Assembly (NCBI GenBank): GCA_937921305.1 | Contig: CAKZSU010000002.1 | Coordinates: 1,711 to 65,710 of the forward strand | Length of the DNA: 64,000 bases | Source of the DNA: an uncultured Patescibacteria group bacterium | GTDB lineage: Bacteria > Patescibacteriota > Microgenomatia > UBA10105 > UBA927 | Direction: 5' to 3' | Shown: positions 1 through 64,000 of the stretch, piece after piece | Layout: each line of letters opens with the position of its first letter | Position numbering within the stretch: position 1 is the first letter of the stretch | Translations under genes and position numbers: made by a program | The notes under the pieces: model-generated | The model's database searches: none | Told to the model about the DNA's origin: nothing | The model's input: only the letters and a program-made list of their open reading frames with translations

Positions 1-854
1 GAACAAGCAAACAAAATGCAAAGACAACACCGGCAAGAAACAATACTCCTCTCCGTTTTTTTTCATTTCCGTGTTTTTCTTTCTTTTCCTCTTCCCATGC
101 CATACTCATCAGCAAAACACCAACTAACCCCAAAAATGTCGCCCATGTGTCCGGGCGAATTTCAATATATTTATCATATGGCAACGGCAAAAACGCGAGA
201 ATCACCGCCGGAAGCAACGCATATTGCGGAGTACGAAGACGCGCAAACAAGATAATAACGACCGCAAGTATGCCGATAAATCCGATTACATTGAAATATC
301 GCCCAGCGATAAAGATGAATGGCGATGAAGAAAACAATAGAAACAACGGCTGCAACATCCAGTGATAGCCGGGAGGGAAAAAGGTAAAAAAATCAATATA
401 CGGCTTCTCTCCCATGAATATCTGCCCCGCCCACCGCATGTGCGTAAATTCGTCCACATCAAAAAATCGCTGAGACGCCACTTGCAAACGGAAGAAGAGA
501 AGAATGTTTAGTCCACCGCCAAGAATAAATAGAATACTCTTCTCTACTCGCTCCTTATATCGCATATATGGATATTCTAGCACGATGCGACAAACAACTA
601 TCTCAAAAATACTATCTAAAAAGATCCATCATATTACTCTTGAAAGGTCGTCTGGCTCGAAGTCACAATATAGGAATAAATCTCAGGATCTTCTCCACGC
701 AATATACGATAGACGTTATGATGAGGATTAATCATCGCGGACGCTGGAATTATCTCTTTTTCTCTCTCCTCTCCCTGAAAGAAATACCGCTGCATCGTGA
801 TCGGTTGACGCATATCAATAAGCGACACAAGTCCGTCTAATAAATCGCACTGTT

Positions 855-1157
855 CTATAGCTTTTGGACGGTCAACGCGTCCTGCTCTATCCCGACAGTT
901 TTTAACTCTCCGTGTTGTTTTTCATCGAGAATCGCGCCAACCGGGCACAAAGCGAGAAAGTATCCTCGATAATCACTGCTCCGCAATAGTTCTTGCGCAA
1001 TTCGCGCCTGAAACGATACCAACGCAAGCGGATAATTTTTCATCGTTTGATAGTTGGAAAAGACATCGCGAAGTGAATCACGGGCATCAAAGGGCGAATA
1101 TCGGACGAAACGATAGAGAGGAAAATTGATACTCTTGAAATGATTCTTTTTTTTCAT
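855..1157 (-). CDS. hypothetical protein (100 aa)
   Basis: ORF from the six-frame track. No recognisable motif. The upstream 850 bp lacks convincing ORFs. Confidence 0.25.
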   Translation of the reverse strand: MKKKNHFKSINFPLYRFVRYSPFDARDSLRDVFSNYQTMKNYPLALVSFQARIAQELLRSSDYRGYFLALCPVGAILDEKQHGELKTVGIEQDALTVQKL

Positions 1158-1219
1158 GGAACGAAAGTATTGTACTGCAAGACCTGTCCTTGCAAAATAA
1201 AATACGATAGAATACGCTC

Positions 1220-2041
1220 ATGGATACACGTCCATCACTCCTTATCATCGGCTACACAAATATCGACATCAATATCACCCCAACAAAAACCACAACGCTT
1301 CCCGGAGGCGCCGGATACTTCGCTGCGCTCGCGGCGTCGCTCATTACCCAACCGATTGGATTTGTAACCCGCATAGGAACCGACTTTGATCCGTCACTTC
1401 TCCTTTCTCGCATTCTGCCCGATGGTATTCACATCATCCCGGACAAACCGACCGCGCGATCCATACAACGATACCACTCTGACACTGATCTCACCCAACG
1501 AGACATATCTCTTGAATGGGGGGTCGCCCCAGATCTGTGTCCAGAAGACATTCCGCGTGAGTGGACAGATAGTATTCAATATATTCATATCGGAACCATG
1601 CATCCAGATCAACAAGCTCGTTTTCTTTCGTGGATTCGATCCCACATGCCAAAAACAACAATAAGCATAGACACAGATCACTATTTATTCTCATTTCCCG
1701 GTTATCTTGAAAAGATACAAGAAAACTTTCGCTCCGCCGACATTATCTTCCTCAATCGTAATGAATACGCCGAACTTCGAAATATCACAGATACTCATCC
1801 GTTCTCAATTGTAAAGCAAGATAAAGACGGAGCAAACATTCTTCATTATGGGAAAGAAACCTATCGCGTCCAGGCGGAGACCGTCGAACCCGTCGATGTC
1901 ACCGGAGCGGGAGATGTTCTCGCTGGCGTCTTCCTCGCTTCGCTCTCCAAAGGAATACCTGAAGCAGACGCATTGAAAATAGCAGTTTCTTTTGCAACCC
2001 AATCAATAACGCAAGAGGGAATTTTACACCTATTTATTTAA
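1220..2041 (+). CDS. PfkB-family carbohydrate/nucleoside kinase (ribokinase-like)
   Basis: N-terminal GG-containing sugar-binding segment (LPGGAGYFAALAASL). C-terminal DVTGAGD anion-hole motif typical of the ribokinase/PfkB superfamily. Confidence 0.65.
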   Translation: MDTRPSLLIIGYTNIDINITPTKTTTLPGGAGYFAALAASLITQPIGFVTRIGTDFDPSLLLSRILPDGIHIIPDKPTARSIQRYHSDTDLTQRDISLEWGVAPDLCPEDIPREWTDSIQYIHIGTMHPDQQARFLSWIRSHMPKTTISIDTDHYLFSFPGYLEKIQENFRSADIIFLNRNEYAELRNITDTHPFSIVKQDKDGANILHYGKETYRVQAETVEPVDVTGAGDVLAGVFLASLSKGIPEADALKIAVSFATQSITQEGILHLFI

Positions 2042-2855
2042 CAGAAAAAATGCTCTCTCGAATCTTCACAGCCGCCTTTCTCGCTTCGCTGATATAATCA
2101 TTGTTGCCAAGTCCGGCAAAAATAATACCCCGAGAACTGTTCACAAGCAGTCGATTGCCATCGGTTCCAAAAAGCCCGCGAAGAGACGCAACGGTTCCTC
2201 CCTGCGGACCAATACCCGCGACAAGCATTGGCATTTCGTCGCCAACAATCTCGCGAATCCGGCGAAGTTGCTCTGGATAAGTCGCCCCGCCTTCCACCCA
2301 CACATTTCCATTACTATTCCATGCGTTCGCAACTCGTTCTGCGACAACTTCGTAAACTTTCCGTCCGTCGCGAAGTTCAAGATCTTGAAATTCTACCGCG
2401 GACGGATTGCTGTCATGAACATAGACGCACACGCCATGCCGAGGATCGTCAAGATAATCGCGCGCTGTATCAAACCCAAACCATGGCGTTACCATGACAC
2501 AATCAAACAATAACCAATCGAATAACTCTTGTTTGACCATGCGAACAGATTCGCCCATTTCTGATCGCTTACCATCGGCAAGAAGAGGAATATCTGGATA
2601 GTTTTCCTTGATATACGCGCTCGTTTTTCGCAACGCTTCCAATCCTTCTAGCCCAAATCCAGCATAAAACGAAAGATTCATCTTGTACGCCGCCGCAAGA
2701 TCGTGCGTCGCGTCAACAATCTGAGCATTAAACGAAAACACTGTATCAACAATCGACGACGACGCGTTTGGAATGCGATCATATCGACTATCCAACCCAA
2801 CACACAGATGTCCTTTTTGAACAATGGATAAAAGAAGGCGATCTCGAAATGTCAT
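2034..2855 (-). CDS. pyrF: orotidine-5'-phosphate decarboxylase, type 2
   Basis: Length 273 aa. LCVGLD..., IVDATHD and K-containing motifs resemble long-form OMP decarboxylases. Overlaps neighbouring genes by a few nt (operon-like). Confidence 0.6.
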   Translation of the reverse strand: MTFRDRLLLSIVQKGHLCVGLDSRYDRIPNASSSIVDTVFSFNAQIVDATHDLAAAYKMNLSFYAGFGLEGLEALRKTSAYIKENYPDIPLLADGKRSEMGESVRMVKQELFDWLLFDCVMVTPWFGFDTARDYLDDPRHGVCVYVHDSNPSAVEFQDLELRDGRKVYEVVAERVANAWNSNGNVWVEGGATYPEQLRRIREIVGDEMPMLVAGIGPQGGTVASLRGLFGTDGNRLLVNSSRGIIFAGLGNNDYISEARKAAVKIRESIFSVK

Positions 2856-4126
2856 GATTTCGGCGTAAAATCATCATATCGCCCAGACGCGATCTTCGCA
2901 AGAATGTCCGCGCGAGCTTGTTTCGCTAGCTTATCATAATCTGCTCGAAGATGCATCGATTCAACGACTTCAACACCAAATACTTCAAACGCTTGTTTTT
3001 TTCCTCTGTTATTCGATGCCAACGAAACACGATTTATTCGCAGATCTCGATGAAGCACATCAATTAATCCATACGTTCGCACATCGCTGGGCATATCAAG
3101 CAAATCGCGAGCTTTATAAATATCCCCCGATTCACTGATGGTAATATGCGTTTGCCAAAACTTATTCACCGCGCCAAGCCCCATACCTTCCTCGTCAGCG
3201 TAGATAAGAATGCCAGATCCATGTTCCCTGATCATCTGTAGTGTCTTCTCTCGCTGCAATCTGCAGTCACACGCGTTGCCGCCATGTTCTGCGGTTTTAC
3301 AACTGGAATGATAGCGAGCGATTGGCGGCTTGTTTGGATCATGAATATCTCCATAAATCAAGACATAATGTCGTTTGATTTTTTGTCCATAGGATCGACG
3401 TTCAGAGAGCGGTTGTTCTTCATACACAATCATTCGAGCAAAATCTCCATCGATAAACCGCACCGGCATATCGTGGGACTTCACAACTATTCGTCCATCC
3501 GGCGTGTAAAACACTTGATGAAGCGATCGCTCGGTTGTTAATCGACGCTGAAGATCGCATCCATATTCTGGATTTGTTTGAAGATATTGAACATCTCGAA
3601 TTCCCAAAGCCTCAAAGACACCTCGCGCCACAGGAAGACGATAAGGCGTTGTTGTTTCTGGATCGAACGAAAGCAACAACGAAGCGTCCGCGTCTTGATG
3701 AAAAACGGAAGACACAACATGATCCCTTCGTTGAGAACACCCACAATCTAAATTAAAATACATACCGGGACATTCTTGTATGGTCCCAATCAACATCTCT
3801 CGTTGTCGCTCTCGTTCTGATCCATACCAAAACGCATAGTGATGCAAATGATTATCTTTTCCTCTACTTGCGAACAGTGTCATTTTTTGTGGATGATCTT
3901 CGCCTTCGGTAGATTGAAGGCCAGTTGCCAAAATCTGCACGACGCCGAATTGTTCACCGATTCTCTCTATGCCCTGCTGATTCACTATTTCTCCGCTTCG
4001 TGGCAAGAATGCCATCCCGTCATCATCAACAGCGAAATCTACCGCAGATCGATACATGCCTGATTTTTCGTATGGATTCATTCGTTCTTTCATAAAAAAA
4101 CAGAGCCACTCATGGCTCTGCCTCAC
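2852..4126 (-). CDS. GTP cyclohydrolase II (RibA)-like protein with ~200 aa N-terminal extension
   Basis: C-terminal half aligns with RibA. Matching segments are YVLIYGDI, the ARYHSSC...CDCRLQ zinc-cysteine triad, EHGSGILIY and EEGMGLGAVNK. The N-terminal ~200 aa have no counterpart in canonical RibA. Confidence 0.6.
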   Translation of the reverse strand: MRQSHEWLCFFMKERMNPYEKSGMYRSAVDFAVDDDGMAFLPRSGEIVNQQGIERIGEQFGVVQILATGLQSTEGEDHPQKMTLFASRGKDNHLHHYAFWYGSERERQREMLIGTIQECPGMYFNLDCGCSQRRDHVVSSVFHQDADASLLLSFDPETTTPYRLPVARGVFEALGIRDVQYLQTNPEYGCDLQRRLTTERSLHQVFYTPDGRIVVKSHDMPVRFIDGDFARMIVYEEQPLSERRSYGQKIKRHYVLIYGDIHDPNKPPIARYHSSCKTAEHGGNACDCRLQREKTLQMIREHGSGILIYADEEGMGLGAVNKFWQTHITISESGDIYKARDLLDMPSDVRTYGLIDVLHRDLRINRVSLASNNRGKKQAFEVFGVEVVESMHLRADYDKLAKQARADILAKIASGRYDDFTPKS

Positions 4127-4204
4127 TGTATAGTACTTATTTTATAAGACTTCGGGACACACTGCGTTGTTTGCATCATCAAAATCATATACTATAGGAT
4201 AGTA

Positions 4205-4241
4205 TAGTGTACAAAAGCATCTTTTTCAATACCGTACACTA
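4205..4241. promoter_or_regulatory. perfect 8-bp inverted repeat TAGTGTAC-N21-GTACACTA in divergent intergenic region
   Basis: Seen directly in sequence between the minus-strand ribA-like gene (start 4126) and the plus-strand membrane protein gene (4320). A GC hairpin (ctgcaagg cttga ccttgcag) follows at ~4271-4291. Confidence 0.3.
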
Positions 4242-4319
4242 CTACAAAATAATAGTGAACCATAAGTCACTGCAAGGCTTGACCTTGCAGGATCAAGAAG
4301 GCACGATACAATACCAGCA

Positions 4320-5828
4320 ATGAAAAAAAATCCACTGCTTGAATGTATCATCATAATCATCGCTGGATTTCTCTATTTCTACCTTCTCCTCGTCTTTACG
4401 CAGGGAAAAACATTTCGTCTCGATAGTGACTATGACATGATTTATGCGATATATACCTATGCCGTGCAGCACGCACAAACCTATCATTCGCTCCCACGAA
4501 TACATCCATACGCAGGCATGGGCATGCCGCTTTCGGGAGACCCAAGCGTTTCTTATTATAATCCGCTTTTCCTTTTTCCCCTTGTTTTTTTTGGCATGAC
4601 ACACGGACTCTTTATCGTCATTCTTCTGATGATCATCCTTTCAGGCGCGAGCATGTGGTTGCTTCTTCGTTCGCTTGGTATGCCGTCGTGGATTCGCGTC
4701 GCTGGATCGATGCTTTTCATGGTGTCTGGCGCGTTCGCCGCGCGCGTGAGCGCAGGTCACATATTTATCCTTACCTATCCTGCCTGGCCAATTATTCTCT
4801 ATGCCTTGTTGAAAGAATTACCGATTCTTCTTGGTGTCACAACCGCGTACATGTTTCTCTCTGGCGATATCTACGGCGTGTGGTTTACCGTCATCTTTAC
4901 CGTTGTCACCTTCGGATATTACCTTATAACAAAACAACGCTCAGTATCAACAATTATTCAATACAGCATCCTTGCCACAAGGTCATTTCTTCTCCTTTCG
5001 TTGATAAAACTGTACTTTTTTCTTATCGATGTCCTTCCAGTCTTTGAACGAACGTATCAAGGACACCCTCACGAAGGATCAATTCATCTCTGGTGGACGC
5101 TTCTTCCCTTTATTATTCCGTTTAAAGTATTGTTTTATGATCGCCCATTTTTTCAACGCCATCTTGGATTCTTTTTTAATTGGTACGAATACTACGCGTT
5201 CCTTTCGCCGTTAACATTTCTTCTCCTTTGGCCAATCATAAAACACGGAAAAACAATCATCCACAACCATAAAATCACACTTCTTTTCTTGCTTATTCTT
5301 GTTGGTTTATTATACATATCTCTCGCCTATCCGTATTCTCCATTTTATTGGCTCTTTGCATGGATCACACCACTCCATATCTTTCGCGTCCCGCAACGAA
5401 TGTATCTTCCTATAACAGCAATACTAATCACGATCGTTTGCGTGGGAACGAATATGTGGAAACAAAAAAAAATTGCAATGGCAATGTTCCTCTGTAGTCT
5501 CATCGCGACAACACTTGCTTCGCTCCACGCAATGACCATGGGATTTGAATATCCACGCAATGAAGAGCGACATCTTGTTGAAATATTAAAATCTTATAAT
5601 AAAAACAAAGAGCATATATACACTACCCTTTGTTGTCTTCAGCGATTTCTTGTAGAACAACATATTCCAATTCTTAATTTTTATGCTGGTTGGAAAGCAA
5701 AAAATACTCCGTCTTTCCCCGATAAACACCTCCCTCGCTATATTCTTTCATCAAAAAATGAAGATTTTTCTTATGTATCCTATAAGAAAATTCACGAAAC
5801 GTCGGTAGGAATCATTTGGGAACGGTAA
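4320..5828 (+). CDS. polytopic integral membrane protein, GT-C-like putative glycosyltransferase
   Basis: About 12 predicted hydrophobic helices. An acidic motif (DSDYD) follows the first TM. Composition rich in F/L/Y/W. No soluble domain recognised. Confidence 0.45.
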   Translation: MKKNPLLECIIIIIAGFLYFYLLLVFTQGKTFRLDSDYDMIYAIYTYAVQHAQTYHSLPRIHPYAGMGMPLSGDPSVSYYNPLFLFPLVFFGMTHGLFIVILLMIILSGASMWLLLRSLGMPSWIRVAGSMLFMVSGAFAARVSAGHIFILTYPAWPIILYALLKELPILLGVTTAYMFLSGDIYGVWFTVIFTVVTFGYYLITKQRSVSTIIQYSILATRSFLLLSLIKLYFFLIDVLPVFERTYQGHPHEGSIHLWWTLLPFIIPFKVLFYDRPFFQRHLGFFFNWYEYYAFLSPLTFLLLWPIIKHGKTIIHNHKITLLFLLILVGLLYISLAYPYSPFYWLFAWITPLHIFRVPQRMYLPITAILITIVCVGTNMWKQKKIAMAMFLCSLIATTLASLHAMTMGFEYPRNEERHLVEILKSYNKNKEHIYTTLCCLQRFLVEQHIPILNFYAGWKAKNTPSFPDKHLPRYILSSKNEDFSYVSYKKIHETSVGIIWER

Positions 5829-6855
5829 ATGAAACAGACAAACCTATCTTTTTAACTCTTCCCCCATCATCTTGAACTCCACCACTGTCATTCTGACCCT
5901 CCCCATCATCCTGAGGTTGATTCAGGATTTGAAGATCTCAGAAGAATCAATACTATTTTCACACTCCTGCTAGATGCTGAAACGAGTTCAGTATGACACG
6001 AGCGTATCATCCTGAATGTATTTTAACAATCGCGAAATACTACTTTTGCATGAAATATGCTAATATTAATTTAATATACAATTAATCAGAAACAAACCAA
6101 TAAAGTCATCCATCATCATATGACCGACACAGCAACAGAGACATCACGACACTTTCTTCCATTCCTAAAACAAGAAAAACCGGCAAACGATTCTTGCCAA
6201 GCTCATTAAATAGGGATGAGTCTTCATCGTTTTGGCAATCGCTAACAGGACATCCACACGTTTTCTCAGATATTGCCCAATTCTTTGACAAAAAAACAAT
6301 TTTATCCTCCCTCAAAGCGAATCTCATTGGAGAATCCAAGGGCCTACTCTCGGACAAAAACCAGAGGATCTTCTCCACCCTTCATGGCTTGGCGTTCACG
6401 ATGATCTGAGAATATATGTCTTGACCCCTGATGCAATGAAAGCAATGAAAGAGAGATTAAAAATTCTGATATTCACGTTTCGCCACTGGCATCAAACCTC
6501 GGCTTTGCCTTAGAACGAACAATTCCACGGTGGAAGGAACATCCAAGGACGTTCTTAGAACGATTGTTAAGGAGAGACAAATACATAAAAAATGAAAAAG
6601 ATTATGCCAAAAAAAACTCAACGCATTTTCTTTGTCTCGAGTGATCAATTGCAAAATCCACTTGACGCGCTCATCCTTTCCGATGAAATACGAAAACTCC
6701 ACCCAGATACCGCGAACAATTAACTCTTGACCTCCTCCTAAAACTCAAAGCGGCGCAAAAAAAACGGGGAAACATGGCAACGCGTCCTCCAATCATATCC
6801 AGAAAACTCTATCCCAGACTACCTTCGCCAAATATTTACTGATACAAAAACGCAT

Positions 6856-7170
6856 GTGGATCGTCTAAAAACAGATCTTGATCAGTGGATCCTAGCGGCT
6901 CAGCAAAGACTTGGTAAGAATATTTCAGATCTCCCAGAACGAATGCAACAAGATCTTCAACACAAAACATTTTTCTTTCGATCACAATCAGATGAAGCAA
7001 TACAAGAGACCATAAACCGCATCATCAAACGATATGAAAATCTGCCTCAACAAGAACAACAAGAACGAACAAAAACACTTGTTGCATATCTTTTAAGAAA
7101 AAGCCTTCAAGAAACCACCCGCGTCGCGCTTCAAGCAACAGAGACCCTTAATCGAGATCCTAAAGAATGA
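6856..7170 (+). CDS. hypothetical Q/E-rich coiled-coil protein (GTG start)
   Basis: ORF track. Same reading frame as 7237..7851, separated by a single TGA at 7168-7170. Confidence 0.3.
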   Translation: MDRLKTDLDQWILAAQQRLGKNISDLPERMQQDLQHKTFFFRSQSDEAIQETINRIIKRYENLPQQEQQERTKTLVAYLLRKSLQETTRVALQATETLNRDPKE

Positions 7171-7236
7171 CTCTGGGAGGAAGTTGTAATCAGAGGAAGA
7201 GAACAGCTCCTCGACACGCTCTACCCAAGTCAAGGC

Positions 7237-7851
7237 ATGAGAGAGTATGCCCAACACCATGGCATACCTTTAGAGCAGATTCGAAGCGTCCGCGAATGGA
7301 TTCGTGCGTGCAAATTCCAAGAACAGCTTGGCTCTCTCTGGAAAAAACCTGCGGAAGCCCAACAAATCCACCTCTCCACTGAACAACAACAAGAGTATCA
7401 ACGCATAGAACAAAACATTCAACAAAAAATTCAAGAAATCCAAGGAAGACATCGCAATGCAACAAAGCATCCAATTCTTGAAAATTTCTCTGAAATTCAA
7501 GAAATAATTGCTGACGTAGAGGATGAAGAGGTAAAAAAGAAACTCCATGCCGTCTGGGAAGCAAGAAAAGATCTTGCAACATATCAAATGGATATCACCA
7601 ATCTATTCCTTCACGTTACAGCAAAAGACATCGTCCCCGGCAAAGGCTATAAAGGATGGAATCCAGCAAAGGGAAGATTCAAAATTCTTCTTGAAACTGC
7701 TCCATCGTTTATTGCTGAGACAGGAGAACTCAACTGCGCAGGCAGAGTCATACTTATATCGTCCATGCTCCTTGAAGCTAATGTATTTTTGGAAAAAAAT
7801 ATCGTAGTAATGAACACATACAACCACACATTTCTTGGCGGATTTGACTAG
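7237..7851 (+). CDS. hypothetical Q-rich protein (204 aa)
   Basis: ORF track. Q/E-rich N-terminus. In frame with the upstream ORF. Confidence 0.35.
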   Translation: MREYAQHHGIPLEQIRSVREWIRACKFQEQLGSLWKKPAEAQQIHLSTEQQQEYQRIEQNIQQKIQEIQGRHRNATKHPILENFSEIQEIIADVEDEEVKKKLHAVWEARKDLATYQMDITNLFLHVTAKDIVPGKGYKGWNPAKGRFKILLETAPSFIAETGELNCAGRVILISSMLLEANVFLEKNIVVMNTYNHTFLGGFD

Positions 7852-7941
7852 CTGAAAACAGGTCGCATAATTGAACCATCAGGATATTCATTAGAATATT
7901 CATATTTTGGAATACCACGAAAACCGATATTTGAACAAACT

Positions 7942-8400
7942 GTGTTTGATGAACCAGAAATTATAACGCAATATCCATTAAATATTGGATTACTCATAGT
8001 AGCTGGAGGAAATTATGAACAATACCTTCACGATAAAAAAATAAGAAGAGCGTTACTCCCATGGCTCTTGGAACAAAGCAAGTATCAAGAGAGCACGTCA
8101 TGGAATGACTTATCAAAATTGCTTAAAGAGCAATTGCCAAATCATTTTACGATGGCAATAATAAGGGCTGGGATGCTAAACTATTATTTTCCTGAACCAT
8201 TTCATGATGTACTCTTTAACTCTTTTCAGGATGTAAAACGCGTTCTTTCTTCATTGATCAATGATAATATTGTAGAATCCGCTCCCCTCCTTCCATATCT
8301 CAAGCTCTCTCTCCTTGCCATGAAACGAACACTGGACGATGAACAAAAAAGAACAATCCTAAAAAAAGAATTCAGAAAGCATTTAAGATTAAAGATCTAA
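7942..8400 (+). CDS. hypothetical protein (152 aa)
   Basis: ORF track. Tandem with the following small ORF. Confidence 0.35.
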   Translation: MFDEPEIITQYPLNIGLLIVAGGNYEQYLHDKKIRRALLPWLLEQSKYQESTSWNDLSKLLKEQLPNHFTMAIIRAGMLNYYFPEPFHDVLFNSFQDVKRVLSSLINDNIVESAPLLPYLKLSLLAMKRTLDDEQKRTILKKEFRKHLRLKI

Positions 8401-8402
8401 AT

Positions 8403-8669
8403 ATGAATCTTATGAGAAAAAATCTTGATAAACTTCTTTCGATCTTCTCAGACACTCCGCTTCCATTTTCTCTCCCAGACAATCCCCAAGAATGGGCAAA
8501 CCATATCAGAGCGAATCCAGAACAATTCGGCATAACAAAAGAAACTGCAGATAGCATGTCCGACGAAAAGCTCATTCAAGAATTTTTATGGAATCCTAAT
8601 CTTTTTCCAAAACCAAAAGCTATCACAGAAAATGGATCAGTGGAATGGGAAATGCCTCAGCAATCATAA
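8403..8669 (+). CDS. hypothetical protein (88 aa)
   Basis: ORF track. Starts 3 nt after the previous stop. Confidence 0.3.
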   Translation: MNLMRKNLDKLLSIFSDTPLPFSLPDNPQEWANHIRANPEQFGITKETADSMSDEKLIQEFLWNPNLFPKPKAITENGSVEWEMPQQS

Positions 8670-8819
8670 AAATCGTCTCGCTCCCATACGAAAGATATGC
8701 TGAATTTGTTCATAAACAACGGTCTTCCTTTTATTGTTCATAAGAAAGAATAGGAAAATAGTCTTCCTTCTCATCGATTAGAAATCCTGAGCCACATACC
8801 GCATGACAGTGTTTTGCCA

Positions 8820-9791
8820 TTATGAATGTATTGAGATTTTTTTCTCTTTCTCCTGTCGAATATTCATCGTCTCTTTCACAATATACCGAGGACGGCGTTT
8901 AACTTCCAAAAAAATTTTCGCGATATATTCTGCAATCACCGAGAGAGATAATAACTGTACACCACCTAAAAATAACACAAGCACAATAACGGTCGTAATC
9001 CCTGGCGCGGCTTTCCGATACCACACGCCCCACACAAGATTGATCATCAAAAATATGACAGAGAACAGTGTTACGATTCCTCCAAGATAAGAAATGAGTT
9101 GCAATGGTTTGAAAGAAAAATTCAGAATAATCGTTTTCGCCCAATACAATCCGCTTATAAAACTCTCGGTTGTCCTCCCATACGTTCTCGCCGCGCGAAC
9201 ATACGGAATGCCGATTTGTCGAAACCCAACAAACGCTCGCAAACACCGAAGATAATAATCATATTCTGGAATCGCGAGAAGTTCCTCTGCCACCCGTCTG
9301 CTTATCAGCGAAAACTCTCCCGCGTCCAACGGAATCTGAATATACGCAAGGTTTTTTAAGAGATAATAAAATGCGTGATAGTAAAAATTCCATAATCGAC
9401 CATATCCCTCTCGTCGTTCTCGAACCCCATAGACAACATCATATCCCTGCTCGTAATACGCAAGCATCTTTGGCAACAGTTCCGGCGGATCCTGAATATC
9501 GCCATGAAGAAGAAGGATTGCGTCGCCTGTCGCGTACTCGATACCAGCGAGGAAACTCGGCTGTGGAGACCCAAAGTTCCTGCTCATGAGAATCACTTTG
9601 ACTTGTTGATCGCGCTTCACAAGCTCTTTGTACACGCGAAGAGATCCGTCGGTGGACGCGTTGTCAACATAGAGTATCTCATACGTATACGATCGAAGAG
9701 TGAAAAAAACCCGACGAATACGATCGTACATTTCTTTGATATTCTCTTCTTCGTTGTAGCAGGTAACAACGACGGAAATTCGCTTTTTCAT
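8820..9791 (-). CDS. GT2 polyprenyl-phosphate sugar transferase (GtrB/CsbB/ArnC/DPM1-like) with C-terminal TM helices
   Basis: N-terminus ISVVVTCYNEEENI...YEILYVDNASTDGS carries the GT-A DXD signature. The C-terminal ~90 aa contain two hydrophobic helices, as in bactoprenol-phosphate glycosyltransferases. Confidence 0.8.
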   Translation of the reverse strand: MKKRISVVVTCYNEEENIKEMYDRIRRVFFTLRSYTYEILYVDNASTDGSLRVYKELVKRDQQVKVILMSRNFGSPQPSFLAGIEYATGDAILLLHGDIQDPPELLPKMLAYYEQGYDVVYGVRERREGYGRLWNFYYHAFYYLLKNLAYIQIPLDAGEFSLISRRVAEELLAIPEYDYYLRCLRAFVGFRQIGIPYVRAARTYGRTTESFISGLYWAKTIILNFSFKPLQLISYLGGIVTLFSVIFLMINLVWGVWYRKAAPGITTVIVLVLFLGGVQLLSLSVIAEYIAKIFLEVKRRPRYIVKETMNIRQEKEKKISIHS

Positions 9792-9800
9792 AATGTCTTT

Positions 9801-10952
9801 CTAGCGTCTCATCTCCTGAAGTATCGCGTTCAATGCCTTCCCAACAAAGAACACATCGCGTTTCGTCAGATTACCTGCTGACGGCAACGATATACCCTGA
9901 GCGGCGACGCGAGTCGCGACCGGATTTGGAAATCGCGATGGCGCGTAAAGCGGAAATTCGCTCATGCGAGGAAACGCCGGACGCGCGTGAATGTTTAACG
10001 CCTTGAGCTTTGCAAGAATCACATCTCGCTCTAATCGCATATGACGAGGAAGAAGCAATGACGGATAACAATAATTGCTTCGGACATCGCCTTGCTCCTC
10101 AAGAAGATCAATACCAGACACTCCATCCAACGCTTCTCGATACCACGAATGGATTTGTCGCTTTCTTGCTACCAATTCTTCAATCCGTTCAACTTGCGCC
10201 AACGCAAGAGAGGCAGTAAGATTGGCAATCGTGTATTGAAATCCTAACATATCGGACCAAAATACTGCCCTGCTATCCGTCCTTCCCATGCTCGCAAGAA
10301 GTTTCGCTTTCTTATAATATTCCTCATTATTTGTCACCAATATGCCTCCTTCTCCGCTTACCGCAATCTTCGCGCCATGAAAACTAAAGCATCCGATATC
10401 TCCAAATGTTCCAACATGTTTTCCTTTATAGGTCGATCCAAGTGCCGGCGCCGCGTCTTCGACAACCTTCAACTGATATTTCCTCGCGATTACCATAATC
10501 CTGTCCATATCGGAAGGGTGACCAAAGGTATGCACAAGCATGATCCCCTTTGTTTTTTTTGTAATTGCCCGTTCAATTGCGTCCGGATCAATACACCATG
10601 TCTTTGGATCGATATCTACAAATACTGGCGTCGCTCCTGTATAGGAAATCGCGTACGCGGTCGCGACCCACGAAAAATCTGTACAGATAACCTCATCGCC
10701 TTCTTTGAATCCTAGCGTTTCACAGGCGAGATGGAGCGCGAGCGTGCAACAATGGGTCGCGATTGCGTACCTTGCGCCAATATATTCGCAAACTGTTTGT
10801 TCGAGCTTTCGGACATGCTGATCAAAGGTTTCATAAAATCCATATAAAACGCCATCACGGACATACTGAACTTCTTTTTTTGTGATCCACGGACCGGCAA
10901 ATGCGATTTTCTTTTTGCTTGGTGAAAGACATCGACTGCCTCTTGATTTCAT
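9801..10952 (-). CDS. DegT/DnrJ/EryC1/StrS-family PLP-dependent sugar aminotransferase
   Basis: FSFHGAKIAVSGEGG has the PLP lysine in a typical context. Overall length 383 aa. Conserved DAA...G and GD(E)VI motifs. Confidence 0.85.
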   Translation of the reverse strand: MKSRGSRCLSPSKKKIAFAGPWITKKEVQYVRDGVLYGFYETFDQHVRKLEQTVCEYIGARYAIATHCCTLALHLACETLGFKEGDEVICTDFSWVATAYAISYTGATPVFVDIDPKTWCIDPDAIERAITKKTKGIMLVHTFGHPSDMDRIMVIARKYQLKVVEDAAPALGSTYKGKHVGTFGDIGCFSFHGAKIAVSGEGGILVTNNEEYYKKAKLLASMGRTDSRAVFWSDMLGFQYTIANLTASLALAQVERIEELVARKRQIHSWYREALDGVSGIDLLEEQGDVRSNYCYPSLLLPRHMRLERDVILAKLKALNIHARPAFPRMSEFPLYAPSRFPNPVATRVAAQGISLPSAGNLTKRDVFFVGKALNAILQEMRR

Positions 10953-11623
10953 GCAACCTCCTTTTTCATGTACACATGATACCTCGATATGTTCGGACCG
11001 TCATCTGTTTCACCCCACACGCCGCCATCGTCTGCTTGGTGAAACACCACAGGGACGCGACGCGTTTCCGAAAACCCTAATCGATAATATAACATCAACG
11101 CCTTACTGTTATCCGATGTTGTCTGTAAGGTAAACACGCGAATCGATAACACATGTTTTACCCACTCCATAAGCGTTTCAAGAGAAGCTTGCATGATCCC
11201 TTTCCGCCCCTCCTCGCCTCGCACAATATTGTCAAGATCAATGGACCGCTGATTCGGATCGTAACGAAACAATCCCACATGCCCGATATACCGATCATCA
11301 ACGCGAATCAAAAACAGTATGCGATCCCCCACATCAAGCACCCGCTCTTTAAGCCACGATCGCGTTCGTTCTTCTGTAACAGGAAAGATCGATGGAAACC
11401 ATCGTTCATGCGTTTTTCTCCATCGAGCAAGCAATCGAATAATCTCTTGATCGTTCAGACAATCATAGGTGACACACCATAAAGAAAATGGATTATTTTG
11501 AATCGTTCCGCGCAAGACATGGGAACCAAACGGCGATTGTTTCCATTCATGGAATATATCGATATGACGATCACTCATGCATTGCTTCATTTCTCTATTG
11601 GAGAGAAAAACATCTTCACGCAT
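10949..11623 (-). CDS. GNAT-family N-acetyltransferase (amino-sugar N-acetyltransferase candidate)
   Basis: Acetyl-CoA binding-like segment RGEEGRKGIMQASLETL and a C-terminal YYRLGF motif. Lies immediately downstream of the aminotransferase with a 4-nt overlap. Confidence 0.5.
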   Translation of the reverse strand: MREDVFLSNREMKQCMSDRHIDIFHEWKQSPFGSHVLRGTIQNNPFSLWCVTYDCLNDQEIIRLLARWRKTHERWFPSIFPVTEERTRSWLKERVLDVGDRILFLIRVDDRYIGHVGLFRYDPNQRSIDLDNIVRGEEGRKGIMQASLETLMEWVKHVLSIRVFTLQTTSDNSKALMLYYRLGFSETRRVPVVFHQADDGGVWGETDDGPNISRYHVYMKKEVA

Positions 11624-12114
11624 CGATCAATCCATAAGAAAAGCACGCACCCTCGCATCGCAAATGGTTTTATATAGACGACCCCATCGCGACGCAGCAG
11701 ACGCATCGAAACACATCGATCAAGATGTTGTTTAACAATAGCGCGCGGACGAAACGCGCAAGAGATCTCCGCGGCAGATCGTCCGTCTCTCCCCGCGTTG
11801 GCGATATAGGCGAGAAGACGAATCGTCAGCGATTCATTAAACACGCGGAACACAGTAAAAAGATATAGCGTAACGACTCCATGAAAGATCGCCTGAGATG
11901 CTACAGCGACAATAACCACGGTTTGCGGTGTCATCACATCAAGCATTCGCATCGCAATAAGCGATAACACCAACAAAAAACTAATAAACATCTGGAGCCA
12001 AAAACTAAACATCAATCGATGATGATCATCGACATAGCGAACAAATATAACCTGAATGAGCGCATACGCGATAGTGCCCACAAAAGAAAACGCCACAATA
12101 AAGATATCTATCAT
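11587..12114 (-). CDS. small membrane protein (4 TM) with C-terminal winged-helix-like segment; paralog of upstream gene
   Basis: Track ORF 11587..12240 trimmed to the internal ATG at 12114-12112. This ATG forms an ATGA overlap with the stop of the upstream gene. Four hydrophobic helices are followed by LTIRLLAYIAN...SAAEIS...RLLRRDGVVYIKP. Confidence 0.4.
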   Translation of the reverse strand: MIDIFIVAFSFVGTIAYALIQVIFVRYVDDHHRLMFSFWLQMFISFLLVLSLIAMRMLDVMTPQTVVIVAVASQAIFHGVVTLYLFTVFRVFNESLTIRLLAYIANAGRDGRSAAEISCAFRPRAIVKQHLDRCVSMRLLRRDGVVYIKPFAMRGCVLFLWIDRCVKMFFSPIEK

Positions 12115-12602
12115 ACTCGATTCTCCATACCGCACATCGTTCCGACAATATGAAACAACACATTCACTATCCTTCCTTTTAGCGTAGCGCGCCATCTCGA
12201 TTGCTTCTGCTCTATCAATCCCATAGCTTGCAAGGAACAAAGACGAGATGTAATCAATGCGTTTTTAGAAAGCTCTTTCAATATTTCCTCCTCCCGCAGA
12301 GACGACACACCGCGAAACATCGATACGATAAGAAAAAACACCGAGCGTCGTTGCGGAATATACAAGAGAGAAAACAGCGAAAAAAAGCATCCGACAATGC
12401 ATGAAACAACCAAAAGCGTAAACGGATATGCCGAATCGTATGGAATAATACTATTCCTCGCCACCAAATAGGGAAAAAGCGGTATATACATCAACCCCAA
12501 CAAAAACAAAAGAACCTTGTAACGAAACAATAGCCGATATGCAACCGCGTGAATACACAGTGTGGCAAATACCCATCCTGCGACAATCACGAGTCCTTCC
12601 AT
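12111..12602 (-). CDS. small membrane protein (3-4 TM) with C-terminal winged-helix-like segment
   Basis: Hydrophobic N-terminal two-thirds. The C-terminus EEEILKELSKNALITSRLCSLQAMGLIEQK resembles a wHTH. Confidence 0.4.
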   Translation of the reverse strand: MEGLVIVAGWVFATLCIHAVAYRLLFRYKVLLFLLGLMYIPLFPYLVARNSIIPYDSAYPFTLLVVSCIVGCFFSLFSLLYIPQRRSVFFLIVSMFRGVSSLREEEILKELSKNALITSRLCSLQAMGLIEQKQSRWRATLKGRIVNVLFHIVGTMCGMENRV

Positions 12603-12607
12603 GCTAT

Positions 12608-13621
12608 TTATGAAACCAATGAAAATATCACGGCATCTTTTTGAGATGTCAAGGGATTATTGTTCGAAAACATATATGATTCGTACCATGCGTAGACCGA
12701 TGAAGCCATGTCAGGAAGACGTTTCTTTGGGGTCCAACCGAGAATAGTCTTCGCCTTTTCATACGATAATGACTGCGCGGGTATTTCATGCGCCGCCGTA
12801 TTTTGTATCGTATATGAGATCGTTCTTTTTAACGCGTTTTCAAACACGCGAACCAAATCGAGAACCGAACACACATCATCGCTTCCAAAGTTAAACGCCT
12901 GTCCCTTTAGTTCCGACGCGCGCTCCGCGAGCATCAAGTACCCCTCCACCACATCCTTGACATACACATATGCGCGCGTGTGCTTCCCATTGCTTCGAAT
13001 GTGAAATGGTTCGTTGCGAAGGATAGAAAATATCATACCGGGAATAACGCGAGACGGATGAAGATCCCCTTCTCCATAAATATTCCCAAAACGGGTGATA
13101 ACAACAGGAAGATTATAGGTCTCTGCATAAGTTTGCGCGATCAAATCAGCCGACGACTTAGACACTTCATAGGGATGTTTGCCAACCAACGGATCGTCTT
13201 CTCTATATGGACGATCCAACCTCCCATATGCCTTGTCAGACGACGCGACAATCACACTCTCGATCCATGGCGATATTCTCACGGCCTCAAGCATGTTGAC
13301 TGTCCCAAGAATATTCGTCGCCAATGTTTCGCGGGGATTGACAAACGCGGGAACAACCAGCGGTTGCGCCGCAAGATGAAAGAGTATCGAAATTTCATTG
13401 GATGTCACGATATCAATCACGCGCTCCGCGTCTTTAACATCGCCAATCAGCATCGTTGTTTTTTTATGAAGACCCTGAGAAAAAAAATATCCCGCAGGAT
13501 ACGCGGTTCGCGTTAGAACAAACACATGCGCGCCCAACGCAACGAGCGCTTCCACAAGGTGGCTTCCTACAAACCCTGCTCCACCGGTCACCAACACACG
13601 TTTATGAGCGAAATATGACAT
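12608..13621 (-). CDS. NAD-dependent sugar-nucleotide 4,6-dehydratase (CDP-glucose 4,6-dehydratase-like SDR)
   Basis: N-terminal Rossmann motif VLVTGGAGFVGSHL and catalytic YEVSK (YxxxK). Sits adjacent to a glucose-1-phosphate cytidylyltransferase. Confidence 0.7.
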   Translation of the reverse strand: MSYFAHKRVLVTGGAGFVGSHLVEALVALGAHVFVLTRTAYPAGYFFSQGLHKKTTMLIGDVKDAERVIDIVTSNEISILFHLAAQPLVVPAFVNPRETLATNILGTVNMLEAVRISPWIESVIVASSDKAYGRLDRPYREDDPLVGKHPYEVSKSSADLIAQTYAETYNLPVVITRFGNIYGEGDLHPSRVIPGMIFSILRNEPFHIRSNGKHTRAYVYVKDVVEGYLMLAERASELKGQAFNFGSDDVCSVLDLVRVFENALKRTISYTIQNTAAHEIPAQSLSYEKAKTILGWTPKKRLPDMASSVYAWYESYMFSNNNPLTSQKDAVIFSLVS

Positions 13622-13624
13622 AGA

Positions 13625-14446
13625 CTACTTCCAAATCTTCCATGGAGCGTTTCCGCTCTCCCACAGAGCATTCAAATTTTGCACATCCACATAGGTGTCC
13701 ATGGCATGCCAAAATCCCTCATGAATGTATAAAGAAAGCTGTCGGTCGCGAATCAATCGCTTAATCGCTTCATGCTCCATCTCGCCATGACGAAGATACG
13801 AGAAAAACCGTTTATCAAACACCATGAACCCCCCATTCACCCAATCATTCTTTAACACAGGCTTTTCCACAAATCGTGTCACACGAAGCTGTTTGTCCAC
13901 ACGAACCATGCCGTACTTCGTTCGCGGATGAACGCCAGTGATCGTCCCTATTCTTCCTTGCGCTTTATGAAACGCGACAAGATTGGCGATATTGATATCG
14001 CTCACGCCATCGCCATAAGTTACCATAAACAAGTCATCGTTTTCTAGAATATATTCCTTCACGCGAAGAATTCGCTCGCCGGGCAATGTCTCCAACCCTG
14101 TATCAACAAAGGTGATGATAAAATCATCAATCCCGTCAGGTCCCGGCTTGTGAATCTTCTTCTTTCCTGTTTTTGTATGAATTGTAAAATCGTGAAGAAA
14201 ATACTGCTGATTTAAGAAATAATCTTTAATGTATTCTCCTTTGTATCCAAGAGCAATGATAAATTCGTTAAACCCATACGACGCGTAGATCTTCATAATA
14301 TGCCACAAGATCGGCTTATTTCCGATCGCGACCATCGGTTTTGGCTTGAATTCTGTTTCTTCTTTTAATCGATAGCCAATCCCGCCAGAAAGAATGATCG
14401 TTTTCATGCTGCCCCCTAATGAATCACACTTTGAATGGAGAATCAA
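13625..14446 (-). CDS. rfbF: glucose-1-phosphate cytidylyltransferase
   Basis: MKTIILSGGIGYRLKEETEFKPKPMVAIGNKPILWHIMKIYASYGFNEFIIALGYKG matches the RfbF N-terminus almost residue for residue. The true start is probably the internal ATG at 14407. Confidence 0.8.
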   Translation of the reverse strand: MILHSKCDSLGGSMKTIILSGGIGYRLKEETEFKPKPMVAIGNKPILWHIMKIYASYGFNEFIIALGYKGEYIKDYFLNQQYFLHDFTIHTKTGKKKIHKPGPDGIDDFIITFVDTGLETLPGERILRVKEYILENDDLFMVTYGDGVSDINIANLVAFHKAQGRIGTITGVHPRTKYGMVRVDKQLRVTRFVEKPVLKNDWVNGGFMVFDKRFFSYLRHGEMEHEAIKRLIRDRQLSLYIHEGFWHAMDTYVDVQNLNALWESGNAPWKIWK

Positions 14447-15372
14447 GAGGAAGATGAAACGCGAGCATATCGATTTCGTATTTCTTCGACAATCAGCGCT
14501 GGGGATACCCCATGCGCCTTACGAACATACGACTGCGTGCCAACGATATGAGAACTGTACGATCGAACGCCAACGCGATATAATGGAAACGCGATCTGAT
14601 GATCGGCAAAATACTCGGCAACGATCGTCCCAAGTCCTCCGTTTATCGCATGTTCCTCGATTGTCACAATCATCTTTTTTGTCTTGACGACTTCTTCCAA
14701 TAGATTGGTATCAAACGGAACAAGCGTATGCATGCTTACCACCATCGCGTAAATATGGTCATCCGCTAATCGACGCGCAACCTCTATCGCCACTTCAAGG
14801 ATGCTTGATGTGGAAAAGATCGCGATATCATCGCCGTCCTGAAGAATGTTCCCCTTTCCAAGTTCGACAGGGCGGGTTGTGTAGGTAGGCTCCCCTTTTT
14901 TCCCAAGACGAAGATAAACTGGCCCGAAGCGACGAAGCGCTTGACGCGTGAGTTCCCTCGCCTCCACAGGATCGCCAGGAGCAAGAATTGCAAGATTTGG
15001 CAATAACCGCATCATGCCAATATCTTCCAAGCTGTGATGCGAATACCCATATGGTCCATACGAAAACCCCGCCCCGACGCCGACAATCAACACCGGCAGG
15101 TTGTGATAGCAAATATCGTTCCGAAGCTGTTCGATATTTCGCATGGTAATGAACGGAATAATGGAATAAATGACAGGACGATACCCCTCAAATGCAAGCC
15201 CCGCGGCGATGCCCGTCATCGACTGTTCCATGATCCCGCAATTCAAATATTGATTAGGCAACTCTTCCTGAAATCGCTCAAATACCGAATATCCTAAATC
15301 TCCGGTCAGGAGCATAATCGATGGGTCTTTTTTCGCCTCCTCACGCAATACATCAGCGAACGCGTTTCTCAT
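14443..15372 (-). CDS. transketolase, C-terminal (pyrimidine-binding) subunit
   Basis: EQSMTGIAAGLAFEGYRPVIYS...PGDPVEARE pattern of split transketolase subunit B. Confidence 0.8.
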   Translation of the reverse strand: MRNAFADVLREEAKKDPSIMLLTGDLGYSVFERFQEELPNQYLNCGIMEQSMTGIAAGLAFEGYRPVIYSIIPFITMRNIEQLRNDICYHNLPVLIVGVGAGFSYGPYGYSHHSLEDIGMMRLLPNLAILAPGDPVEARELTRQALRRFGPVYLRLGKKGEPTYTTRPVELGKGNILQDGDDIAIFSTSSILEVAIEVARRLADDHIYAMVVSMHTLVPFDTNLLEEVVKTKKMIVTIEEHAINGGLGTIVAEYFADHQIAFPLYRVGVRSYSSHIVGTQSYVRKAHGVSPALIVEEIRNRYARVSSSS

Positions 15373-16198
15373 ATTCCTCCTTTGTAGGCGGCACGTATTG
15401 AGAAGAAACCTGATTCACATGTTGCGGCGGACCACCTTTTCCTTTGATTGTATTCGCAATGATGACAGAGGGTTTTCCCTTTTGAAATGGAATAATAGAA
15501 CATACGCGATGCAACGATCGAAACGAATGACCGTTACATGATCTCGCCGCCCATCCAAAACTTCGCCATTTTGCTCCAAACGGTTTCAAGGATATGACAT
15601 CGTCAACATACCCATACCCTTGCAGTCGATTGTAATCAATAATCACAACAAGATTCTCAAGCCCATGATGCGCTGCGAACAACGCGGATTCCCATGTTGT
15701 TCCTTCATCACACTCACCGTCAGAGAGAATCGCATATACCGCATGCGTTTTCCGTTGTTTTTTCCCTGCAAGCGCCATACCAACAGCAATTGGCAATCCA
15801 TGCCCAAGCGATCCTGACGACACCTCAATGCCCGGAACCGCGCCCCTCGTTGTGTGACCAGCCAGCGCTCCTCCATCCAATTCGTAACCATCAAGAAGCG
15901 ATGGATCAAAGAATCCTCGACGCGCAAGAATCGCATACAACGCTTTTGCATCGTGTCCTTTACTAAACACAAGCCGATCTCGTGACAGATCCAATGGTTT
16001 CTTTGGATCAATCCGCATACGGTAAAAATACAGATACACAAGAATCTCAACACACGAATACGCGCCGCCCGAATGCGCGCTTTGCGCCCGATACGCCATA
16101 CGAAAAATATCAGATCGAATTATTTTTGCTTGTTCTTTTAACTTCCTTAGCGTTTCATCATTCATATGGTATTGATTGGATTGTTCGCCAAGAAGCAT
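15353..16198 (-). CDS. transketolase, N-terminal (TPP-binding) subunit
   Basis: SKGHDAKALYAIL, GHTT...GIEVSSGSLGHGL, ILSDGECDEG and TPP-binding GDG-like motifs. Confidence 0.8.
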   Translation of the reverse strand: MLLGEQSNQYHMNDETLRKLKEQAKIIRSDIFRMAYRAQSAHSGGAYSCVEILVYLYFYRMRIDPKKPLDLSRDRLVFSKGHDAKALYAILARRGFFDPSLLDGYELDGGALAGHTTRGAVPGIEVSSGSLGHGLPIAVGMALAGKKQRKTHAVYAILSDGECDEGTTWESALFAAHHGLENLVVIIDYNRLQGYGYVDDVISLKPFGAKWRSFGWAARSCNGHSFRSLHRVCSIIPFQKGKPSVIIANTIKGKGGPPQHVNQVSSQYVPPTKEEYEKRVR

Positions 16199-17015
16199 AT
16201 CGCATCCCCAACAGATCTTCTGTTTTCTTCACCGCAAGCGCGCTATATTTTGCGTACCGAAGAGGACTATTGCCTAGCGCATAAAACTCCTCAATTGATA
16301 TCTTCGTCACCGTTTGAACGCTTTCTAGAATCATGGTCGTAAATAATTCATACGGAGAAACCAAATCAGGACTTGCAACATGGAATGCTCCTCGCATGCG
16401 TCGATCTATAATACGCCTCAGCGATTCCACAAGATCAGGAAGAAATGTCAATGGAAAATATTGATCAGTAAAAAGCGGAAACAATCGTCCTTCCTGATAC
16501 AATCGAATCATGCGTTGGACATAGTCGTCTCGCATGCCATGTGGAATAACAGGTTGAGCAATGCGAACAATCGCGTCCGCGCCTATTTGTTCCCCAAGAT
16601 ATTTTGTATACCCATACCACCCATTCTTGGTAGGATCAGACTCTGGCTGATCGTCAATCTCAAATGGACCGGGTCGATCATCGGTTCCATGAAACACCGA
16701 TCCTGTGGAGATGTAGATCACAAAGGCGCCAACAGCATGACCGGCGTCAATCACATGCTTCGCGCCATAAACATTTGTTCTGTAACAAATGCCATTACTA
16801 TCTCCTCGCTCACGCTCCGCGTCTGTCGCATTCACATACGCTGCCGCGTGAAGAATAATATCTGGAGATCTTGACGCGATGTATGACTGAACACCTTCTG
16901 GATTAAGAATATCCATATCTTTTCGAGAAGGAGCAAAAAGTATATACGATGAAGACAACAATGAATACAATGCATTTCCAACAAGCCCGCTTGCCCCAGT
17001 GATCAGCACAGTCAT
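16158..17015 (-). CDS. RmlD-like NAD(P)H-dependent sugar-nucleotide 4-ketoreductase
   Basis: VLITGASGLVG Rossmann motif. YGYTK (YxxxK). Length 285 aa, typical of the dTDP-4-dehydrorhamnose reductase family. Confidence 0.65.
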   Translation of the reverse strand: MTVLITGASGLVGNALYSLLSSSYILFAPSRKDMDILNPEGVQSYIASRSPDIILHAAAYVNATDAERERGDSNGICYRTNVYGAKHVIDAGHAVGAFVIYISTGSVFHGTDDRPGPFEIDDQPESDPTKNGWYGYTKYLGEQIGADAIVRIAQPVIPHGMRDDYVQRMIRLYQEGRLFPLFTDQYFPLTFLPDLVESLRRIIDRRMRGAFHVASPDLVSPYELFTTMILESVQTVTKISIEEFYALGNSPLRYAKYSALAVKKTEDLLGMRYASWRTIQSIPYE

Positions 17016-17061
17016 ACGGTCTCTATTCTATATAAAAATGTAGTATCATACTATCGCATCT

Positions 17062-18045
17062 ATGATACTCAAAGAGCATTCCATATTGCTCATTGGCGGA
17101 GCGGGATTTATGGGATCCCACCTCACCGAGGCATTATCAAAAGATAATAACATTACAATATATGATAATTTCTCATCATCTGTCGTGTCTGAAGAATCAC
17201 TCAGAGCCATGCCGAATGTCTCGATTGTTCGAGGAGATATTCGCGATGAACAAACGCTTGCCGATGCAATGCACGGACACGATATCGTGATCCATCTTGC
17301 CGCAGCGCACATCCGTCTTTCTCTTTCTGACCCCAAAACAGTGCATGAGATCAACGCCACAGGGACGCTCAACGCGATTCTCGCCGCAAAACAAACAACC
17401 GTCAAACGCTTTGTACACATCTCTTCATCGGAAATCTATGGCACCGCAAAGCATACGCTCATCCAAGAAGACGATCTAAAAGATCCGACAACCGTGTATG
17501 GCGTCAGCAAATATATCGGCGAACTGTACACGCTCTACGCCCATCGCCATGAAGGATTGCCGTCGATGGTTATCAGACTTTTTAATACTTATGGTCCAAG
17601 GGCGCACTGGAATGATGTATTTGGGGAAGTCATTCCGCGCATGTGCGTTCGAGCTCTGTGCGGAAAACCGCCAATCATTTTTGGCGATGGAGAACAAACA
17701 AGAGATTTTACCTATATCACAGACACAATTCATGGAATTATGCTCGCTTCGTCTGAAGACAGGCTCCTTGGGGATGTCGTCAATATCGCGTATGGACAAG
17801 AAGTCTCGATTCATACCGTCGCGGAGGCTATCAAGAAAGAAACTGGCGTCGCTCCCATCTATCTTCCAGCTCGTCCCCACGATGTTCGACGCCACGCCGC
17901 AGACACAACAAAAGCAAAACGAATGCTTGGATGGAATCCGAGAATCGATATTCACACAGGAATACGACAGTATCTTGCATGGTTGAGACAAACATATCCA
18001 GATCCTAATGAATTGTTACCACATGTTCCGGAGCAAAATTGGTAG
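17062..18045 (+). CDS. NAD-dependent sugar-nucleotide epimerase/dehydratase (extended SDR)
   Basis: ILLIGGAGFMGSHL and YGVSK catalytic motif. 327 aa. Confidence 0.75.
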   Translation: MILKEHSILLIGGAGFMGSHLTEALSKDNNITIYDNFSSSVVSEESLRAMPNVSIVRGDIRDEQTLADAMHGHDIVIHLAAAHIRLSLSDPKTVHEINATGTLNAILAAKQTTVKRFVHISSSEIYGTAKHTLIQEDDLKDPTTVYGVSKYIGELYTLYAHRHEGLPSMVIRLFNTYGPRAHWNDVFGEVIPRMCVRALCGKPPIIFGDGEQTRDFTYITDTIHGIMLASSEDRLLGDVVNIAYGQEVSIHTVAEAIKKETGVAPIYLPARPHDVRRHAADTTKAKRMLGWNPRIDIHTGIRQYLAWLRQTYPDPNELLPHVPEQNW

Positions 18046-18046
18046 C

Positions 18047-18751
18047 ATGATTTCCTCAATTTCACTCCTCATCCCAGCCTACAACGCGAAACAGACACTT
18101 CTTCCCGTTCTTACAAAGGCTCGAAGCATAATAGCATCCATCGCCAACGACAGAGAAATCATCGTCCTTGACGACGGATCAACAGACGAAACCTCTCGCA
18201 TTCTTGCCAATCTTTCATGGAAAGAACTCACTATCCTTCGCCATGAAATCAATCAAGGGTATGGAAAAACAATCAAAGATTTATATTACGCGGCGACGAA
18301 AAAATGGCTTGTTACGCTTCCATCCGATGATCAAATCGACCCGGAAGAAATCCGTAAACTGGCCTCTTGCCATGAACAAGGAGCCATGATCTTGGGAAAA
18401 CGATCAATCCGCCACGACCACCTCAAGAGACGAATACAATCGATGATGTACAATACATTATTGCGTCTTCTCTTTGATATTCCCACAACAGACGCAAACA
18501 CGATCAGACTCATGAAGCGAGAAATTCTTCAACATATAACACTTCGCGCAACGAGCGCGTTTGTTGACGCCGAGCTCATCATCGCGGCTCGAAACGCTGG
18601 ATATACCATTGTTGAAGTTCCGATTAACCATAAACCCAGAACAACGCCCGGCGCGACCGGCGGAAAATTCTTCGCAACCATTCTCCCAACGATTCAAGAC
18701 ATGATCGCGTATGCGATAACGCGTTCTTCTCGCCAATTCACACAATCATGA
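18047..18751 (+). CDS. GT2 family glycosyltransferase
   Basis: ISLLIPAYNAK...IVLDDGSTDET (DXD-type GT-A signature). The start was moved to the internal ATG just after the upstream stop. Confidence 0.7.
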   Translation: MISSISLLIPAYNAKQTLLPVLTKARSIIASIANDREIIVLDDGSTDETSRILANLSWKELTILRHEINQGYGKTIKDLYYAATKKWLVTLPSDDQIDPEEIRKLASCHEQGAMILGKRSIRHDHLKRRIQSMMYNTLLRLLFDIPTTDANTIRLMKREILQHITLRATSAFVDAELIIAARNAGYTIVEVPINHKPRTTPGATGGKFFATILPTIQDMIAYAITRSSRQFTQS

Positions 18752-18770
18752 TATATACTTACCCCTGCCT

Positions 18771-19808
18771 ATGATTCGCGTCCTCGTATTGGGAGCAGGC
18801 GGAGCTCCCTCAACAAATGTTGTCCGATCGCTCAAGAAAAAACGAAAGGCATACTACCTTGTTGGAACGGACGCAAATCCGTATTATCTTGCCCGAGCCG
18901 AGACAGACAAAACTTATCTTGTGCCAAAAGCAGACGATCCCGCGTTCCTCCCAAAACTTCGAGACATTATTCAAAAAGAGCAGATTGAGTATGTCCATAT
19001 TCAAAACGACAAAGAAGTCGCAGTTATCAGCGACCATAGAAATGAAATTCCCGCAACTCTCTTTCTGCCATCACAAGACACGGTTCGCGTCTGTCAAGAT
19101 AAATACGCATCGTATCTCCGGTGGAAACACGCGGGCATTCGTGTGCCGGAAACTATGATGATTAATACAGAAGACGATGTTAAACAAGCATTTTCCTTGT
19201 TTGATGGAATGATCTGGCTTCGATTCACAACTGGCGCGGCAGGAAACGGCTCGCTTAAACCAAAAAATGTTCAACAAGCAATCGCGTGGATCACTTTCCA
19301 CGATGGTTGGGGAAAATTTACCGCGGCGCGCGTGCTTGAGCCAGAAAGCGTCACATGGATGTCCATCTGGTATCAAGGAGAACTTATTGTCGCGCAAGGA
19401 CGAAAACGATTGTATTGGGAAGCGAGCCACCTCGCGCCTTCAGGCATCACTGGCATCACCGGCGCAGGCATCACGATTGACGACCCCGTAGTTGACGACA
19501 TCTCCATAAAAGCAATCAAAGCGATCGATCCCTCTCCACATGGACTCTACGGCGTTGATTTAACATACGATCACACCGGCATCCCAAATCCAACAGAAAT
19601 TAACATTGGACGATTTTTTACCACGCACTTATTTTTTACAGAACTTGGACTCAACATGCCGCATATCGCGGTATCGCTAGCCCTAGGGAAGAAACCAAAG
19701 CTCCCAAAAAAACGGATCAATCCGTTAGATCCTGGATGGGTGTGGATTCGCGGCGTAGACTTCGCCCCTATCCTTATTCGCGAAGAAAACATTGGAAATA
19801 ATCAGTAA
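18771..19808 (+). CDS. ATP-grasp domain protein
   Basis: Glycine-rich N-terminus (RVLVLGAGGAPS) and central/B-loop-like segments resemble PylC/carbamoyl-phosphate-synthase-like ATP-grasp ligases. Assignment from motif recollection only. Confidence 0.45.
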   Translation: MIRVLVLGAGGAPSTNVVRSLKKKRKAYYLVGTDANPYYLARAETDKTYLVPKADDPAFLPKLRDIIQKEQIEYVHIQNDKEVAVISDHRNEIPATLFLPSQDTVRVCQDKYASYLRWKHAGIRVPETMMINTEDDVKQAFSLFDGMIWLRFTTGAAGNGSLKPKNVQQAIAWITFHDGWGKFTAARVLEPESVTWMSIWYQGELIVAQGRKRLYWEASHLAPSGITGITGAGITIDDPVVDDISIKAIKAIDPSPHGLYGVDLTYDHTGIPNPTEINIGRFFTTHLFFTELGLNMPHIAVSLALGKKPKLPKKRINPLDPGWVWIRGVDFAPILIREENIGNNQ

Positions 19809-19850
19809 TCGGCTATTGGCAATCGGCAGTTGATTGTTAGGTGTAATCCT

Positions 19851-20483
19851 ATGACCATTTTTATCGATCTTGACGGAACCATTCTTCACACATTCGTTCG
19901 GCATATCGCAACGCATCACGCGGTTGCGCCTCGCGTTGGACTGCCGATCATTCCTAAAGAAGCATATTGGAGAAAAAAACGAGAGAAACAGACGCCATGG
20001 AACGAGATCTCTCAAGAACAACTCAAAGCATATACAAATCTTTTTCGCATTGAAACCGAACGATCAATCTATCTTTCTCTCGACACGCCGGTGTTTGGCA
20101 TAAAAATGCTTCTGAAAGATCTCACAAAACGCGTTGATCTTGTTCTTGTCACAAAACGATACAACAGAACAAACACGCTGTTTCAGCTCTATGATCTCAA
20201 TCTTCTCTCTTGCTTCACCGATGTGCTCACACCGTTTCCATCCTCGAAACGCGACGCAATTCAAACATATGGATATACACACCGAGATATCGTCATCGGC
20301 GACACAGAAGAAGACATTGAAACCGCAAACGAACTTACCCTTCGGTCTGTCGCCGTCTCATGGGGCATGAGGTCGCCGACCTATCTTGCGTCGCTTGGCC
20401 CAACACGACTCTGTCATACCGTAAAACAATTAAAAAATAATCTCTTTGTCTTGCTTAAGGAGAACTATCCATTGACCAAATGA
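19851..20483 (+). CDS. HAD-superfamily hydrolase
   Basis: Motif I FIDLDGTIL. Later VITKR and GDTEEDIETA motifs are consistent with HAD phosphatases. Confidence 0.6.
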   Translation: MTIFIDLDGTILHTFVRHIATHHAVAPRVGLPIIPKEAYWRKKREKQTPWNEISQEQLKAYTNLFRIETERSIYLSLDTPVFGIKMLLKDLTKRVDLVLVTKRYNRTNTLFQLYDLNLLSCFTDVLTPFPSSKRDAIQTYGYTHRDIVIGDTEEDIETANELTLRSVAVSWGMRSPTYLASLGPTRLCHTVKQLKNNLFVLLKENYPLTK

Positions 20484-20496
20484 TTCCCTTCCTTTA

Positions 20497-21137
20497 GTGT
20501 GTAATCGTATGAACCATACCTTCGCGTCAGTGATGGGAACCATGGGATCAGGGAAAACCACCATCGCGAATCTCATAGCGCAAGAGTGCGAATACACCCT
20601 TGTTCTCGAACAATTTGAAAACAACCCATTTCTTCCGAAATTTTACGCGGATATGAAACGATGGGCGTTTCATTCGCAAATGTTTTTTCTTCTTGAAAAG
20701 GCAAAACAACTTCATGGGATTCCTTCGTTGCTACAACAACAGTCTGTGATTCAAGACACGCCGATCATGCAAGATGTATATCATACGGGAAGGCGCAATA
20801 CGAACTTGGAAACATGGATCATCATGAGTGGAATCTGTATCTCAAAACATACGAAACGATCAGCGCGCATCTTCCAAAACCCGATGTGATCGTCTATCTC
20901 AAGACATCTATCGATACTCTTATGAAACGCATCAAACATCGAGGAAGATCATACGAACAATCAATTCCCAAAGACTATATTGCACTGCTAGATAGACTCA
21001 ACACCTTATGGATTGAATCAACCGACATTCCGATCATTGTTATCGATACCGATGAACGAGATATTGTAAACAAAGAACGCGACAGAGAGTATATAATCAT
21101 TACCCTTCGTCATGAACTTGCCCGTTATGCGCGATAG
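20497..21137 (+). pseudogene. deoxynucleoside kinase (dCK/dGK family) interrupted by a +/-1 frameshift
   Basis: P-loop GTMGSGKTT lies in frame 1 (20497..20889). The ERS-like region, lid region (RIKHRGRSYEQ) and C-terminus lie in frame 0 (to 21137). Homology to the dNK family continues across the frame change near 20700-20760. Confidence 0.5.
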
Positions 21138-21139
21138 CT

Positions 21140-22687
21140 ATGCATAAATTCTTGCTGTTTTTATTTCTCTCATTTGTTGGCACATCGTTGCTTGTCTATA
21201 TCTTCCAAACACGCCAATACCCTCAATGGGATGAACATCACTATCTTACGATCGCGGTAACAACACTTGACGACATCAAGGAACATGGCATCACCGGCAC
21301 ATTCTCGATTCTTGAAAACAGCGGTCATCGACAACCGATTTATCCACTCATCATCGCGACAATCCTACTCGTTACAGGAACAGATCATACCTATAAGATC
21401 GCGCTTGGCCTCAACGCGCTCCTCTTTTGTCTCACGATGATTGGAATTTATCGTATTGCTCGACGATGGCTTTCCAAAACAGCAAGCCTGTTCGCGGTAA
21501 TCACATTTGGAACCTATGGAAACGCACTCTTTTACGCGCATTTTACCTATGTCGAAACCGCGGTCACCGCGGCAATTGTCTGGGCGATCGTCGCGATTCA
21601 TAAAACACAGAAATTTGCAAACACCAAATGGAGTCTCGTCGCGGGGGCGATCGTTTCCGCCGCGACGCTCACGCGATTTATCGCGCCCGCGTTCCTTGCT
21701 GGACCAATCCTTGCGGAATTAATAACCTCGCGGAAACCGTCTCGCGTGTTTTTCAAAAACGCGGGACTCTTTCTTATCATCTCGATAGGATTGCCACTCA
21801 TACTCTACTTTATTCCCAACCGTGAACCATTTTTAGAGTATGTCCGCAACAATCAGACACTTGGACCAGAATGGGTTGCGCAGTATCGCGATCCAGCCAT
21901 GGCAAACATATTCTCCATACGATCGATTATGTATTACTTCAACATCCTACAACAAAACACGATCATTCCATTTCTTGCGTTTGTGTTTGGCATAATGATT
22001 CTGCTTTGGAATATTCCTCGAATCGTTTTAAGAGCATCGTCGAAATATCCTATTTCCATGATTGTGCATCTTCTCTTCTCATTTCTTTTTCCTTATGCGT
22101 TTCTTACTTTCATCACGATTTGGAAAGAGGATCGATTCATCGTTCCGCTCTACCCAACCATGGCGATTATTTCCGCTGTCTTTGTGGATTCGCTTCGCCG
22201 ATGGAGAATGATTCAAACACTTTGCATCACGCTTCTTGTCGGCGTGGGGTTCATGAATTTCTTTGGTGGGCTGTTTGGCATCGGACCAGCGGGACAACGC
22301 GGACTCGTGGATTACATCACGCCCCGATGGGTGCCTCACCCGCGACGAATCTATTTCACACCTCTTGTGTGGCCGCCAACAAAAGAATACACAAATGCGA
22401 GACTCGCCGCGACGATAATTCAAAATGATTGGCAAAATAAAGAACAGACAGACATTGGCATCACGTTTGACCATGAACCATTTATCAACGCGTTTTCTAG
22501 TCTTTTATGGTATGAACAACGAACGCTAGGAACGCTACATCTACAGGCAACAGAAGATATGGAATTTCTTGATTATCTATTCACACAACAGCCTGTTCGC
22601 CATGAAGAACGATGGAAACTCATCGCGACCATTCCGATACCATACGACAAGAGCGACGCCCTTCTCTATAGAAGAATTACTCAGTAA
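21140..22687 (+). CDS. GT-C fold glycosyltransferase, ArnT/PMT-like (GT39/GT83-like)
   Basis: TM1 is followed by PQWDEHHY, a DE motif in the first extracytoplasmic loop as in ArnT/PMT enzymes. Multiple further TM helices. 515 aa. Confidence 0.55.
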   Translation: MHKFLLFLFLSFVGTSLLVYIFQTRQYPQWDEHHYLTIAVTTLDDIKEHGITGTFSILENSGHRQPIYPLIIATILLVTGTDHTYKIALGLNALLFCLTMIGIYRIARRWLSKTASLFAVITFGTYGNALFYAHFTYVETAVTAAIVWAIVAIHKTQKFANTKWSLVAGAIVSAATLTRFIAPAFLAGPILAELITSRKPSRVFFKNAGLFLIISIGLPLILYFIPNREPFLEYVRNNQTLGPEWVAQYRDPAMANIFSIRSIMYYFNILQQNTIIPFLAFVFGIMILLWNIPRIVLRASSKYPISMIVHLLFSFLFPYAFLTFITIWKEDRFIVPLYPTMAIISAVFVDSLRRWRMIQTLCITLLVGVGFMNFFGGLFGIGPAGQRGLVDYITPRWVPHPRRIYFTPLVWPPTKEYTNARLAATIIQNDWQNKEQTDIGITFDHEPFINAFSSLLWYEQRTLGTLHLQATEDMEFLDYLFTQQPVRHEERWKLIATIPIPYDKSDALLYRRITQ

Positions 22688-24440
22688 CCCTGTACACAAC
22701 AGCCATATCGTTTCGATACACTTCCGTCAAAAATGGATAAAACACGCGAAGATCATCCGCTCCATACGCCATTTCCCGCTCTTCAGGGCCAAACAACACA
22801 TATTGAATCCTATTTTCTCTAAACACAGGAGGAAACTCATTAGCCGGACGTTTTCTTCCAAAAAAATTCGCGACAATAATCCCCTTTTCTTCCACTTTCA
22901 CCGTGTTGGCATGACCAATATACGCATAATTCCCCGCGTAGACAGGAATAAGATTGCCTGTAGCTAGACCAGAGAATATAGCAACATCTCGCGGTGTATT
23001 TACTTGAAGCCACACCATCGCATCAACAAGATCACGCAATGGATACATCACTTCAGCGCCTTTTGGCACAAGTGGAATATCTGCGCGTAATTTGTGATCC
23101 ACAAAATCCTTTTGCCATAACCACGACGAATACATGCTCCCCATTCCAAGAAGAATCACTACAATCGGAATAAGCAACACAATATCTGACACTGTTGATA
23201 CGTTTTTCTTTTTGATCCATTTATACAGCCCCCATACGCCATAGAGCGATAACACGCCAAGCGGAATATGCGGGGCCATTTGTGAAAATCGCGTCGGCGA
23301 TTGTTGCGGAATATAATTAAATATCACAATAAACGCCAACCACGCGATCACCCAAACAACAAATCCAAGAAACTTCTGCTCTCTTTTAATGATGACAACC
23401 AACAACCCAAGAAGCCCCAACGGCAACACTGGACCAACCGCCAAAAAATACTCGATATATGAAAACTTCGTCGGGTGCAATACATCAAATTCCACCAGCC
23501 GCTTCCATGGATACTGTTGAAATAGAAGCGCGTAATACACCATCGTTGGGAATGTCATTGCGACGAACACGATTCGTCCAAACAATCGCTCTTTGAAAAG
23601 CGTCCAAAACGATCCACTGATCAACCGACGCGATGCTAGAGTCCGAGCAACAAATAATCCTCCCACATCAACAATCATCCATAATGCAAGAACGCCGTAC
23701 AAGAAAAACAACGCGGGAGGAAATATCACCCCAAGAAGCACACCAATCCAGCCAAGAAATACCCAATTCCCGTACCGTCTCTTTGTGAGAAATCCTCCGG
23801 AAAACACCCAAAGAAAAAACGCGAGCATTGCTTGTCCGACCAACACATGCGGAAGAAACGTCGTTCGTTGCAAGCTATCCATCATAGTATACCACGGCAT
23901 GTAACCGCCAAAGCGAGGCCATCCGTCAACGGTTTCCAGTTTGGGCCATGTTGATGCCGTCACGATGAGCAAAAACGAAAGAATCTGCCACGAAAAACTC
24001 GGAAACGCCCATCGCGAAATCTGCCATATAACAAACAACAACACTCCAGCGAAAAATACTCGCATGGTGTGATATGACAACCATACATATGGCGTTTGCA
24101 CATGAAGCCAATCAGACACACGACCAATAAAAACATAGAGTATTTGACTCAAACTTCCCTCGTGCGGTTCCGTCGTGTACTTCTCTTTCGCAAGCCACGC
24201 ACCCTCCTTGCCCTGCCGAATTTTAGAAAGATACAACTGATAGTCTGTTGGGAAATTATGAACCAACTCAAAATATCGGATCGGTTTAATCTTCCACCGA
24301 TTCATCCATTCATAGAGCGTCGGCGTCATCGAAAACAGGAGAAAAAAACCAATCAAAAATAACGGAAGCAACGACCGAACATATCGAAACACCCGAGCAG
24401 TCATAGTGATAGTATGTAGTGTACAAAATTTAGAAAGCAT
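22677..24440 (-). CDS. large polytopic membrane protein, putative GT-C glycosyltransferase
   Basis: More than 10 hydrophobic helices. No soluble catalytic motif. Context among other GT-C genes. Confidence 0.4.
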   Translation of the reverse strand: MLSKFCTLHTITMTARVFRYVRSLLPLFLIGFFLLFSMTPTLYEWMNRWKIKPIRYFELVHNFPTDYQLYLSKIRQGKEGAWLAKEKYTTEPHEGSLSQILYVFIGRVSDWLHVQTPYVWLSYHTMRVFFAGVLLFVIWQISRWAFPSFSWQILSFLLIVTASTWPKLETVDGWPRFGGYMPWYTMMDSLQRTTFLPHVLVGQAMLAFFLWVFSGGFLTKRRYGNWVFLGWIGVLLGVIFPPALFFLYGVLALWMIVDVGGLFVARTLASRRLISGSFWTLFKERLFGRIVFVAMTFPTMVYYALLFQQYPWKRLVEFDVLHPTKFSYIEYFLAVGPVLPLGLLGLLVVIIKREQKFLGFVVWVIAWLAFIVIFNYIPQQSPTRFSQMAPHIPLGVLSLYGVWGLYKWIKKKNVSTVSDIVLLIPIVVILLGMGSMYSSWLWQKDFVDHKLRADIPLVPKGAEVMYPLRDLVDAMVWLQVNTPRDVAIFSGLATGNLIPVYAGNYAYIGHANTVKVEEKGIIVANFFGRKRPANEFPPVFRENRIQYVLFGPEEREMAYGADDLRVFYPFLTEVYRNDMAVVYRVTE

Positions 24441-24552
24441 TATGAAACTAGAAGAACGATATCTTTTCTCTAGTTCATCTGACTAATACTTTAATCCAAC
24501 GCGCATCTAGAAAAGAAAGAAAAAACACGATATAACAAATAATATTGATCTT

Positions 24553-25245
24553 ATGGAACATGAAGAACAAGAGATGAAATCGTTTCTCCGTGTTGGGGCG
24601 ATTGTCGCGATTTGTGTTGTTATCCTTCTTAGCGTTGTTTTTGTGTGGAACGCGTGGACCGTTCAACGAAACGGCAAGGTCGTCTTTCATGCGGGTGTCA
24701 CTTACACCGGACCAGATCAAAAACAACAGAAACAACTCCCGGAAAAATTTGCTGTCGATGATACAACGAAATGGATTAGAATAACTGGAAAGCTCTATCC
24801 GTACTCTTTTGAAGCTCCGGAAACGCTAACGCTTGTCCGATTTGACAACGACCCTTACGATATCTACGCGGTCTCGTACAACAATCAACCGCCAAGCTCC
24901 CACGTCCTCATCGGTGTTGATGATCTCTCGGCAAAAAAAGAACTCAAACAATACATTAAACAACCAAAAACAGTATATGTCCAAGAATGGTGGAAACACA
25001 TCGGCGGATTAAGCGGCATGTCGTCAATCACTCCATTCACAAACAGCAACGGATTAAAAGGATATCGCGCGAAATTTCTTCTCAAGAATGGAACACCAAC
25101 GCCATACGACGATGTATTCTTTGAAGTGCCGAAACGAAATGATCTTATAATCCATCTCTCGAACAACATTCTTGAATCAACAGTATTTGAACGCATTGTA
25201 GATTCACTCTCTTGGAGTTCTACTGCGTCAGGAATAACAAAATAG
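24553..25245 (+). CDS. hypothetical membrane-anchored exported protein
   Basis: Single N-terminal TM (AIVAICVVILLSVVFVW) followed by a hydrophilic domain. Confidence 0.35.
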   Translation: MEHEEQEMKSFLRVGAIVAICVVILLSVVFVWNAWTVQRNGKVVFHAGVTYTGPDQKQQKQLPEKFAVDDTTKWIRITGKLYPYSFEAPETLTLVRFDNDPYDIYAVSYNNQPPSSHVLIGVDDLSAKKELKQYIKQPKTVYVQEWWKHIGGLSGMSSITPFTNSNGLKGYRAKFLLKNGTPTPYDDVFFEVPKRNDLIIHLSNNILESTVFERIVDSLSWSSTASGITK

Positions 25246-25316
25246 CGTAAAAAGTTCCAATATGATTCTTATCTAAAAATCGACAATTTGCGATTGATAA
25301 TTGATCATCATGATTT

Positions 25317-27200
25317 ATGAGACTATTATTCATCACCATTGTCTTCATCCTCGGGTTGTTTATTCGATTATTTTTTGTTCCAAATCCTGGCTTTGAAGCA
25401 GATATCGCATTTTGGAAAGGATGGGGACTCGCGGCCGCTGACAATGGCGGACTGTGGGCAATACTTAACACAAATAATAATTACCCTACGCTATTTGTGT
25501 ACACGCTTGGCGCGATGGTTCATCTGTATCGTCTCCTCGGAGGCGAGCCTCACAATGTCCATTCATACTGGATGAATACGAATCTTCGATTTCTGTTTGT
25601 CTCAAAACTCCCCTCGATCCTCGCGGATGTTGGAATCGCGGGAATTATTCTCTATGTCGGCAAACGATTTAACCACCTCTTTTCATACACTTTTGTGAAT
25701 CAGAAACAGAGACAAAAACAAAAGAACCCTATCACCGCGCTTCTTGAATCTCAATGGCTCTTTCCTTTTCTCGCCGCACTGTATTTGCTCAACCCTGTAT
25801 CAATCATGGACGGCTCGTGGTGGGGGCAAGTAGATAGTCTTGGCGTTGCATACTTTCTCCTCGTTGTGATCGCCATCTTACATAAACGGATGATGCTCAC
25901 AGGAGCGCTGTTTATATTCGCGATGATGACAAAACTTCAAAATATGATTTATGGACCACTCTTGTTTGTGTTCATATGGCATACATTCGGTGTTCGCGCG
26001 ATGACAAAAACAATCGTCGGAGCGATCATCGCATTTTTTGGATTGAATATCGAATTTTTTCTCTCAAAAAACATGCACCTCGTCATAGGCTCGCTTATCA
26101 ATAATTATGATTACTTCCCGTATATGTCGTTGCACGCGTATAACCCGTGGTGGATTATTTCTGAAGGAAACGGCATGGGCGTGTCTGACAAATTTCTGGT
26201 TATTGGGATACTAAACGCAAAAACCGTGGGTACCATCATCTTCGCATCGTGCTACCTTGTTGCTGTCCTCGCGATAATTCTACCAACATTGCTCCGCATG
26301 AAGCAAAGAACTCCGAAAAATCAAACAGACGCTGACGAACGACAATCATTCTTTTGTTTTATTCTTGGCCTCTGCCTTGTGAATCTTGCGTTTTTCTTAT
26401 TTCTCACCCAATCACATGAACGATACGCCTTCCCCTTTTTTGGATTCAGTTTGCTCCTCGCGCCATTTCTTTCTCATCAACGCAAAATCGTCTTTCTTGT
26501 GTTGTATTGCGTATTTTCCTTCGTTTATTTTCTTAATCTCCACACCGCCTTCGCGCACAATTATCCAGAAAACGTCTTTCAATGGCTTCGATTTCTCGCT
26601 TCGTCCAGCTACACGAATCTTTTATCTTTCATAAATATAGCGATCTTTGCCATATTCATACTTCTCTTTGCAAACGACTTCACAAAGCACACCCTAGGAA
26701 TTGGTGTGATCGTATGTATTGGATTACTTCTCTTTGGAAATCATTCATATCTTCTTAGACAACCCATACATCTCTCCTCGATTACTCCATATCAAAGTTG
26801 GCAAGCGTATGGGGCGCGACAAACAAACATGCCTGTGTCTTCCTCTGGGTCAAATCCAAAGAGCTGGACGTTTCTCTCGACGCAATATGCATTCTTCCGA
26901 AAAGGCATTGGAACACACGCTAATAGCGCAATCTCATATGACATTGGAAAGAAATTCTCAATATTTCGAACAGACTATGGCATTGACACAAACGCAGGAA
27001 CTCAAGCATCCGCAATCTTCGAAATCTGGGGAGACGATAAGTTGCTCTTTCAGTCAGATGTCATGAGGCGATTCGACATGCCAAAACATGTAGTCATTAC
27101 TGTCAAGGGGATAAAGACACTCACACTTATCACGCGAGAAGCAAAAGACGGAAATACCGATGATCACACAAATTGGTTGAATCCTAAACTATATAGATAA
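25317..27200 (+). CDS. polytopic GT-C-like membrane protein with C-terminal NPCBM-like carbohydrate-binding domain
   Basis: N-terminal ~520 aa are multi-TM, with GFEADIAFWKGW after TM1. The C-terminal ~110 aa (GIGTHANSAISYDIGKKFSIFRTDYGIDTNAG...FEIWGDDKLLFQSDVM...VITVKGIKTLTLITREAKDGNTDDHTNWLNPKL) follow the NPCBM/F5-8-like pattern. Confidence 0.55.
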   Translation: MRLLFITIVFILGLFIRLFFVPNPGFEADIAFWKGWGLAAADNGGLWAILNTNNNYPTLFVYTLGAMVHLYRLLGGEPHNVHSYWMNTNLRFLFVSKLPSILADVGIAGIILYVGKRFNHLFSYTFVNQKQRQKQKNPITALLESQWLFPFLAALYLLNPVSIMDGSWWGQVDSLGVAYFLLVVIAILHKRMMLTGALFIFAMMTKLQNMIYGPLLFVFIWHTFGVRAMTKTIVGAIIAFFGLNIEFFLSKNMHLVIGSLINNYDYFPYMSLHAYNPWWIISEGNGMGVSDKFLVIGILNAKTVGTIIFASCYLVAVLAIILPTLLRMKQRTPKNQTDADERQSFFCFILGLCLVNLAFFLFLTQSHERYAFPFFGFSLLLAPFLSHQRKIVFLVLYCVFSFVYFLNLHTAFAHNYPENVFQWLRFLASSSYTNLLSFINIAIFAIFILLFANDFTKHTLGIGVIVCIGLLLFGNHSYLLRQPIHLSSITPYQSWQAYGARQTNMPVSSSGSNPKSWTFLSTQYAFFRKGIGTHANSAISYDIGKKFSIFRTDYGIDTNAGTQASAIFEIWGDDKLLFQSDVMRRFDMPKHVVITVKGIKTLTLITREAKDGNTDDHTNWLNPKLYR

Positions 27201-29668
27201 TGAAACACACCCACACAATCGAACCATCGCCACAAAAAACAAATCGTCGATTTCGCTCATTCTTTGAACACGGAATCGCATGGTTCATGCTTGCTTTTGC
27301 GATAGGCTTTAATCTCTGGATTTATCGTCTCGAACCAACAAGTGTCGTCGATCCAAACGACAATCCCTTTCAATACGCGCTCGTGGAACGAACCAATCAA
27401 ATCTGGGACTATGCGACAGAGACGTGCGGGATAAATCTTCTCTGTTTCACTGGCTATCTTCTCGATCACTGGGTGCCAAATTGGGCGCAAGGCTACAATC
27501 TGCCACATTATTACTCTCATCTTCCGCAAATCGCGATCGTGGCAAGTTATAGAATGCTCTCGGCGATCAGCAGTCAGCTGACTGTAATCAGCTTGTTTTC
27601 GTATTATCACATCGTCATCTATCTTCTTCTTTGCTTCTTCCCGCTTTCATTGTTTCTTGCATTCCGCATTATAAAAGCGCCTCCGATTATAGCCGGAAGC
27701 GCGGCGCTCATCGCCAGTCATATCTCAACCGATGGACTGTACGGCCTCGATCCATCGTCATTTCTCTGGCGAGGATATGGACTAACCAGTCAATTATTCG
27801 CCATGATCTGGATACCTCTTGCCATCGCGTCGGCGTATCGATTGTTCGTTAACGATACTGCGATTCGATATGCGTCAGTAAAATCATTTACTGCCTCCAT
27901 CGGCTCTCTTCCGTTTGTCAAAACGACAATATTCTTCCTTATTTTAACCATCAGCGGGCACCTTGGACTAGGTATCGTCACGATACTCTCTCTTGCAGTT
28001 CTTGCACTGACAAAACCAGTATTGGGCATTCTTTTGAAACAGTCATTCGGCGTAATCATTGCAAAAACACGAGATCAATTCCTGAAACTGTTGCTTGTCT
28101 ACGGATCGACGATATTTTTTCTTAGCTATTGGATTGTTCCCACGCTTTTGTATAAAGAGTATCACAACTATTCCTTCTGGGATCCGATATGGAAATTCAA
28201 CTCGTATGGCTGGAGACAGATTATGGAATGGTTTGTCAACGGCGACCTCTTTGACTTTGGACGAAGCATCCCAATCTTTACTATCCTTCTTCTTATTGGT
28301 GGCGCATCAGCGTTTCTTGCAAAGCTCCCCGAACAATCAAGCGAAAACCAAGAATCAATCGGTCGTCTCGCTCCATTCTCATTGCTCTTCTCGTTCTGGC
28401 TTCTCATGTTTTTTGGCAGAACCACATGGGGCGGACTCCTTGATCTCATCCCAAGCATGAAAGAATTTCACCAATCGCGATTCATCGTTGGCGTTCATCT
28501 CGCGGGATTGTTTCTCATTCCTTTTGGAATATGGATGATAAGCGACACGCTCGTAGCGATCTTCTATCGCGTCTTCTCAGGGATCAAAAATCGCCTTCCG
28601 GAACATATACATCCTGTCTTGTCAACTACGCTGATCATTGGCGTCACGATCACCATATGCGCGCTGTCCTATCCACAAACCATACGGTACGCGTCGCATA
28701 ACGATGTTTTGATTCGACAAGGCAACGCGAATGCAAAAAAACAAAAAGGGGATCTTGATCGTCTGATTACAGCACTCAAACAGTCTCCCTCGGGGAGAAC
28801 TTACCCGGGGAGAGGTGGATCGTGGGGGAAAAATCTCGTAATCGCGGAAACGCCTTATTACATGCATCTTTCAACCTACGGTATACCGGTTATTCTTTGG
28901 CTTCCTCAAACATGGTCGCCGAATTCCGATGTGGAGCAATTTTTTATCGAAGAATGGAAAGAACACTACAATCTTATGAATATCAATCGCGTCGTCACGC
29001 CGCCAAATCATACACCGATTCAACCCTTTTGGCAACTCAAAGAAAAAACTCCACAATGGGAGCTATACACAGTGGAAACGTCGGGATATATCGGAGCGGG
29101 AAGCCATGCCGCTGTTGTCTATAGTTCAAAATTTGATTTCATCAATCTCGTCCGTCTCTGGCTTCAATCTGATTATGTAAAACGAGGCATCGTTCCTCAA
29201 CTAACCTTTAATCGATCGGAGATGATAAACTCTCCCATTCCTGCATTCGAAATACTCGATGAAGCGACATATCGAACACGAGACGGAACTATCTATGGAC
29301 TTTTTCAAGAGCCTCCACGCTACGAAGCGCCTGAAGCAAAAATTGTGGTAAAAGAAGTTGCAACAAAAGCAGATATGGAATTTGTAGCAAACGCCACAAT
29401 CCGCGAACCATGTGAGCGATGCATCGTGTTTCTGAAACAAACGTTTCACCCAAATTGGCGCGTGTGGATCAACGGAAAAGGAACAGAGCCATTCATCAGT
29501 TTTCCTTTTTATATTGCGGTAAAACTAACGACGCCTGGTGATCATGAAATTGTCTTCAAGTATCAACCAGGCGCACTCAAGATGATGCTATTCACCTTTT
29601 CGTTTATGACAGGAGCACTTCTTGTTGTTTTTTTATTTATAAAATATGTTCGCGCCCGCATATCTTAA
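27200..29668 (+). CDS. YfhO-family large membrane protein (GT-C fold glycosyltransferase)
   Basis: 822 aa with many TM helices. The C-terminus FHPNWRVWINGKGTEPF...AVKLTTPGDHEIVFKYQP matches the characteristic YfhO C-terminal motif. Confidence 0.5.
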   Translation: MKHTHTIEPSPQKTNRRFRSFFEHGIAWFMLAFAIGFNLWIYRLEPTSVVDPNDNPFQYALVERTNQIWDYATETCGINLLCFTGYLLDHWVPNWAQGYNLPHYYSHLPQIAIVASYRMLSAISSQLTVISLFSYYHIVIYLLLCFFPLSLFLAFRIIKAPPIIAGSAALIASHISTDGLYGLDPSSFLWRGYGLTSQLFAMIWIPLAIASAYRLFVNDTAIRYASVKSFTASIGSLPFVKTTIFFLILTISGHLGLGIVTILSLAVLALTKPVLGILLKQSFGVIIAKTRDQFLKLLLVYGSTIFFLSYWIVPTLLYKEYHNYSFWDPIWKFNSYGWRQIMEWFVNGDLFDFGRSIPIFTILLLIGGASAFLAKLPEQSSENQESIGRLAPFSLLFSFWLLMFFGRTTWGGLLDLIPSMKEFHQSRFIVGVHLAGLFLIPFGIWMISDTLVAIFYRVFSGIKNRLPEHIHPVLSTTLIIGVTITICALSYPQTIRYASHNDVLIRQGNANAKKQKGDLDRLITALKQSPSGRTYPGRGGSWGKNLVIAETPYYMHLSTYGIPVILWLPQTWSPNSDVEQFFIEEWKEHYNLMNINRVVTPPNHTPIQPFWQLKEKTPQWELYTVETSGYIGAGSHAAVVYSSKFDFINLVRLWLQSDYVKRGIVPQLTFNRSEMINSPIPAFEILDEATYRTRDGTIYGLFQEPPRYEAPEAKIVVKEVATKADMEFVANATIREPCERCIVFLKQTFHPNWRVWINGKGTEPFISFPFYIAVKLTTPGDHEIVFKYQPGALKMMLFTFSFMTGALLVVFLFIKYVRARIS

Positions 29669-29712
29669 TTTCTCAAAACCTGGCCTTACAATAAAATTCA
29701 TCTCAGCTCAAC

Positions 29713-30006
29713 TTGCTAAACATTCCTCTTGACAACTCCGTAAAAATTCGGTTTCATAATAGTATGAAGAAAAAACCTGTCCTAAAAAAGAAACCGCAAG
29801 CAAAATCATCTTCAACGGTAAAAAAAATTGCGAAAAAATCCGATACAACGAATAAACGAGAAGACATTCATATTATTCTCATTCGAAGCTGGGCATTCCT
29901 CGTGTTGTTTGCCTTCATGCTTGGCATAGGCGTGATCGTAGGAAATTATATTAATGCCCAAATGAACGGCTACCCCACGGTCGCTGGTGCTTCGACTTCC
30001 CGATAA
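29713..30006 (+). CDS. small lysine-rich membrane protein, hypothetical
   Basis: K-rich N-terminus followed by one TM helix. Confidence 0.3.
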   Translation: MLNIPLDNSVKIRFHNSMKKKPVLKKKPQAKSSSTVKKIAKKSDTTNKREDIHIILIRSWAFLVLFAFMLGIGVIVGNYINAQMNGYPTVAGASTSR

Positions 30007-30043
30007 TTTCCCCTCTCAAAACATGCTATAATATCTGCAATAC

Positions 30044-30114
30044 GGGCTCGTAGTATACCGGTAGAACGTCTCCATGGCATGGAGAAGGAAGGGGTTCAAT
30101 TCCCCTCGAGTCCA
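30044..30114 (+). tRNA. tRNA-Ala (anticodon GGC)
   Basis: Hand-folded cloverleaf. Acceptor stem GGGCTCG/CGAGTCC with a G3:U70 pair (alanine identity). Anticodon stem TCTCC/GGAGA with loop ATGGCAT. T-arm AGGGG-TTCAATT-CCCCT. The D-arm is irregular. No encoded CCA. Confidence 0.55.
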
Positions 30115-30244
30115 CCCCTCCTCAATCCTACATTTAGATAGCGCGAAACCCGTCTACAAACTTCATCGCGGAACACACATTGCAAAGATAGTAATCAATT
30201 GTGATGAAGAAGCAATAATCTTATGGTAGAATAATAATTGCTTT

Positions 30245-30317
30245 GGGCCTGTAGCACAGTTGGTAATGCGCCGCATTCGCATTGCGGAGATCAGCGGTTC
30301 GAATCCGCTCAGGTCCA
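30245..30317 (+). tRNA. tRNA-Ala (anticodon CGC)
   Basis: Acceptor stem GGGCCTG/CAGGTCC with G3:U70. Anticodon stem CCGCA/TGCGG with loop TTCGCAT. T-arm AGCGG-TTCGAAT-CCGCT. Confidence 0.75.
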
Positions 30318-30322
30318 CTAAC

Positions 30323-31429
30323 TTACTTTAGGTACGCCCCCGGATTAATCACCGGAGCGCCATTGACTCGGACTTCAAAATGCAAGTGAATCCCCGTTGA
30401 TCTCCCTGTTGACCCCATCTTTCCAATCACTTGCCCCTGAGAAACTTTGTCACCAACTTTCACATACATTTCCGAAAGATGCGCGTAGAGCGTGGACAAC
30501 CCATCGCCATGATCGATAATGATATGCCGCCCATAATCATACCGAAGGGACGCAACATAGACAACCGTTCCATCCCCAGCAGCGACAATCGGCGGAGCAA
30601 CTGGATTCGCTATATCATAAGCCTTGTGGTACCAAATAGGATATTGGGTAATTGTTCCGCTTGTTGGCCAGATGAATCGACCAGACCCGCCAGTAGTTAC
30701 CGGTGCTTGCGGAGACGCGAAACGCGGAGCAGTTTGTTGTGGAGGAGGCGGAGCTTTTGGCATAACGCCATCGGGAACGATCAGGATTTTCCCAACCGTC
30801 AATCCAAAGGTGTCAAGATCGGTAAATTCATTAAAAATCCAGTTCGCGATCTTTTGCGGATCAGTTCGATATCGCTTGGCAATGCTATAAATCGTTTCCC
30901 CTTCTCTTACTTTATGAACAATCCCTGTCACAGGAGGAATTTTCAATGTTTGTCCAATAGAAAGATTTGTCCCGGTCATATTGTTTGCCCATTGAATGGT
31001 CTCGACAGAAATGCCATATTTTTGCGCGATACTTGATAGTGTGTCTCCCTGTTGCACCGTATATTCTTCAATCACATCTCTAGGTTTGTCCGAGCGATCC
31101 GTCCGCACACCATATTCCGAAAAATCAAGCGACGTCGCAACAGCAGAAGGAGGCGTAAAAGAAGCCAAATCAGATTGCGATGTCAACCCGGGATAGGTAT
31201 CTGCCAAAATCGGCGCGGCAAGAATGCCAACGGCAAACAATACAATAACGGAAAAATGCAAAAATGGCTTTTGATACATTCCTCGCCGAGCCATAAGGAT
31301 ATCCACAACCGCGTCTTTCTGCTCTTCAAACCATTTCGAAAATAGTCGAAGCCGACGATCAAAATAATAGATCAACCCTCGTCTCCAAAGAGAGATATCA
31401 TCAAGAAACAAACGAATACGCTTCTTCAT
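30323..31429 (-). CDS. LysM-domain M23 family metallo-endopeptidase
   Basis: Two LysM repeats (QGDTLSSIAQKYGISVETIQWAN; EGETIYSIAKRYRTDPQKIANW). C-terminal M23 motifs HxxxD (HHGDG) and GSTG...HLHFE. Confidence 0.85.
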   Translation of the reverse strand: MKKRIRLFLDDISLWRRGLIYYFDRRLRLFSKWFEEQKDAVVDILMARRGMYQKPFLHFSVIVLFAVGILAAPILADTYPGLTSQSDLASFTPPSAVATSLDFSEYGVRTDRSDKPRDVIEEYTVQQGDTLSSIAQKYGISVETIQWANNMTGTNLSIGQTLKIPPVTGIVHKVREGETIYSIAKRYRTDPQKIANWIFNEFTDLDTFGLTVGKILIVPDGVMPKAPPPPQQTAPRFASPQAPVTTGGSGRFIWPTSGTITQYPIWYHKAYDIANPVAPPIVAAGDGTVVYVASLRYDYGRHIIIDHGDGLSTLYAHLSEMYVKVGDKVSQGQVIGKMGSTGRSTGIHLHFEVRVNGAPVINPGAYLK

Positions 31430-31478
31430 GATCCTTGAAGGGTATCAAAGAAGAGGAGGAAAAGCAAATTTTTTTCGA

Positions 31479-31506
31479 TTGACAAATCATTAAGCATGTG
31501 TATAAT
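31479..31506 (+). promoter_or_regulatory. near-consensus sigma70-type promoter (TTGACA-N16-TATAAT)
   Basis: TTGACA at 31479-84 and TATAAT at 31501-06. An AAGGAGGA RBS lies ~7 nt before the ATG at 31565. Confidence 0.5.
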
Positions 31507-31564
31507 ATTTTCAAATATTCCTTGATGGAATGTTTCATGAAGCGTAAAGAAGAAGGAGGATGCC

Positions 31565-33781
31565 ATGGCAAATCCCAAAGAAGCTCCAAAAAGAAATCCT
31601 ATCACAACAGAAGATCAAAAAATAATCCCGAATAACTGGAAAAATAACTGGAAAAGCCTTGTTGCGTCAGCACTGTTTGCTATATCTTCTGCTGTAGTTC
31701 CTGACAGACAAGCATCCCCTTCTTCTGTTGACGACAGAGCATTAGAAATATTAAACGGACAACGACAACGAAGAATATCGCTTGTTGTGGATCAACGTGG
31801 TGATATATTTTCTCGAATTTCCCTCCCTGAATCTTCACGATCGGAGGAGCAGCAGAGAAACCTTGGAGCATTTGTGGAGCTTCCATCGATAGGAACTTTT
31901 ACAAAAGAAGAACAAAAACGCATACAAGCGCTGGTGTCAAATCGATTTTCTAATGCAACAACCGGAAGATATCTTATTCCTACTGCGGATGAGTCAGAAC
32001 TCTCCTCTCTTCTTTCGGATGAATCACCATTTGCTCAATATATTCATAAGATAATGCAGATAAGAAGATCAATAGAAGGAGAAGTGCAACTACTACTACT
32101 CATCCAGAAAGAAAATAGCCAGAAAGAAAATAGCGTTAAACAAGTAAGTATTATCTTCCAACCGATGGGTTCGCTTTCTCTTGGAGAGAGGATGGTAAAT
32201 CCGGAAAATCCAACATGGATTTTTCCAGGGAAAGATGGTGGATTACGAGTGATTGATGCGGGAAATTTACCTCAAGGAGCATCTCTTGATGCTATTACAG
32301 ACAGGCGTGATCTTCTAACTCTTCAAAGGAGCGCAAGAGCGCAAGGCTATGAAATTGATCTTTCGTCATATAACGGGGGATTTGTTCCTGTAATAAGAGA
32401 TGAGAAAGGACGGGTGATTCGCGTATTCGGCGAGAAAGGACCGGTCACATTTGAGCAACCATATATAAGACATACTGGAGGAGATCCAGTGAATATTCGA
32501 GATAATCCTTCCACATCTGGGAATCGTGTTGGATCATTCACATCAACAGGAGAGCCACTACGCGTGATAACTCCTGAAGAATTTCAAGAATACAGAGAAG
32601 CGATTCCTGATCAGACACGACTTTCGATAGAAAATAATAGAGTAACTTATAATGATGGTCGATATACATGGATTGCTGTATCATACGAAGGAAAAATACG
32701 ATGGGTTGCCCAGTTTCCTCAAATCCAACCATTTTCTCAACTCGAAGGAGTTTCGATAAGACAAGAAGCAATAAAAGAGTCATTCTCAAATAATCCAAAT
32801 ATCCTTGCTCGTCAACTTCGCCTCCCTGAAGGACAGTATAATTTTTATACAAATGAAGATTATGGACCGATAGAAATGTTACGAGATCAAAATGGAAAAA
32901 TTTGGGCAGTAAAAAAAGAAGGACAAGCAAACTGGCAAACAGCCGAAATGGTCGCAAGAGAATTAGGATTAGATACGCATGGAACCATAGAAATACCCGG
33001 ACTAGTAATTCAAAGACGAGAAGAAAAATTATACTATTATTTTTATAGTGATCTCTTGAATCTCTTTCTTAAAGAAGAAAGACCAAGCGGCAATAGACGA
33101 GGCATTGTTGCCATGTTTGACCATGAAACAGGAGATTGGTTAAATTTTCAATATGCTCAATATCGGATGATTGGTGTCCAAAACCTTGGAATCGTTAATA
33201 ATCCCCCATTGGGAATCGGATATAGTCGAGCTGCAGAACGATTTTTCTCTTTATATGGCGTAGGTGGAGGAGTAAGAAAAGTAGATCTTTGGATTTCCCC
33301 AGAATTGCATATTACAAAAATATTGAGGGTATATTGGTTAGAAAATCCCGGTCCAAGAACACCATGGACGCTTGAAAATCTTGCAATGAGAACCACAGTC
33401 ATTGTCCTTGACGGAACATTTAATGGTCAACAAATACAAGTATATGACAGTGAAATTTCTGAGGTTGAAAAATATTTACAAACAGTAGGTGTCCTTATCC
33501 GCAGTAGAATTAATATTGATCCAAGGTCGGAAAAAAATTTTCCAAAAACAACTCTATCCATATGGGATTTCATGGGGAGAGGAGAAAGATTGAATCTCCC
33601 ATGGGAAGAATATCAACGAAGACTAAACGATTTTTATCGTCAACATGGAGTGATGTTTGTCCAACTTGAAAGAATAGATACCAGAGAAAATCCTTATTAT
33701 CCAGGTCATTTTCGATTTCAAGTAGTGCCGTTCCCACCTGCGTTTCCTCCACATCCAATATATCCTGAAGATCCTAAATAA
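31565..33781 (+). CDS. large hypothetical exported protein (738 aa)
   Basis: One N-terminal hydrophobic segment (LVASALFAISSAVVP). No recognisable catalytic motifs. Proline-rich C-terminal tail. Confidence 0.4.
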   Translation: MANPKEAPKRNPITTEDQKIIPNNWKNNWKSLVASALFAISSAVVPDRQASPSSVDDRALEILNGQRQRRISLVVDQRGDIFSRISLPESSRSEEQQRNLGAFVELPSIGTFTKEEQKRIQALVSNRFSNATTGRYLIPTADESELSSLLSDESPFAQYIHKIMQIRRSIEGEVQLLLLIQKENSQKENSVKQVSIIFQPMGSLSLGERMVNPENPTWIFPGKDGGLRVIDAGNLPQGASLDAITDRRDLLTLQRSARAQGYEIDLSSYNGGFVPVIRDEKGRVIRVFGEKGPVTFEQPYIRHTGGDPVNIRDNPSTSGNRVGSFTSTGEPLRVITPEEFQEYREAIPDQTRLSIENNRVTYNDGRYTWIAVSYEGKIRWVAQFPQIQPFSQLEGVSIRQEAIKESFSNNPNILARQLRLPEGQYNFYTNEDYGPIEMLRDQNGKIWAVKKEGQANWQTAEMVARELGLDTHGTIEIPGLVIQRREEKLYYYFYSDLLNLFLKEERPSGNRRGIVAMFDHETGDWLNFQYAQYRMIGVQNLGIVNNPPLGIGYSRAAERFFSLYGVGGGVRKVDLWISPELHITKILRVYWLENPGPRTPWTLENLAMRTTVIVLDGTFNGQQIQVYDSEISEVEKYLQTVGVLIRSRINIDPRSEKNFPKTTLSIWDFMGRGERLNLPWEEYQRRLNDFYRQHGVMFVQLERIDTRENPYYPGHFRFQVVPFPPAFPPHPIYPEDPK

Positions 33782-34186
33782 AAATATACAAATTTTCTTC
33801 TTATTGTCTTTGTAAGATACAAAATATCTCTACTTATAGAGTTCTACCATTTTGCTAAACTTTTTGATCTGATACATAATCATGACATATAATAAAGTTC
33901 TCGAATCGTTTAGCTTTTTCATTTACATAAAAAACAGCGTTTGTATATTACATTTCCTTTATTAAGATTTTATCTTACCGCAAAGATTGCATCATACCGA
34001 TTATTTTTTTATCATATTAGTTGTAAAAAGCAGTAAACAACGATGTTAAAGTAACATGTAATAAATACCATCACTCCATCCTTTTTTTAAATGAATTTAT
34101 TGAGAAGATATATTCTAATAAAAAGATGCAAAAAGAAATATATTGTATTAAAAATAATAATCGTTTCATAAAATAGATAATAACTT

Positions 34187-34960
34187 ATGCATGTAAAAAC
34201 ATTTTTTGATTCCATCTGGAAACATAAAATATCTATTATTCTTTTTGCACTATTTTTTTCTCTGTTTGTTTCTATAGTAATCTACAGCATTAGGGCAAAT
34301 CCTAGTATAAAAAATACTATAAAAAAATATACTACTCCTAAAAAAACATATCGAGAACAAGAATTACTTCAAAAAATGAAAACGTTCGCGTTTCGAAACG
34401 GAGAACCTGCTCTTGCAAGAGGTATTACCGGTGGAGCAAAAGATTACGGTGGCAACACAATAAAAGGCGTACTTGCGGATATTACAACCAATCCAATACC
34501 TATCAAAACAAAAGATGGAAAAGAAATTGCAAAATCAATCATGACGTTTACTATTTTCTATATCAATGATTATAACGAGCTTGAAAAAATATATTTATCT
34601 GCAGCCATTCAATTTCCTGATGGATCATATTATCTGATAAGCGATAATCCAATTCGATTACCAAATGATACCGTAAATGATGAATATTATTACGATAAAA
34701 TTGGCACACCAGTATTCGCGCTCTTTCGAACAAATACAACATTAGGGCTAGAAACACTTAAACAACAAGGAAAATCTAAAGAAGAGCTTGATGCTGCAAA
34801 ACGAATTTTTTCATTTATTCAAACATATGAATCAAGCTGGAAGGAAGAACTAGACACGCTTGTTCTAGGAGGAAGAAAAGGAGCGTTGGAATTTCTCTTT
34901 CCTATCGCCTATAGCGATGATAGCTTTCGTCTTGAATATCAAGTATTTACTATTCCTTGA
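34187..34960 (+). CDS. hypothetical membrane-anchored protein (257 aa)
   Basis: N-terminal TM (ISIILFALFFSLFVSIVIYSI). Remainder hydrophilic. Confidence 0.35.
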   Translation: MHVKTFFDSIWKHKISIILFALFFSLFVSIVIYSIRANPSIKNTIKKYTTPKKTYREQELLQKMKTFAFRNGEPALARGITGGAKDYGGNTIKGVLADITTNPIPIKTKDGKEIAKSIMTFTIFYINDYNELEKIYLSAAIQFPDGSYYLISDNPIRLPNDTVNDEYYYDKIGTPVFALFRTNTTLGLETLKQQGKSKEELDAAKRIFSFIQTYESSWKEELDTLVLGGRKGALEFLFPIAYSDDSFRLEYQVFTIP

Positions 34961-36672
34961 CGAATATGAACTACAATGTTTATTCAAAATACTATCATTT
35001 TTTTATTGTCTGCATTTTTATCATTTTATTCTCTAGCAATGGCAAACATATTGTGATGGCTCAAGGGTATTCTACATCATGGTGTCCAAGTGGATGGTGC
35101 ACTGGGGAAAATAGTGGATTATGTTATAAAATGTGTGGAGTAGTTTTTGGAGTATGTCAGCCGACAGAAGGAGAATGGAGATCCTGGACATGTGGTGGAC
35201 ATCAATGTCTCTCTGGTCCTATTTTAGGATGCGGCAGCAATGTATCGTGCTCTAGTAGTGGAGTTACTATAGATAAGTGCGGTAACTGTCCTGGATCGCA
35301 ATATCGAGAATGCGGAACTTATGGAGCTGGATGTTATAATAATGTTAATCAATATGGATGCGGAACAGGATATAGAGGGGTAGCAAATCTAGGAGCATGT
35401 GGGAAAATTATAGAGGGTAGTTGCGCCGAACTTTCTTATCAGCCTATGGAGTGCTGTAGTCCAAACCCAAATCCAAATCCAAGTCCGAATCCAAGTCCAA
35501 GTCCGAATCCAACTTCTCCACCTCCGCCTGGAACATTTCAAGCAAGAGCGAGAAGAATTCCGTACGCAAGCATTGGAAACTGTAGCAATCCATCGGCAAC
35601 CCCCCTCTCTTCTTCCCTTCGCTTTGCCCCAGGAGTTCCTTCTCAAAACTCCGATGGAACATCCTATGCCTCGTGGTCTGTTACTCCTGGGACCTACACC
35701 ATCCTTCCAACGATTACGGAAGAAAATGGTTCTTCGTATGTATTACAAACCGTTTGTGTGTCGCGAGATGGAGGTTCGTTTTTTCCTTCTACGGTTGCTC
35801 AGACTGTAGGAAGCGGACAGACGATCGTGTTCGATCTTCTCTATACCTATGCAACATCGTGGATGCTGGTCGATGGAGGGGATGTAATTGCCTGTCAAGA
35901 TCTTTCTTCTGTTGTTCCTCCTTCTGCTGTTCCCGCGCCATATTTTATACTTGCGTCTGATGGAGGGTATCCTGGGGTAGCGTTGTATGGGACATGGTAT
36001 AGTTTTGATGAGTCACGATTGTATCGAACAGGGAGAGAATCTATTTCTCAGACCGGATGGATTGCGCAGTCTTCAAATCATCCATTGTGCAATACACAGA
36101 AGGTGAATTTTTACAAGGAGTTTGCGCACGCTGTTGATGTGAAAGCGATGACGCCGAAGAGAAATCTTCTTGGAGAACGAACAAAGGATGATTTTCCCGA
36201 CGCAGCGACCTATGTGATTGGAGATCTCACGCTTGGAGGATCTGACGACACGGCATGGGCGCTGTCTCAGAATGAGAAAAAAACGATTGTTGTGGATGGT
36301 AATGTAACCATTCGACGGAATATTACCTATCCTAACGGCGGGTTCTTTGGACTGATTGTGAATGGTGATATCACCATTAATTCCACTGTAGGATCGAATC
36401 CTTCAACAAGAACGCCAAGTCTTCGCGGATTCTATGCCACGAGTCCACAAGGAAGGTTAAACACGGGGAGAAGCACTATTACTGGAAAAGAGAAACTAGT
36501 CATTCTTGGGACCGTTGCGGTGGGGGGGGTAAATCTTCAGCGGAACTTGGATACGATTGGGATGAATCACACAACACCTGGAGAAGAATTCATCTATGAT
36601 ACTCACCTTATCATGAATCTCCCAGAGGCATTCCTTGAAACCAACATCGTTTGGCAAGAAGTCCCCCCGTGA
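34957..36672 (+). CDS. secreted cysteine-rich protein with PNPS-repeat linker and large C-terminal domain
   Basis: Signal/TM at the N-terminus. About 150 aa with more than 25 Cys. Low-complexity PNPNPNPSPNPSPSPNP linker. A ~380 aa C-terminal domain rich in G/T/S/N. TTG start in the track; the ATG at 34966 is more likely. Confidence 0.4.
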   Translation: MTNMNYNVYSKYYHFFIVCIFIILFSSNGKHIVMAQGYSTSWCPSGWCTGENSGLCYKMCGVVFGVCQPTEGEWRSWTCGGHQCLSGPILGCGSNVSCSSSGVTIDKCGNCPGSQYRECGTYGAGCYNNVNQYGCGTGYRGVANLGACGKIIEGSCAELSYQPMECCSPNPNPNPSPNPSPSPNPTSPPPPGTFQARARRIPYASIGNCSNPSATPLSSSLRFAPGVPSQNSDGTSYASWSVTPGTYTILPTITEENGSSYVLQTVCVSRDGGSFFPSTVAQTVGSGQTIVFDLLYTYATSWMLVDGGDVIACQDLSSVVPPSAVPAPYFILASDGGYPGVALYGTWYSFDESRLYRTGRESISQTGWIAQSSNHPLCNTQKVNFYKEFAHAVDVKAMTPKRNLLGERTKDDFPDAATYVIGDLTLGGSDDTAWALSQNEKKTIVVDGNVTIRRNITYPNGGFFGLIVNGDITINSTVGSNPSTRTPSLRGFYATSPQGRLNTGRSTITGKEKLVILGTVAVGGVNLQRNLDTIGMNHTTPGEEFIYDTHLIMNLPEAFLETNIVWQEVPP

Positions 36673-36736
36673 GGAAATAGGTACGCCTTTTAGTTCCTAA
36701 CTTTCGAAACAAAGAAAAATTCCACAAGCAACAATC

Positions 36737-38299
36737 TCATTCTCCCTTGGACAACGATTCGAGGAAATCGTCATTTTTTTCTGTTTTACTCAAACGGTCA
36801 ATCAACATAACTGTTCGCTCGTCATCGGAAAGCATAGACAGCATATGGCGAAGCGTGGTGACCCGTTTCATTTTTTCTTCTCCGAGCAAAAGCTCGTCGT
36901 GCCGCGTGCCAGACTTAGCGATATCAATCGCCGGGAAAATTCGCCGTTCTTGCAACGAACGAGACAAATGAAGTTCCATGTTTCCCGTCCCCTTAAATTC
37001 TTCATAAATCAAATCATCCATTCTGCTCCCTGTGTCAACAAGCGCCGTGCCGATGACCGTCAACGATCCTCCAGGTTGCGGTTGACCATCAGGGCCAGTG
37101 ATCTCCACGCAACGCGCCGCACCCAAAAACCGTTTCGCTGGATACAACGCAGCAGGGTCAAATCCGCCAGACAATGTTCGCCCTGATGGATTCACGACAA
37201 GATTATACGCTCGCGCAAGGCGCGTGATCGAATCAAGAAGCACCACAACGTGCTTCCCCATCTCTACCAATCGCTTTGCGCGATCCAACGCAATCTCCGC
37301 AATTCGTGTTTGTTCTTGCGGTGATTGATCAAAATTACTTGCTAATACTTCTCCCTTTACACTTCGCGAGATATCAGTTACTTCTTCTGGTCGCTCTCCA
37401 ATAAGTGTTGCCATAAGATGAACATCAGGAAAGTTTTGAGCTATGCCAGCAGCAATTTCTTTCATGATCGTCGTCTTTCCTGCTTTTGGCGGAGAGACGA
37501 TTAACCCTCGCTGTCCAAATCCTATTGGCGCGATTAAATCAATGATGCGCGTGGATAACGGAAGTCGCCCTGTTTCCAACCGCAACAGTCTATTCGGATA
37601 AATCGGCGTGAGATCTTCAAATTTTGGACGATTCGCCAATTCCTCGACAGGAATATCATTCACTTTTTCAACCTTCAAAAGTCCCCAATATCGTTCATTT
37701 TCTTTCGGCCGTCTCGCCTGTCCTTCAACCATATCACCATTTCGAAGGAGGAATCGACGAATTTGCGATTGAGAAATGTAAATATCGCGATCGCTTGGCG
37801 TAAATTTTGGTCGAAGAAATCCATGTCCTTCTGGCATCATATCCAAAATTCCTCGAACAGTTTCTGTTGGCACATTGATATCTTGAATTTGTCCATTTTC
37901 TGTCTGTACGACATCGCGACGCATAAGCGTACGACGAGGTTGATACCGAGGACGATATCCTATCTGCGAAGAAGCAGATCCATGCCCGTTACCATTCCAT
38001 CGTTGATGAGATTGCTGAACCGCTGGAGGTTGCAAAGGGCTTTCAAAAGAAAGATTTGAAGAATCAGCCGATAACGAAGAGCTAGGCAATCCCGAGGCAT
38101 TGGACATTTCAGTAGCATCAGACGGCGTTCCCACAAGATCATCCACAGATGGTTCAGGCGACGAGGAAGAAACAGAAAGTGTTTCATCAATTCTTTGAGA
38201 AGAAACATCGGTTGATTCAGTAGATGATAAAGACGGAACATTCACATCTTCATCAGTGGCTTTCGATTTAGATAGTTTTCTTGAAGCGCGAAATGCCAT
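36737..38299 (-). CDS. rho: transcription termination factor Rho with serine-rich N-terminal insertion
   Basis: Walker A GLIVSPPKAGKTT. The Q-loop/R-loop region and the C-terminal ...FPAIDIAKSGTRHDELLL are near-identical to canonical Rho. The first ~110 aa are a low-complexity S/T/Q/N-rich insertion. Confidence 0.9.
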   Translation of the reverse strand: MAFRASRKLSKSKATDEDVNVPSLSSTESTDVSSQRIDETLSVSSSSPEPSVDDLVGTPSDATEMSNASGLPSSSLSADSSNLSFESPLQPPAVQQSHQRWNGNGHGSASSQIGYRPRYQPRRTLMRRDVVQTENGQIQDINVPTETVRGILDMMPEGHGFLRPKFTPSDRDIYISQSQIRRFLLRNGDMVEGQARRPKENERYWGLLKVEKVNDIPVEELANRPKFEDLTPIYPNRLLRLETGRLPLSTRIIDLIAPIGFGQRGLIVSPPKAGKTTIMKEIAAGIAQNFPDVHLMATLIGERPEEVTDISRSVKGEVLASNFDQSPQEQTRIAEIALDRAKRLVEMGKHVVVLLDSITRLARAYNLVVNPSGRTLSGGFDPAALYPAKRFLGAARCVEITGPDGQPQPGGSLTVIGTALVDTGSRMDDLIYEEFKGTGNMELHLSRSLQERRIFPAIDIAKSGTRHDELLLGEEKMKRVTTLRHMLSMLSDDERTVMLIDRLSKTEKNDDFLESLSKGE

Positions 38300-38500
38300 A
38301 GGAAGGAATACTTGCTGATTTATATCATCTATGAGACATATTTATGAAATACGACAAATACATGTTAGTAAGATGTGTAAGCGATAGATTTCCTTTTGGA
38401 GGATATCATACATATTACATCATAAACCAGTAAAAATGTCAAGGAAGAAACTATTTCGGAAGCGTTAACATTGGTTAAGAAATAGAAAATTATTCGTTAA

Positions 38501-40840
38501 TTAGAGCGTTTGATAAATAACGGTGTTTCCAGATCTGAATACCTCACGAGATTCGCTCATTATATCATCCTCTCTCAAGTTCTGAAACTTCTGTCGTTCA
38601 AGCGTTCCGATTACAATATATCGAACAGCGTATTTTTGGAGAATGCGACGACGCTGATAAGCATCACCTTCATATACCAATCGCACCTCGTCTCTTCTCG
38701 GAGCGACAACATCATATGATCCTCGCCACAACCACTCATGCACCGCCCATCCAATAATTGTAGGAGCGCCTGCAAACGCGCTCATTGTGTTGTAATCGGT
38801 ATAACTTTCTCCATCCGCTTCCACAATCACAGGAATGCTATTGAGATGACGGGTAAAAAACGTATCGCGAACATGAACATCCTGTTTCGCTAATCCTCTT
38901 AAAAATGTGTCTGATGTCCGATATCCGACGCCAGACATCTGCCCTCTTAACCAACGCATGGCAGCGTAATCGTCTGGATAGTCTCTCGCAAACCATTGCA
39001 GTCCATCCAACCCCCTATAAACCTGCAATCCGCCAAAATATGACCGTACGGAAAAAAATGGATATATAGACACTAAAAATAACTGTGGCATAAGAAGGAT
39101 GAAAAAGGTTCGCTTCCCCCACAAACGAAGCATAGATGTTTTTTGTTGTTTTGATCGCTCTAACATCTGAACAATGATATACGCGGAAAGCAACGAACAT
39201 ATAATAAACGCCTGATATCCCAACTTAAACATCGTATTGCTTCGGAAATCCGCTGGATAAATATCTTTGAAATAAAAAAATTCCGCAAAGAAAATAAGGC
39301 CAACGGAATAAAGAAATAAAACGATCAACAATCGATTCACTGAATCAACATGAAGATGAATTTGTCCCTTTTCTCGACTGATCCGAATTGTCTTGATTAT
39401 CAACGCAATCCCGCAAAAGAAGAAAAATCCCCACAGAAGCCATATCATCCAAAGCGGCGACCTTTGACACTGCTCAACGGTTTCGAACAACAATGGACCG
39501 ATTTTTGTATTTTCGAAAACTTTTGGCGGGCAGTTCACCGCAAGTCCTGTCGCAAACGACTTGAAATTCAAAAGAAAAGGAAGAGATATAGCGATAAAAC
39601 CAAATGCAACAGACAGAATCTTCGATCCGATATCTTGGATCCACTCCCACGACCACGGTTCGCGCGCGCTCCACCGATACACAAGAATAAGAATACCCAT
39701 AATGCCAAGATAAATCGGACCATCAAGCGCGTTAGTCATAAACAACACACCAACCAGTCCTCCATATAACACAAATGCAACAAGCAATGTTTTATCCTTC
39801 ATCACAAACATAGTGAGAATCGAAGCAATGGCAAGAAGCGCGAATGGAATGCCAAGCACATGCCCATGATTATCTGAAACAACAAATGAATAGCTGGGAA
39901 ACTCGTGAATTGTGAATGGAATAAAGCGCGTCGCGTTAGCGTACCAATAACTATTCATTGATTCCGGAAGTTTCGCGAAGAGTTCGCTTGGCGAGTGCAG
40001 AATCGTCCAAAATGGCGGCGGTGTGTCTTCGTGATGATACCCTTTTGTAAACGCATAAATCGTCTGCATGTTTCCCGATAGCGACACCAAAAACGCGCCA
40101 AGAAGACCTGCAAGGATAAGAAATAATCTTCGAGGTTTTCGTTGCGACAATTGATACCCGAGAACTGTTAATTGAACGCTGATGGAAAACGACATGGTGA
40201 AACACAATGCGAACAATGTCGCAAGCATTAAGTTGTATCCATACGCAAGGTTAATTCCGGAAAGCTTGGAAAGCATTACCATGACAGCGTGTCCGAAATA
40301 GTAGTAATTAATCGTTCCTCCCGCGTACCACATGTCTGGCGGCGGGAAGTAGGGAGCATTCAAAATCGACTGGGCAAACCCGTAATCCATAAACTTTTCC
40401 AAACTTCGAATATCCGGCTCATGCGCTTTGATGAAACTCCAGAAGAACAAACAACAAAAAAAGAAGATCTCAAGAAGCATGAAGCGATTGAGATGAATGT
40501 TTCTTATTCGAGATTGTTTTTTATTATCACTTTGAGATTGTCTCCAAAGATGAAAACCGCGAATGCCACCCTGATGCAAAAAGACACCAATAATCAGCAA
40601 CAATATAACACTTCCAATAATCGTTATTTGGGTAAACGGAAGAATCTTAAAACTCCCAAGATACCAAGAGATAAGCATCGTTCCCGCGATCCCAATAACC
40701 TTCGAAAGCGAATATCCCTCGTCCCACCATGAAGAAAAGAACAATCGAGCAAGAGGAAACGCAGCGGCGCCAATAAAAAATATTACTACCCACCAGAGAA
40801 GGATAAAAAAGAAATCAACAGAGAAGACATCAAAGTTCAT
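38501..40840 (-). CDS. large polytopic membrane protein, GT-C-like (DUF2298-like by recollection)
   Basis: 779 aa. TM1 is followed by SSWWDEGYS (DE motif). More than 12 TM helices. C-terminal soluble domain with HEWLWRGSYD. Confidence 0.45.
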   Translation of the reverse strand: MNFDVFSVDFFFILLWWVVIFFIGAAAFPLARLFFSSWWDEGYSLSKVIGIAGTMLISWYLGSFKILPFTQITIIGSVILLLIIGVFLHQGGIRGFHLWRQSQSDNKKQSRIRNIHLNRFMLLEIFFFCCLFFWSFIKAHEPDIRSLEKFMDYGFAQSILNAPYFPPPDMWYAGGTINYYYFGHAVMVMLSKLSGINLAYGYNLMLATLFALCFTMSFSISVQLTVLGYQLSQRKPRRLFLILAGLLGAFLVSLSGNMQTIYAFTKGYHHEDTPPPFWTILHSPSELFAKLPESMNSYWYANATRFIPFTIHEFPSYSFVVSDNHGHVLGIPFALLAIASILTMFVMKDKTLLVAFVLYGGLVGVLFMTNALDGPIYLGIMGILILVYRWSAREPWSWEWIQDIGSKILSVAFGFIAISLPFLLNFKSFATGLAVNCPPKVFENTKIGPLLFETVEQCQRSPLWMIWLLWGFFFFCGIALIIKTIRISREKGQIHLHVDSVNRLLIVLFLYSVGLIFFAEFFYFKDIYPADFRSNTMFKLGYQAFIICSLLSAYIIVQMLERSKQQKTSMLRLWGKRTFFILLMPQLFLVSIYPFFSVRSYFGGLQVYRGLDGLQWFARDYPDDYAAMRWLRGQMSGVGYRTSDTFLRGLAKQDVHVRDTFFTRHLNSIPVIVEADGESYTDYNTMSAFAGAPTIIGWAVHEWLWRGSYDVVAPRRDEVRLVYEGDAYQRRRILQKYAVRYIVIGTLERQKFQNLREDDIMSESREVFRSGNTVIYQTL

Positions 40841-40880
40841 AGAGCATACTTATAGTAATATAATTATATACAGGGAAAAC

Positions 40881-42521
40881 ATGAAGCGCAATAAAAAAAA
40901 AATTCATTTTCACCACCTCATCTATCTCGGTTTTTTTCTCTTCTCGTTTTACCTCATGACACATACCTTTGGCTACGATTCAAAGAAACATCATATCGTT
41001 ATCGCATCTCGATTATGGAGTGATTTTGGCGCGCACATCCCGCTCATTCGCTCGTTTTCTTTTGGAGACAATTGGCCACCGGAGTACCCATTATTTCCAG
41101 GAGAAAAGATTCGCTATCACTTTCTGTTTTATTTCATCGCGGGGATGCTGGAACGGATAGGAGTTCGGATCGATTGGGCTATAAATATTCCAAGCATTCT
41201 TGGTTTTTTCCTTCTTCTTATTATGATCTATAAACTTGGAACCCTTCTCTTTGAGAGAAAAATTGTCGGCGCGATAGCTGTTGTCTTTTTCCTCTTTAAT
41301 GGATCGCTCTCGTTTCTAAAATTTTTTGAAAAACATCCGCTCGGGCCATCAACGATTCGCGATATTCTCACGCTTAATCAATTTCCAACGTTTGGACCAT
41401 GGAGCGGAGATCTCGTCACCGCGTTTACACACTTGAATGTATACACAAATCAACGTCACCTTGCGCCATCATTCGCAATTTCCCTCTTCATCATATACGC
41501 GCTTATGAAGCGAGAAAAACAGCATCACGGTAAAAAAATAGCATCAATCATTCCACTCTCACTTGGCATCGGCATGTTGGTTGGCAGCCTCTTTTTTCTG
41601 AATCACCCTGTGCTTCTTATTACTGTCATTTTCTGTTGCTATCTTTTTCTTTTTCATGCAACAACGCGAGCTCCTCTGTTGATTGCCGGCATAACAAGTC
41701 TTCCTTTTCTTTTCCTGTTTTTTAAGATATTTCAACCATCAGGAATGCCTGTTTGGGATATTGGCTACCTATCAAAAAAACCATTTGCATGGACTACATT
41801 CTTTGAATTTTGGCTCCATAATTTTGGATTTCATCTTTTTCTTATTCCTATTGGATTCCTTCTCGCGCCAAAACGGATCCGCTTTCTTTTTCTCCCCATG
41901 CTCATCCTCTTCACGATTCCAAACATGTATCGCTTTTCACCTGATATGATCAATAATCATAAATTTTTTAATTTCTTTACCATCATCGGCGGCATGTACA
42001 GCGCGCATGTTCTCTTCAGACTATTTCAAATTCGCTTTGTTTTTTTTAAGATTCTGGCGATTGCGCTTCTTTTCTTCTCTACATTCTCAGGGATATTGGA
42101 CTTTATAGTAATTCACAATGATTACTATATTTTCATGCAAGACATCCCAAAAAATAAAGATGCCGCGTTTATCGCCGACTTTACCGAAAGAGACGCCGTG
42201 ATTCTTAACAGCACATGGTTCCATCCAGCGTCAATCGCGGGAAGAAAAATTTATAATGGGTACTTATTCTTCACTTGGTCAGCAGGATACCCAGCATTTG
42301 AACGAGAAGCAGTTGTGAAAATGATTTACCAATCAGAGGATCGCAAAACTATATGCTCACTCCTTCAACGAGAAGGAATATCATATGTGGAGCTCAATCG
42401 AAACCCTGAAAAATTTTTAGAGCCTATTGGTATGATCTGGGAAACATTTAAACCATGGTACGATAATAAAAAAACCGGGATGAGACTCTATAGAACACAA
42501 GATCTTTGTGAGCACCTATGA
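40881..42521 (+). CDS. polytopic membrane protein, putative GT-C glycosyltransferase
   Basis: 546 aa with many TM helices. Arranged divergently from, and adjacent to, other GT-C genes. Confidence 0.4.
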   Translation: MKRNKKKIHFHHLIYLGFFLFSFYLMTHTFGYDSKKHHIVIASRLWSDFGAHIPLIRSFSFGDNWPPEYPLFPGEKIRYHFLFYFIAGMLERIGVRIDWAINIPSILGFFLLLIMIYKLGTLLFERKIVGAIAVVFFLFNGSLSFLKFFEKHPLGPSTIRDILTLNQFPTFGPWSGDLVTAFTHLNVYTNQRHLAPSFAISLFIIYALMKREKQHHGKKIASIIPLSLGIGMLVGSLFFLNHPVLLITVIFCCYLFLFHATTRAPLLIAGITSLPFLFLFFKIFQPSGMPVWDIGYLSKKPFAWTTFFEFWLHNFGFHLFLIPIGFLLAPKRIRFLFLPMLILFTIPNMYRFSPDMINNHKFFNFFTIIGGMYSAHVLFRLFQIRFVFFKILAIALLFFSTFSGILDFIVIHNDYYIFMQDIPKNKDAAFIADFTERDAVILNSTWFHPASIAGRKIYNGYLFFTWSAGYPAFEREAVVKMIYQSEDRKTICSLLQREGISYVELNRNPEKFLEPIGMIWETFKPWYDNKKTGMRLYRTQDLCEHL

Positions 42522-44299
42522 AAATAAACCAATTCTTAATTCCTTTATGGTGTATCGTAATTGCGTTTGGCGCGATCACGCGATGGCATGGTAACGACTG
42601 GGACCAAGGGAATCACCTGCATCCAGACGAACGTTTTTTAACCATGGTCGCAAACGCTATGGAGTGGCCAATAACGATTCAAGAATACTTGAATACAGGC
42701 GAATCAAAACTCAATCCACATAACATTGGCTTTCCTTTTTATGTGTATGGCACATGGCCGGTTATCTTCGTCAAATACGTTGCGGAGTCATTAGGAAAAG
42801 GAGATTATTATCATCTTACGCTCATTGGACGATTATTGTCGGGATTGACTGATCTTTTCATCTGCATCTTCATCTTTTTAATCGGAAAAAGATTATCATT
42901 TCTTTTATATAGTTATGTAAATCATTCTCGTCATATCATTGTAGGACTCGTCGCTATGACCCTCTATATTCTTATGGCGCTTCCGATCCAACTTTCTCAC
43001 TTCTTCACAACCGATCCATATGTTACGGTGTTTCTTGTTGTATGCGTCTATCTTCTTCTCTTTTCACCTTCATGGAAAACCGGAGCGCTTCTCGGCGTTT
43101 TTGCAAGTCTCGCGGTATCAGCAAAAATCTCTGGTGTTTTAATCCTTCCAATCATTGGCGTTAGCCCCCTTCTCTATTTGGTATATAAAAAAAAACTATA
43201 TGATAAAAAGAATGCTTTCAAATATATAAAGAAAAAGAGTATTCAATTGTTCATTTTTTATATTTTATTTTCAATCTTTTTTATTTTGTCATTTCGAATT
43301 CTTATGCCCTACCTTTTTGATTCTTCTCAGATATTTTCTTTCAATCAAAAAACACTTGATAACTGGCGGACATTGAACAGTTTTGACGATCCGAATGGAT
43401 GGTTTCCCCCGGCGGTGCAATGGATCAATCAACCGAAACTCATTGCGCCGCTTTTCATGATCTTTTTCATCGGTCTTGGCCCGCCGCTTGGCATCCTTAT
43501 CACTGTTTCTCTTATATGGATGGTTACACAACTAAAACATGCCATCATTCTCCTTTTGCCTTTCTCATTTATTGGCATAATCTTTTTCTATCACGCGATG
43601 GGATTCGCCTTCCCTCTGCGATATTTTTGGCCTATGTATCCCATGCTCGCAATCATTTGCGGTCTTTGGATTGAGTCAATGTATCATCGATACGCTCATC
43701 GGCGGATCGTGTTAATTGGTTTAACAATTATTATCTTGCTCCTCCTTGTCTGGCCAACCGCAGTTCTTTTGCTATATGCTCGTCCTCATAGTAGAGTAAC
43801 AGCGTCTCAATGGATCTATGAAAACATCCCTGAAGGAAGTGCGATCAGTTATGAATATTGGGATGATCCTCTCCCGCTCCATCTTCCAGAATCTCCCGGA
43901 AGCAAAATCTATAAAGGTGTTGAGCTTCCCATGTATTTTCCCGATACAGAAGAAAAATGGATCGAGATAGAGACAAAACTTGAAGAAATCGATTACGTTA
44001 TCTTGTCCAGCAATCGCGTCTACGGATCGATTCTTTCAGCGCCGGAACGATACCCAAAAACGGCAAAGTTTTATCGTGACCTCTTTTCAGAACGACTTCC
44101 GTTTGAAAAAATTGCAGAATTCACTTCGAGACCTTCGCTTCCGCTCCCTATTAATCTTTGCATTCCAATACCATGGTTTTCGTATGGGAAAATAAACCAA
44201 TCGCATGTCTGTCAAGGCATCGAATTTATCGATGATTATGTCGAAGAATCATGGACCGTGTACGATCATCCAAAAGTGACAATATTTAAGAGAAAATAG
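42518..44299 (+). CDS. polytopic membrane protein, GT-C-like with HPDERF motif after TM1
   Basis: 593 aa. NDWDQGNHLHPDERF acidic motif in the first loop. 4-nt overlap with the upstream gene. Confidence 0.45.
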   Translation: MKINQFLIPLWCIVIAFGAITRWHGNDWDQGNHLHPDERFLTMVANAMEWPITIQEYLNTGESKLNPHNIGFPFYVYGTWPVIFVKYVAESLGKGDYYHLTLIGRLLSGLTDLFICIFIFLIGKRLSFLLYSYVNHSRHIIVGLVAMTLYILMALPIQLSHFFTTDPYVTVFLVVCVYLLLFSPSWKTGALLGVFASLAVSAKISGVLILPIIGVSPLLYLVYKKKLYDKKNAFKYIKKKSIQLFIFYILFSIFFILSFRILMPYLFDSSQIFSFNQKTLDNWRTLNSFDDPNGWFPPAVQWINQPKLIAPLFMIFFIGLGPPLGILITVSLIWMVTQLKHAIILLLPFSFIGIIFFYHAMGFAFPLRYFWPMYPMLAIICGLWIESMYHRYAHRRIVLIGLTIIILLLLVWPTAVLLLYARPHSRVTASQWIYENIPEGSAISYEYWDDPLPLHLPESPGSKIYKGVELPMYFPDTEEKWIEIETKLEEIDYVILSSNRVYGSILSAPERYPKTAKFYRDLFSERLPFEKIAEFTSRPSLPLPINLCIPIPWFSYGKINQSHVCQGIEFIDDYVEESWTVYDHPKVTIFKRK

Positions 44300-44305
44300 T
44301 AGATT

Positions 44306-44989
44306 TCATCGCTTCGCTTTTATATGACCAACATGAGGAACGCCGCGAGTTGGAATGATATCAACAGTAAATCCAGCTTTATAAAGGAGATTGACAATCA
44401 TCTCTTTTGTCTTTTCTTCAAATTCATGATACTCCATGCTTAGTTTCTTTATCTTCTTCAACGCGGGCAGTGAATGATCGTTGATCATGTCATATTCGCA
44501 TCCTTCACAATCCATTTTGAAAAAATCTATGCGCTTATACCGCTTAATAAGCTCAAAAAGAGATATGGGTCTATCAATAACGTGAATAGTAGAGACATTA
44601 TTTTCTTGAATATTCTTTCGAAGTAACGCAAGATAAGTTGGATCAATTTCAACCGCAACAACCGTTGCCGATGGATATCGTTTCGCAACACTGATGGAAA
44701 AATCACCAAATCCAGCGCCAACATCAACAATTACCTTATCGTCATGTTCTACATGAACAAATAATGATTCGTATTCTTGATCAAGAATTACCTCTTTTGC
44801 AACTAATAAGTCGAGTACCGAATGAAAAGAAAGCGTAATCTGGTATGGGCGATAGAATACTAGTTTTTTGATAGTAAGTATTGGAAGGAAGTGAACAGAC
44901 CCCAGCAATGCATGTAATGAAGCAATATAATACGGGAAACGATAAAATTTCGGAAGATTTTTTTGTACCATGCTACTTTTCCAAAACAA
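44306..44989 (-). CDS. FkbM-family methyltransferase
   Basis: VDVGAGFGDFS SAM-binding motif and the Methyltransf_21-like pattern FKMDCEGCEYDMI. Confidence 0.7.
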   Translation of the reverse strand: MFWKSSMVQKNLPKFYRFPYYIASLHALLGSVHFLPILTIKKLVFYRPYQITLSFHSVLDLLVAKEVILDQEYESLFVHVEHDDKVIVDVGAGFGDFSISVAKRYPSATVVAVEIDPTYLALLRKNIQENNVSTIHVIDRPISLFELIKRYKRIDFFKMDCEGCEYDMINDHSLPALKKIKKLSMEYHEFEEKTKEMIVNLLYKAGFTVDIIPTRGVPHVGHIKAKR

Positions 44990-45806
44990 GAATAATATTT
45001 ACTGTTGAAACATCGTCTGCTTCTGTATCTCGATTTTTATGATCTCTCACATATATAAAGGATCGAAGGAAAGAAAAGAACTTTGAATGATGATTCAGAG
45101 ATCGAAACCGATAACATTCAGGCAACAATCCTAACTCAACAATATTTTTCCCAATGCTATACAGCAAGAAATGAGAAAAAGGAATGCAGTAATGCGTCGA
45201 GAGAAAAACACGACGAACCGAAAATCCAACGGAACGCGCTTTATCAATAAGTTCGTTTTTTTCATACAATCGTTCATGATCCGCCCAAATGCCGGCAAGC
45301 CACCAGATATCCTTTGGCACATGCGTATGAAACATCCGCTCCAATACCCAATTCAACGGATCCCAGAAAAATGGATAATGCTTATTTGGAACCGTGATCA
45401 CAGCAATTCCACCTTTTTTCAAAACGCGATACATTTCGGATAATCCTTTGGTATCGTCTGGAAGATGTTCAAGCACTTCTGTCGCAAACACGCGATCAAA
45501 TCTATTTGCCTTCCACGGGAGATTGAGTGCGTCCGCGTTAAGAAATTCAATATGCTGAGATTGATTCATCTTTCTTGCAATATCCAAATATCGATCATTC
45601 GTGTCGATTGCGACAAGCCGAAGATTCTGATATAAGAAAGAAAGTAATCCTTCATAATATCCTCGCCCGCACCCAATTTCCAACACCTTCTCTCTCCCGG
45701 AAAGACGAAGCGATTGAACAAGAATTCTTGCCCGCCTTGCAAACGCTGGGTCAAGCTCGTGAAAAAGATAAGAAGATAGCTTATCTTCTACCAAATCGAT
45801 CTTCAT
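44973..45806 (-). CDS. class I SAM-dependent methyltransferase
   Basis: VLEIGCGRGYY motif I. Later LKKGGIAVI motif. Confidence 0.7.
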   Translation of the reverse strand: MKIDLVEDKLSSYLFHELDPAFARRARILVQSLRLSGREKVLEIGCGRGYYEGLLSFLYQNLRLVAIDTNDRYLDIARKMNQSQHIEFLNADALNLPWKANRFDRVFATEVLEHLPDDTKGLSEMYRVLKKGGIAVITVPNKHYPFFWDPLNWVLERMFHTHVPKDIWWLAGIWADHERLYEKNELIDKARSVGFSVRRVFLSTHYCIPFSHFLLYSIGKNIVELGLLPECYRFRSLNHHSKFFSFLRSFIYVRDHKNRDTEADDVSTVNIILVLEK

Positions 45807-46924
45807 CTCGCCACCTCTTGAATTAGTTTCTCATACTTATCGAGTGTTTTTGCATAGTCAAACATCGATAGAACTTTGTCCTTGTTTTTCTTATACCGCG
45901 ATGGATTTCGCACTACTTCGCATATTCCCCTCGCAAGATCTTCTGGATCTTCGGGCTTTACCAAGACACCCATACCAGTTTCTTTCACTGGGACGCGTGC
46001 GCCGGGAATATCTGTCGCCACCACAGGAACGCCGGCAAGCATCGCTTCTACCTGAACAAATGCAAGACAATCGCTTCGCGACGGTAACACAAATACATCA
46101 AGGCTTGTATAAAACGAAGGCATCTCTTCTTGCGAACGCTTGCCTAAAAACAAAAGATATGGACGGAAACGCTCGATGAGCGGCAACATTCGCTCATAAA
46201 ACCGCTCGTATGACATGCGCGTTTCCCCAGAAAACACAAAAAGCGCGTTAGGATATTTTTTTAACACAAAAGGAATAGATTTAATCAATATATCAAACCC
46301 TTTTTCCTCGACAAATCTTCCCGCAAACCCAATGATTGGTGTCTTTCCTTTCGGAAGAGCAAGCGTCTTCCTCCGTTGTCTATCATCCTGAGGAAACAAT
46401 GAAAGAATTGCGGTTGTTTTATGGAGAAATCGAGACAAAAATCGAGAATGTTTTGCATAATCGTCGCTGTAAGCGATCAATCGATCCGCAAGTATTCCAG
46501 CGATGCGACTTGAATAATCAAATATCAATTCAATCATTCTATTGATCGCTCCTTTTGGAAGAATCAAATCGCCATTATGAATAATGATCATCTTCTTTTT
46601 TTGAATTTTAGCCATCGCGATGATCAAAACAACTTCGGCAAGTGGCGTGTACACGATCACGCAGTCAGCATCGTTTATCAAGCTCCATGACTTAAACACA
46701 AACGATGGGGACACAAGAGTACGAGACAAACGAAACCATACAGGACAACGAATCACTTGAACACCTCGAATTGTTTCAACAAGAGGAAGCGACGCGTCAT
46801 GCTGCGTCGCGATGACGCGAACCGAATAACCTCGATCGACAAGTCCTTCGGCAAGACGCCTCGCGTGCTCCGTGAGTCCTGTCCAATGCGGCGTGTAATA
46901 CGTAAGAACAAATAGTAGTTTCAT
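45803..46924 (-). CDS. GT4 family glycosyltransferase (GT-B fold)
   Basis: C-terminal FVLPSRSDCLAFVQVEAMLAGVPVVATDIPG carries the E-x7-E motif. Confidence 0.8.
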   Translation of the reverse strand: MKLLFVLTYYTPHWTGLTEHARRLAEGLVDRGYSVRVIATQHDASLPLVETIRGVQVIRCPVWFRLSRTLVSPSFVFKSWSLINDADCVIVYTPLAEVVLIIAMAKIQKKKMIIIHNGDLILPKGAINRMIELIFDYSSRIAGILADRLIAYSDDYAKHSRFLSRFLHKTTAILSLFPQDDRQRRKTLALPKGKTPIIGFAGRFVEEKGFDILIKSIPFVLKKYPNALFVFSGETRMSYERFYERMLPLIERFRPYLLFLGKRSQEEMPSFYTSLDVFVLPSRSDCLAFVQVEAMLAGVPVVATDIPGARVPVKETGMGVLVKPEDPEDLARGICEVVRNPSRYKKNKDKVLSMFDYAKTLDKYEKLIQEVAR

Positions 46925-47508
46925 TGTTTTTTAACAATATACTCCAATGCTTGTTGTAAATATGGAAATTTCTTTTCGTATGGATGGAAACGATCAAGAA
47001 GATTGTAAATCCATAGAATCTCTGTGCTTGTCGTTCTTGACAAGTGCTCAACAATATCAAGATTATCCTCAACAAAATAATCAAATCGATTTTCTTTTAT
47101 AACTCGTTCTTTGTACAGATGGGGTTGATGATCCCGTTCGTTCACGGTAATTGATGAAAATATACGTTCCAAATCGTATCGTCGAAGCCATTGATACAAT
47201 CGATCCTGAAGAAAATGAAATCGCGCGGTCACAAGATGCGCTTCTATCCGATCTTGTTCGACAAACTCCCGCAATAAATCAACGCCATTCGCCGGAAACA
47301 CGCTCGACTCGTGAAGAATTGTCCATAGTATTTTTTCAACACTCGATTGCGGAATGTAAAACTTCGTCTTCTTAATTCCAAGCATGTTTTTTTTCACATA
47401 CGCAATGGGAGCGCGGATAATCCGAAACGGATTATATGCAACGACGCCGTCAAAATCGACGCCAACAACGATACGGTTCTTTTTCTTCATTTGTTTACGC
47501 TCCTCCAA
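46921..47508 (-). CDS. HAD-like phosphatase/nucleotidase-fold protein
   Basis: Motif I VGVDFDGVV. Motif II LVTAR. Acidic motif FVEDN near the C-terminus. Overlaps upstream UbiA gene by 14 nt. Confidence 0.5.
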   Translation of the reverse strand: MEERKQMKKKNRIVVGVDFDGVVAYNPFRIIRAPIAYVKKNMLGIKKTKFYIPQSSVEKILWTILHESSVFPANGVDLLREFVEQDRIEAHLVTARFHFLQDRLYQWLRRYDLERIFSSITVNERDHQPHLYKERVIKENRFDYFVEDNLDIVEHLSRTTSTEILWIYNLLDRFHPYEKKFPYLQQALEYIVKKQ

Positions 47509-48463
47509 TACCGTACACTACAATCATAACCATCGCAAACCAACATATCATCGTAAGAATCAACGGTTTATCTTTTGTTACCAAATTAATTAACACTTCT
47601 TTTCCAGAATAGACTAATTGAAGATACCGCATAATCGCGTATAAAACAAACGGCGCGGTAAGCATCATCCACTTTCTGCCTAAAATTGGAAAAATATAAT
47701 CTGTGTACCCTCGAAAGAGAAATCCGTCTTCCGACACTGTGGAAAGAAAAGTAAAATATGTATAAGCAAGAAAAGACGAACTTGCAAAGACAGAAATATA
47801 TGCATCTAGTATTTTTTCTGGATAATGAAAAGATTCATTACTAAATTGGCGAACAAGAGACAATTCACTCCGTCGTTTTCCTAACGCAAGCAACAACGAA
47901 ACAGAAAGAACCGTCAGGAAAAACCATACAGACATGACAACTCCTCCTGCCTTCTCTCCAGCCATAATCCGCAGCATATACCCAGACGCGATCATTAATA
48001 CATCAATGATAGGAACTTTTCGAAAAAAGAAGTACGAAAGATAATGAAGAAACACAAACATAAACGCGATGAAAAAAAAGGGCTGCCCGACAAAGAACGC
48101 AAGCAAAACCCCACATAATCCAAAAAGAAGCGACGCGCCTAACGCGTCGCGAAATGATAAATCGCTTTTTGCGATCGGACGATTCTTTTTTTGCGGATGC
48201 ATGGCGTCTTGCTTCGCGTCAAGCAAATCATTCAAGATATAGTTTGATGATGATAACAAACAAAATGCAATTGCCCCAATCCCAACAGGAACAAAACGAT
48301 TGACATGAAACAATGTGCCATCGAAAAGAATCGGTAAGAAGAGTCCAAGGTTTTTGATCCACTGTCGCGGGCGAGCCGCCGTAATAATGTGGCGAACGCT
48401 ATTCATGACACGAAAAAAAATAAATCCAATACGGGATATGTATCGTATCATACTCTCATTCAC
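47495..48463 (-). CDS. UbiA-family prenyltransferase, decaprenyl-phosphate phosphoribosyltransferase (DPPR synthase)-like
   Basis: ARPRQWIKN N-terminal motif. NDLLDAKQDAMHPQKKNRPIA matches the ND-x2-D-x3-D...HP-x-K-x2-RPIA signature of Rv3806c-type enzymes. LGKRRSEL second motif. About 8 TM helices. Confidence 0.7.
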   Translation of the reverse strand: MNESMIRYISRIGFIFFRVMNSVRHIITAARPRQWIKNLGLFLPILFDGTLFHVNRFVPVGIGAIAFCLLSSSNYILNDLLDAKQDAMHPQKKNRPIAKSDLSFRDALGASLLFGLCGVLLAFFVGQPFFFIAFMFVFLHYLSYFFFRKVPIIDVLMIASGYMLRIMAGEKAGGVVMSVWFFLTVLSVSLLLALGKRRSELSLVRQFSNESFHYPEKILDAYISVFASSSFLAYTYFTFLSTVSEDGFLFRGYTDYIFPILGRKWMMLTAPFVLYAIMRYLQLVYSGKEVLINLVTKDKPLILTMICWFAMVMIVVYGIGGA

Positions 48464-48521
48464 TTATGATAGAGGAAAATCCCTTCTTTCCTCTCCTCTA
48501 TTATTTGTATATGCTCATGAC

Positions 48522-49616
48522 ATGACTATCGTTGCAGTAAATCCCGGAAGTTCTTCCATAAAACTTGGCGTATATACTGTCAAAGACAACAACCATATAC
48601 AAGAAATAAAAAGAATAACAATTCCTTTAGGGGGAATAACGATTCAAGACAAGCTTTTTCAAGAACTTTCATCATATGATCCTTCTGATACAATATTTGG
48701 CATCCGCATCGTGCATGGAGGATGGAAATATACAACCCCAATTAGTGTTGATGAAGAAGTCTATCGATATCTCGAAACAATCACGCCGCTTGCTCCTCTG
48801 CATTTACCGTTTGCAATTGAAACCATTGATACGATTCGATCCTTTGCTCCATCGTCAAATATTATTGCGGTATTTGATACAGAATTTCATAGCACGATGC
48901 CATCCGTCGCTCGACACTACGCAATTCCAAAAACGATTGCCGACACTTATCATATCTACCGATACGGATTTCATGGACTCGCGTACGCATCAATGCTTCG
49001 ACTCTACGCCACACACTGTGGCATTCCCGAAAATCAAGCAACATTCATTGGTATTCATCTTGGAAGCGGGTGCAGTATGTGTGCCATACAAAATGGACGA
49101 TCAATAGATACGACGATGGGATTTTCACCACTCGAAGGACTGCCATCAAGAACACGATCTGGAACTATTGATCCAAACATCGTTTTATACCTACAACAAC
49201 AGACAGGTCAATCAGTAGAAGCAATCATGACATTGCTCACTCGCGATTCTGGACTCAAAGGGCTTTCGCAAACCGATGGACACATACAACACATTCTTAC
49301 CGCCAACACAGCGGACGCGACATTTACCATTGATTTTCTCATCTATAAGATTCTTGCTGTTATCGGTTCGTATGATATAATTCTTCAAACACAGGCGCCC
49401 CTTGTTCTTTCTGGCGGCATCAGCGAGCATACGCCCACTCTATGGAAACGCCTTACCGATTACCCCTTACTTAGGGTCACTCTTGCTCATCACGCGATTG
49501 ATCATATCACTCGACCATTCGATACAATCTCATCACCCGACTCTCCTCGACCTCTATACATCGCATTTGTGAATGAAGAAGAAGAAATAGCAAGAAAAAT
49601 CTTGAATACGCTGTAA
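48522..49616 (+). CDS. ackA: acetate kinase
   Basis: VAVNPGSSSIK, RIVHGG, FDTEFH, RYGFHGLAY, HLGSGCS, MGFSPLEGL, SRTRSGTIDP and SGGISEHT motifs. Start taken at the internal ATG (MTIVAV...). Confidence 0.85.
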   Translation: MTIVAVNPGSSSIKLGVYTVKDNNHIQEIKRITIPLGGITIQDKLFQELSSYDPSDTIFGIRIVHGGWKYTTPISVDEEVYRYLETITPLAPLHLPFAIETIDTIRSFAPSSNIIAVFDTEFHSTMPSVARHYAIPKTIADTYHIYRYGFHGLAYASMLRLYATHCGIPENQATFIGIHLGSGCSMCAIQNGRSIDTTMGFSPLEGLPSRTRSGTIDPNIVLYLQQQTGQSVEAIMTLLTRDSGLKGLSQTDGHIQHILTANTADATFTIDFLIYKILAVIGSYDIILQTQAPLVLSGGISEHTPTLWKRLTDYPLLRVTLAHHAIDHITRPFDTISSPDSPRPLYIAFVNEEEEIARKILNTL

Positions 49617-49639
49617 CTCTCCATGGTATACTCATCTTC

Positions 49640-50914
49640 ATGTCAATAGCAATCATCGGCGGAGGAATTACTGGACTAACCACAGCGTATGAACTCACAA
49701 AATATGGAAATGCGGTGACCATCTTTGAAAAAGAAAAAACCGTAGGAGGATTAGCGCGAGGGTACAAAAAACCTTCATGGCAATGGCATCTTGAATATAC
49801 TTATCACCACTTATTCACCAACGACACTGCGATCATCAACCTCGCAAAAGACCTTAAACTGAAAGACGATCTTCTTGTCAAACGACCAATCACCGCAACG
49901 CTCTGGAACAGTACTGTGTATCAACTTGACTCTCTTTCTTCTCTTCTCTCTTTTCCAGGACTCTCTTTTGCAGGAAAACTTCGCACGGGGATATTCCTGG
50001 CAAGTATGAAAGTAAATCCTATTTGGAAACCACTTGAATGGATCACGGCAAAACACATCGCCATCACGCTTGGAGGAAAAGAAGGATGGCAAACAATATG
50101 GGAACCGCTCATGGTAGGAAAATTTGGCGAATACGCAGATCGGATCGCTGCATCGTGGCTGTGGGCAAGAATCGTAAAACGAACACCCAAACTAATCTAT
50201 TTTCGCGGAGGATTTCACACATTCATTACAACGCTTGAAAATGCAATACAAAAGCGCGGCGGAACGATCATCACAAACGCGCGAATAACTTCTATACAAC
50301 GCTTCAACAATGAATTTTCTATCATGTACAATAAAAAACAAGCCCTTTTTGACAAGGTGTTACTCACCATTCCAACACCTCTCGCCCTTTCGCTTACAAA
50401 AGACCTCGACCCGCAAGCATACCGCGATCAATTCCAAATTCCTCACCTGCACGCGCAAGTACTCGTTCTTGAAACAGCAACACCAATCCTTAACGATATC
50501 TATTGGCTAAATATCACCGATCGATCATTTCCATTTCTCGCTGTTGTAGCGCACACAAATTTTATAGATCCATCATATTACGGAGGAAAGCATCTTACCT
50601 ACATCGGCAACTATCTCCCTTCTGACCATTCGTTCCTTTCAATGAACACTCAAAATCTCTTAAAAATCTTTACCCCATATATACAAAAACTCAATCCAAC
50701 ATTTTCTCCACGAAAAGCAAACGCTACGCTGTTCATTGGTCCGTTCGCGCAACCAGTGCATGAACTGCGATATTCGCGCCGAGCACCGACAATTCGCACG
50801 CCAATTCCGAACCTTTACTTTGCAAACATGGATGCAATCTTCCCATGGGATCGAGGAACAAATTACGCGGTGGAACTTGGACAAATCGCTGCGAAAGAAA
50901 TGATGAAGACATAA
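49640..50914 (+). CDS. FAD-dependent oxidoreductase (GR2-type Rossmann; protoporphyrinogen-oxidase/UDP-galactopyranose-mutase-like)
   Basis: IAIIGGGITGLTTAYEL dinucleotide-binding motif and GGLARG. The YHHLFTND segment resembles the Glf HIFHTND motif. Confidence 0.6.
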   Translation: MSIAIIGGGITGLTTAYELTKYGNAVTIFEKEKTVGGLARGYKKPSWQWHLEYTYHHLFTNDTAIINLAKDLKLKDDLLVKRPITATLWNSTVYQLDSLSSLLSFPGLSFAGKLRTGIFLASMKVNPIWKPLEWITAKHIAITLGGKEGWQTIWEPLMVGKFGEYADRIAASWLWARIVKRTPKLIYFRGGFHTFITTLENAIQKRGGTIITNARITSIQRFNNEFSIMYNKKQALFDKVLLTIPTPLALSLTKDLDPQAYRDQFQIPHLHAQVLVLETATPILNDIYWLNITDRSFPFLAVVAHTNFIDPSYYGGKHLTYIGNYLPSDHSFLSMNTQNLLKIFTPYIQKLNPTFSPRKANATLFIGPFAQPVHELRYSRRAPTIRTPIPNLYFANMDAIFPWDRGTNYAVELGQIAAKEMMKT

Positions 50915-52043
50915 AAAAACGCGGGTCATATTCTGTATGGGAGATAGCACGCCTGCCCAACATACTATCCCCCATACAAAGCATGATACCGCGTTTTTTC
51001 AAAATGAATATATATACTATTCAATCAAACAGTCAATGAATAGTCAAGATCCTCAAAATATCAATTTTTTATCAATACAATAGTATTGTATTGCGATAGA
51101 AAGAAAATGTCAAATTAGTATGTGTTGTATAAGGAAAATAGAAACAAAGAATATGCTTCTAAATGGTCTGCGCGATGCTGAAATGAATGCAGTATGAGAA
51201 AAAGAAGATGTATCACAAATTTTTGTCATCCTAAACTCGTTTCAAAATCTAGAAAGAAAGACAATGGAACATGTACTCCGAACCGCTCCAAGACGGTGAA
51301 CCAAGGTGACCATGAAAAATGAAGAAAGAACAAAAATTGAAAATTAGAATTATCTTGTTTTAATAAGATAATTTTGCTTTTTTGAGCTTAGAAAACAATT
51401 TGACAAAAAATTTGTCTCTTGCTACTGTTTATAGCACAAGTACTGATTCACTGTCCCAAAGTATCGGTACGGTCAAAAGGCATTACTACTCGTAGAATAG
51501 TTCTCTCATGGTTCTAGCGGTAGTGATGCTTTTTTGTTATTTTCTTCTCTCTTAATTCCTTATCGTTTGTTTAATTTATTTTTTTCTTTCTTTCTTCCTT
51601 TTTGATCTACAACGCTCTACAATGTCTGTTAAAGCATTGTAATAGGCAAGGATAACCCTTTGCTCTTCAACGACTCCAACTGCCTTCTCATATTCTCTCG
51701 CAACGCTTCATTTTCTTGTTCTTCCGGCGTTTGCCGTTTTAGATCACGATCTTTCTTTCTAGACAAAAGATATCGAATAAACGATAACAGTTTATTCATA
51801 ATAACTTTCGCTTATTGAATCACGATGTGTACAATTCGTCAAGACCTATAATTTATTTACTTCGTTATTTTTATAAAACCTATAATTTTTTAATGCTTAT
51901 TTAGATTGATTTGGCAATATAAAAATATTTTAACATTTTTTGTGGATAACTTTTGGAAAACTGTTTGATATATGAATACCCAGCGAAAGTAAACGATGAT
52001 CAAATAAAAACAACAAACGGAGTAAAAAAGAAGAATAATCGTA

Positions 52044-52898
52044 TTATTGCTTTAATCGCGCGAAAAACAACTGTCCCGCAGGGGTTTGATGAACTTTTGA
52101 CAATACGGTAACCACATCAATGCCTACTTTATCTTGCGCGTCTTCCACCACAACCATCGTTCCATCTGATAAATACCCTACTCCTTGTTTGCGCTCTTTA
52201 CCTGCGTGCGTTATTTTCACCGTTATTTCCTCGCCCGGAATAAGAGACAATTTTAAAGCGTTTGCTAAATCGTGAATGTTCAACACTTTAACGCCATGGA
52301 CCCTTGCGAGCTGGGCAAGGTTAAAATCAATGGTCAACAACTTGGTGTTCCAATACTTCGCAAGCGACACAAGTTTTTGATCTACTTCTTGAATCTCGGG
52401 AACAGCGTCAGTAACAATGATGACTTTGACCAATTCGTTGGCTTTCTGCGATGAAAGTTTGTTGACAACCTCAAGACCTCGTCTTCCCTTTGCGCGTCGA
52501 AGCGCGTCGCTGGAATCTGCGATGTGTTGAATTTCTCCCAAAATAAACTCGGGAACAAGAAGCGTTCCCGTCATAAATCCGCTATTCACTACAGGAAGAA
52601 TCCGACCGTCAATCAGCGCGCTTGTGTCAACAAGAATTAAATGTTCTCCCTCTGGAGCGGGAACATCTTTTAATTCAATCATTGATATGTCTGTAGATCG
52701 AGATTTTATGCGGAGATTTGAGAAACTTAAGGTTTTCACAATTTCTCGGGCAACCATGGCTGCAAATTCTGCAGCCGCCACAGGAGGACGAAGAACAATA
52801 TCGCTTACCGATGATCGTTTTTCTGACGGAATAATTAATGACTGCTCTGCTTCCTGTTTTTCATTGTGTTTTTCTTGTTTTTTCTTTTCTAATTTCAT
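52044..52898 (-). CDS. PIN/TRAM-domain protein (YacL-like)
   Basis: Central PIN-like segment LILVDTSALIDGRI. C-terminal TRAM-like beta-barrel segment (GEEITVKITHAGKERKQGVGYLSDGTMVVVE). Downstream of radA, as in Firmicutes. Confidence 0.65.
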   Translation of the reverse strand: MKLEKKKQEKHNEKQEAEQSLIIPSEKRSSVSDIVLRPPVAAAEFAAMVAREIVKTLSFSNLRIKSRSTDISMIELKDVPAPEGEHLILVDTSALIDGRILPVVNSGFMTGTLLVPEFILGEIQHIADSSDALRRAKGRRGLEVVNKLSSQKANELVKVIIVTDAVPEIQEVDQKLVSLAKYWNTKLLTIDFNLAQLARVHGVKVLNIHDLANALKLSLIPGEEITVKITHAGKERKQGVGYLSDGTMVVVEDAQDKVGIDVVTVLSKVHQTPAGQLFFARLKQ

Positions 52899-52945
52899 GC
52901 CTTCATTGTATCACAGACTGTTCTATCAATCTCTTGTCATATTTA

Positions 52946-54244
52946 TCAATGAAGCAATTGTTTCAAATCGGTGATTGCTCGGAAAGATGAAGGAGAAACA
53001 ATGGTATCATACCCTACTCGTTTTGCCTCTTTTGCTCGACGCGCTTCTTGGGAAACTCGCCGAATCTCTCCCAATAATCCAACTTCGCCAAACACAACCG
53101 CCGACGCGTTCAATGGCTTGTTGAGAAACGACGACACAATCGCCGCGCACACCGCAAGATCCGCCGCTGGCTCGGACACGCGAATCCCGCCAGATACATT
53201 AATGAATATGTCATTTCCTCCCAGCGGAAGATGTAGTCGCTTCTGAAGAATAGCAACAAGAATCTGCAATCGATTCTGATCAAATCCGTTTGCGACACGA
53301 CGCGGTATGGCAAGTTGCGTCGAAACGGTTAACGCTTGAATCTCTACAAGAATCGGTCTGGTACCCTCGAGAATCACCGTCACCACAGATCCGGGCACGC
53401 CAACGACTCGATCGGCAAGAAACACCTCCGACGGATTTGTAACTTCAACAAGCCCTGCTTCTCGCATCTCAAAAATGCCTGCTTCCTCAACCGCTCCAAA
53501 CCGATGCTTTAAGGCGCGAAGAATTCGAGCGGTTGCGAACCGTTCTCCCTCAAAAAAAAGCACCGTATCCACCATATGCTCTACGATTTTTGGACCAGCA
53601 ATAACTCCTTCTTTTGTGATATGACCAATGAGAATTATTGGAATAGCAGAGGATTTTGCAATAGCAACAAGACGCTCCGCACAATATCGCAGCTGCGTCA
53701 CAGAACCAGACAATCCTTCCACACGATCTGACACAAGTGTTTGAATTGAATCAATAATAACAAGCTTTGGAGATTCGTGAACTATCGTTGCTTCAATTTT
53801 ATCGATATCTGTTTCAGAATAGATGGTAACCGCATCACCAGGAATGCCAATTCTAGATGCGCGAAGCTTCACTTGCTCTGCAGACTCTTCTCCGGCAATA
53901 TACAATCCTCCAATCATTGAAAGAACTAAAAGCAACAATGTTGACTTCCCAATACCAGGTTCTCCAGAAAGAAATGTTACACTTCCCGGCACAATGCCTC
54001 CACCCATAACTCGATCGAATTCTTCAATATTTGTTTTTAGTCTTTTTGCTTCTATACAAGGAATATTAGAAAGCTTTTGTGGTTTTGCTTGTTCTTTCCC
54101 TATTTTTCGGCCATTGTTCTTTAACAACTCTTTATACGCATACTCAACCAACGCTCCCCACTCGCCGCAGGACGGACACTTGCCGTACCACTCGGGAGCT
54201 TCGTAGCCACATTGCTGACACAAAAATACTGATCGAGATTTCAT
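52946..54244 (-). CDS. radA: DNA repair protein RadA/Sms
   Basis: N-terminal C4 zinc finger (CQQCGYEAPEWYGKCPSCGEW). Walker A GEPGIGKSTLLL. KNRFG motif. Lon-protease-like C-terminal domain. Confidence 0.9.
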   Translation of the reverse strand: MKSRSVFLCQQCGYEAPEWYGKCPSCGEWGALVEYAYKELLKNNGRKIGKEQAKPQKLSNIPCIEAKRLKTNIEEFDRVMGGGIVPGSVTFLSGEPGIGKSTLLLLVLSMIGGLYIAGEESAEQVKLRASRIGIPGDAVTIYSETDIDKIEATIVHESPKLVIIDSIQTLVSDRVEGLSGSVTQLRYCAERLVAIAKSSAIPIILIGHITKEGVIAGPKIVEHMVDTVLFFEGERFATARILRALKHRFGAVEEAGIFEMREAGLVEVTNPSEVFLADRVVGVPGSVVTVILEGTRPILVEIQALTVSTQLAIPRRVANGFDQNRLQILVAILQKRLHLPLGGNDIFINVSGGIRVSEPAADLAVCAAIVSSFLNKPLNASAVVFGEVGLLGEIRRVSQEARRAKEAKRVGYDTIVSPSSFRAITDLKQLLH

Positions 54245-54275
54245 TGGATATCACGATTATACTGAAAGAGGCATA

Positions 54276-55415
54276 TTATCGATACCCAATCGGTTTTTCG
54301 GTAAGCGCCATGGAGAGGGAAATTTTTCGCTTTTCCGGCTGAACGTCTTCGACAATGCACGCAATTTCATCGCCTTCTTTTGGTTCTTCTCCGGGAGCGA
54401 TTTTGCTAATATGAATTAATCCTTCAACACCAGGGAGAAGGGTAACAAAAATACCAATCTGCGTAACTTTTGATACCGTTCCTTTGACTTGCGAGTCTTT
54501 TTGAAAAATATCCAACACGTCTTCCCATGGATCTGGCAACAGTTGTTTGATCGAAAGCGTTACTTTTCCACTTTCTTTATCGACACCAATAACTTTTACT
54601 TTTACCGTATCCCCTTCTTTTACATAAAGATGCAGATCCTCGACTTTTTCCCACGCAATTTCGGAAACATGAATAAGCCCTTCTATTTCATGCTCTTGGT
54701 CATCTTTGCAAACAACAAATTTCGCAAATGCGCCGAATGGCACCACAGAAATAATCGTGGCTTCTACTGTTGTGCCTTGTTCAAGATCTTGAATGTATGG
54801 CTTTTGTTTCGCGAATGCCTCTGCTTCAGCAACAGCGCGCTGAGAGAATATCAGTCTATTCGTATCTTTATCTACCTCAACAACCTTCACAGAGATTATT
54901 CGTCCGGAAAGTTTGTCTAATTGTTTCTCGATTTGAGGGTCTAACTGAGACTGCGGAATGTACCCGCGAATGCCATTATATTCTACAAGAACGCCGCCGC
55001 GAACCGTTTCTCGGACAATGACATCAACAAATGTTCCCGCTTCTTTCGCGTTTTTCAGAATATCCCACCGTCGCTCTGTAATAAATTTACGAAGAGATAA
55101 CACCGACTGTCCTCGATCGTTCTCTGGCACAATGACCTGCGCAACAACGGTATCTCCCACCTTTAATCCTAACAGCATCTCTTTATATACTTCCAATTCT
55201 TTATCAATAACAACGCCTTCTGACTTGCCTTTGATATCAATCAATACTTCTCGAGGAGACACTTTCGTCACTATGCCTTCAACCGTATCTCCTTTTTTTA
55301 ATCCTTTAATGACATACCCTGTCTTCGCCAGAAGTTCTTCCATGGAAGACACGGGAGAAGCAGTGTTAGATAGTGAAGATGTTGTGTTACTAGAATGTTT
55401 TGTTTTTTTTGCCAT
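54276..55415 (-). CDS. rpsA: 30S ribosomal protein S1 (short, four S1 domains)
   Basis: Repeated S1 OB-fold motifs (GDTVEGIV..., GTFVDVIVRE..., GTTVEATI..., DSQVKGTVSKVTQIGIFV). Confidence 0.8.
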   Translation of the reverse strand: MAKKTKHSSNTTSSLSNTASPVSSMEELLAKTGYVIKGLKKGDTVEGIVTKVSPREVLIDIKGKSEGVVIDKELEVYKEMLLGLKVGDTVVAQVIVPENDRGQSVLSLRKFITERRWDILKNAKEAGTFVDVIVRETVRGGVLVEYNGIRGYIPQSQLDPQIEKQLDKLSGRIISVKVVEVDKDTNRLIFSQRAVAEAEAFAKQKPYIQDLEQGTTVEATIISVVPFGAFAKFVVCKDDQEHEIEGLIHVSEIAWEKVEDLHLYVKEGDTVKVKVIGVDKESGKVTLSIKQLLPDPWEDVLDIFQKDSQVKGTVSKVTQIGIFVTLLPGVEGLIHISKIAPGEEPKEGDEIACIVEDVQPEKRKISLSMALTEKPIGYR

Positions 55416-55540
55416 TCTTTTGTTGTACCGCCTTTCAATAAAGTATTTCTTTCATTATAACGAAATGATGAAAAAACGCGAGAAGGACGAAGATTCTTGC
55501 ATCTTCTTTTCACGTTTTCCAGAATAAAAAAACACAATTG

Positions 55541-55659
55541 CCTCGGCGATGACCTATCTTCCAATAGCTCGCGAGAGCTACGTATTGTTGGCGCTGAACC
55601 GTTTTACTTCTGAGTTCGGAATGGGATCAGGTAGTTCCAGTTCGCTCAAATCACCGAGA
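55541..55659 (-). rRNA. rrf: 5S ribosomal RNA
   Basis: Reverse complement contains the conserved GATCCCATTCCGAACTCAGAAG loop C/helix III region. Ends pair (TCTCGGTG.../...CGCCGAGG). A hairpin plus T-tract follows on the minus strand. Confidence 0.75.
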
Positions 55660-55771
55660 CAATTCTGTTTTTTTGAACCGCATTGAATATGAGTCAATTG
55701 CCTAAAAAGGGGCAATGTGCATCCGCATTTTTCTGCATACGGTAATCGCCGTCACGGAAAAGGACCCTTTA

Positions 55772-58980
<3,209 letters not shown>

Positions 58981-59171
58981 AGAACAAAAGGCTTTTGTTC
59001 CGGCGACTCTTTTTTATGGCATAAAAAAAGAGGTGAATGTCATTACCCCTTTTCATGCAACTACTCATTCAATGTTTCAATGTTTTTCCCTATTCACTTG
59101 TTAAAGTGCAACACTGTACTCACGAAGCAATACCTACGATGACATTGCTTCATCATCGTCTGTATCGCATC

Positions 59172-59244
59172 GTAATGGAGTGGACCTGGGCGGAGTCGAA
59201 CCGCCTACCTCTTCATTGCAAATGAAGCGTTCAACCAGGTAAAC
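59172..59244 (-). tRNA. tRNA-Ala (anticodon UGC), upstream of 23S
   Basis: Acceptor stem GGGCCTG/CAGGTCC with G3:U70. Anticodon stem CTTCA/TGAAG with loop TTTGCAA. T-arm GGCGG-TTCGACT-CCGCC. No encoded CCA. Confidence 0.75.
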
Positions 59245-59284
59245 TTCAGGCCCTTCGACTTCGCTCAGGATACTGTCCCAACAC

Positions 59285-59314
59285 TTGAAATATAAAAAAT
59301 CCCGCTTCCGCGGG
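59285..59314 (-). terminator. rho-independent terminator-like hairpin downstream of aminotransferase gene
   Basis: GC stem CCCGC-TTCC-GCGGG followed on the minus strand by TTTTTTATATTT. T-rich on the plus strand as well. Confidence 0.45.
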
Positions 59315-59446
59315 GCTTCTTTGTTTATTTTTATGGAGAAGCGTTACCAGCGATACATGGAAAAAATACGGTATATATCGTTTATGTTGGATAGGTAGCT
59401 TCTCATGAAAAATAAACAGTTCCTTCCGCAGAAGGTAGAAATTATT

Positions 59447-60661
59447 TTACCAAGCGTCCAACGCTTTTGCAAGTATCTGAATAGCGCGTTTTAGTTTGGG
59501 AATTTCTAACACATAGGCAAGACGAACTTCATTCTTTCCCTTCCCTTCAGAAAGATAAAACCCATTTGCCGGCGCAAGCATAACGGTTTCTTGTTCCAAT
59601 CGAAAATCTGTCAACAACCACTGGCAAAACATTTCAGCGTTTTCCACAGGAAGAGACACAACCGTATAGAACGCCCCTTCTGGTTTATGAATCCCAACGC
59701 CGTTTATCGATCTTAATCCTTCATACACAACATTTCTCCTCTGTTCATACTCTTCTCGAACGCGTTGCATATATGAATCGGGAACATTCACAAGTTTCGC
59801 CGCCATCTTTTGATCCACAAATCCAGACGATAATCGTCCTTGAGCAATGCGCAGCACACCATCAAGCAATTCTTTATTAATAGAAATAAGCGCACCAAGC
59901 CTTGCACCACATAAGCTATACCGCTTCGACACGCTATCAAGAACAATAATCTGCTCGGGAAGTTCGTTCGCGTAGGACAAAAGTGAGACATGCGTTCTAC
60001 CATCATATACAAACTCCCGATACACCTCGTCAGAAAGCAAAAAGAGATCTCGGTCTTTCGCCAAAGAAACCAGCATCGTAAGTTCGTCTTTTCGATATAC
60101 TGTGCCTGTCGGATTATTTGGATTGCACAGAAGAATACCTTTCGTTGTTTCATCGATATATCGTTCAATCGTTGAGCGATCCGGCAAATGAAATCCATTT
60201 TTTAACGATGTTTGGATTGGGACAAGACGAACATCATACAAAAGCGCGATTGACTGATAATTCGCGTAAAATGGTTCAAACACAAGCAATGAATCGCCTG
60301 GATTACACACGGCAACCATAGCCATGCCGATTGCTTCAGACCCTCCCGATGTGACTTGAATATGGTGTTCTGTAATAAACGGATATCCGCACCGCTGATA
60401 GTACCACGCAAGCGCAGAGAGAAATTCAGGATCTCCTTTAGATTGGGCGTAGGAAATCGTTGAAATATCCCACTGTCGCAAAACAGTAAGCATCACTTCG
60501 GGTGTTTTGATGTCAGGATCGCCGATATTCAAGCGATACACGGTAACTCCTTGTTTCTTCGCTTGTTCCGCAAACGGAATTAACTTCCGTATCGGAGACG
60601 CTGGAATGGTTGATAATCGATGAGAAAGATTCATATGACGATATAGTCGTGCTAGAATCAA
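59447..60661 (-). CDS. class I/II PLP-dependent aminotransferase (aspartate aminotransferase family)
   Basis: Motifs NPNNPTG, SDEVY and SVSKRYSLCGARLG (PLP lysine). 404 aa. The true start is probably the internal ATG (MNLSHRL). Confidence 0.8.
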   Translation of the reverse strand: MILARLYRHMNLSHRLSTIPASPIRKLIPFAEQAKKQGVTVYRLNIGDPDIKTPEVMLTVLRQWDISTISYAQSKGDPEFLSALAWYYQRCGYPFITEHHIQVTSGGSEAIGMAMVAVCNPGDSLLVFEPFYANYQSIALLYDVRLVPIQTSLKNGFHLPDRSTIERYIDETTKGILLCNPNNPTGTVYRKDELTMLVSLAKDRDLFLLSDEVYREFVYDGRTHVSLLSYANELPEQIIVLDSVSKRYSLCGARLGALISINKELLDGVLRIAQGRLSSGFVDQKMAAKLVNVPDSYMQRVREEYEQRRNVVYEGLRSINGVGIHKPEGAFYTVVSLPVENAEMFCQWLLTDFRLEQETVMLAPANGFYLSEGKGKNEVRLAYVLEIPKLKRAIQILAKALDAW

Positions 60662-60666
60662 TAGTC

Positions 60667-61434
60667 ATGCGGAATAACGAGCCTATTGGATTCATAGATT
60701 CAGGAATCGGTGGTATTACCATGCTCAATGAATCGCTTCACATCCTTCCTCATGAACGCTATATTTATATCGGAGACACAGCAAATGTTCCGTACGGAGA
60801 TAAATCGCCGAAAGAAATAAAAACGCTTGCAATATCTCTTGCGCGGCGTCTTCTTATAAGAAATATTAAAGCCCTTGTTCTTGCATGTAATACGATCTCT
60901 GCCATTGCATATTCAGATATTCAAACAATCGCTTATCCAATTCCCGTGATTGACGTTATTAGACCAACAGTTGAATCTATTCCAAAAACAACTGGAACAA
61001 TTGCAGTTATTGGAACACAGGCGACAATCGATACACACATATATAAAACAATGATTCGCCAACAAACCAATCGACGTGTTATCGAGCAAGCAACACCAAC
61101 ACTTGTTCCTCTTATCGAACAATCGCTACATGATATAGGTCGAATTCAACAAGCAATAAGAGAAAATCTTGAGTTTCTTCGATCGGAATCAACGATTGAC
61201 ACGCTTATTCTTGGTTGCACTCATTATCCATTGATTAAACATCACATACAAAACTATGCAGGAGACGCGATAACAATCATAGATTCATCAAGACCAACAG
61301 CGCTAACACTCAAACACGTGCTTGAAGAAAAACAGCTTCTTGGAAACCTAAAGCAGTCTATTGAAATAACATTTACCAAACAGCTTTCTTCTAAAACAAA
61401 AACATTTATCAATGCGTATCTTACGCTGACGTAA
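60667..61434 (+). CDS. murI: glutamate racemase
   Basis: IGFIDSGIGG, YIGDTANVPYG, LVLACNTIS (catalytic Cys) and LILGCTHYP (second catalytic Cys). Confidence 0.85.
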   Translation: MRNNEPIGFIDSGIGGITMLNESLHILPHERYIYIGDTANVPYGDKSPKEIKTLAISLARRLLIRNIKALVLACNTISAIAYSDIQTIAYPIPVIDVIRPTVESIPKTTGTIAVIGTQATIDTHIYKTMIRQQTNRRVIEQATPTLVPLIEQSLHDIGRIQQAIRENLEFLRSESTIDTLILGCTHYPLIKHHIQNYAGDAITIIDSSRPTALTLKHVLEEKQLLGNLKQSIEITFTKQLSSKTKTFINAYLTLT

Positions 61435-61600
61435 AAAAGAATTATCAAAGCAATCGTTCATCTTCTATCCTTATAGCAAGGGTACATCACAACTCCATCA
61501 CGCTGTACGATATCAACAAGACTCTTAGAATGTTCAGCTCTAACTGACCAAGATATTATTCCAAGTTATCTTCTCAAGCGATTTGAATAAATTAAAGAAA

Positions 61601-62968
61601 CTATATGATTTTTTCCATCATCTGCTTCAATGCAAGCATAAATGCGCCAAGACGAAGTGAAACATTCTGTGTCTTCGCTATATCCCATACTGCATCTGTT
61701 GCCTTAATCATTGCATCTTGCAATTTTTTCTGCACATCTTCTTTTGTCCAATGCTCTCCTCGCCTATTCTGTTCCCATTCAAAATATGAAACCGTAACCC
61801 CACCCGCGTTCGCAAGTATGTCAGGAATAATAATAACACCTTTTTGATGAAGAATATCATCCGCGTCTTCTGTCGTTGGTCCATTGGCCATTTCTAGAAT
61901 CACCTTGGCGCGAATATCTGGCGCATTTTCTTTTGTGATTACTTGTTCAAGCGCCGAAGGAACAAGAATATCCACATCAAGCGTCAACAACTCATCATTT
62001 GATATATATCTCCCCTTTGCATCGTCACAGACAGATCCAACACAATAACATCCCGCCAATGATCCGCGTTCTTTCTTACACGCAAGCGTCAATGATGGAT
62101 TAATTCCCTCAGGAACAACAATGCCTCCTTTGCTATCTGACACAGCGATTACCCGTATCCCCCGCTCCGCAAGAAACAACGCCGCGTGATAGCCAACATT
62201 ACCAAACCCCTGCACCGCGGCGGTCAATGGCCGATCATGTGGCAATGACCCTGCCGCTCTCATGTGATCCAGCACGCGATCAAGGATATGCGCGCCGCCC
62301 AATCCTGTTGCTTCTTCTCTCCCTTCACTTCCTCCATCAGCAATCGCCTTTCCGGTAAATGTAGCTTTTAGATAGTGTTTATCAGTATTTTGCAATTGAT
62401 TGCTTACAACAATATATTCATCCACCATCCATCCCATAATTTTCGCGTTTGTGTTTACATCGGGCGCGGGCACATCTTTCTCCGGTCCAATGCAATCGGC
62501 AATCGCACGCGCATACCCGCGAGACAACGCCTCTAATTCTCTTTCAGAAAGTTTCTTCGGATCGACAACAATACCTCCTTTCCCGCCTCCTAGTGGAAGC
62601 CCGACAACTGCGCATTTTATCGCCATCCAACACGATAACGCTTTCACTTCATCAAGATCGACCAGTGGATGAAATCGAATACCACCTTTGTATGGACCTA
62701 ATAAATTATTATATTGGACGCGATACCCGCGAAACACTTCGTAGGATCCAGCGTCACGCTTTAGAGGGATCGACACCTCGAGAATTCGTTGCGGAGCAGA
62801 AAGAATACTCCGAAGATAATTGAAATATTGCTGCTCTTCTTTTGTTGACACACGAGACAATACGGTAAACGCTTTATCTAGTTGTTGAAGCGCGGTTTCA
62901 AATGGACTCATAGCGCCCTCCTTACTTGAAAAATAATTCTTTTTTAATCTGCTGTTCAGGAACACCAT
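61601..62968 (-). CDS. gdhA: NAD(P)-specific glutamate dehydrogenase
   Basis: GPYKGGIRFHP, LPLGGGKGGI, the Rossmann segment GFGNVG, and PDILANAGGVTVSYFEW. The true start is possibly the internal ATG at ~62911. Confidence 0.9.
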   Translation of the reverse strand: MVFLNSRLKKNYFSSKEGAMSPFETALQQLDKAFTVLSRVSTKEEQQYFNYLRSILSAPQRILEVSIPLKRDAGSYEVFRGYRVQYNNLLGPYKGGIRFHPLVDLDEVKALSCWMAIKCAVVGLPLGGGKGGIVVDPKKLSERELEALSRGYARAIADCIGPEKDVPAPDVNTNAKIMGWMVDEYIVVSNQLQNTDKHYLKATFTGKAIADGGSEGREEATGLGGAHILDRVLDHMRAAGSLPHDRPLTAAVQGFGNVGYHAALFLAERGIRVIAVSDSKGGIVVPEGINPSLTLACKKERGSLAGCYCVGSVCDDAKGRYISNDELLTLDVDILVPSALEQVITKENAPDIRAKVILEMANGPTTEDADDILHQKGVIIIPDILANAGGVTVSYFEWEQNRRGEHWTKEDVQKKLQDAMIKATDAVWDIAKTQNVSLRLGAFMLALKQMMEKII

Positions 62969-63641
62969 GCGCTAACAGTCGCGCGTGCATGTCCTCGATC
63001 ATCTTGCCGTTTCCGCATAAATAGATATCGCACGATTGAAGATCGGATTCTTCTTGAAAGACATAGTCCTGCACGTGTCCCACTCTTCCTGCCCACGATC
63101 CACGCGGTTGAGAAAGGACTGGCTTAAACACAAACGAAGAGTATCGCGAAGATAACTCAACAAACCGATCCTGCCAAAACAGATCTTCTTCATGCCGAAG
63201 ACCGAAATAAAGAACTGACGGCTTCATGATCTCGGTAGGAAGAAATTCTTCCAACGCAGACTTAAACGGCGCCACACCAGTTCCAGTCGCAACAAATAGC
63301 GCCTTTCTTGGACTTTCCACATCATATAAAAACACGCCAAGCGGTCCCATAAACTCCACTGGATCGCCCACTTGCCGCGCGAGCAACCATTGACCCCCAG
63401 GTCCCATCGGAGACACATCCCAACACAGCGTCAACTCATGGTTTTCTCGAGGAGGAGACGCAAGAGACATCGAGCGATTAATCCCCGGCGCGATATAGAT
63501 CATAATTGTATGCCCTGCACAGTAAGTCATGACAGGAGGATCAACAAGCGTTAACCGCGCTTCGTATACTTTAGAAGATATTTTTTCTTTTTTCGACAAA
63601 ATGGCTTTATATCGAGACGGTTTTATGGATATACGAGACAT
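62922..63641 (-). CDS. FNR-like oxidoreductase (FAD/NAD(P)-binding, FR-type)
   Basis: RSMSLAS FAD-binding motif. FVATGTGVAPFKS NAD(P)-binding motif. C-terminal Cys-containing CDIYLCGNGKM. Confidence 0.6.
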   Translation of the reverse strand: MSRISIKPSRYKAILSKKEKISSKVYEARLTLVDPPVMTYCAGHTIMIYIAPGINRSMSLASPPRENHELTLCWDVSPMGPGGQWLLARQVGDPVEFMGPLGVFLYDVESPRKALFVATGTGVAPFKSALEEFLPTEIMKPSVLYFGLRHEEDLFWQDRFVELSSRYSSFVFKPVLSQPRGSWAGRVGHVQDYVFQEESDLQSCDIYLCGNGKMIEDMHARLLAHGVPEQQIKKELFFK

Positions 63642-63814
63642 AGAGAATACTTATTATAGCTTACGAAAAGTAGACAAATCTAGCCTTGCGAAAACAATTG
63701 AACTGTCGCCATCCATTGAATGCCAAGCCGTTTCATCATGGCAAAACACATGCAATCCATACAAGAAAAATCGTTCTAATCGTTTTCAAACCATACCCAC
63801 GCATGATGTATATG

Positions 63815-64000
63815 TTAATTATTATCTTGGTCCCCTAACCATTTCTGAACATCCAAAGCAGCCATGCAGCCAAACCCGGCGGCGGTAATCGCTTGCTTAT
63901 ACCGCGTGTCATGCACATCGCCGGCGGTGAAAATGCCGGGAATATTCGTCTTTGTAAAGTAAAGAAGATTGCCATGCTCATCACGTTCTTCAAACCGCTT
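63815..64000 (-). CDS. trxB: thioredoxin-disulfide reductase, C-terminal fragment (gene continues beyond window end)
   Basis: Minus-strand translation gives ...[42 protein letters not shown]. This matches the TrxB C-terminus (GLFAAGDV...YRQAIT.AG.GCMAALDAE.YL). Confidence 0.7.

Follow-up and report, generated by a model that had tools for sequence, protein, structure and literature searches.

The window, by which we mean the whole 64 kb stretch of DNA analysed here, contains a gene for a GTP cyclohydrolase II (GCH II)-like protein that lies directly beside an OMP decarboxylase (OMPDC)-like gene. A PfkB-family kinase gene and a leader element flank the pair. The features are as follows.

1220–2041, forward strand: PfkB-family kinase (Pfam PfkB, 81.9 bits)
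2034–2855, reverse strand: OMPDC-like (pyrF-like) gene, 273 aa (TIGR02127, 188.3 bits against a cutoff of 110.6)
2852–4093, reverse strand: two-domain GCH II-like coding sequence, 413 aa plus stop, ATG at 4093, translation checked
4094–4124, reverse strand: leader element, with an SD-like GAGG, a hairpin and then U7 abutting the AUG
4184–4229, reverse strand: overlapping pair of sigma-70-like promoter matches preceding the leader, by consensus only

The longest frame in the open reading frame list runs over 2852–4126 (reverse strand, 424 aa), counted from a GTG at 4126. The true start is likely the ATG at 4093, giving 413 aa, because all homologues and the database copy begin there. This Met is the first residue in 17 of 17 family members and in P0001 (the database copy, 413 aa), and the 11 extra codons from the GTG pass through the leader hairpin. 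In the leader the order is GAGG, a perfect hairpin (CAGAGCCA-TGAG-TGGCTCTG) and U7 directly before the AUG, with a fold z-score of -2.76. The 16-mer GCTCTGTTTTTTTATG is identical at the starts of the GCH II-like genes in loci L005 and L017 and is found nowhere else in the fetched loci. The leader site is the sole exact match of its first 12 bases in the window. No Rfam model matches the hairpin, the PyrR site included, and a simple terminator scan does not flag it. The sigma-70-like matches are no commoner than in shuffled sequence.

A search with Pfam places GTP_cyclohydro2 (PF00925) on residues 217–391 with 86.7 bits (E = 1.7e-24, cutoff 23.3). The protein aligns to E. coli RibA (2bz0) with an E-value of 9e-17, and it carries the motifs HSSCKTAEHGGNACDC, with three Cys residues, and EEGMGLGAVNK. 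All scores with the RibA and RibBA models of NCBIfam are far under their cutoffs. The RibA-type models give 79–92 bits against cutoffs of 148–206, with 79 against 205.85 for TIGR00505 and 91.5 against 148 for NF001591, and the RibBA models align solely to the C-terminal half. The equivalog model of UrcA (PRK07198) reaches 31.5 bits against a cutoff of 403. No RibB, RibD, RibH or RibE domain is found by Pfam in 44 of the open reading frames of at least 150 aa in the window. A riboflavin role for the gene is improbable. What it encodes is a GCH II paralogue away from any riboflavin context, as the original prediction had proposed from the C-terminal GCH II domain (three Cys residues and an EGxGxGLxNK-like segment) and the lack of rib genes nearby. 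The neighbouring pyrF and PfkB genes that it named are also there.

Two GCH II folds in one chain

The N-terminal half matches no model in Pfam or NCBIfam, neither RibB/DHBP synthase (PF00926) nor any other. An ordinary RibBA is ruled out by this result, and the expectation that the N-terminus would be unlike RibB holds. Two features of this half are relevant.

3524–4093, reverse strand: N-terminal domain (aa 1–190), a degenerate GCH II-fold duplicate (hhalign, AF2 model with Foldseek, profile alignment)
3737–3772, reverse strand: N-domain Cys motif CPGMYFNLDCGC (C108, C117, C119; conservation in 17 sequences)

Alignment of the N-terminal half with the C-terminal half by hhalign gives a score of 27.3 (E = 0.0023). 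Column-shuffled controls score 13.6 ± 2.3, and none of the 150 shuffles reaches the real score. The AF2 model of the N domain alone has a pLDDT of 79. With this model, the top four PDB matches in Foldseek are GCH II structures (4i14, 2bz0), and ranks 6–8 are taken by the UTP cyclohydrolase 7eev/7ej3 and the GCH II 4rl4, the match to 7eev being weak (E = 0.012). The full-length model yields PDB matches for the C-terminal half only. In addition, the N-terminal profile matches another GCH II-like family, one of longer proteins, in its catalytic domain (E = 1e-3). The protein consists of two copies of the GCH II fold in one chain.

Residues C108, C119, C179 and H85 are invariant in the 17 sequences and C117 is nearly invariant. 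The CPGMYFNLDCGC triad aligns in register with the catalytic zinc motif. Judged from this conservation, the Cys motif together with H85 and C179 probably forms a second metal site. The N-terminal 190 aa are a diverged internal duplicate of the GCH II fold that keeps a relic zinc-site motif. GCH II is normally homodimeric. The N-terminal half probably stands in for the second subunit of the homodimer, or carries a structural zinc. The extension of about 200 residues noted in the original prediction is real, at about 190 aa and from the ATG at 4093 rather than the GTG at 4126. Its richness in His and Cys, which had been left unexplained, corresponds to the relic zinc-site motif, and the proposed new domain partnership gives way to a duplication.

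Two further origins of the N-terminal region were considered. For the UrcA-type N-terminus PF12471 (GTP_CH_N) neither a sequence nor a profile signal is found, the UrcA N-termini compared being partial. A profile search of 1.84 billion representatives for the N domain with other partners returns the same architecture or fragments of it, plus the spurious repeat protein P0021. The two-domain family is very rare. The 1.84 billion representatives hold about 12 full-length clusters, a genome scan gives three loci and a metagenome scan two, and the family appears confined to Patescibacteria.

The catalytic half and its known relatives

The C-terminal half carries the residues by which GCH II enzymes can be compared.

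2855–3523, reverse strand: C-terminal catalytic GCH II-like domain (aa 191–413; PF00925 with E = 1.7e-24, RibA 2bz0, Foldseek)
3263–3301, reverse strand: catalytic zinc motif CKTAEHGGNACDC (C265, C275, C277), invariant in the family and aligned to RibA C54/C65/C67
3149–3193, reverse strand: segment EEGMGLGAVNKFWQT (alignments to RibA and family alignment)
3077–3079, reverse strand: Arg339, which matches RibA Arg128 (DVRTY aligned to RibA DERDF) and does not vary in the family

The family profile matches RibA 2bz0 with an E-value of 5e-24, and Foldseek superposes the catalytic half on 2bz0 with an E-value of 5e-9 and a TM-score of 0.82 on the target. The zinc Cys triad, whose role in GCH II has been described (PMC10366380), has a spacing of C-x9-C-x-C. 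This is one residue shorter than the CX2GX7CXC of RibA, and the Gly is replaced by Ala. RibA Arg128 contacts the alpha-phosphate for pyrophosphate release and serves as nucleotidyl acceptor (PMC10366380), and its equivalent is present in every family member. The SNNxxKK motif and the AK..G tail are retained as well. At the position of RibA Arg94 the family has an invariant Met304. At the position of Tyr105 it has an invariant Thr315 after an invariant Gln314, or a variable next residue if a gap is inserted, and a conserved Tyr is absent around this position throughout the family. Tyr105 is reportedly required for the second hydrolytic step, the release of formate, as work on RibA and a Streptomyces paralogue is said to show, and its loss in the Streptomyces paralogue reportedly leads to formamidopyrimidine formation. 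The split between Arg and Tyr that had been anticipated for the catalytic residues is thus found, with an invariant Arg128 equivalent and a Thr or variable residue for Tyr105. From this residue pattern the C-terminal half may be an active hydrolase, a tentative reading that belongs to the explanation given below.

A comparison with RibA (E. coli, 2BZ0/2BZ1) shows that the fold is shared by the C-terminal half and by the N-terminal half too, together with the zinc Cys triad, the Arg128 equivalent, the SNNxxKK motif and the AK..G tail. RibA is a homodimer of single domains, while the protein studied here has tandem copies of the fold in one chain. It differs further in the changes of Tyr105 to Thr and Arg94 to Met and in the lack of a rib gene context. 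RibBA (M. tuberculosis RibA2, 4I14) has a similar length and also a C-terminal GCH II domain, whereas its N-terminal half is a DHBP synthase and not a GCH II fold.

In uracil catabolism, the two-step hydrolysis of UTP is carried out by the GCH II homologue UrcA (7eev/7ej3, 'UTP cyclohydrolase'). The URC pathway of yeast depends on a UPRT and produces ribosylurea and 3-hydroxypropionate. UrcA/Urc1p (7EEV, 7EJ3) resembles the two-domain protein in its length of about 415–425 aa, its C-terminal catalytic domain, its extra N-terminal domain of about 200 aa and its pyrimidine nucleotide context, with a UPRT neighbour, as in the URC pathway, in one lineage only (L001/L002). The 7ej3/7eev match covers query residues 246–407 with an E-value of 3e-11, and the two catalytic domains align by hhalign with a probability of 97.7. 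In sequence, the catalytic domain scores 88 bits with RibA and 46 bits with UrcA, and so is nearer to the former. The N domain of UrcA is PF12471, to which no similarity was detected with the partial UrcA N-termini. UrcA also retains the Tyr and the Arg of the EGR motif (the Arg94 equivalent), and the partner of the two-domain protein is an OMPDC-like gene and not URC4/URC8. The C-terminal tail was considered as an UrcA-specific trait and dropped, since E. coli RibA ends similarly, in what we take to be LDTKAEKMGH.

Another close system is a set of longer Patescibacteria GCH II-like proteins of 481–503 aa (for example PIR59276.1 and MEP7166371.1, annotated as hypothetical). What they have in common with the two-domain family is the Glu-variant OMPDC-like gene, either immediately downstream or elsewhere in the cluster, an orthologous PfkB gene and, in L017, the identical 16-nt leader. 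They too possess the zinc triad and an Arg128 equivalent and lack Tyr105. They differ in keeping the Arg of EGR and in their N-terminal region, which is some 300 aa long and unrelated, and the catalytic domains are only about 28% identical.

The decarboxylase-like partner and its neighbourhood

The ATG of the OMPDC-like gene overlaps the stop of the upstream GCH II-like gene (ATGA). Its active site carries one variant motif.

2556–2576, reverse strand: variant active-site motif DGKRSEM (canonical DxKR[GS]DI)

OMP decarboxylase is among the best-studied enzymes, and to our knowledge its second catalytic Asp is otherwise universally conserved. In the OMPDC-like protein this Asp is a Glu (DxKRSEM), which departs from the D-x-K-x-x-D signature. 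All pair partners have [DE]xKR[ST]E instead of DxKR[GS]D, while the canonical PDB sequences have KR[GS]DI. In L011 and L014 the first Asp is also a Glu. At least 115 of the best 120 homologues have the Glu variant, the motif search being ambiguous for the other five; this variant decarboxylase is widespread in Patescibacteria. A comparison with type-2 OMP decarboxylases (PDB 3R89, 3QW3) reveals a full-length fold match, with the TIGR02127 cutoff passed, and retention of the phosphate-, ribose- and uracil-type ligands: the Lys-Asp-Lys core, the uracil ligands Ser and Gln and the phosphate ligand Arg. The partner protein differs in KRSEM against the canonical KR[GS]DI, in HDSNP against [KR]TSN, where HD[ST]NP adjoins the uracil-binding Ser, and in an additional invariant Glu in GNVxVE. 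Its gene is mated with a GCH II-like gene and not with pyrE.

The two genes are adjacent or overlapping in the window and in L003/4/10, L005, L006/7/9/13, L008, L012, L014, L015 and L016, and both gene orders occur. In L011 the OMPDC-like gene is 2.6 kb away. Only in L001/L002 is it absent nearby, and there UPRT and pyrH come after the GCH II-like gene. The OMPDC-like gene is the conserved partner in nearly all lineages, more than the mere neighbour that the original prediction had taken pyrF to be. All three long-contig loci sampled for the variant OMPDC have the longer GCH II-like family adjacent or near. Two of the three also have orthologous PfkB, HAD and SDR genes and pyrH, and one adds a uridine kinase (udk). 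HAD and SDR are found only in loci with the longer architecture and are absent from the window. No description of the pairing was found in the literature on URC1, 7EJ3 and CPR pyrF/cyclohydrolase.

The PfkB gene is convergent with the OMPDC-like gene, their 3' ends overlapping by 8 bp. Its product is 53–57% identical to those of the PfkB genes adjoining the OMPDC-like gene in L017 and L018. Across the loci the surrounding genes encode a PfkB kinase, UMP kinase, uridine kinase, UPRT, HAD phosphatase and SDR. pyrH is nearby in five lineages. L005 has pyrG, udk, dcd and pyrH as neighbours, and L003 is a salvage island with Maf, TK/Tmk, Gmk, PNP and a PRTase. In the same 44 open reading frames, Pfam finds no Pyr-pathway domain besides the pyrF-like gene. 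pyrE does not lie beside the pair in any of about 14 loci; the nearby PRTases were considered as pyrE and dropped, their best scores being purine-type or unclassified. No rib, folate or F420 gene is found across the 64 kb or the related loci.

Possible roles in pyrimidine nucleotide metabolism

The conserved pairing suggests a step of pyrimidine nucleotide metabolism that has so far gone undescribed. The two proteins would be translationally coupled and act jointly. Our preferred explanation, offered tentatively and by analogy, is that the GCH II-like protein is an UrcA/Urc1p-like ring-opening hydrolase of uridine nucleotides that acts as a unit with the variant decarboxylase. A zinc-activated water would open the uracil ring of UTP, or of UMP, the latter being a possible substrate because Arg94 is lost. 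The ring-opened carboxylate would remain on the ribose-5-phosphate as a ureidoacrylate ribotide, because the Tyr for the second hydrolysis is missing. This ribotide would be handed to the OMPDC-like partner and decarboxylated there. In the sister loci, HAD phosphatase, SDR and PfkB kinase may process ribosylurea or ribose phosphate and a small aldehyde, and uridine kinase, UPRT and UMP kinase may supply the pathway. We know of no precedent for an OMPDC scaffold that decarboxylates a ring-opened ribotide.

Several observations speak against ring opening. The UrcA analogy is incomplete, since neither the Tyr nor the Arg94 equivalent is lost in UrcA, and the catalytic domain is nearer to RibA in sequence. 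The neighbours in L005 (pyrG, udk, dcd, pyrH) suggest nucleotide supply, where destruction of uridine would be odd in bacteria reported not to make their own nucleotides. The OMPDC-like protein passes the pyrF cutoff and keeps Lys-Asp-Lys, and it may be a true OMP decarboxylase. HAD and SDR are confined to loci with the other GCH II-like architecture.

A wider form of the ring-opening reading, somewhat more doubtful, is that of a two-enzyme module across Patescibacteria, in which a zinc hydrolase derived from GCH II and an OMPDC scaffold of the Glu-variant type would make up part of an undescribed pyrimidine nucleotide pathway. The hydrolase would come in two interchangeable architectures, the tandem-duplicated one being the rare form. 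The OMPDC barrel would be repurposed for a ring-opened uridine ribotide, or the pair would make UMP non-canonically.

It is less probable that the partner is a genuine OMP decarboxylase giving UMP, from which UMP kinase and nucleoside-diphosphate kinase would make UTP. The GCH II-like protein would then be an independent UTP or pyrimidine NTP cyclohydrolase like UrcA, and the two would be steps of a single co-regulated route and not partners acting in succession. The TIGR02127 score (188 against 110.6), the retained Lys, Asp, Lys, Ser, Gln and Arg ligands and the presence of pyrH nearby in five lineages are consistent with this, as is the L001/L002 lineage, where UPRT, another source of UMP, substitutes for the decarboxylase with pyrH next to it. 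However, neither pyrE nor another source of OMP stands beside the about 14 loci, the PRTases being purine-type or unclassified. It also counts against this reading that the second catalytic Asp is Glu in every member, as is the first in L011/L014, and that the tight pairing survives the swap of the GCH II-like architecture.

An enzyme acting on GTP is unlikely. The original prediction had suggested a GCH III/ArfB-like role, in which a GCH II- or GCH III-like enzyme without the Tyr would stop at a formamidopyrimidine nucleotide and feed a pterin-, flavin-, deazaflavin-like or signalling route. RibA is the best match in sequence and structure, the Cys triad, the Arg128 equivalent and SNNxxKK are retained, and the reported Streptomyces paralogue would be a parallel for the lost Tyr105. 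The context does not support this role: rib, folate and F420 genes are lacking in the 64 kb and in the related loci, and the conserved neighbours are all pyrimidine enzymes. The scores are far under the RibA equivalog cutoffs, Arg94 is lost, and a formamidopyrimidine product would offer no carboxylate to the obligate partner.

Slightly less likely still is an anabolic route. Here the GCH II-like enzyme would act as a ring-closing step (a cyclo-ligase) or a hydrolytic maturation step towards OMP or a close analogue, starting from a scavenged precursor bound to ribose phosphate. The irreversible decarboxylase would pull the reaction to UMP, a non-canonical supply without PyrB–E. Patescibacteria are reported to be without nucleic-acid precursor synthesis. 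This fits such a supply. So do the obligate pairing with a decarboxylase that would yield UMP, the absence of pyrE nearby, and the genes pyrH, pyrG, udk and dcd, which in L005, L015, L017 and L018 either follow directly or lie in the vicinity. But ring closure is not known for any member of the GCH II family, and the retained alpha-phosphate Arg suits NTP hydrolysis. Neither a candidate precursor nor enzymes making it were identified, and the SDR, HAD and hydrolase neighbours are left unaccounted for.

Conceivable, but least likely of all, is a house-cleaning or interconversion role in a salvage operon. The protein would then be an NTP pyrophosphohydrolase or deaminase that depends on zinc and acts, for example, on a non-canonical nucleotide or a cytidine nucleotide, chemically unlinked to the decarboxylase. 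GCH II itself can turn GTP into GMP in a side reaction by way of an Arg-nucleotidyl intermediate, and the lost Tyr105 and the L003 salvage island (Maf, TK/Tmk, Gmk, PNP, PRTase) also fit. Against this reading, the adjacency to the variant decarboxylase in two gene orders and with two GCH II-like architectures would go unexplained, and the zinc triad is fully conserved.

If automated annotation labels these genes ribA and pyrF, as is to be expected, reconstructions of Patescibacteria would contain 'partial riboflavin' and 'partial de novo pyrimidine' pathways that mean nothing, and if the module reading is true, the 'ribA' and 'pyrF' calls in these genomes are misannotations. An OMPDC lineage with Glu for the second Asp is a natural experiment in enzymology, and the probable change of a homodimeric cyclohydrolase into a tandem pseudo-dimer is of interest for protein evolution. 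The pair, with its two architectures, common leader, common PfkB gene and the HAD and SDR genes of its sister loci, suggests a widespread uncharacterised route of pyrimidine nucleotides in host-dependent scavengers.

The GCH II-like protein and its two halves

The predicted minus-strand ORF at window positions 2852-4126 is present, giving a 424-aa reading. Its start should be moved from the GTG at 4126 to the ATG at 4093, because all homologues and P0001, the database copy of the protein (413 aa), begin there; the 11 additional codons pass through a leader hairpin.

2852-4126, minus strand (corrected start 4093): GCH II-like ORF, Pfam PF00925
2034-2855, minus strand: pyrF-like (OMPDC-like) gene, TIGR02127, 188 bits, cutoff 110.6
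1220-2041, plus strand: PfkB kinase, Pfam

As originally predicted, a GCH II domain forms the C-terminal half. PF00925 covers residues 217-391 of the 424-aa reading (86.7 bits, E 1.7e-24), the protein aligns to E. coli RibA (2bz0; E 9e-17 by single sequence, 5e-24 by family profile), and its AlphaFold model, at pLDDT 71.9, fits onto RibA with Foldseek E 5e-9 (TM 0.82 on target). The HSSC...CDC-type cysteine motif and the EGxGxGLxNK-like motif described at first are found as CKTAEHGGNACDC and EEGMGLGAVNK. The pyrF and PfkB neighbours are also confirmed, and Pfam scans of 44 of the window's ORFs of at least 150 aa found no rib gene and no pyr gene besides the pyrF-like one.

Conservation of the catalytic residues is divided. 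The three zinc cysteines, the RibA Arg128 equivalent (in DVRTY; DERDF in RibA) and an SNNxxK motif are invariant in 17 of 17 aligned members of the two-domain family. RibA Arg94 (QEGR) is replaced family-wide by Met (EEGM), and Tyr105, four residues beyond Lys101 on a continuous helix, by a Thr that, like the Gln before it, is invariant. In contrast, the UTP cyclohydrolase UrcA retains equivalents of both (KEGR, KFLVY). All RibA/RibBA equivalog models score far under their own cutoffs, and the UrcA-type model PRK07198 reaches 31.5 against a cutoff of 403. Thus, judged by sequence, the catalytic half is a GCH II superfamily member but not an orthologue of either RibA or UrcA. It departs from RibA in Tyr105, scores and gene context, from RibBA in having no RibB domain, and from UrcA in score, Tyr/Arg pattern and the absence of PF12471. 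In a Streptomyces paralogue of GCH II, substitution of the same Tyr reportedly halts the reaction after ring opening; if this effect applies here, a single hydrolytic step would be expected, since the Tyr105 equivalent is absent.

No Pfam or NCBIfam model matches the N-terminal 190 aa, which rules out RibB and agrees with the predicted unlikeness to it. The PF12471 domain of UTP cyclohydrolases has no detectable similarity to this region, by Pfam scan or by profile comparison with partial UrcA N-termini. The proposed new domain partnership does not hold, since four tests point to an internal duplicate of the GCH II fold. On reading the sequence, QE-C-PG-x6-C-G-C in the N-terminal half is seen to echo the zinc motif of the catalytic half. 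When hhalign compares the family's N and C halves, 94 columns align collinearly in a single stretch (N 49-145 to C 16-117; score 27.3, E 0.0023), pairing HHYAF with HYVLIYG, CPG..CGC with CKT..CDC and ASLLLSFDPE with SGILIYADEE; 150 column shuffles score 13.6 +/- 2.3 (maximum 20.2) and the reversed profile 13.1. Modelled by itself with AlphaFold from the 17-sequence alignment (pLDDT 79), the N-terminal domain has GCH II structures at Foldseek PDB ranks 1-4 (4i14, E 9e-5; 2bz0, E 6e-4; probability 1.00 each). Rank 5 is the unrelated 3pyg (low probability, 0.38), and ranks 6-8 are UTP cyclohydrolase 7eev/7ej3 (E 0.012-0.02) and GCH II 4rl4 (E 0.012). In addition, the N-domain profile aligns (E 1e-3) with the catalytic domain of another GCH II-like family that is independent of this one, and the predicted secondary-structure elements run in the same order in both halves. 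These sequence and model comparisons support an internal duplication. The N domain retains H85, C108, C117, C119 and C179 and none of the other GCH II catalytic motifs. Since RibA is a homodimer (PMC10366380), we infer that the degenerate copy could be a built-in second subunit; alternatively, it may hold a structural metal.

An N-region profile searched against 1.84 billion representative proteins gave 15 matches. Twelve proteins share the two-part architecture (413-426 aa); the matches also include two short fragments (<80 aa each) and P0012 (148 aa), a truncated copy of the window protein's own N-terminus. One match, a repeat protein, was judged spurious.

Distribution, gene neighbourhood and leader

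The two-domain family is rare, with 10 clusters in a word-indexed search of 5.8 billion proteins, 3 loci among 185,579 species (one genome each) and 2 loci in JGI metagenomes. Source labels, where present, name Patescibacteria. The genomes of loci L009, L010 and L011, from bin-chicken co-assemblies, are titled 'uncultured Pseudomonadales/Gammaproteobacteria bacterium'; these labels are probably placeholders or wrong, because gene content and nearest labelled homologues are those of Patescibacteria. In the window, the GCH II-like stop codon overlaps the pyrF-like ATG (ATGA). Across the family loci (L001-L016) the pyrF-like gene is placed as follows.

Directly after the GCH II-like gene: L003/4/10, L005, L006/7/9/13, L008, L012, L015
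Directly before it: L014, L016
2.6 kb from it: L011
Not nearby, with UPRT and UMP kinase following the GCH II-like gene: L001/L002

Recurring neighbours also include UMP kinase, then uridine kinase, CTP synthase and dCTP deaminase in L005, and a purine nucleoside phosphorylase with an unclassified purine-type PRTase in the L003 group.

The 16-mer GCTCTGTTTTTTTATG takes in the 3' side of the hairpin, U7 and the GCH II-like start codon. It is identical in the window, L005 and L017 (a sampled variant-OMPDC locus) and absent from the other loci compared.

Window 4094-4124, minus strand: leader with SD-like GAGG, perfect hairpin and U7 abutting AUG
L005 9988-10003: the 16-mer
L017 4752-4767: the 16-mer

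The three loci encode differing proteins, that of L017 having a different architecture. The identical 16-mer before both architectures suggests that one GCH II-like gene took the place of the other while the leader stayed where it was. The leader is not the terminator of a preceding gene in the window and L017, where that gene is divergently oriented. It has no Rfam match and is a candidate attenuator or translation-control element. A hairpin and U-run also precede the GCH II-like start by 0-20 nt in L003, L006, L008, L011, L012, L014 and L018, with a different stem in the L003/L006/L008 group (AACCAACC...GGTTGGTT); these could be terminators of co-directional upstream genes or leaders of the same type.

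Two further segments of the window were noted.

55541-59253, minus strand: tRNA-Ala(TGC), 23S rRNA and 5S rRNA, in that order
31565-36672: GC 0.37 against about 0.44, with the sole positive GC skew in the window

The rRNA operon seems to be unlinked: the 4.7 kb left upstream contain no 16S gene. For the 23S gene the match is 3209 nt long on a 2925-nt model, indicating insertions of about 280 nt. Pfam matches none of the three large ORFs (738, 257 and 571 aa) of 31565-36672, a segment that may have been acquired as an island. Over almost all of positions 1-64000, regardless of gene orientation, GC skew is strongly and evenly negative (-0.06 to -0.20).

The variant decarboxylase and a second GCH II-like architecture

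All partners carry [DE]xKR[ST]E[MI] in place of the DxKR[GS]DI of solved type-2 OMP decarboxylases, so that the second catalytic Asp, invariant in other OMP decarboxylases, is Glu throughout; in L011 and L014 the first is also Glu. HD[ST]NP beside the uracil-binding Ser and one additional invariant Glu are found as well, and the Lys, Ser, Gln and Arg ligands are retained. Of the 120 best homologues (P0142-P0261), at least 115 have Glu at the second-Asp position, the other five being ambiguous by automated motif search; these proteins are 56-90% identical and labelled Patescibacteria, Woesebacteria or Pacebacteria. On this sequence evidence the Glu-variant is not rare but a Patescibacteria-wide subfamily. 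The subfamily, marked by DxKRSEM, HDSNP and the extra Glu, is annotated as ordinary pyrF.

Three variant-OMPDC loci on long contigs were sampled (L017, L018, L019), and all three encode a longer GCH II-like protein (481-503 aa, annotated hypothetical), directly upstream of the decarboxylase in L018 and L019 and heading the same cluster in L017. These proteins keep the zinc triad and Arg, and Tyr105 is likewise absent; their N-terminal 300 aa are unrelated to the window protein's N-terminus.

L017 4765-13431 and L018 6549-12720: larger conserved cluster around the variant decarboxylase, with UMP kinase, PfkB kinase(s), SDR, HAD phosphatase and the long GCH II-like gene

Both clusters contain orthologous HAD phosphatase (45% identity), SDR (67%) and UMP kinase, and PfkB kinases 53-57% identical to that of the window. 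The L017 cluster adds an alpha/beta hydrolase, a His-phosphatase, a uridine kinase and two proteins without annotation, one of 288 aa and one, P-loop-like, of 247 aa. The window PfkB and OMPDC-like genes are convergent with an 8-bp overlap of their 3' ends, a layout also found in L017 with an orthologous PfkB kinase; the best NCBIfam matches of the window PfkB, ribose-1-phosphate kinase and ribokinase, are far below cutoff. The window decarboxylase is 60-62% identical to those of L017-L019 against 43-45% to those of L003/L006. It is thus closer to decarboxylases paired with the other architecture, which means that the GCH II-like partner architecture has been exchanged within the decarboxylase lineage.

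A possible ring-opening and decarboxylation route

The established basis is a tandem GCH II-fold protein with its zinc/Arg catalytic half intact, linked in nearly all lineages to a Glu-variant OMPDC scaffold in a pyrimidine nucleotide neighbourhood. Among GCH II homologues that do not serve riboflavin synthesis, UrcA/Urc1p is to our knowledge the only one characterised; since it acts on UTP, we infer by analogy a uridine-type nucleotide as substrate. UrcA belongs to uracil catabolism, where its hydrolysis of UTP takes two steps, and the yeast URC pathway requires UPRT and ends in ribosylurea and 3-hydroxypropionate.

The GCH II-like enzyme would open the uracil ring and, without the Tyr, release a ribose-phosphate-bound ureidoacrylate-type carboxylate. 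The altered decarboxylase, with longer acidic side chains and a new His-Asp beside the Ser reading O4/N3, would then take off that carboxyl group; Asp to Glu would suit a carboxylate whose distance from the glycosidic nitrogen exceeds that in OMP by one bond. HAD, SDR, PfkB, uridine kinase and UMP kinase would have feeding and clean-up roles. No pyrE is found beside any of about 14 loci, which argues that the decarboxylase substrate is supplied by the neighbouring gene's product. With Arg94 lost, the nucleotide could be UMP as well as UTP. What speaks most strongly against a catabolic role is that the surrounding genes are of supply type (pyrG, udk, dcd, pyrH) in bacteria unable to make nucleotides, Patescibacteria being reported to lack nucleotide synthesis. 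Ring opening with decarboxylation by the partner is the favoured reading of those considered, though less likely than not.

As a rival reading, the decarboxylase could be an ordinary UMP supplier, which we consider unlikely; its Glu substitution is common to all partners. That the GCH II-like enzyme still acts on GTP is more doubtful: the zinc cysteines and Arg128 equivalent are kept, but Arg94, the scores and the gene context differ from RibA. Slightly less credible again is a gene pair making UMP anabolically, and the least probable reading is a house-cleaning pyrophosphatase or deaminase.

In the openly accessible literature we found no description of the GCH II-like/OMPDC-like pairing or of a tandem GCH II protein. 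The module is conserved, misannotated and directly testable, and its other form is apparently widespread in Patescibacteria.

Follow-up and report, generated by a model that had tools for sequence, protein, structure and literature searches.

Two systems in which a GT2 works with a polytopic GT-C serve as functional precedents here: CsbB with YfhO, which acts on lipoteichoic acid (PMC5836110), and PgfS with PgfM1 (PMC12041528). PgfM1, PgfM2, and PgtC2 are GT-Cs with a YfhO domain, and their targets are Ser/Thr-rich disordered regions (PMC12041528). The lipid A-modifying Arn pathway (aminotransferase ArnB, GT2 ArnC, flippase ArnE/F, and GT-C ArnT), the mycobacterial and corynebacterial envelope-assembly set (the GT2 Ppm1 with the GT-Cs PimE, Pmt, AftA/B/D, and Emb), and the oligosaccharyltransferases STT3, AglB, and PglB offer further points of comparison. 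We examined positions 8820-29668 of a 64,000-nucleotide window (the whole stretch of DNA analyzed) from an uncultivated, Gottesmanbacteria-like Patescibacteria genome. An earlier note had read this block as one glycosylation system following the logic of CsbB-YfhO and ArnC-ArnT. The logic, in which a GT2 of the GtrB/CsbB/ArnC type charges polyprenyl phosphate with a sugar that GT-Cs pass on outside the membrane, stood, as a full-length GtrB-family GT2 and four GT-C or GT-C-like proteins are present; the single system did not, and the block is better described as two modules side by side.

Genes of the block lie on both strands in four or more transcription units, with small intergenic gaps (Table 1). 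The minus-strand sugar operon has 10 genes (8820-17015) that overlap or lie no more than 10 bp apart, from an RmlD-like gene at its start to a GtrB-type GT2 at its end. A plus-strand unit opens with an extended SDR, closes with a PMT_2-type GT-C, and holds a second GT2. Scans of the locus for promoters and terminators gave matches at chance level or were uninformative. Every gene named in the earlier note was an intact ORF at the coordinates given there, and the families of the sugar genes are backed by Pfam or NCBIfam matches, but its list omitted the second GT2, the SDR ahead of it, two 3-TM proteins (11587-12602), a frameshifted deoxynucleoside kinase (dNK), and a 230-aa protein.

Table 1. 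Features of the block and of a syntenic region outside it
Feature	Coordinates	Strand	Evidence
GtrB/ArnC/PgfS-type GT2, polyprenyl-phosphate glycosyltransferase, 323 aa	8820-9791	-	PF00535, 113 bits
DegT-family sugar aminotransferase, 383 aa	9801-10952	-	PF01041, 344 bits
GNAT N-acyltransferase, 224 aa	10949-11623	-	PF13302, PF00583
Small membrane protein, 175 aa from ATG at 12114	11587-12114	-	Hydropathy, sequence: 3 TM
Small membrane protein, 163 aa	12111-12602	-	Hydropathy: 3 TM
CDP-glucose 4,6-dehydratase-like SDR, 337 aa	12608-13621	-	TIGR02622
Glucose-1-phosphate cytidylyltransferase, 273 aa	13625-14446	-	TIGR02623
Split transketolase, C-terminal (pyrimidine-binding) subunit, 309 aa	14443-15372	-	PF02779, 120 bits; PF02780, 80 bits
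Split transketolase, N-terminal (ThDP-binding) subunit, 281 aa	15353-16198	-	PF00456, 115 bits
RmlD-like NDP-4-ketohexose reductase, 285 aa	16158-17015	-	PF04321, 127.7 bits; TIGR01214, 129.7 bits
Extended SDR, NDP-sugar 4,6-dehydratase or epimerase type (LegB-like), 327 aa	17062-18045	+	PF16363, 188 bits
Second GT2, polyprenyl-phosphate glycosyltransferase type (ArnC/AglJ/Dpm1-like), 247 aa	18008-18751	+	PF00535, 78 bits
ATP-grasp ligase, PylC-like, 345 aa	18771-19808	+	PF21360, 41 bits; PRK12767 family, 78.6 bits
HAD-family phosphatase, 217 aa	19830-20483	+	PF13419, PF00702
dNK, frameshifted	20497-21137	+	Two ORFs matching two halves of PF01712
GT-C, PMT_2/ArnT-like, 515 aa	21140-22687	+	PF13231 (PMT_2), 38.4 bits; PF03901 (GT22), 29.3 bits
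GT-C-fold membrane protein, 587 aa	22677-24440	-	Confident structure model
Conserved protein, 230 aa	24553-25245	+	Hydropathy: one N-terminal TM anchor, extracytoplasmic domain
GT-C with C-terminal CBM51/NPCBM, 627 aa	25317-27200	+	GT-C fold (model), residues about 1-480
YfhO-like GT-C candidate, 822 aa	27200-29668	+	Homologues matching PF09586; architecture
Small conserved single-TM protein, 97 aa	29713-30006	+	Hydropathy
DUF2298 protein	38501-40840	-	PF10060, 305 bits; ~12 TM
546-aa polytopic protein	40881-42521	+	~7 TM
593-aa polytopic protein	42518-44299	+	~11 TM

The GtrB-type GT2 is a full-length family member with two C-terminal TM helices by hydropathy (residues 232-250 and 268-286), in agreement with the earlier assignment, and with a DIQDPPE motif at residue 98. 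Its top named NCBIfam model was PgfS (251.6 bits, half of the equivalog cutoff of 500), and ArnC gave 135 bits, likewise below its cutoff; both alignments were full-length. In the PDB, it aligned end-to-end with solved GtrB (5ekp, 209.5 bits) and with ArnC (134 bits). Two features are shared with the three-component systems of B. subtilis and Listeria (the GT2 CsbB/GtlA, the flippase GtcA, and the GT-C YfhO/GtlB): a GT2 of the GT-A kind carrying a pair of C-terminal TM helices, and a YfhO-type GT-C whose last TM helix follows a large extracytoplasmic region. The csbB-yfhO-like gene arrangement was not borne out, however: the GT2 and YfhO-like genes lie 17 kb apart in separate transcription units, and no flippase of the GtrA/GtcA/ArnEF type was detected among the ORFs scanned. 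The host is a Patescibacterium rather than a member of the Firmicutes, and the donor pathway would be CDP-based, not supplied by UDP-GlcNAc or UDP-Glc. The S. mutans Pgf system (PgfS, PgfE, PgfM1, and PgfM2, alongside GtrB/PgtC2) resembles the locus in that an epimerase/SDR gene accompanies a GT2, which in Pgf serves several YfhO-type GT-Cs, whereas here the gene order differs, YfhO likeness is confined to a single GT-C of the four, and no long Ser/Thr-rich acceptor was obvious among the translated ORFs of the block. With Arn, the locus has in common a DegT aminotransferase adjoining an ArnC-like GT2, a predicted 4-amino sugar N-acylated ahead of lipid-carrier loading, and an ArnT-like PMT_2 GT-C nearby; it differs in its likely precursor (CDP-glucose, not UDP-glucuronate), in acylation by a GNAT rather than a formyltransferase, in lacking ArnD and ArnE/F, and in a host lineage without lipid A. 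The mycobacterial and corynebacterial set shows no sequence-level orthology and belongs to a different envelope type; here the carbohydrate-binding module is a CBM51, and the GT-Cs are clustered rather than dispersed.

The remaining genes of the minus-strand operon suggest what the GT2 may load. The cytidylyltransferase aligned over its full length to TIGR02623 (286.6 bits, below the cutoff of 300.25), and TIGR02622 was the best SDR model for the dehydratase-like protein (211 bits, below the cutoff of 278); orthologues in locus L005, a Beckwithbacteria MAG, are 62% and 50% identical, respectively. The DegT protein matched the LegC family (310 bits) and PseC (250 bits) in NCBIfam, with 7b0m, a sugar aminotransferase (250 bits), and 3bn1, a perosamine synthetase (234 bits), as closest solved structures, and is most like C4 aminotransferases for NDP-4-keto-6-deoxyhexoses. 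The GNAT probably acylates the amino sugar. The GT2, DegT, and GNAT also stand together, at ~60% identity, in two unrelated loci (L005 and L012) whose polytopic partners differ from those here; in both, 59%-identical DegT orthologues adjoin the GT2, and GNAT and DegT are fused (590 aa and 603 aa, respectively). This supports the proposed tie between the GT2 and amino-sugar genes. Both small membrane proteins have C-terminal tails resembling a winged helix; neither matched Pfam or NCBIfam, and they share no BLASTP similarity with each other. The 175-aa protein was not found in L005 or L012 and is, speculatively, a flippase or regulator candidate. Overall, the operon probably makes a rare CDP-sugar that the GtrB-type GT2 moves to a lipid carrier. 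To our knowledge, the characterized GtrB-family enzymes (GtrB, CsbB, PgfS, and ArnC) use UDP-sugars, and a CDP-sugar donor would be without precedent.

Branching of the sugar is harder to judge. Some C-branched deoxysugar pathways use ThDP enzymes, such as YerE in CDP-yersiniose and AviB1/B2-type split E1-like enzymes, and there, as here, CDP-glucose and CDP-4-keto-6-deoxyglucose enzymes accompany the ThDP enzyme. At this locus, in contrast, that enzyme is of the split-transketolase type, with amination and N-acylation added; we found no characterized sugar-branching precedent for a split transketolase in the searchable literature. It would be either a C2-branching enzyme acting on a keto-sugar or else a housekeeping transketolase. 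Since the latter could hold, the "complete" CDP-amino, branched-sugar route claimed previously, whose genes are all present, is a single route only as far as we infer it.

In the plus-strand unit, the SDR scored 179.7 bits against TIGR04180 (LegB), below the cutoff of 475. The second GT2 has no TM helices by hydropathy; its best NCBIfam matches were ArnC, AglJ, dolichyl-P-hexose transferase, and PpgS, and its best PDB matches were ArnC (58 bits, residues 15-234). It is encoded in one unit with the PMT_2 GT-C and is a more likely source of donors for the conserved core than the GtrB-type GT2; short GT2s also lie within about 10 kb of that core in L009, L010, and L011. The ATP-grasp protein, which had no PDB match by sequence, probably performs an amide-forming tailoring step; a 68% identical orthologue is kept beside the core in L009. 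The HAD phosphatase has an L004/L009 orthologue at 43% identity. The dNK, intact in L004 (210 aa), is probably a bystander outside the glycosylation system, and with its broken copy inside this unit, function cannot be read strictly from adjacency at this locus.

The four polytopic proteins each show roughly 8-11 hydropathy peaks and invariant acidic residues directly after TM1, and the evidence supports all four as GT-C or GT-C-like, as the earlier note had it. They are not the paralogs it described, as neither BLASTP nor hhalign found mutual similarity and four unrelated families are represented. HMM searches succeeded for the 515-aa protein, which exceeded both Pfam cutoffs (26.1 for PF13231 and 23.8 for PF03901), but gave no direct Pfam match for the 587- and 822-aa proteins. 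The 515-aa protein has 8 TM helices, the first of them followed by a WDEHH motif. For the 587- and 627-aa proteins, predicted structures point to a GT-C fold. Neither a Pfam model nor a source name exists for the family of the 587-aa protein, which counts 2,590 or more clusters at 50% identity. The small C-terminal alpha/beta domain of the protein resembles the oligosaccharyltransferase C-terminal core; unlike STT3, AglB, and PglB, however, the family lacks the WWDYG motif (0 of 50 members), the protein matched neither PF02516 nor, by sequence, any PDB entry, and ALG12, AftA, and Pmt2 scored similarly in structure comparison. The modeled 627-aa protein falls closest to the ALG3/ALG6/GPI-MT-I/PimE structural class, enzymes whose donors are all polyprenyl-phosphate-monosaccharides. 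The 822-aa protein is too divergent for PF09586, with no direct Pfam match even at E ≤ 10, and its YfhO likeness comes through homologues, 19 of 50 of which match PF09586 (best E, 9e-9), one 65% identical homologue carrying the NCBI name "YfhO family protein." It has an invariant D51-P-N-D54-N after TM1, and its N-terminal TM bundle, extracytoplasmic region of ~300 aa, and last C-terminal TM helix match the architecture described for B. subtilis YfhO (PMC5836110).

Gene order within the core (515/587/230/627/822/97) is kept, at identities as low as 45%, in L004/L009, L010, and L011, where it lies beside LysM-M23, Rho, and DUF2298 genes and the CDP-sugar genes are missing. Orthologues of the 515-aa protein are 43-48% identical in L004 and L010. 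The 230-aa protein, without a Pfam or NCBIfam match, is always encoded between the 587- and 627-aa genes (42-63% identity in L004, L010, and L011), and in the same three loci the 97-aa gene is likewise placed downstream of the YfhO-like gene. Homologues of the 822-aa protein often have a longest contig of equal length to that of homologues of the 587-aa protein (at least 17 pairs) and the 627-aa protein (at least 24 pairs), and one further pairing of core-protein homologues bears the neighboring NCBI locus tags A2Z33_03805 and A2Z33_03810. Of the co-occurrence expected earlier, the core and the GT2-DegT-GNAT set each recur in the loci compared, but not the two modules together. By these comparisons, module A (about 21.1-30.0 kb) appears lineage-conserved and module B (8.8-17.0 kb) strain-variable. 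Separately, three further polytopic proteins outside the block (38501-44299) stay syntenic with the core, with L004 orthologues at 53-61% identity; they are candidates for additional GT-C-like enzymes.

We give a probability of about 0.6 to a conserved GT-C core joined by a strain-variable CDP-sugar operon with lipid-carrier loading. It is improbable that the whole 21 kb is one system in which a GtrB-like GT2 puts a single CDP-amino (branched) sugar on the lipid carrier and four acceptor-specific GT-C paralogs distribute it: contiguity with small gaps, the GtrB-type GT2, and four GT-C-like proteins would fit, but L009, L010, and L011 hold the core without the CDP-sugar/PgfS-like module, which sits elsewhere beside different polytopic proteins, the GT-Cs lack sequence or profile similarity to one another, the genes fall into several units on both strands, and a second GT2 shares the unit of one GT-C. 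Only a little less unlikely is that the operon supplies cytoplasmic (Leloir) polysaccharide synthesis of the conventional kind, with the GT2 using an ordinary UDP-hexose or UDP-HexNAc unconnected with the CDP-sugar and the transketolase serving the pentose-phosphate pathway. The UDP-sugar donors noted above favor this, as do the nearest solved structure of the transketolase N-subunit, a genuine metabolic split-chain transketolase (6yak, 203 bits), and L012, which has a GT1 and a pair of ABC-2 transporter genes near its module and no CDP-glucose genes in the 7 kb available upstream. Yet the GT2 adjoins DegT/GNAT in three independent loci, both transketolase genes overlap their neighbors inside the sugar operon, and L005 has, within the same module, a non-homologous ThDP enzyme of YerE architecture (TPP_enzyme_N/M/C, 615 aa) between its CDP-dehydratase and aminotransferases, which argues for a sugar-specific ThDP step.

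A role of the core mainly in protein O-glycosylation, like Streptococcus Pgf/PgtC2 or actinobacterial Ppm1/Pmt, rather than in building or decorating a wall glycopolymer is the least doubtful of the alternatives, though we lean against it. The PgfS match, the Ser/Thr-rich targets of the YfhO-domain GT-Cs of Pgf, and the PMT_2 GT-C sharing a unit with a Dpm1/Ppm1-like short GT2 all point that way; against it stand the CBM51 fused to the 627-aa GT-C, which indicates a carbohydrate acceptor, the action of YfhO on lipoteichoic acid, and the lack of an obvious Ser/Thr-rich acceptor in the block.

Under the two-module reading, the GT-Cs of module A would work at the outer membrane face, transferring single sugars from polyprenyl-phosphate-sugar donors to surface acceptors; as a guess, the CBM51-fused enzyme may act on a glycan, and the PMT_2 and YfhO-type enzymes on proteins or a teichoic-acid-like polymer. 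The two GT2s, TM-less and GtrB-type, would supply these donors from the cytoplasmic side. Module B would convert Glc-1-P to CDP-glucose and CDP-4-keto-6-deoxyglucose, followed by C4 amination (DegT) and N-acylation (GNAT), while the keto-sugar intermediate, in the main or a parallel branch, may be C-branched by the ThDP enzyme and reduced by the RmlD-like protein. The GtrB-type GT2 would put the finished sugar on the lipid carrier, in parallel to ArnB/ArnC. Gene identities, folds, and synteny are seen directly; we infer which nucleotide the donor of this GT2 carries, how the sugar is built, and what serves as flippase and as acceptors. Judged from its genes, this Patescibacterium appears to use an already known glycosylation strategy with components that are partly new.

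The 21 kb block resolved into four tightly packed transcription units by ORF listing, Pfam, and NCBIfam (see table). These analyses confirmed the coordinates and labels of the genes named in the earlier note and added genes absent from it: a second GT2, an extra SDR, two small membrane proteins, a 230-aa protein, and a broken deoxynucleoside kinase. A megablast search of the block against PLSDB plasmids gave no match. The count of sigma-70 promoters equaled the shuffle expectation, and terminator-like sites were mostly intragenic and uninformative. GC skew was negative over almost the whole window (1–64000), at about −0.06 to −0.20, whatever the coding strand.

Transcription units of the block and other features of the window and of related loci (positions are those of the window unless a relative is named)
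Feature	Coordinates	Strand	Content
Unit i	17015 to 8820	−	Ten genes, overlapping or with gaps ≤10 bp, in order: RmlD-like reductase, split transketolase N and C subunits, Glc-1-P cytidylyltransferase, CDP-glucose 4,6-dehydratase-like SDR, two small 3-TM proteins without family, GNAT, DegT aminotransferase, 323-aa GT2
GtrB-type GT2	8820–9791	−	323 aa, last gene of unit i
Tandem small proteins	11587–12602	−	Each with three TM helices and a winged-helix-like C-terminal tail, within the sugar operon
Unit ii	17062 to 22687	+	LegB-like SDR, 247-aa GT2, PylC-like ATP-grasp, HAD phosphatase, frameshifted deoxynucleoside kinase, 515-aa PMT_2 GT-C
Short GT2	18008–18751	+	247 aa
Split deoxynucleoside kinase	20497–21137	+	Two ORFs
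Unit iii	24440 to 22677	−	Single gene, 587-aa polytopic protein
Unit iv	24553 to 30006	+	230-aa single-TM protein, 627-aa polytopic protein with C-terminal NPCBM, 822-aa polytopic protein, 97-aa single-TM protein
YfhO-like gene	27200–29668	+	822 aa
Genes without assigned function	31565–36672		738, 257, and 571 aa
Further polytopic proteins	4320–5828, 38501–40840, 40881–42521, 42518–44299		~8, 12, 7, and 11 TM helices, respectively
GCA_044223895.1 (L004/L009)			Gene order: ATP-grasp, HAD, intact deoxynucleoside kinase, PMT_2, 587-aa homologue, 230-aa homologue, GT-C-CBM51, YfhO-like, 97-aa homologue, then LysM-M23, Rho, DUF2298, two more polytopic proteins
Distant 587-aa paralogs	L009 14045–15652; L011 18987–20612		24–27% identity, E 1e-14 and 2e-4
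Beckwithbacteria MAG locus (L005)	3963–8645		ThDP enzyme (615 aa), class I/II aminotransferase, and GNAT and DegT as one 590-aa fusion
Metagenome contig locus (L012)	198–2094 and 11251–13644		Aldolase/dehydrogenase pair; radical-SAM/SPASM-GT2 fusion

The earlier note had read the GT2 at the end of the minus-strand operon as GtrB/CsbB-like with C-terminal TM helices, and this assignment held. The protein has an N-terminal GT-A (GT2) catalytic domain (PF00535, 113 bits, residues 6–171) carrying a DIQDPPE motif, and hydropathy peaks at 232–250 and 268–286 correspond to two C-terminal TM helices, likewise found in its L005 and L012 orthologues. It aligned end to end with the solved Synechocystis GtrB (5ekp; 209.5 bits, residues 5–310 against 28–331) and with solved ArnC (134 bits), and the NCBIfam PgfS model matched at 251.6 bits over 4–308 of 308. 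As the NCBIfam PgfS and ArnC scores both lie below their equivalog cutoffs, they place the protein within the family and do not establish orthology. Judged by sequence, the 323-aa protein is a genuine GtrB-family polyprenyl-phosphate glycosyltransferase and the orthologue of no named enzyme. TM helices are absent from the 247-aa GT2, which likewise matches polyprenyl-phosphate transferases best (ArnC, AglJ, a dolichyl-P-hexose transferase, and PpgS). In the CsbB/YfhO system, YfhO is co-transcribed with a CsbB-type GT2, whereas here neither GT2 is co-transcribed with the YfhO-like gene, one lying on the opposite strand and the other in a separate unit.

Within the sugar operon, the best-scoring NCBIfam models for two enzymes were Glc-1-P cytidylyltransferase (286.6 bits, cutoff 300.25) and CDP-glucose 4,6-dehydratase (211 bits, cutoff 278.45), both aligned over their full length. 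The DegT protein is closest to perosamine synthetase-type enzymes, and the split transketolase is most similar to genuine split transketolase; nothing relevant tying a transketolase to CDP-sugar or branched-sugar pathways was found in the literature. The ATP-grasp protein had no useful PDB sequence or profile match. No GtrA/GtcA- or ArnE/F-type flippase was present among ORFs of ≥80 aa at 6.8–33.8 kb, where the sole small polytopic proteins are the tandem 3-TM pair. These two match no family (a Pfam search at E ≤ 10 yielded no meaningful hit); BLASTP found no similarity between them, and both lack a counterpart in L005 and L012. In the plus-strand unit, the deoxynucleoside kinase gene is interrupted by a 1-nt frameshift near 20783–20790 (…QDVY / SYGKAQYELGNMD…). 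This split structure is common to three assemblies of the organism, and the relative L004 has an uninterrupted gene of 210 aa.

The four large membrane proteins had been described as a run of GT-C paralogs. All four have invariant acidic residues directly after TM1. They share no mutual BLASTP or profile-profile (hhalign) similarity and so represent four separate GT-C families; the interpretation of the earlier note was supported in part, in the general lipid-carrier-dependent strategy and not in the paralogy. The 515-aa protein matched PMT_2 (PF13231, 38.4 bits, cutoff 26.1) and PF03901 (29.3, cutoff 23.8), with no PDB sequence match. The 627-aa protein has a fold of the GT87/ALG3-PimE class; no Pfam family, PF09594 included, meaningfully matched its residues 1–480 at E ≤ 10, and PF09594 is carried by 4 of 120 homologues, several of which bear the JGI name “Gpi18-like mannosyltransferase.” Its C-terminus (residues ~490–627) is a CBM51/NPCBM domain by both HMM and fold match. 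For the 822-aa protein, there was no direct Pfam match even at E ≤ 10 and no useful PDB sequence or profile match for the family, while 19 of 50 homologues (44–65% identity) matched PF09586 (best E 9.3e-9) and the 65%-identical homologue is named “YfhO family protein” at NCBI. Its TM peaks span 137–491, residues 492–795 form a hydrophilic region of ~300 aa, and the last TM helix is at 796–814; this is the layout of YfhO, a TM bundle followed by a large loop and a final helix, and the B. subtilis protein has 13 TM helices with a loop of 389 aa (PMC5836110). A product 100% identical to the 822-aa protein is encoded on the ENA metagenome contigs ERZ6863697 and ERZ6864144 (88 and 108 kb). Homologues of the 822-aa protein that carry an organism name belong to “Patescibacteria group bacterium” or Candidatus Gottesmanbacteria, which places the window in an uncultivated bacterium of the candidate phyla radiation, within Microgenomates. 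A literature search for Patescibacteria and GT-C enzymes found nothing on the lineage.

The 587-aa protein is predicted to adopt the GT-C membrane fold in a model built from a 50-sequence alignment (pLDDT 88, pTM 0.90), and E58 and D66 in its first extracytoplasmic loop are invariant across those sequences. A Pfam search at E ≤ 10 had no meaningful hit to the protein, no Pfam family was found in it, its 120 listed homologues, or 10 distant relatives, and sequence and profile searches of the PDB found no relative of the family. Clustered at 50% identity, the family amounts to 4,381 clusters when the limit is E ≤ 1e-3 and to 2,590 when it is E ≤ 1e-10, and none of the sampled members is named. 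Both the membrane domain and the C-terminal domain of the protein are similar to those of STT3/AglB. An identity as an STT3/AglB/PglB oligosaccharyltransferase was rejected, and it is not filed as one, because the WWDYG motif is missing in all 50 sequences: W[WYF]D[YFWN]G or WWD occurred in none of them, and the equivalent position reads SSWxWxKDFxDHK. Distant paralogs lie in L009 and L011, and the 587-aa family has therefore been duplicated within these genomes.

Gene order was compared with that of related genomes. The GT-C core is lineage-conserved. The assembly GCA_044223895.1 (YfhO-like protein 57% identical) has the core genes in the same order as the window; L010 and L011 (45–62% identity) keep the 587/230/627/822/97 core with different GT2s and further polytopic proteins in the flanks, among them a 326-aa GT2 ending in two TM helices and a short GT2 that adjoins a PMT_2 gene in L011. 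Homologues of the 822-, 587-, and 627-aa proteins repeatedly agree in the length of the longest contig, and two have adjacent NCBI locus tags. The sugar genes did not share this conservation, contrary to the single coupled system that the earlier note had proposed: upstream in GCA_044223895.1, where the window has the CDP-sugar operon, there are an epimerase, a methyltransferase-GT2 fusion, and another GT2.

Beyond the block, the three genes without assigned function have lower GC (0.37) and reversed GC skew. They are missing in L004/L009 and L011, where LysM-M23 directly abuts Rho, and look like a recent insertion. The four further polytopic proteins include one DUF2298 protein and three without a Pfam family (502, 546, and 593 aa); neither for these three nor for the 230-aa protein of unit iv did Pfam at E ≤ 10 yield a meaningful match. 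In all but the 546-aa protein, where none is evident, TM1 is followed by acidic motifs, and the three right-hand genes are syntenic with the GT-C core in L004. These four may be further GT-C-like enzymes.

A search for the GtrB-type GT2 in genome contigs and in metagenome contigs found one close relative in each, in the Beckwithbacteria MAG (59%) and one metagenome contig (60%), so that co-occurrence of the sugar module is based on three loci in total. A fused GNAT-DegT protein adjoins the GT2 in both relatives, and the Beckwithbacteria locus also has cytidylyltransferase (62%), CDP-dehydratase (50%), and ATP-grasp genes. Between its CDP-dehydratase and GNAT-DegT fusion lie a class I/II aminotransferase and a 615-aa acetolactate-synthase/YerE-type ThDP enzyme, the latter a non-homologous replacement for the split transketolase of the window. 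In the metagenome contig, a DmpG/DmpF-like aldolase and acetaldehyde dehydrogenase pair stands beside the fusion, and a 797-aa radical-SAM/SPASM-GT2 fusion adjoins a GT1 and an ABC-2 transporter pair. The polytopic neighbors of the GT2 in these two loci are homologous to no membrane protein of the window. As the core is kept in relatives and the sugar module occurs elsewhere with unrelated polytopic proteins, the module stands apart from the core as a mobile or variable unit.

From these genes, we can postulate a route. The minus-strand operon would make CDP-glucose and from it CDP-4-keto-6-deoxyglucose, which DegT would aminate at C4, given its closeness to perosamine synthetase-type enzymes, and the GNAT would then N-acylate the amino sugar, as its fusion to DegT elsewhere suggests. 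The ThDP enzyme and the RmlD-like reductase may, in addition, branch and reduce a keto-sugar intermediate. The operon-terminal GT2 would load the product onto polyprenyl phosphate, a parallel to the cooperating pair ArnB and ArnC. The weakest points of this route are the donor nucleotide of that GT2, the part played by the transketolase, and the small number of loci (three) behind the sugar module. For the conserved GT-Cs, the donor is probably a commoner polyprenyl-P-hexose made by the short GT2. Donors of that type are used by all of the nearest structural matches to the 627-aa enzyme. As acceptor, CBM51 suggests a glycan, and analogies with PgfS, YfhO, and PMT_2 allow proteins or teichoic-acid-like polymers.

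Two bolder readings follow. A CDP-sugar-dependent GtrB-type enzyme is possible in the window; it would be the first polyprenyl-phosphate glycosyltransferase to take a CDP-linked donor, here a 4-acetamido-4,6-dideoxyhexose, possibly C-branched by the split transketolase, and, if true, the surface of this candidate-phylum bacterium would bear a rare sugar that is new. The 587-aa protein, in turn, would found a GT-C family with thousands of members, as a core envelope enzyme of Microgenomates; its resemblance to STT3/AglB in both domains means that it could be oligosaccharyltransferase-like with a non-canonical acceptor motif. These readings are unlikely, with a probability we put at roughly one in five.

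Patescibacteria are abundant, mostly uncultivated, and often attached to other cells, and to our knowledge almost nothing about their surface chemistry has been established experimentally. The locus offers a concrete, testable parts list: four different conserved GT-Cs lie beside Rho and a LysM-M23 wall hydrolase, and the variable sugar operon belongs to the type that makes surfaces diverse, much like the decoration of O-antigen or teichoic acid. Among the GT-Cs are a member of a large family that Pfam does not model (2,590 clusters or more at 50% identity) and an enzyme fused to CBM51, and the recurrent grouping of GtrB-type GT2, DegT, and GNAT hints at an unusual donor sugar. Collectively, these data do not overturn current ideas; they extend the three-component model of lipid-carrier-dependent glycosylation to a further lineage, in which some of the components are new.

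Follow-up and report, generated by a model that had tools for sequence, protein, structure and literature searches.

The two-carbon branch of yersiniose A in Yersinia pseudotuberculosis is added by YerE (PMC12247030). The pathway starts from CDP-glucose and proceeds through a 4,6-dehydratase and RfbH, with CDP-3,6-dideoxy-4-keto-glucose (made by RfbF, RfbG and RfbH) serving as the acceptor for this ThDP enzyme, after which the reductase YerF acts. YerE belongs to the decarboxylase superfamily (acetolactate-synthase-like), uses pyruvate as the donor and contains FAD. The PDH-E1-like (alpha-KADH2) enzymes of aldgamycin and kibdelomycin (KbDH-alpha/beta) also take pyruvate; they are two-subunit ThDP enzymes that place a C2 branch on deoxy-keto sugars, with reduction or transamination of the branch ketone as a later step (PMC12247030). 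In addition, split-gene transketolases have been proposed to transfer a hydroxyacetyl group to a keto sugar. These are encoded in the sugar-tailoring clusters of miharamycin and amipurimycin and have 13 Streptomyces homologues (PMC12247030). According to the same review from 2025, no transketolase is so far proven to accept a ketone, and the sole candidates are the 13 split transketolases of antibiotic clusters in Streptomyces, for which substrates are difficult to come by.

Transketolases split over two genes also serve housekeeping functions. The enzyme of Carboxydothermus hydrogenoformans (6YAK/6YAJ) has this architecture and is an ordinary transketolase by its PDB title. The housekeeping transketolases of Microgenomates are likewise split and adjoin an aldolase gene (PMC7143001). 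The split state is therefore not diagnostic, although an earlier sequence-only reading of the DNA described here had taken it as a pointer away from housekeeping. This DNA, referred to below as the window, is a 64-kb stretch (64,000 nucleotides) from an uncultured Patescibacteria bacterium (CPR, Microgenomates-like).

A split transketolase-like gene pair

Two ORFs on the minus strand of the window, both present and uninterrupted, match the transketolase family. The N subunit (15353..16198; ThDP/PP domain) was identified as Transketolase_N (PF00456, E 6e-33, 114.7 bits against a cut-off of 22). The C subunit (14443..15372; 309 aa; Pyr and C-terminal domains) matched Transket_pyr (PF02779, E 8.6e-35, 120.4 bits against 27) and Transketolase_C (PF02780, E 1.7e-22, 80.1 bits against 25.9), all three transketolase-family Pfam domains exceeding their gathering thresholds in the pair. 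The C gene begins with the ATG at 15372, which is preceded by a strong AAGGAGG site; the N gene ends 20 nt further on with its stop codon (15353-15355), which gives an overlap of exactly 20 nt. The division into a ThDP-binding N subunit and a pyrimidine-binding C subunit, and the length of the overlap, are thus as first read from the letters.

At its longest, the N-gene ORF begins with the ATG at 16198 and encodes 281 aa. An in-frame ATG at 16165, which overlaps the stop codon of the upstream reductase gene as ATGAATGA, shortens the product to 270 aa, over which it matches the database protein P0001 with 100% identity. Either start is possible, 16165 being the probable one. Exact look-ups of the N subunit with both starts gave no match; the exact protein of the C subunit is present on contig ERZ6864144 c_000002508511. 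The N subunit ends in an odd C-terminal tail. A frameshift was rejected as its cause, as the sequence in the other frames is unrelated or interrupted by stops and the tail is kept in 111 of 120 relatives.

The best matches among solved structures were the N chain of 6YAK for the N subunit (3.7e-58, 200 bits) and 6YAJ for the C subunit (1.4e-51, 179 bits). The window pair shares the two-gene architecture and the fold family with this C. hydrogenoformans enzyme, with ~39% identity over the concatenated alignment. Against the best NCBIfam transketolase model, the N subunit scored 223.5 bits and the C subunit 168.8 bits; the full-length equivalog cut-off is 488, and the sum of 392 is still lower. 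Neither the TPP_enzyme N, M and C domains nor the FAD binding of YerE-type enzymes was indicated by a Pfam match in the pair. Judged by its sequence, the overlapping pair is a genuine split transketolase-like enzyme.

Operon and surrounding genes

Ten minus-strand genes, from 17015 to 8820, follow each other with gaps or overlaps of at most ~40 nt and form a tight operon. The first gene (16158..17015) encodes an RmlD-family NAD(P)H sugar reductase of 285 aa (Pfam RmlD_sub_bind, 6e-37) with GxxGxxG and YxxxK motifs in its translation; its NCBIfam rmlD score is 129.7 bits, under the equivalog cut-off of 224. This reductase is translationally coupled to the N subunit, whose ATG at 16165 overlaps its stop codon. 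Directly downstream of the pair lie the genes for an RfbF-like glucose-1-phosphate cytidylyltransferase (13625..14446) and an RfbG-like CDP-glucose 4,6-dehydratase (12608..13621; 337 aa). The former has its longest ORF from the TTG at 14446 (the gene caller start at 14407 gives 260 aa; L001) and matched TIGR02623 over its full length with 286.6 bits against a cut-off of 300.25. The latter has TIGR02622 as its top match (211 bits against 278), also matches Pfam Epimerase/GDP_Man_Dehyd and contains SSDK and YxxxK motifs in its translation. The same-strand arrangement of rfbF, a 4,6-dehydratase and an RmlD-like reductase around the pair, as proposed in the sequence-only reading, was confirmed with Pfam and NCBIfam, although all three score under the NCBIfam cut-offs.

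Two small polytopic membrane proteins (11587..12602, minus strand; 159 and 175 aa as called, L001), with three to four hydrophobic segments each, gave no Pfam or NCBIfam match and may be flippase subunits for a lipid-linked sugar. A GNAT N-acetyltransferase (10949..11623, minus strand; 224 aa; Pfam Acetyltransf_3, Acetyltransf_1) has homologues directly upstream of the N-subunit gene in the closest relatives. The DegT/LegC/PseC-family sugar aminotransferase (9801..10952, minus strand; 383 aa; PF01041, 1.3e-102) was considered as RfbH and ruled out, scoring 310.6 bits with the LegC family and only 162.6 bits with RfbH. The operon ends with an ArnC/GtrB/PgfS-like GT2 (8820..9791, minus strand) with two C-terminal transmembrane helices (segments at 229-291). 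It scored 251.6 bits with PgfS and 135 bits with ArnC, both under the cut-offs, has homologues with 60-62% identity in related loci and is predicted to be a polyprenyl-phosphate sugar synthase.

The plus strand carries divergent genes. An SDR of 327 aa (LegB / dTDP-glucose-4,6-dehydratase-like) and a second, soluble GT2 of 247 aa (ArnC/AglJ-like) span 17062..18751. They are followed by accessory genes for an ATP-grasp protein (PylC-like N domain), an HAD hydrolase and a short dNK-like P-loop protein (18771..20889), of which no homologues were found in related transketolase loci. A PMT_2 / ArnT-like GT-C glycosyltransferase (21140..22687; 515 aa) with at least 8 transmembrane segments matched PMT_2 (1.9e-9) and Glyco_transf_22 (6.4e-7) and is predicted to pass a lipid-linked sugar to an acceptor outside the cytoplasm; related loci repeatedly contain PMT_2 or YfhO proteins.

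All transketolase neighbours in the window are nucleotide-sugar or glycosyltransferase genes, and pentose-phosphate and aldolase genes are absent nearby. Neither RfbH nor a second transketolase was found by tblastn in the 64-kb window, and a further 10 kb at one contig end contain no transketolase and no pentose-phosphate genes. An OMPdecase/HUMPS-family ORF, considered as a hexulose-phosphate synthase that would make a transketolase dispensable, turned out to be PyrF. Instead of the O-antigen or capsule setting initially assumed, the cluster has the appearance of a surface-glycosylation system of a CPR bacterium that works through a polyprenyl-phosphate sugar and a GT-C enzyme. It resembles the ArnC/ArnT and GtrB-type routes in having a GT2 with transmembrane helices, a GT-C (PMT_2) enzyme, small membrane proteins, an aminotransferase and an N-acyltransferase. 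It differs from them in that its matches are all under the equivalog cut-offs and in that the predicted nucleotide is CDP, not UDP.

Related loci and phylogeny

The combination of a transketolase with CDP-hexose genes recurs in relatives from many phyla, and the association is therefore far beyond chance. All five metagenomic relatives examined (P0005, P0049, P0009, P0054, P0006; 60-65% identity) lie in CDP-hexose clusters, which contain genes for an NTP_transferase, a 4,6-dehydratase, a GT2, DegT, a GNAT or formyltransferase, the two transketolase subunits, a long DegT and GT-C proteins. An RfbF-like gene adjoins the transketolase in 25 of 40 loci of GTDB species representatives, spread over about ten phyla; because the related loci were retrieved by peptide patterns from the query, they are enriched in its own clade. 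The other 15 comprise eight with only other sugar genes, two that are truncated and five that are unrelated. The members of the clade come from CPR bacteria, freshwater acI Actinobacteria, Acidobacteriota, Elusimicrobia and further groups.

Many of these loci also contain the 3-dehydrase RfbH. The long DegT was identified as RfbH in L002, L008, L016 and L047 (616-733 bits against a cut-off of 423) and, at ~60% identity, in L054 and L055. In actinobacterial-type loci, RfbF (364.5 bits against 300) and RfbG (373.4 against 278) are bona fide equivalogs. The loci with RfbF, RfbG and RfbH follow the gene logic of the yersiniose pathway with a transketolase in the place of YerE. The window has RfbF- and RfbG-like genes without RfbH, which lies beside the transketolase in the nearest relatives, so the exact acceptor would differ from theirs. 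In the loci surveyed, the transketolase invariably adjoins an SDR or PLP enzyme, and this neighbour could process a newly made ketone.

A literature search found no paper describing a transketolase in a CDP-hexose cluster. A homology search was started from a proteobacterial member in order to find a cultured host whose glycan is known; its matches all came from uncultured organisms, with the protein annotated as 'transketolase'.

In neighbour-joining trees, the sugar-context transketolases were split from 6YAK/6YAJ, L025, L029, L039 and L042 in 200 of 200 bootstrap replicates, the canonical comparison set being small (five sequences and one PDB entry). The window transketolase groups neither with the characterised Carboxydothermus enzyme nor with split transketolases outside a sugar context. 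No clustering with housekeeping split transketolases, against which the sequence-only reading had proposed to place both subunits, was found.

Active-site residues

Residues are numbered as in the E. coli enzyme, anchored on 2R5N. In transketolase structures, the ligands of the substrate phosphate are H461, R520 and S385; D469 contacts the C2-OH of the acceptor, and H100 the C1-OH of the donor's two-carbon unit. His461, Asp469 and His261 are regarded as invariant in true transketolases.

H26, H66, H100, D155, N185, E411, H473 and R358 are kept in the clade. The ThDP/Mg2+ motif, GDG-X(~26)-N, and the cofactor-activating Glu are conserved as D155, N185 and E411, and the window pair has this motif, Glu411 and the equivalents of His26, His66, His100 and His473 in common with the C. 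hydrogenoformans enzyme. Throughout the clade, Ser takes the place of the first Gly of the GDG motif, and the N subunit is recognised by SDGECDEG (for GDGE.xEG), GSLGHG and the tail HVNQVSSQY (for ..WH.). The C subunit of the window has equivalents of Arg358, Glu411 and His473, with His461 replaced by Gly, Asp469 by Tyr and Arg520 by Lys. In the pair, F434 is Ile and Q118 is His. In contrast, the C. hydrogenoformans enzyme keeps GDG, Gln118, Phe434, His461, Asp469 and Arg520.

These replacements extend beyond the window. No member of the clade has H461: the position is Gly in 35 of 35, and L054 and L055 have Ser or Met there. At D469, the window's subclade has Tyr, and Gln, Leu or His occur elsewhere. 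R520 is Lys in 30 of 35. H261 is Gln in the window and in 124 of 124 members of its subclade (125/125). Compared with a bona fide transketolase (EC 2.2.1.1), the catalytic His set is incomplete in the window, H261 being replaced and the other four (H26, H66, H100, H473) present. Among the substrate ligands R358, H461, R520 and D469, only R358 is kept (the alignment at S385 is unreliable). The window thus carries the signature of the sugar-cluster clade: LGHG and [S]DGEC.EG in the N subunit; no His461, no Asp469 and Ile434 in the C subunit. The residues for binding pentose-phosphate substrates have been lost in the clade. The retention of H100 fits a hydroxylated two-carbon unit, and as R358 and Lys520 are retained, the substrate may be a phosphorylated one.

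Proposed pathway and alternatives

The window pair very probably serves a CDP-hexose pathway, not the pentose-phosphate pathway. Since its clade accompanies CDP-glucose-modifying genes and has lost the residues for pentose-phosphate substrates, the product is most likely an unusual branched surface sugar. The sequence-only reading had likewise placed the transketolase on a CDP-4-keto sugar. Synteny, phylogeny and the active-site residues speak for this part of it; the argument from the split form and the precedents it cited do not. Streptose arises by ring contraction. YerE, the enzyme behind the yersiniose precedent, is an acetolactate-synthase-like ThDP flavoenzyme and not a transketolase, and ketol branching by transketolases has only been proposed (miharamycin, amipurimycin) and never shown in vitro (PMC12247030).

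From the gene identities, operon structure, conserved synteny, clade membership and residue changes, we infer the acceptor, donor, position of attack and product fate as follows. The RfbF-like enzyme would make CDP-glucose, and the RfbG-like enzyme would convert this to the acceptor, CDP-4-keto-6-deoxy-D-glucose. The transketolase pair would form the dihydroxyethyl-ThDP carbanion from a ketol donor (hydroxypyruvate or a ketose as candidates) and attach the two-carbon unit at the C-4 carbonyl, so that a tertiary alcohol with a 4-C-hydroxyacetyl group results. The RmlD-like reductase would then reduce the new side-chain ketone, analogous to YerF; in the nearest relatives, RfbH would remove the 3-OH beforehand. 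The aminotransferase and GNAT may aminate and acetylate the side-chain ketone or, alternatively, use the same intermediate for a second sugar, 4-acetamido-4,6-dideoxyhexose. The presence of both a reductase and an aminotransferase for what would be one new ketone requires two products or a different order of steps, which counts against the model. Finally, the ArnC-like GT2 would load the product onto polyprenyl phosphate, and the GT-C (PMT_2) enzyme would link the lipid-carried sugar to a cell-surface acceptor.

On balance, a transketolase-derived heteromeric ThDP enzyme that tailors a nucleotide sugar through these steps is slightly favoured. Ketol addition to the 4-keto sugar specifically is put forward tentatively, at just under an even chance. 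As a counter-point to it, transketolases normally take aldehydes, not ketones. The likeness to YerE would be a functional analogy, with homology limited to the shared ThDP fold. The PDH-E1-like enzymes belong to a different ThDP superfamily, but the later reduction or transamination of their branch ketone matches the SDR and DegT partners of the window transketolase. The miharamycin and amipurimycin transketolases, for which a keto-sugar acceptor is proposed as it is here, belong to Streptomyces nucleoside-antibiotic clusters and not to CDP-hexose cell-surface clusters, and were compared by description.

The CDP-keto sugar could also be branched with a non-ketol donor. Pyruvate or another 2-oxo acid would then be decarboxylated and an acetyl or hydroxyethyl unit moved, as by YerE or the PDH-E1-like enzymes. 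The RfbF-RfbG-RfbH context is that of YerE (PMC12247030). The C subunit scored almost as high with the pyruvate-using DXS (161 bits) as with transketolase (169 bits), the loss of the phosphate-binding His461 fits a small unphosphorylated donor, and Gln has replaced H261, a contact to donor and acceptor hydroxyls, in the whole subclade. However, the C1-hydroxyl ligand H100 is invariant across the clade, and the overall similarity is clearly to transketolase: the N subunit scored 223 bits with transketolase against 24 with DXS, and only 19 bits with E1_dh, under the Pfam cut-off of 22. Such a donor is thus considered unlikely.

Improbable to a similar degree is a role that leaves the C-4 ketone alone, in which the transketolase extends an aldehyde (an oxidised C-6 or a free aldose phosphate) or supplies or removes a two-carbon fragment before nucleotide activation. 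Aldehydes are the natural acceptors, a phosphate group could still be bound through R358 and Lys520, and a reductase and an aminotransferase in one operon are easier to accommodate if the 4-ketone remains. Against this, the conserved gene set lacks a kinase, mutase or C-6 oxidase, and its sole invariant partners are RfbF, RfbG, GT2, and SDR or RfbH. In addition, the 4,6-dehydratase makes C-6 a methyl group, and Asp469, the reader of the 2-OH of aldose acceptors, is lost.

It is very unlikely that the pair is a housekeeping pentose-phosphate transketolase, split as in other Microgenomates, that stands beside sugar genes by chance. Its cofactor-binding and core catalytic residues are all intact, it is the only transketolase in the 64-kb window and the further 10 kb of the contig, and CPR genomes are small and often hold single copies. 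Nevertheless, the clade is found within CDP-hexose clusters of about ten phyla, among its hosts are Actinomycetota and Vibrionaceae, in which ordinary tkt genes are present, and it is separated from the characterised split transketolase in every replicate. The loss of His461 and Asp469, and of His261 in the window's subclade, points the same way, as do the coupling to a sugar reductase and the absence of pentose-phosphate genes nearby. N-glycolylation, in which dihydroxyethyl-ThDP would be oxidised and the glycolyl group passed to an amino sugar, recalls the transketolase-like enzymes from which some non-ribosomal assembly lines receive glycolyl units and would suit the aminotransferase and GNAT genes directly adjoining the transketolase in the window's subclade, but it is the least credible option, as no locus has a lipoyl, ACP or E2 partner and a large actinobacterial branch has the transketolase without any aminotransferase.

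Implications

If branching of the CDP-4-keto sugar by a ketol unit is correct, this transketolase-derived clade of many phyla would be a third, so far uncharacterised solution to C-branching of nucleotide sugars, after the YerE- and E1-type enzymes. It would act on a ketone acceptor (CDP-4-keto-6-deoxy- or 3,6-dideoxy-hexose) and place an undescribed 4-C-(hydroxyacetyl or 1,2-dihydroxyethyl) deoxyhexose on the envelope via a polyprenyl-phosphate carrier. We regard this as a serious possibility, though one that falls slightly short of probable. The clade offers many more sequences, from many phyla, and a simple predicted acceptor. RfbF and RfbG suffice for a one-pot preparation of CDP-4-keto-6-deoxyglucose, which makes the use of ketone acceptors accessible to direct experiment, and the clade could yield a biocatalyst for hydroxy-functionalised tertiary alcohols.

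Automatic annotation as 'transketolase' can overstate the pentose-phosphate capacity of reduced genomes; KEGG-style calls of 'transketolase present' in CPR reconstructions would, if the proposal is true, be partly contaminated by the sugar-cluster paralogue. For the organisms themselves, the clade points to an undescribed surface sugar on CPR bacteria and on abundant freshwater Actinobacteria.

The Gene Pair and Its Operon

ORF calling in the window gave two minus-strand ORFs without interruption, 15353..16198 (TK-N) and 14443..15372 (TK-C). In Pfam, the product of the first matched Transketolase_N and that of the second matched Transket_pyr and Transketolase_C, each far over threshold, which bears out the location and the two halves of the split transketolase (TK) described in an earlier, sequence-only reading. 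The ATG of TK-C, preceded by AAGGAGG, lies 20 nt ahead of the TK-N stop, so that the overlap of 20 nt given in that reading is exact. For TK-N, two starts are possible, 16198 (281 aa) or 16165 (270 aa). The 270-aa version is identical to the database protein P0001, and its ATG at 16165 overlaps the stop of the upstream RmlD-family reductase gene, as ATGAATGA. TK-C was found verbatim on a 108-kb metagenomic contig (ENA ERZ6864144, c_000002508511).

TK-N and TK-C are genes 2 and 3 of a tightly packed ten-gene operon on the minus strand, running from 17015 to 8820. Gene 1 encodes the RmlD-like reductase, gene 4 an RfbF-like cytidylyltransferase (TIGR02623, 286.6 bits against a cut-off of 300.25) and gene 5 an RfbG-like 4,6-dehydratase (211 bits against a cut-off of 278); the reductase, rfbF and 4,6-dehydratase that had been named as flanking genes were thus recovered by profile matches. 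Genes 6 and 7 (11587-12602) encode two small membrane proteins with 3-4 hydrophobic segments each, which could be assigned to neither a Pfam nor an NCBIfam family and lack homologues in the related loci; it is possible that they are flippase subunits. The operon ends with a GNAT protein, a DegT/LegC-type aminotransferase and an ArnC/PgfS-like GT2 that has two transmembrane helices at its C terminus (genes 8 to 10). A further SDR and a further GT2 are encoded by a divergent operon, along with an ATP-grasp protein, a HAD hydrolase, a dNK-like protein and a GT-C glycosyltransferase of the PMT_2 type. This is not a classical locus for O-antigen or capsule. The cluster looks like one for the synthesis of a modified sugar, its loading onto polyprenyl phosphate and its transfer outside the membrane.

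Three large polytopic membrane proteins are encoded near the cluster, at 22677-24440 (-), 27200-29668 (+) and 38501-40840 (-). The 587-aa and 822-aa proteins have no family and the 779-aa protein is a DUF2298 member; all three are possible additional glycosyltransferases of a GT-C-like kind. Between them sits a 627-aa protein with an NPCBM domain. A second glycan-like group at 44306-48463 (-) consists of two methyltransferases, a GT4 glycosyltransferase, a 195-aa unassigned ORF and a UbiA-family prenyltransferase.

Related Loci

Genomes of Gottesmanbacteria, Levybacteria and the 'Patescibacteria group' supplied the best protein matches. The closest relatives of TK-N are 60-65% identical to it. 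Where the 240 relatives listed are named in databases, they are called 'transketolase' or 'hypothetical protein'. All five close relatives examined on long contigs lie in clusters of the same gene content. Besides TK-N and TK-C, these contain a nucleotidyltransferase, a 4,6-dehydratase, a GT2, a GNAT or sugar N-formyltransferase, PMT_2 or YfhO membrane proteins, a DegT protein and a second, longer member of the DegT family. This longer protein is RfbH (CDP-6-deoxy-4-hexulose 3-dehydrase), with scores of 616-733 bits (cut-off 423) in the related loci L002, L008, L016 and L047; the RfbH proteins of L054 and L055 are ~60% identical to these. The window has its RmlD-like gene where the nearest relatives have RfbH.

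Scanning a single genome of each species gave 40 loci at 36-60% identity, whose ORFs were called and compared with the window's proteins. Since these loci were retrieved by peptide patterns derived from the query, including the clade signature ECDEGTTW, they are a non-random sample of split TKs. The hosts are Patescibacteria, Actinomycetota (Planktophila/Nanopelagicales and others), Gammaproteobacteria, Elusimicrobia, Holophagales, Gemmatimonadales, Planctomycetes, Bacillota and an Enterovibrio plasmid. An RfbF-like gene adjoins the TK in 25 of the 40 loci, mostly together with RfbG and an ArnC-like GT2, and in the actinobacterial-type loci RfbF and RfbG exceed the equivalog cut-offs. Other sugar genes only were found in eight loci, two contigs are cut off at the TK, and the context is unrelated in five (L025, L029, L039, L042 and L046). 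Among the retrieved loci, none that belongs to an isolate has the TK adjoining RfbF/RfbG.

Within this set, the loci of Planktophila/Nanopelagicales (L027-L049), the abundant freshwater acI Actinobacteria, share a compact and highly conserved module, in which RfbF-RfbG-GT2 is divergent from TK_N-TK_C, followed by an SDR and several membrane proteins of ~560-700 aa. This suggests that the same sugar decorates the acI envelope. In four other loci, an RfbH-like protein adjoining the TK scored 306-359 bits, below the cut-off of 423 (L005:9730-10944, L010:3386-4582, L022:6749-7957 and L023:8737-9960). These proteins form a distinct subfamily, which may be one of dehydrases or of aminotransferases. 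No E3/RfbI-type reductase was evident in these four loci among Pfam labels and matches to window proteins, a screen that covers the assigned ORFs.

Phylogeny and Active-Site Residues

Among solved structures, that of the Carboxydothermus hydrogenoformans split-gene TK (6YAK/6YAJ) is the closest. Simple distance-based trees were made by neighbour-joining of the N subunits and, with bootstrapping, from concatenated N and C subunits (36 taxa, 571 columns). The TKs in sugar contexts stood apart from a small canonical set, formed by 6YAK/6YAJ, L025, L029, L039 and L042, in 200/200 replicates, so the window pair does not cluster with the housekeeping split TKs of this set, an outcome that would have spoken against the sequence-only reading. 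The window TK and its CPR-type relatives also grouped in 200/200 replicates.

The split state alone is uninformative. It had been taken as a sign against a role in central metabolism, but the housekeeping TKs of Microgenomates, found beside an aldolase, are split too (PMC7143001).

Residues were numbered after E. coli TktA, using a reference sequence that was identical to 2R5N at 662/663 positions. Throughout the sugar clade, that is, the TKs of CDP-hexose gene clusters, H26, H66, H100, G114, L116, D155, E160, D183, N185, R358, D381, E411, F437 and H473 are kept. Q118 is replaced by His, F434 by Ile and the first Gly of the GDG motif by Ser (SDGECDEG). H461 is absent, being Gly in 35/35 aligned sequences and Ser or Met in L054 and L055, and R520 is Lys in 30/35. 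D469 is Tyr in the window's subclade and Gln, Leu or His elsewhere in the clade. H261 is Gln in 125/125 members of the window's subclade, where the tail HVNQ[VI]SSQYKPPT replaces ..WH[YG].

In TK structures, the substrate phosphate is bound by R358, S385, H461 and R520, and D469 reads the 2-OH of the acceptor (4-OH of the donor). H26 and H261 are in contact with the reacting carbonyl and the 3-OH, and H100 with the hydroxyl on C1 of the two-carbon unit. The pattern points to an enzyme that keeps thiamine diphosphate (ThDP) chemistry in a pocket rebuilt from that for aldose and ketose phosphates, and a hydroxylated two-carbon intermediate is probably retained. Judged by sequence, the window pair belongs to the TK family; because it fails at H261, H461, D469 and the equivalog score, it is not filed as a true EC 2.2.1.1 enzyme.

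A split TK in a non-CDP context, L025:10001-11800 of Alkalihalobacillus sp. MEB130, carries a partial sugar-clade signature (LGHG, His461 to Ser, Asp469 to Leu) and keeps GDG and Arg520. It may be another neofunctionalised TK lineage.

Other Features of the Window

Many ORFs of the window have no family assignment. The 23S rRNA (55541-59253, -) is 3209 nt long against a model of 2925 nt, and therefore carries ~280 nt of insertions. The 5S adjoins it; upstream lie tRNA-Ala(TGC) and then, where the 16S is expected, an aminotransferase gene, so that the rRNA operon is unlinked, a state shared with many CPR bacteria. The long 23S without a neighbouring 16S, the many unassigned ORFs and the source genomes of the best protein matches all place the organism within the Patescibacteria/CPR, close to the Microgenomates. 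Two tandem tRNA-Ala genes with anticodons GGC and CGC, 130 nt apart, are found at 30044-30318 (+). The gene at 2852-4126 (-), adjoining pyrF and a PfkB-family kinase, encodes a GTP cyclohydrolase II domain (residues ~217-397) after ~215 residues without a family match.

The GC skew of the plus strand is -0.06 to -0.20 over almost all of 1-64000, whatever the gene orientation. The exception is 32000-36000, with 37% GC, a slightly positive skew and ORFs of 738, 257 and 571 aa without a Pfam match. A strand composition disparity is on record for a Microgenomates genome (PMC7143001).

Proposed Chemistry

The chemistry proposed here draws on gene context and residue patterns, with the residue roles as described for TK. 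The invariant partners of the TK are two enzymes that make CDP-4-keto-6-deoxyglucose and an enzyme that could process a new ketone (SDR here; RfbH/DegT in others). These partners follow the same logic as the synthesis of yersiniose A, in which YerE attaches a two-carbon unit to CDP-3,6-dideoxy-4-keto-glucose at its C-4 ketone before a reductase completes the branch (PMC12247030). For this reason, it is proposed that the TK pair would transfer a dihydroxyethyl (ketol) unit onto C-4 of a CDP-keto sugar. The RmlD-like enzyme, coupled to the TK, would reduce the side-chain ketone, and the GT2 and GT-C enzymes would carry the product to the cell surface. As the RmlD-like gene replaces RfbH, the product of the window would keep its 3-OH. 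The loss of H461 and D469 mildly favours hydroxypyruvate over ketose phosphates as the donor.

The aminotransferase and the GNAT can be placed in two ways. The branch ketone may be their substrate, as in kibdelomycin; alternatively, they might turn that intermediate into a second sugar as well, which the presence of two GT2 genes would fit.

The main idea of the sequence-only reading, a TK that would branch a sugar by ketol transfer, is supported in outline by synteny, tree and residues. Its precedents do not hold, since the branch of yersiniose A is the work of YerE (PMC12247030). In its proposed function, the window pair is most like YerE/YerF and the PDH-E1-like sugar-branching enzymes, neither of which is a close relative. 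For the hydroxyacetyl branch of miharamycin and amipurimycin, split-gene TKs have been proposed, and a list of 13 more candidates from Streptomyces exists; in vitro activity has been demonstrated for none of these candidates (PMC12247030). A literature search found no published mention of a TK within CDP-hexose clusters. The window pair is rated as a putative TK-scaffold, ThDP-dependent system for nucleotide-sugar C-branching, with its substrate pocket rebuilt. The sugar-clade TK system is both widespread and unstudied.

Follow-up and report, generated by a model that had tools for sequence, protein, structure and literature searches.

A GT-C-fold membrane protein with a C-terminal CBM51/NPCBM domain in Gottesmanbacteria: a putative acceptor-binding extracytoplasmic glycosyltransferase

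Bacteria of the candidate phyla radiation (CPR) combine genomes of about 1 Mb with envelopes that are largely uncharted. The window analysed here (the whole stretch of 64,000 nucleotides from an uncultured Patescibacteria bacterium) contains at least five large GT-C genes together with several lipid-sugar synthase candidates for extracytoplasmic glycosylation, and one of its open reading frames raises the question of what a carbohydrate-binding module might do at the end of a polytopic membrane protein. An earlier note had read the encoded 627-aa protein as an NPCBM-like module fused to the C-terminus of a GT-C-like scaffold. The gene and its domains are laid out as follows:

25317..27200, + strand: whole gene (627 aa), GT-C-fold putative membrane glycosyltransferase ending in a CBM51/NPCBM domain (open reading frame, homologues, AF2)
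25317..26741, + strand: polytopic GT-C domain (GT-C_B-like, GT87/ALG6/PIG-M-like), aa 1-475, with ~13 predicted membrane crossings (Foldseek, Pfam, loops)
25389..25403, + strand: GFEAD motif (G25-D29) right behind TM1, with E27 and D29 as candidate catalytic acidic residues in the predicted first extracytoplasmic loop (alignment)
26763..27197, + strand: CBM51/NPCBM beta-sandwich, aa 483-627 (Pfam, PDB profile matches, Foldseek)

The C-terminus of the protein is a true NPCBM/CBM51 domain, with a match far beyond chance, as the earlier note had proposed: PF08305 (NPCBM) matches aa 503-625 in Pfam with E=5.4e-31 (107.9 bits, gathering score 23.9; the match spans positions 16-136 of the 137 in the profile), the C-terminal 133 aa alone reach E=3.5e-32, and the match recurs in 66 of 66 homologues. 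When searched against PDB sequences, the family profile retrieved the CBM51 modules 7js4 (E=1.8e-32) and 2vmg (E=1.1e-21), and 7jrl was also matched. The F5/8 type C family (PF00754), which had been named as a second one to check, gave no Pfam match at E<=1 in the 627-aa protein; the label ‘F5/8 type C’ itself was met only in the depositors' names of CBM51-containing ZmpB PDB entries. The expected beta-sandwich is borne out by the AF2 model (pLDDT 90.1, pTM 0.89), in which the C-terminal domain is all-beta (pLDDT there mostly >90) and is aligned by Foldseek with 2vmg, 2vmh and 2vmi (TMt 0.83-0.84, rmsd 2.3-2.8 A, E ~1e-9). The C-terminal placement of the module stands, and its proposed extent of ~110 residues falls somewhat short, the domain starting at ~aa 483 (26763), where a strand (L-S-S-I-T-P-Y...Y-G-x-R-Q) aligns with the N-terminal strand of solved CBM51s. 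Similarly, most of the motif read from the sequence is present (GIGTHANS, FEIWGDDKLL, VKGIKTLTL and DDHTNWLNPKL), with two elements deviating (the ‘Y-x-L’ reads YDI and the ‘G-x-DD’ reads GIDTN). In the homologue alignment the invariant residues of the domain include G530, G532, H534, S537, D557, D573, D615, D616, H617 and W620, and the motifs GxGTHA, G-x-D and D-D-H-x-x-W, common to sugar-binding CBM51s, are invariant in the family.

Characterised CBM51s bind Gal, blood-group A/B antigens or GlcNAc, through at least three different recognition modes within the family. With the modules of the Clostridium perfringens GH95, GH98 and ZmpB enzymes (2vmg, 2vng, 7jrl, 7js4) the domain shares the PF08305 family and the beta-sandwich (TM 0.84, 28-29% identity), as well as the GxGTHA, GxD and DH motifs, while the second His of their ‘THAHS’ motif is replaced by Asn. 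The C. perfringens modules belong to secreted enzymes, glycoside hydrolases and O-glycopeptidases, which break down host glycans. NPCBM, normally a companion of secreted glycoside hydrolases, is known outside such enzymes too (it is also found in intracellular conflict systems), and in the 627-aa protein, unlike in C. perfringens, it sits at the C-terminus of what the model suggests to be a membrane-embedded biosynthetic transferase.

The N-terminal ~475 aa form, according to the structural model, a GT-C-fold domain with ~13 hydrophobic crossings. Foldseek matched it to ALG6 (6snh, E=1.5e-5), GPI mannosyltransferase I (GPI-MT-I; 9wno, TMt 0.61) and PIG-U (8imx_U, 7wld_U); its closest known counterparts are lipid-sugar-dependent transferases of GT-C_B type, namely ALG6 (GT57), GPI mannosyltransferase I/PIG-M (GT50) and GT87 (PimE/DUF2029) enzymes. 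The domain lies below all Pfam thresholds (with no match at E<=1 to GT87, PF09594, DUF2029, gathering score 25 bits), and NCBIfam gave no match for the protein. Among 66 close homologues, 33 show weak Pfam matches to GT87 (best E=2.3e-6) and six show weak ones to Alg6_Alg8. Beyond these 66, relatives match Pfam PIG-U above threshold, and NPCBM-bearing remote relatives from Planctomycetota exceed the GT87 threshold (37.5, 34 and 28.9 bits); since its own sequence has no GT87 match and these remote relatives pass, we regard the protein as a GT87 relative, not as a demonstrable member. What defines GT-C enzymes is an acidic motif in EL1, the outer loop that follows TM1. Such a motif is common to ALG6/PIG-M/GT87-type enzymes and the 627-aa protein, where GFEAD (G25-F-E27-A-D29) is invariant in all 66 aligned homologues; together with the GT-C fold, it upholds the earlier description of the N-terminus as GT-C-like and polytopic. 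Further invariant residues and motifs of the membrane domain (D165/W169/Q171/D173, TKLQNMIYGP and S-H-x-R-Y) appear, from the alignment, to be located where GT-C active sites lie. ALG6, PIG-M and GT87 enzymes are without an appended carbohydrate-binding module, unlike the 627-aa protein. Its membrane domain has 1641 relatives, and the form met most often among relatives is a bare core of ~430 aa.

The topology was derived from the positive-inside rule and loop conservation. Highly conserved loops that are poor in K/R and unconserved loops that are rich in K/R follow one another in strict alternation, and the CBM51 occupies a ‘conserved face’ slot in this pattern, which would put it on the extracytoplasmic, active-site face with the catalytic loops, as the earlier note had supposed for the sandwich. 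A point against this topology is that DSSP assigns a single long helix to 207-243, a stretch that would have to cross the membrane twice. As fewer than 10 residues (~8) separate the last membrane helix from the CBM51, the domain is predicted to sit on that same outer face, adjacent to the catalytic loops.

The fusion is widespread. The open reading frame has >300 full-length homologues (45-67% identity), and the GT-C–NPCBM arrangement is found in every full-length member of the family (>300 protein clusters). The proposed survey of related genomes recovered it in 79 species-level Patescibacteria genomes (mostly Gottesmanbacteria), where each of the 79 genomic loci that contig ends leave intact has kept the CBM51, as have remote relatives with 26-32% membrane-domain identity; this retention points to selection for the fusion. 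Furthermore, a GT87-like plus NPCBM design exists in Planctomycetota and Eisenbacteria, in proteins labelled ‘NPCBM/NEW2 domain-containing protein’ at NCBI (the names being domain-based in both NCBI and JGI). In Eisenbacteria an operon runs in the order LPG_synthase_TM (flippase-like), GT2 and two NPCBM-bearing polytopic proteins, and the module is also carried by a different polytopic protein. A CPR-specific oddity or a mis-assembly is excluded by the 79 loci and the occurrence in several phyla. We found no description of a GT-C–CBM51 family in the literature on NPCBM/CBM51 with GT-C, Patescibacteria or Gottesmanbacteria. The earlier wording of an ‘unusual architecture’ was thus too strong, considering this spread and the precedents for CBM-bearing transferases (EmbA/B/C, AftD and GT136 ORF12).

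The gene does not stand by itself in the window, its surroundings being:

27200..29668, + strand: putative YfhO-family GT-C membrane protein, 822 aa (PF09586/NCBI name among homologues)
24553..25245, + strand: 230-aa protein (p230), anchored in the membrane by its N-terminus and bearing an extracytoplasmic domain, directly upstream of the CBM51 gene (synteny)
22677..24404, - strand: divergent 575-aa polytopic protein (TM587) of GT-C_A fold, like STT3/AglB/PglB, DPY19, AftA and ArnT (AF2 and Foldseek)
21140..22687, + strand: GT-C enzyme, PMT_2/Glyco_transf_22-like, 515 aa (PF13231 E=1.9e-9, PF03901 E=6e-7)
18008..18751, + strand: short GT2, 247 aa, DPM1/ArnC/dolichyl-P-hexose-transferase-like, candidate polyprenyl-phosphate-sugar synthase (Pfam GT2)
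8820..9791, - strand: PgfS/ArnC-like GT2, 323 aa, second candidate polyprenyl-phosphate-sugar synthase (NCBIfam)

A four-gene module (the divergent STT3/AftA-like GT-C, the 230-aa anchored protein, the GT-C–CBM51 and the YfhO-family GT-C, with DPM1/ArnC-like GT2s nearby) is conserved across ~60-70 species-level genomes. In 72 of the 79 related loci the CBM51 gene is followed directly by the YfhO-family gene, and in the window the start codon of the latter shares bases with the stop codon of the former (TAATG, with TAA and ATG overlapping). The 822-aa window protein has no Pfam match of its own; PF09586 is precomputed for about one in three of its homologues at 45-50% identity, and one homologue bears the NCBI name ‘YfhO family protein’. 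Upstream, p230 is present in 59 of the 79 loci; neither Pfam, NCBIfam nor the PDB yielded a match for it, even with a profile, and its orthologues are likewise without a Pfam match. The 575-aa STT3/AftA-like gene (63 of 79 loci) encodes a protein whose AF2 model (pLDDT 91, pTM 0.91) was matched by Foldseek to STT3/AglB (E down to 6e-10) and AftA (TM 0.53); its homologues have no Pfam match and no family annotation anywhere, and its profile found no match among PDB sequences. Both the YfhO-family and the STT3/AftA-like neighbours would themselves be extracytoplasmic GT-Cs. Profile-profile comparison (hhalign) detected no mutual similarity between the GT-C–CBM51 N-domain, the YfhO-like protein and TM587 (probabilities ~1%), hence the three clustered membrane proteins are not recent paralogues. 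The 515-aa GT-C gene is not syntenic in other loci, and a scan for consensus promoters and terminators around the module gave nothing above shuffled expectation.

As for the putative donor side, the 247-aa GT2 shows weak NCBIfam matches to ArnC, AglJ, dolichyl-P-hexose transferase and PpgS (all under cutoffs), has a homologue near the module in 22 loci, and shares 29% identity (E=5e-29) with the GT2 that immediately precedes the GT-C-NPCBM genes in Eisenbacteria. The 323-aa GT2 (PgfS 251.6 bits over its full length, ArnC 135 bits, both under NCBIfam equivalog cutoffs) adjoins an amino-sugar nucleotide gene set (DegT, GNAT, NTP transferase and epimerase). In comparison to three-component systems (GtrA/GtrB/Gtr*, CsbB/GtcA/YfhO and PgfS/PgfM), the window has a YfhO-family GT-C and PgfS/ArnC/DPM1-like GT2s, and the Eisenbacteria locus (flippase-like protein, GT2, GT-C-NPCBM) reproduces the three-component layout. 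The Gottesmanbacteria module differs from such systems in that no GtrA-type flippase was identified adjacent to it and in that three different GT-Cs are clustered instead of one. On the basis of this gene context (i.e. the GT2s of the window and the GT2 plus LPG_synthase_TM of Eisenbacteria), a polyprenyl-phosphate-sugar is the candidate donor.

We consider it likely that the 627-aa protein is an active GT-C_B-type transferase which uses a polyprenyl-phosphate-sugar donor and a surface-glycan acceptor, with an outer-face CBM51 that binds the acceptor or product, as part of a GT2-fed module. On the outside of the cytoplasmic membrane, the enzyme would transfer a sugar from polyprenyl-phosphate-sugar to a glycan that belongs to the cell surface or is linked to lipid or protein. 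Beside the catalytic loops, the CBM51 would bind the glycan acceptor or the growing product, which would raise the local concentration and might also fix register or processivity. In Gottesmanbacteria it would work with the translationally coupled YfhO-family GT-C, the divergent STT3/AftA-like GT-C and the small anchored protein, and the DPM1/ArnC-like GT2 lipid-sugar synthases would feed the module. The holding of the acceptor by the CBM51, suggested already by the earlier note, is the best-supported role, by analogy and predicted topology: in EmbC, AftD and GT136 ORF12 the carbohydrate-binding modules bind the acceptor polysaccharide (PMC11127046). With EmbA/B/C, AftD and GT136 ORF12 of Citrobacter youngae the protein would share the principle of a polyprenyl-P-sugar GT-C with a C-terminal beta-rich, acceptor-binding module (PMC11127046); those enzymes are of GT-C_A class and carry other CBM families, whereas here a GT-C_B-like core, known from sequence and model, is joined to a CBM51. 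The GT136 module is dispensable in vitro (PMC11127046), so acceptor holding may not be essential.

Two other readings, each of which we judge improbable, leave the proposed chemistry or the proposed ligand aside. The membrane domain could be a non-catalytic GT-C scaffold like PIG-U in the GPI transamidase, binding a lipid-linked glycan (and the CBM51 its sugar) and presenting substrate to, or chaperoning for, the YfhO or STT3-like enzymes. The PIG-U chains among the fold matches, the above-threshold PIG-U matches of relatives and the tight coupling to the YfhO gene are all compatible with such a role, but the fold is matched better by true transferases (ALG6, GPI-MT-I), and GFEAD and the other outer-face polar motifs are invariant across 66 sequences, as in a working active site. 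Equally, the CBM51 may chiefly serve structure or protein contacts, much as the soluble domains do in PglB or ArnT, and might dock p230 or YfhO, which are conserved partners; the confident AF2 placement of the domain relative to the membrane domain (pTM 0.89) and the very short linker would agree with this. Against it, the residues common to sugar-binding CBM51s are invariant in the family, and the Eisenbacteria carry the same module on a different polytopic protein, which favours a portable ligand-binding function.

Less probable still is that the CBM51 recognises host-cell glycans as an adhesin or sensor of an episymbiont, the membrane domain being a mere anchor. Patescibacteria are commonly episymbionts, and the sugars bound by characterised CBM51s are of host type; yet the domain starts ~8 residues past the last helix, so that the cell wall or S-layer would cover it, the 475-aa membrane domain shows high conservation and has motifs resembling those of an active site, and the same architecture occurs in the free-living phyla Planctomycetota and Eisenbacteria. 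With such a linker and conserved catalytic-type motifs, an adhesin role was rejected.

Returning to the acceptor-binding transferase, one could go further and suppose that the CBM51-tipped GT-C_B performs the acceptor-selecting step, that three unrelated GT-Cs and p230 build an essential Gottesmanbacteria glycopolymer or glycoprotein wholly outside the membrane, and that the CBM51 acts as a ruler or processivity clamp; this we hold to be doubtful, and if true, the repeated occurrence of NPCBM on diverse polytopic transferases across phyla would point to a general class of ‘lectin-guided’ extracytoplasmic glycosyltransferases that has gone unrecognised. The GT-C–CBM51 design is uncharacterised, yet follows a known principle, and spans hundreds of proteins in several phyla; its novelty is modest, as no new principle is involved and the proteins are already catalogued under domain names. 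The combination of a GT-C_B-type enzyme with a CBM51 would extend the ‘CBM-assisted GT-C’ principle, known from Emb/AftD of mycobacteria and from GT136, to a further class of GT-C enzymes and a further family of CBMs, and the isolated CBM51 may offer a probe for finding the CPR surface glycan.

The gene discussed here (GT-C-CBM51) lies together with three neighbours, with which it makes up a module:

22677..24404, minus strand: TM587, a polytopic protein of 575/587 aa, divergent from p230 and conserved across Gottesmanbacteria
24553..25245, plus strand: p230, a 230-aa protein with an N-terminal membrane anchor, upstream of GT-C-CBM51 on the same strand
25317..27200, plus strand: the GT-C-CBM51 gene, an ORF of 627 aa
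27200..29668, plus strand: YfhO-family GT-C enzyme, 822 aa (family judged from homologues)

The NPCBM module that an earlier note had placed at the C-terminus of ORF 25317..27200 was borne out by Pfam, in which aa 503-625 of the full-length protein matched PF08305 (NPCBM/NEW2, i.e. CBM51; E=5.4e-31, 107.9 bits, gathering score 23.9) and the C-terminal 133 aa by itself reached E=3.5e-32. The motif string described for the module is essentially present, and its proposed start (26800) has to be moved slightly upstream, to near aa 483 (26763). PF00754 (F5/8 type C), also named as a candidate, had no match in the query (Pfam), and an NCBIfam search of the 627-aa protein returned no matching model. 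Furthermore, a 66-member family profile recovered solved CBM51 structures of Clostridium perfringens (ZmpB 7js4, E=1.8e-32; GH95 2vmg/2vmh, ~1e-21), as did the query as a single sequence. The AF2 model built from the 66-sequence alignment (mean pLDDT 90.1, pTM 0.89) consists of a helical bundle to ~aa 475 and then an all-beta domain, in agreement with the anticipated C-terminal beta-sandwich, that matches 2vmg/2vmh/2vmi (TMt 0.83-0.84, rmsd 2.3-2.8 A, 29% identity; Foldseek, PDB) and further 7jrl, 8pvs, 2ygm and 2vng.

The GT-C-like nature claimed for the polytopic N-terminal part found support in the same kind of search, its helical domain matching yeast ALG6 (6snh, E=1.5e-5, TMt 0.54) and GPI mannosyltransferase I (9wno, TMt 0.61), with PIG-U (a GT-C-fold subunit) also among the Foldseek matches. 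A Pfam search of the query's own TM domain gave no match; weak matches to GT87/DUF2029 were present in 33 of 66 homologues and Alg6_Alg8 in 6 of 66, and JGI names several homologues 'Gpi18-like mannosyltransferase'. These structural and weak family matches place the N-terminal part among the GT-C_B-like relatives of GT87, ALG6 and PIG-M, though, given the query's own lack of a Pfam match, it is not a demonstrable member of any one Pfam family.

Across the 66 sequences, invariant residues are found in the early part of the TM domain (G25-F-E27-A-D29, right after TM1; D165, W169, G170, Q171, D173), in its mid part (T205-K-L-Q-N-x-I-Y-x-P214; N263; D265-Y-F-P268; W278-W279), in its later part (S366-H-x-R-Y370; N407-L-H409; Y416) and in the CBM (G530, G532, H534, S537, D557, D573, D615-D-H617, W620). 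By alignment averages, K/R-poor, highly conserved loops (21-89, 160-172, 205-213, 251-300, 363-370, 411-432) alternate strictly with K/R-rich, unconserved ones (118-146, 189-191, 225-231, 327-343, 386-390, 453-457); DSSP assigns a single long helix to 207-243, where the loop parity needs a hairpin. Since the CBM comes after the helix that succeeds loop 453-457, it falls on the conserved face, which in GT-C enzymes is the extracytoplasmic, active-site face (established; restated in PMC11127046), and we infer from the alignment that the CBM would be located there.

The characterization of the fusion as an unusual architecture proved overstated. A full-length search yielded at least 310 clusters, the best 120 of which are all full-length (45-67% identity), all carry PF08305 and belong, wherever named, to Candidatus Gottesmanbacteria or Patescibacteria. 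The proposed survey of related genomes (one genome per GTDB species, patterns from the TM domain only) recovered 79 loci, all from Patescibacteria/Microgenomates MAGs; every locus not ended by a contig edge aligns through residue 625-627, so that this family invariably includes the CBM. Many MAG records with this Patescibacteria-specific module (loci L002, L003, L007, L008 and others) are titled 'uncultured Gammaproteobacteria bacterium', likely a placeholder or a mislabelled submission. An exhaustive phmmer search of 1.84 billion representatives, with only the TM domain as query, returned 1641 matches at E<=1e-3 (436 at E<=1e-10, 35 at E<=1e-30); a C-terminal CBM51 occurs in 32 of the best 150 of these, and the median among the 118 lacking it is 428 aa, the size of a bare GT87-like core. 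The CBM-bearing relatives include remote ones (26-32% TM-domain identity) from Planctomycetota/Phycisphaerae and Eisenbacteria, which NCBI names 'NPCBM/NEW2 domain-containing protein' and in which Pfam detects GT87 or PIG-U plus NPCBM above threshold; the architecture is thus multi-phylum and already catalogued by domain. Literature on NPCBM/CBM51 with GT-C, Patescibacteria or Gottesmanbacteria yielded no description of it.

The TAA of GT-C-CBM51 overlaps the ATG of the YfhO-like gene (TAATG), which lies directly downstream in 72 of the 79 loci (tblastn of window proteins); 59 have p230 upstream, and 63 contain TM587. Many loci have an insertion next to the module (a distant 527-aa TM587 paralogue and a 270-aa gene), and in about 7-10 the module is followed by M23/LysM peptidase, rho and a DUF2298 'YYY' membrane protein. 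In the window, a tandem tRNA-Ala pair (GGC, CGC anticodons; 30044..30318, plus strand) is situated between the YfhO-like and M23/LysM peptidase genes. For p230 (invariant W146, G167, F189, P193, W221), Pfam and PDB searches, profile search included, detected no match and no relatives of known function. None of 120 TM587 homologues is annotated or matches Pfam or NCBIfam; its AF2 model (pLDDT 91, pTM 0.91) matches STT3/AglB/PglB, DPY19, AftA and ArnT (E down to 6e-10), on which basis TM587 appears to be a GT-C_A-fold glycosyltransferase of an unnamed family. Profile similarity among the module's three GT-C proteins was not detectable.

Further genes of the window lie outside the module:

38501..40840, minus strand: DUF2298 / chlor_Arch_YYY membrane protein, 779 aa (449 bits)
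in the window: PMT_2 GT-C
in the window: short GT2, DPM1/ArnC-like, 247 aa
in the window, beside an amino-sugar nucleotide gene set: PgfS/ArnC-like GT2, full-length match

The last belongs to a sugar-nucleotide modification cluster (8820..18045) with a DegT aminotransferase, a GNAT, two epimerase/dehydratases, an NTP transferase and a transketolase split into separate N- and C-half genes, which suggests synthesis of an N-acetylated amino-deoxy-sugar and its loading onto polyprenyl phosphate. The stretch 40881..48463 encodes a pair of polytopic proteins without annotation (546 and 593 aa), whose neighbours are two methyltransferases, a GT4, a UbiA-family prenyltransferase and an unknown protein of 195 aa; the set recalls the pentofuranose systems described in PMC11127046, which combine a polyprenyl-phosphoribose synthase with a GT-C.

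The 23S rRNA match (55773..58981, minus strand) is 3209 nt long, compared with 2925 nt for the model, the ~280 extra nt being a possible insertion or intron; 5S (55541..55658, minus strand) follows it and tRNA-Ala(TGC) (59180..59253) precedes it. The next gene upstream encodes an aminotransferase instead of 16S rRNA, which suggests that 16S is unlinked. GC skew is negative (-0.06 to -0.20) in nearly all 2-kb bins of 1..64000, whatever the gene strand, with the exception of 32-36 kb (GC down to 0.37, skew slightly positive), where ORFs of 738, 257 and 571 aa have neither Pfam match nor synteny; this segment may be a foreign insert.

A homologue of the short GT2 lies near the module in 22 of the 79 loci, and the Eisenbacteria locus encodes, in order, LPG_synthase_TM (flippase-like), a 259-aa GT2 (29% identity to the window's, E=5e-29), an 805-aa polytopic protein (locus L080, 2500..4917 of JAGQHS010000081.1) and, directly downstream, the GT-C-NPCBM homologue. 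As the 805-aa protein also ends in NPCBM (128 bits) and is unrelated to the homologue, different membrane transferases seem to have this domain repeatedly as an accessory at their C-terminus. Nor is NPCBM confined to secreted glycoside hydrolases, given as its normal setting in the earlier note, having been reported on VanZ/lipocone membrane enzymes and in intracellular conflict systems.

By analogy with known enzymes, the reasonable and most economical reading is that the query would be a glycosyltransferase of the extracytoplasmic, lipid-sugar-dependent kind, that its integral CBM51 is predicted to bind the glycan acceptor or product, and that a surface glycopolymer or glycoprotein may be the target on which it acts alongside further GT-C enzymes. 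Published CBM-bearing GT-C precedents in its favour are EmbA/B/C, AftD and the GT136 founder ORF12, the CBM of which binds the unmodified O-antigen backbone but was dispensable in vitro (PMC11127046); the query resembles them as a CBM-assisted GT-C, in this case one that joins CBM51 to a GT-C_B-like core. As CBM51 has three binding modes, sugar specificity is not inferable. Alternatively, the protein could be a PIG-U-like non-catalytic scaffold, or its CBM51 a purely structural domain, or the CBM51 a host-glycan adhesin; all three are less likely than a CBM-assisted transferase, given that the catalytic-type motifs are invariant, that the linker measures ~8 residues and that free-living phyla also have the architecture. 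We consider GT-C-CBM51 mainly an entry point to the uncharted envelope glycobiology of CPR bacteria.
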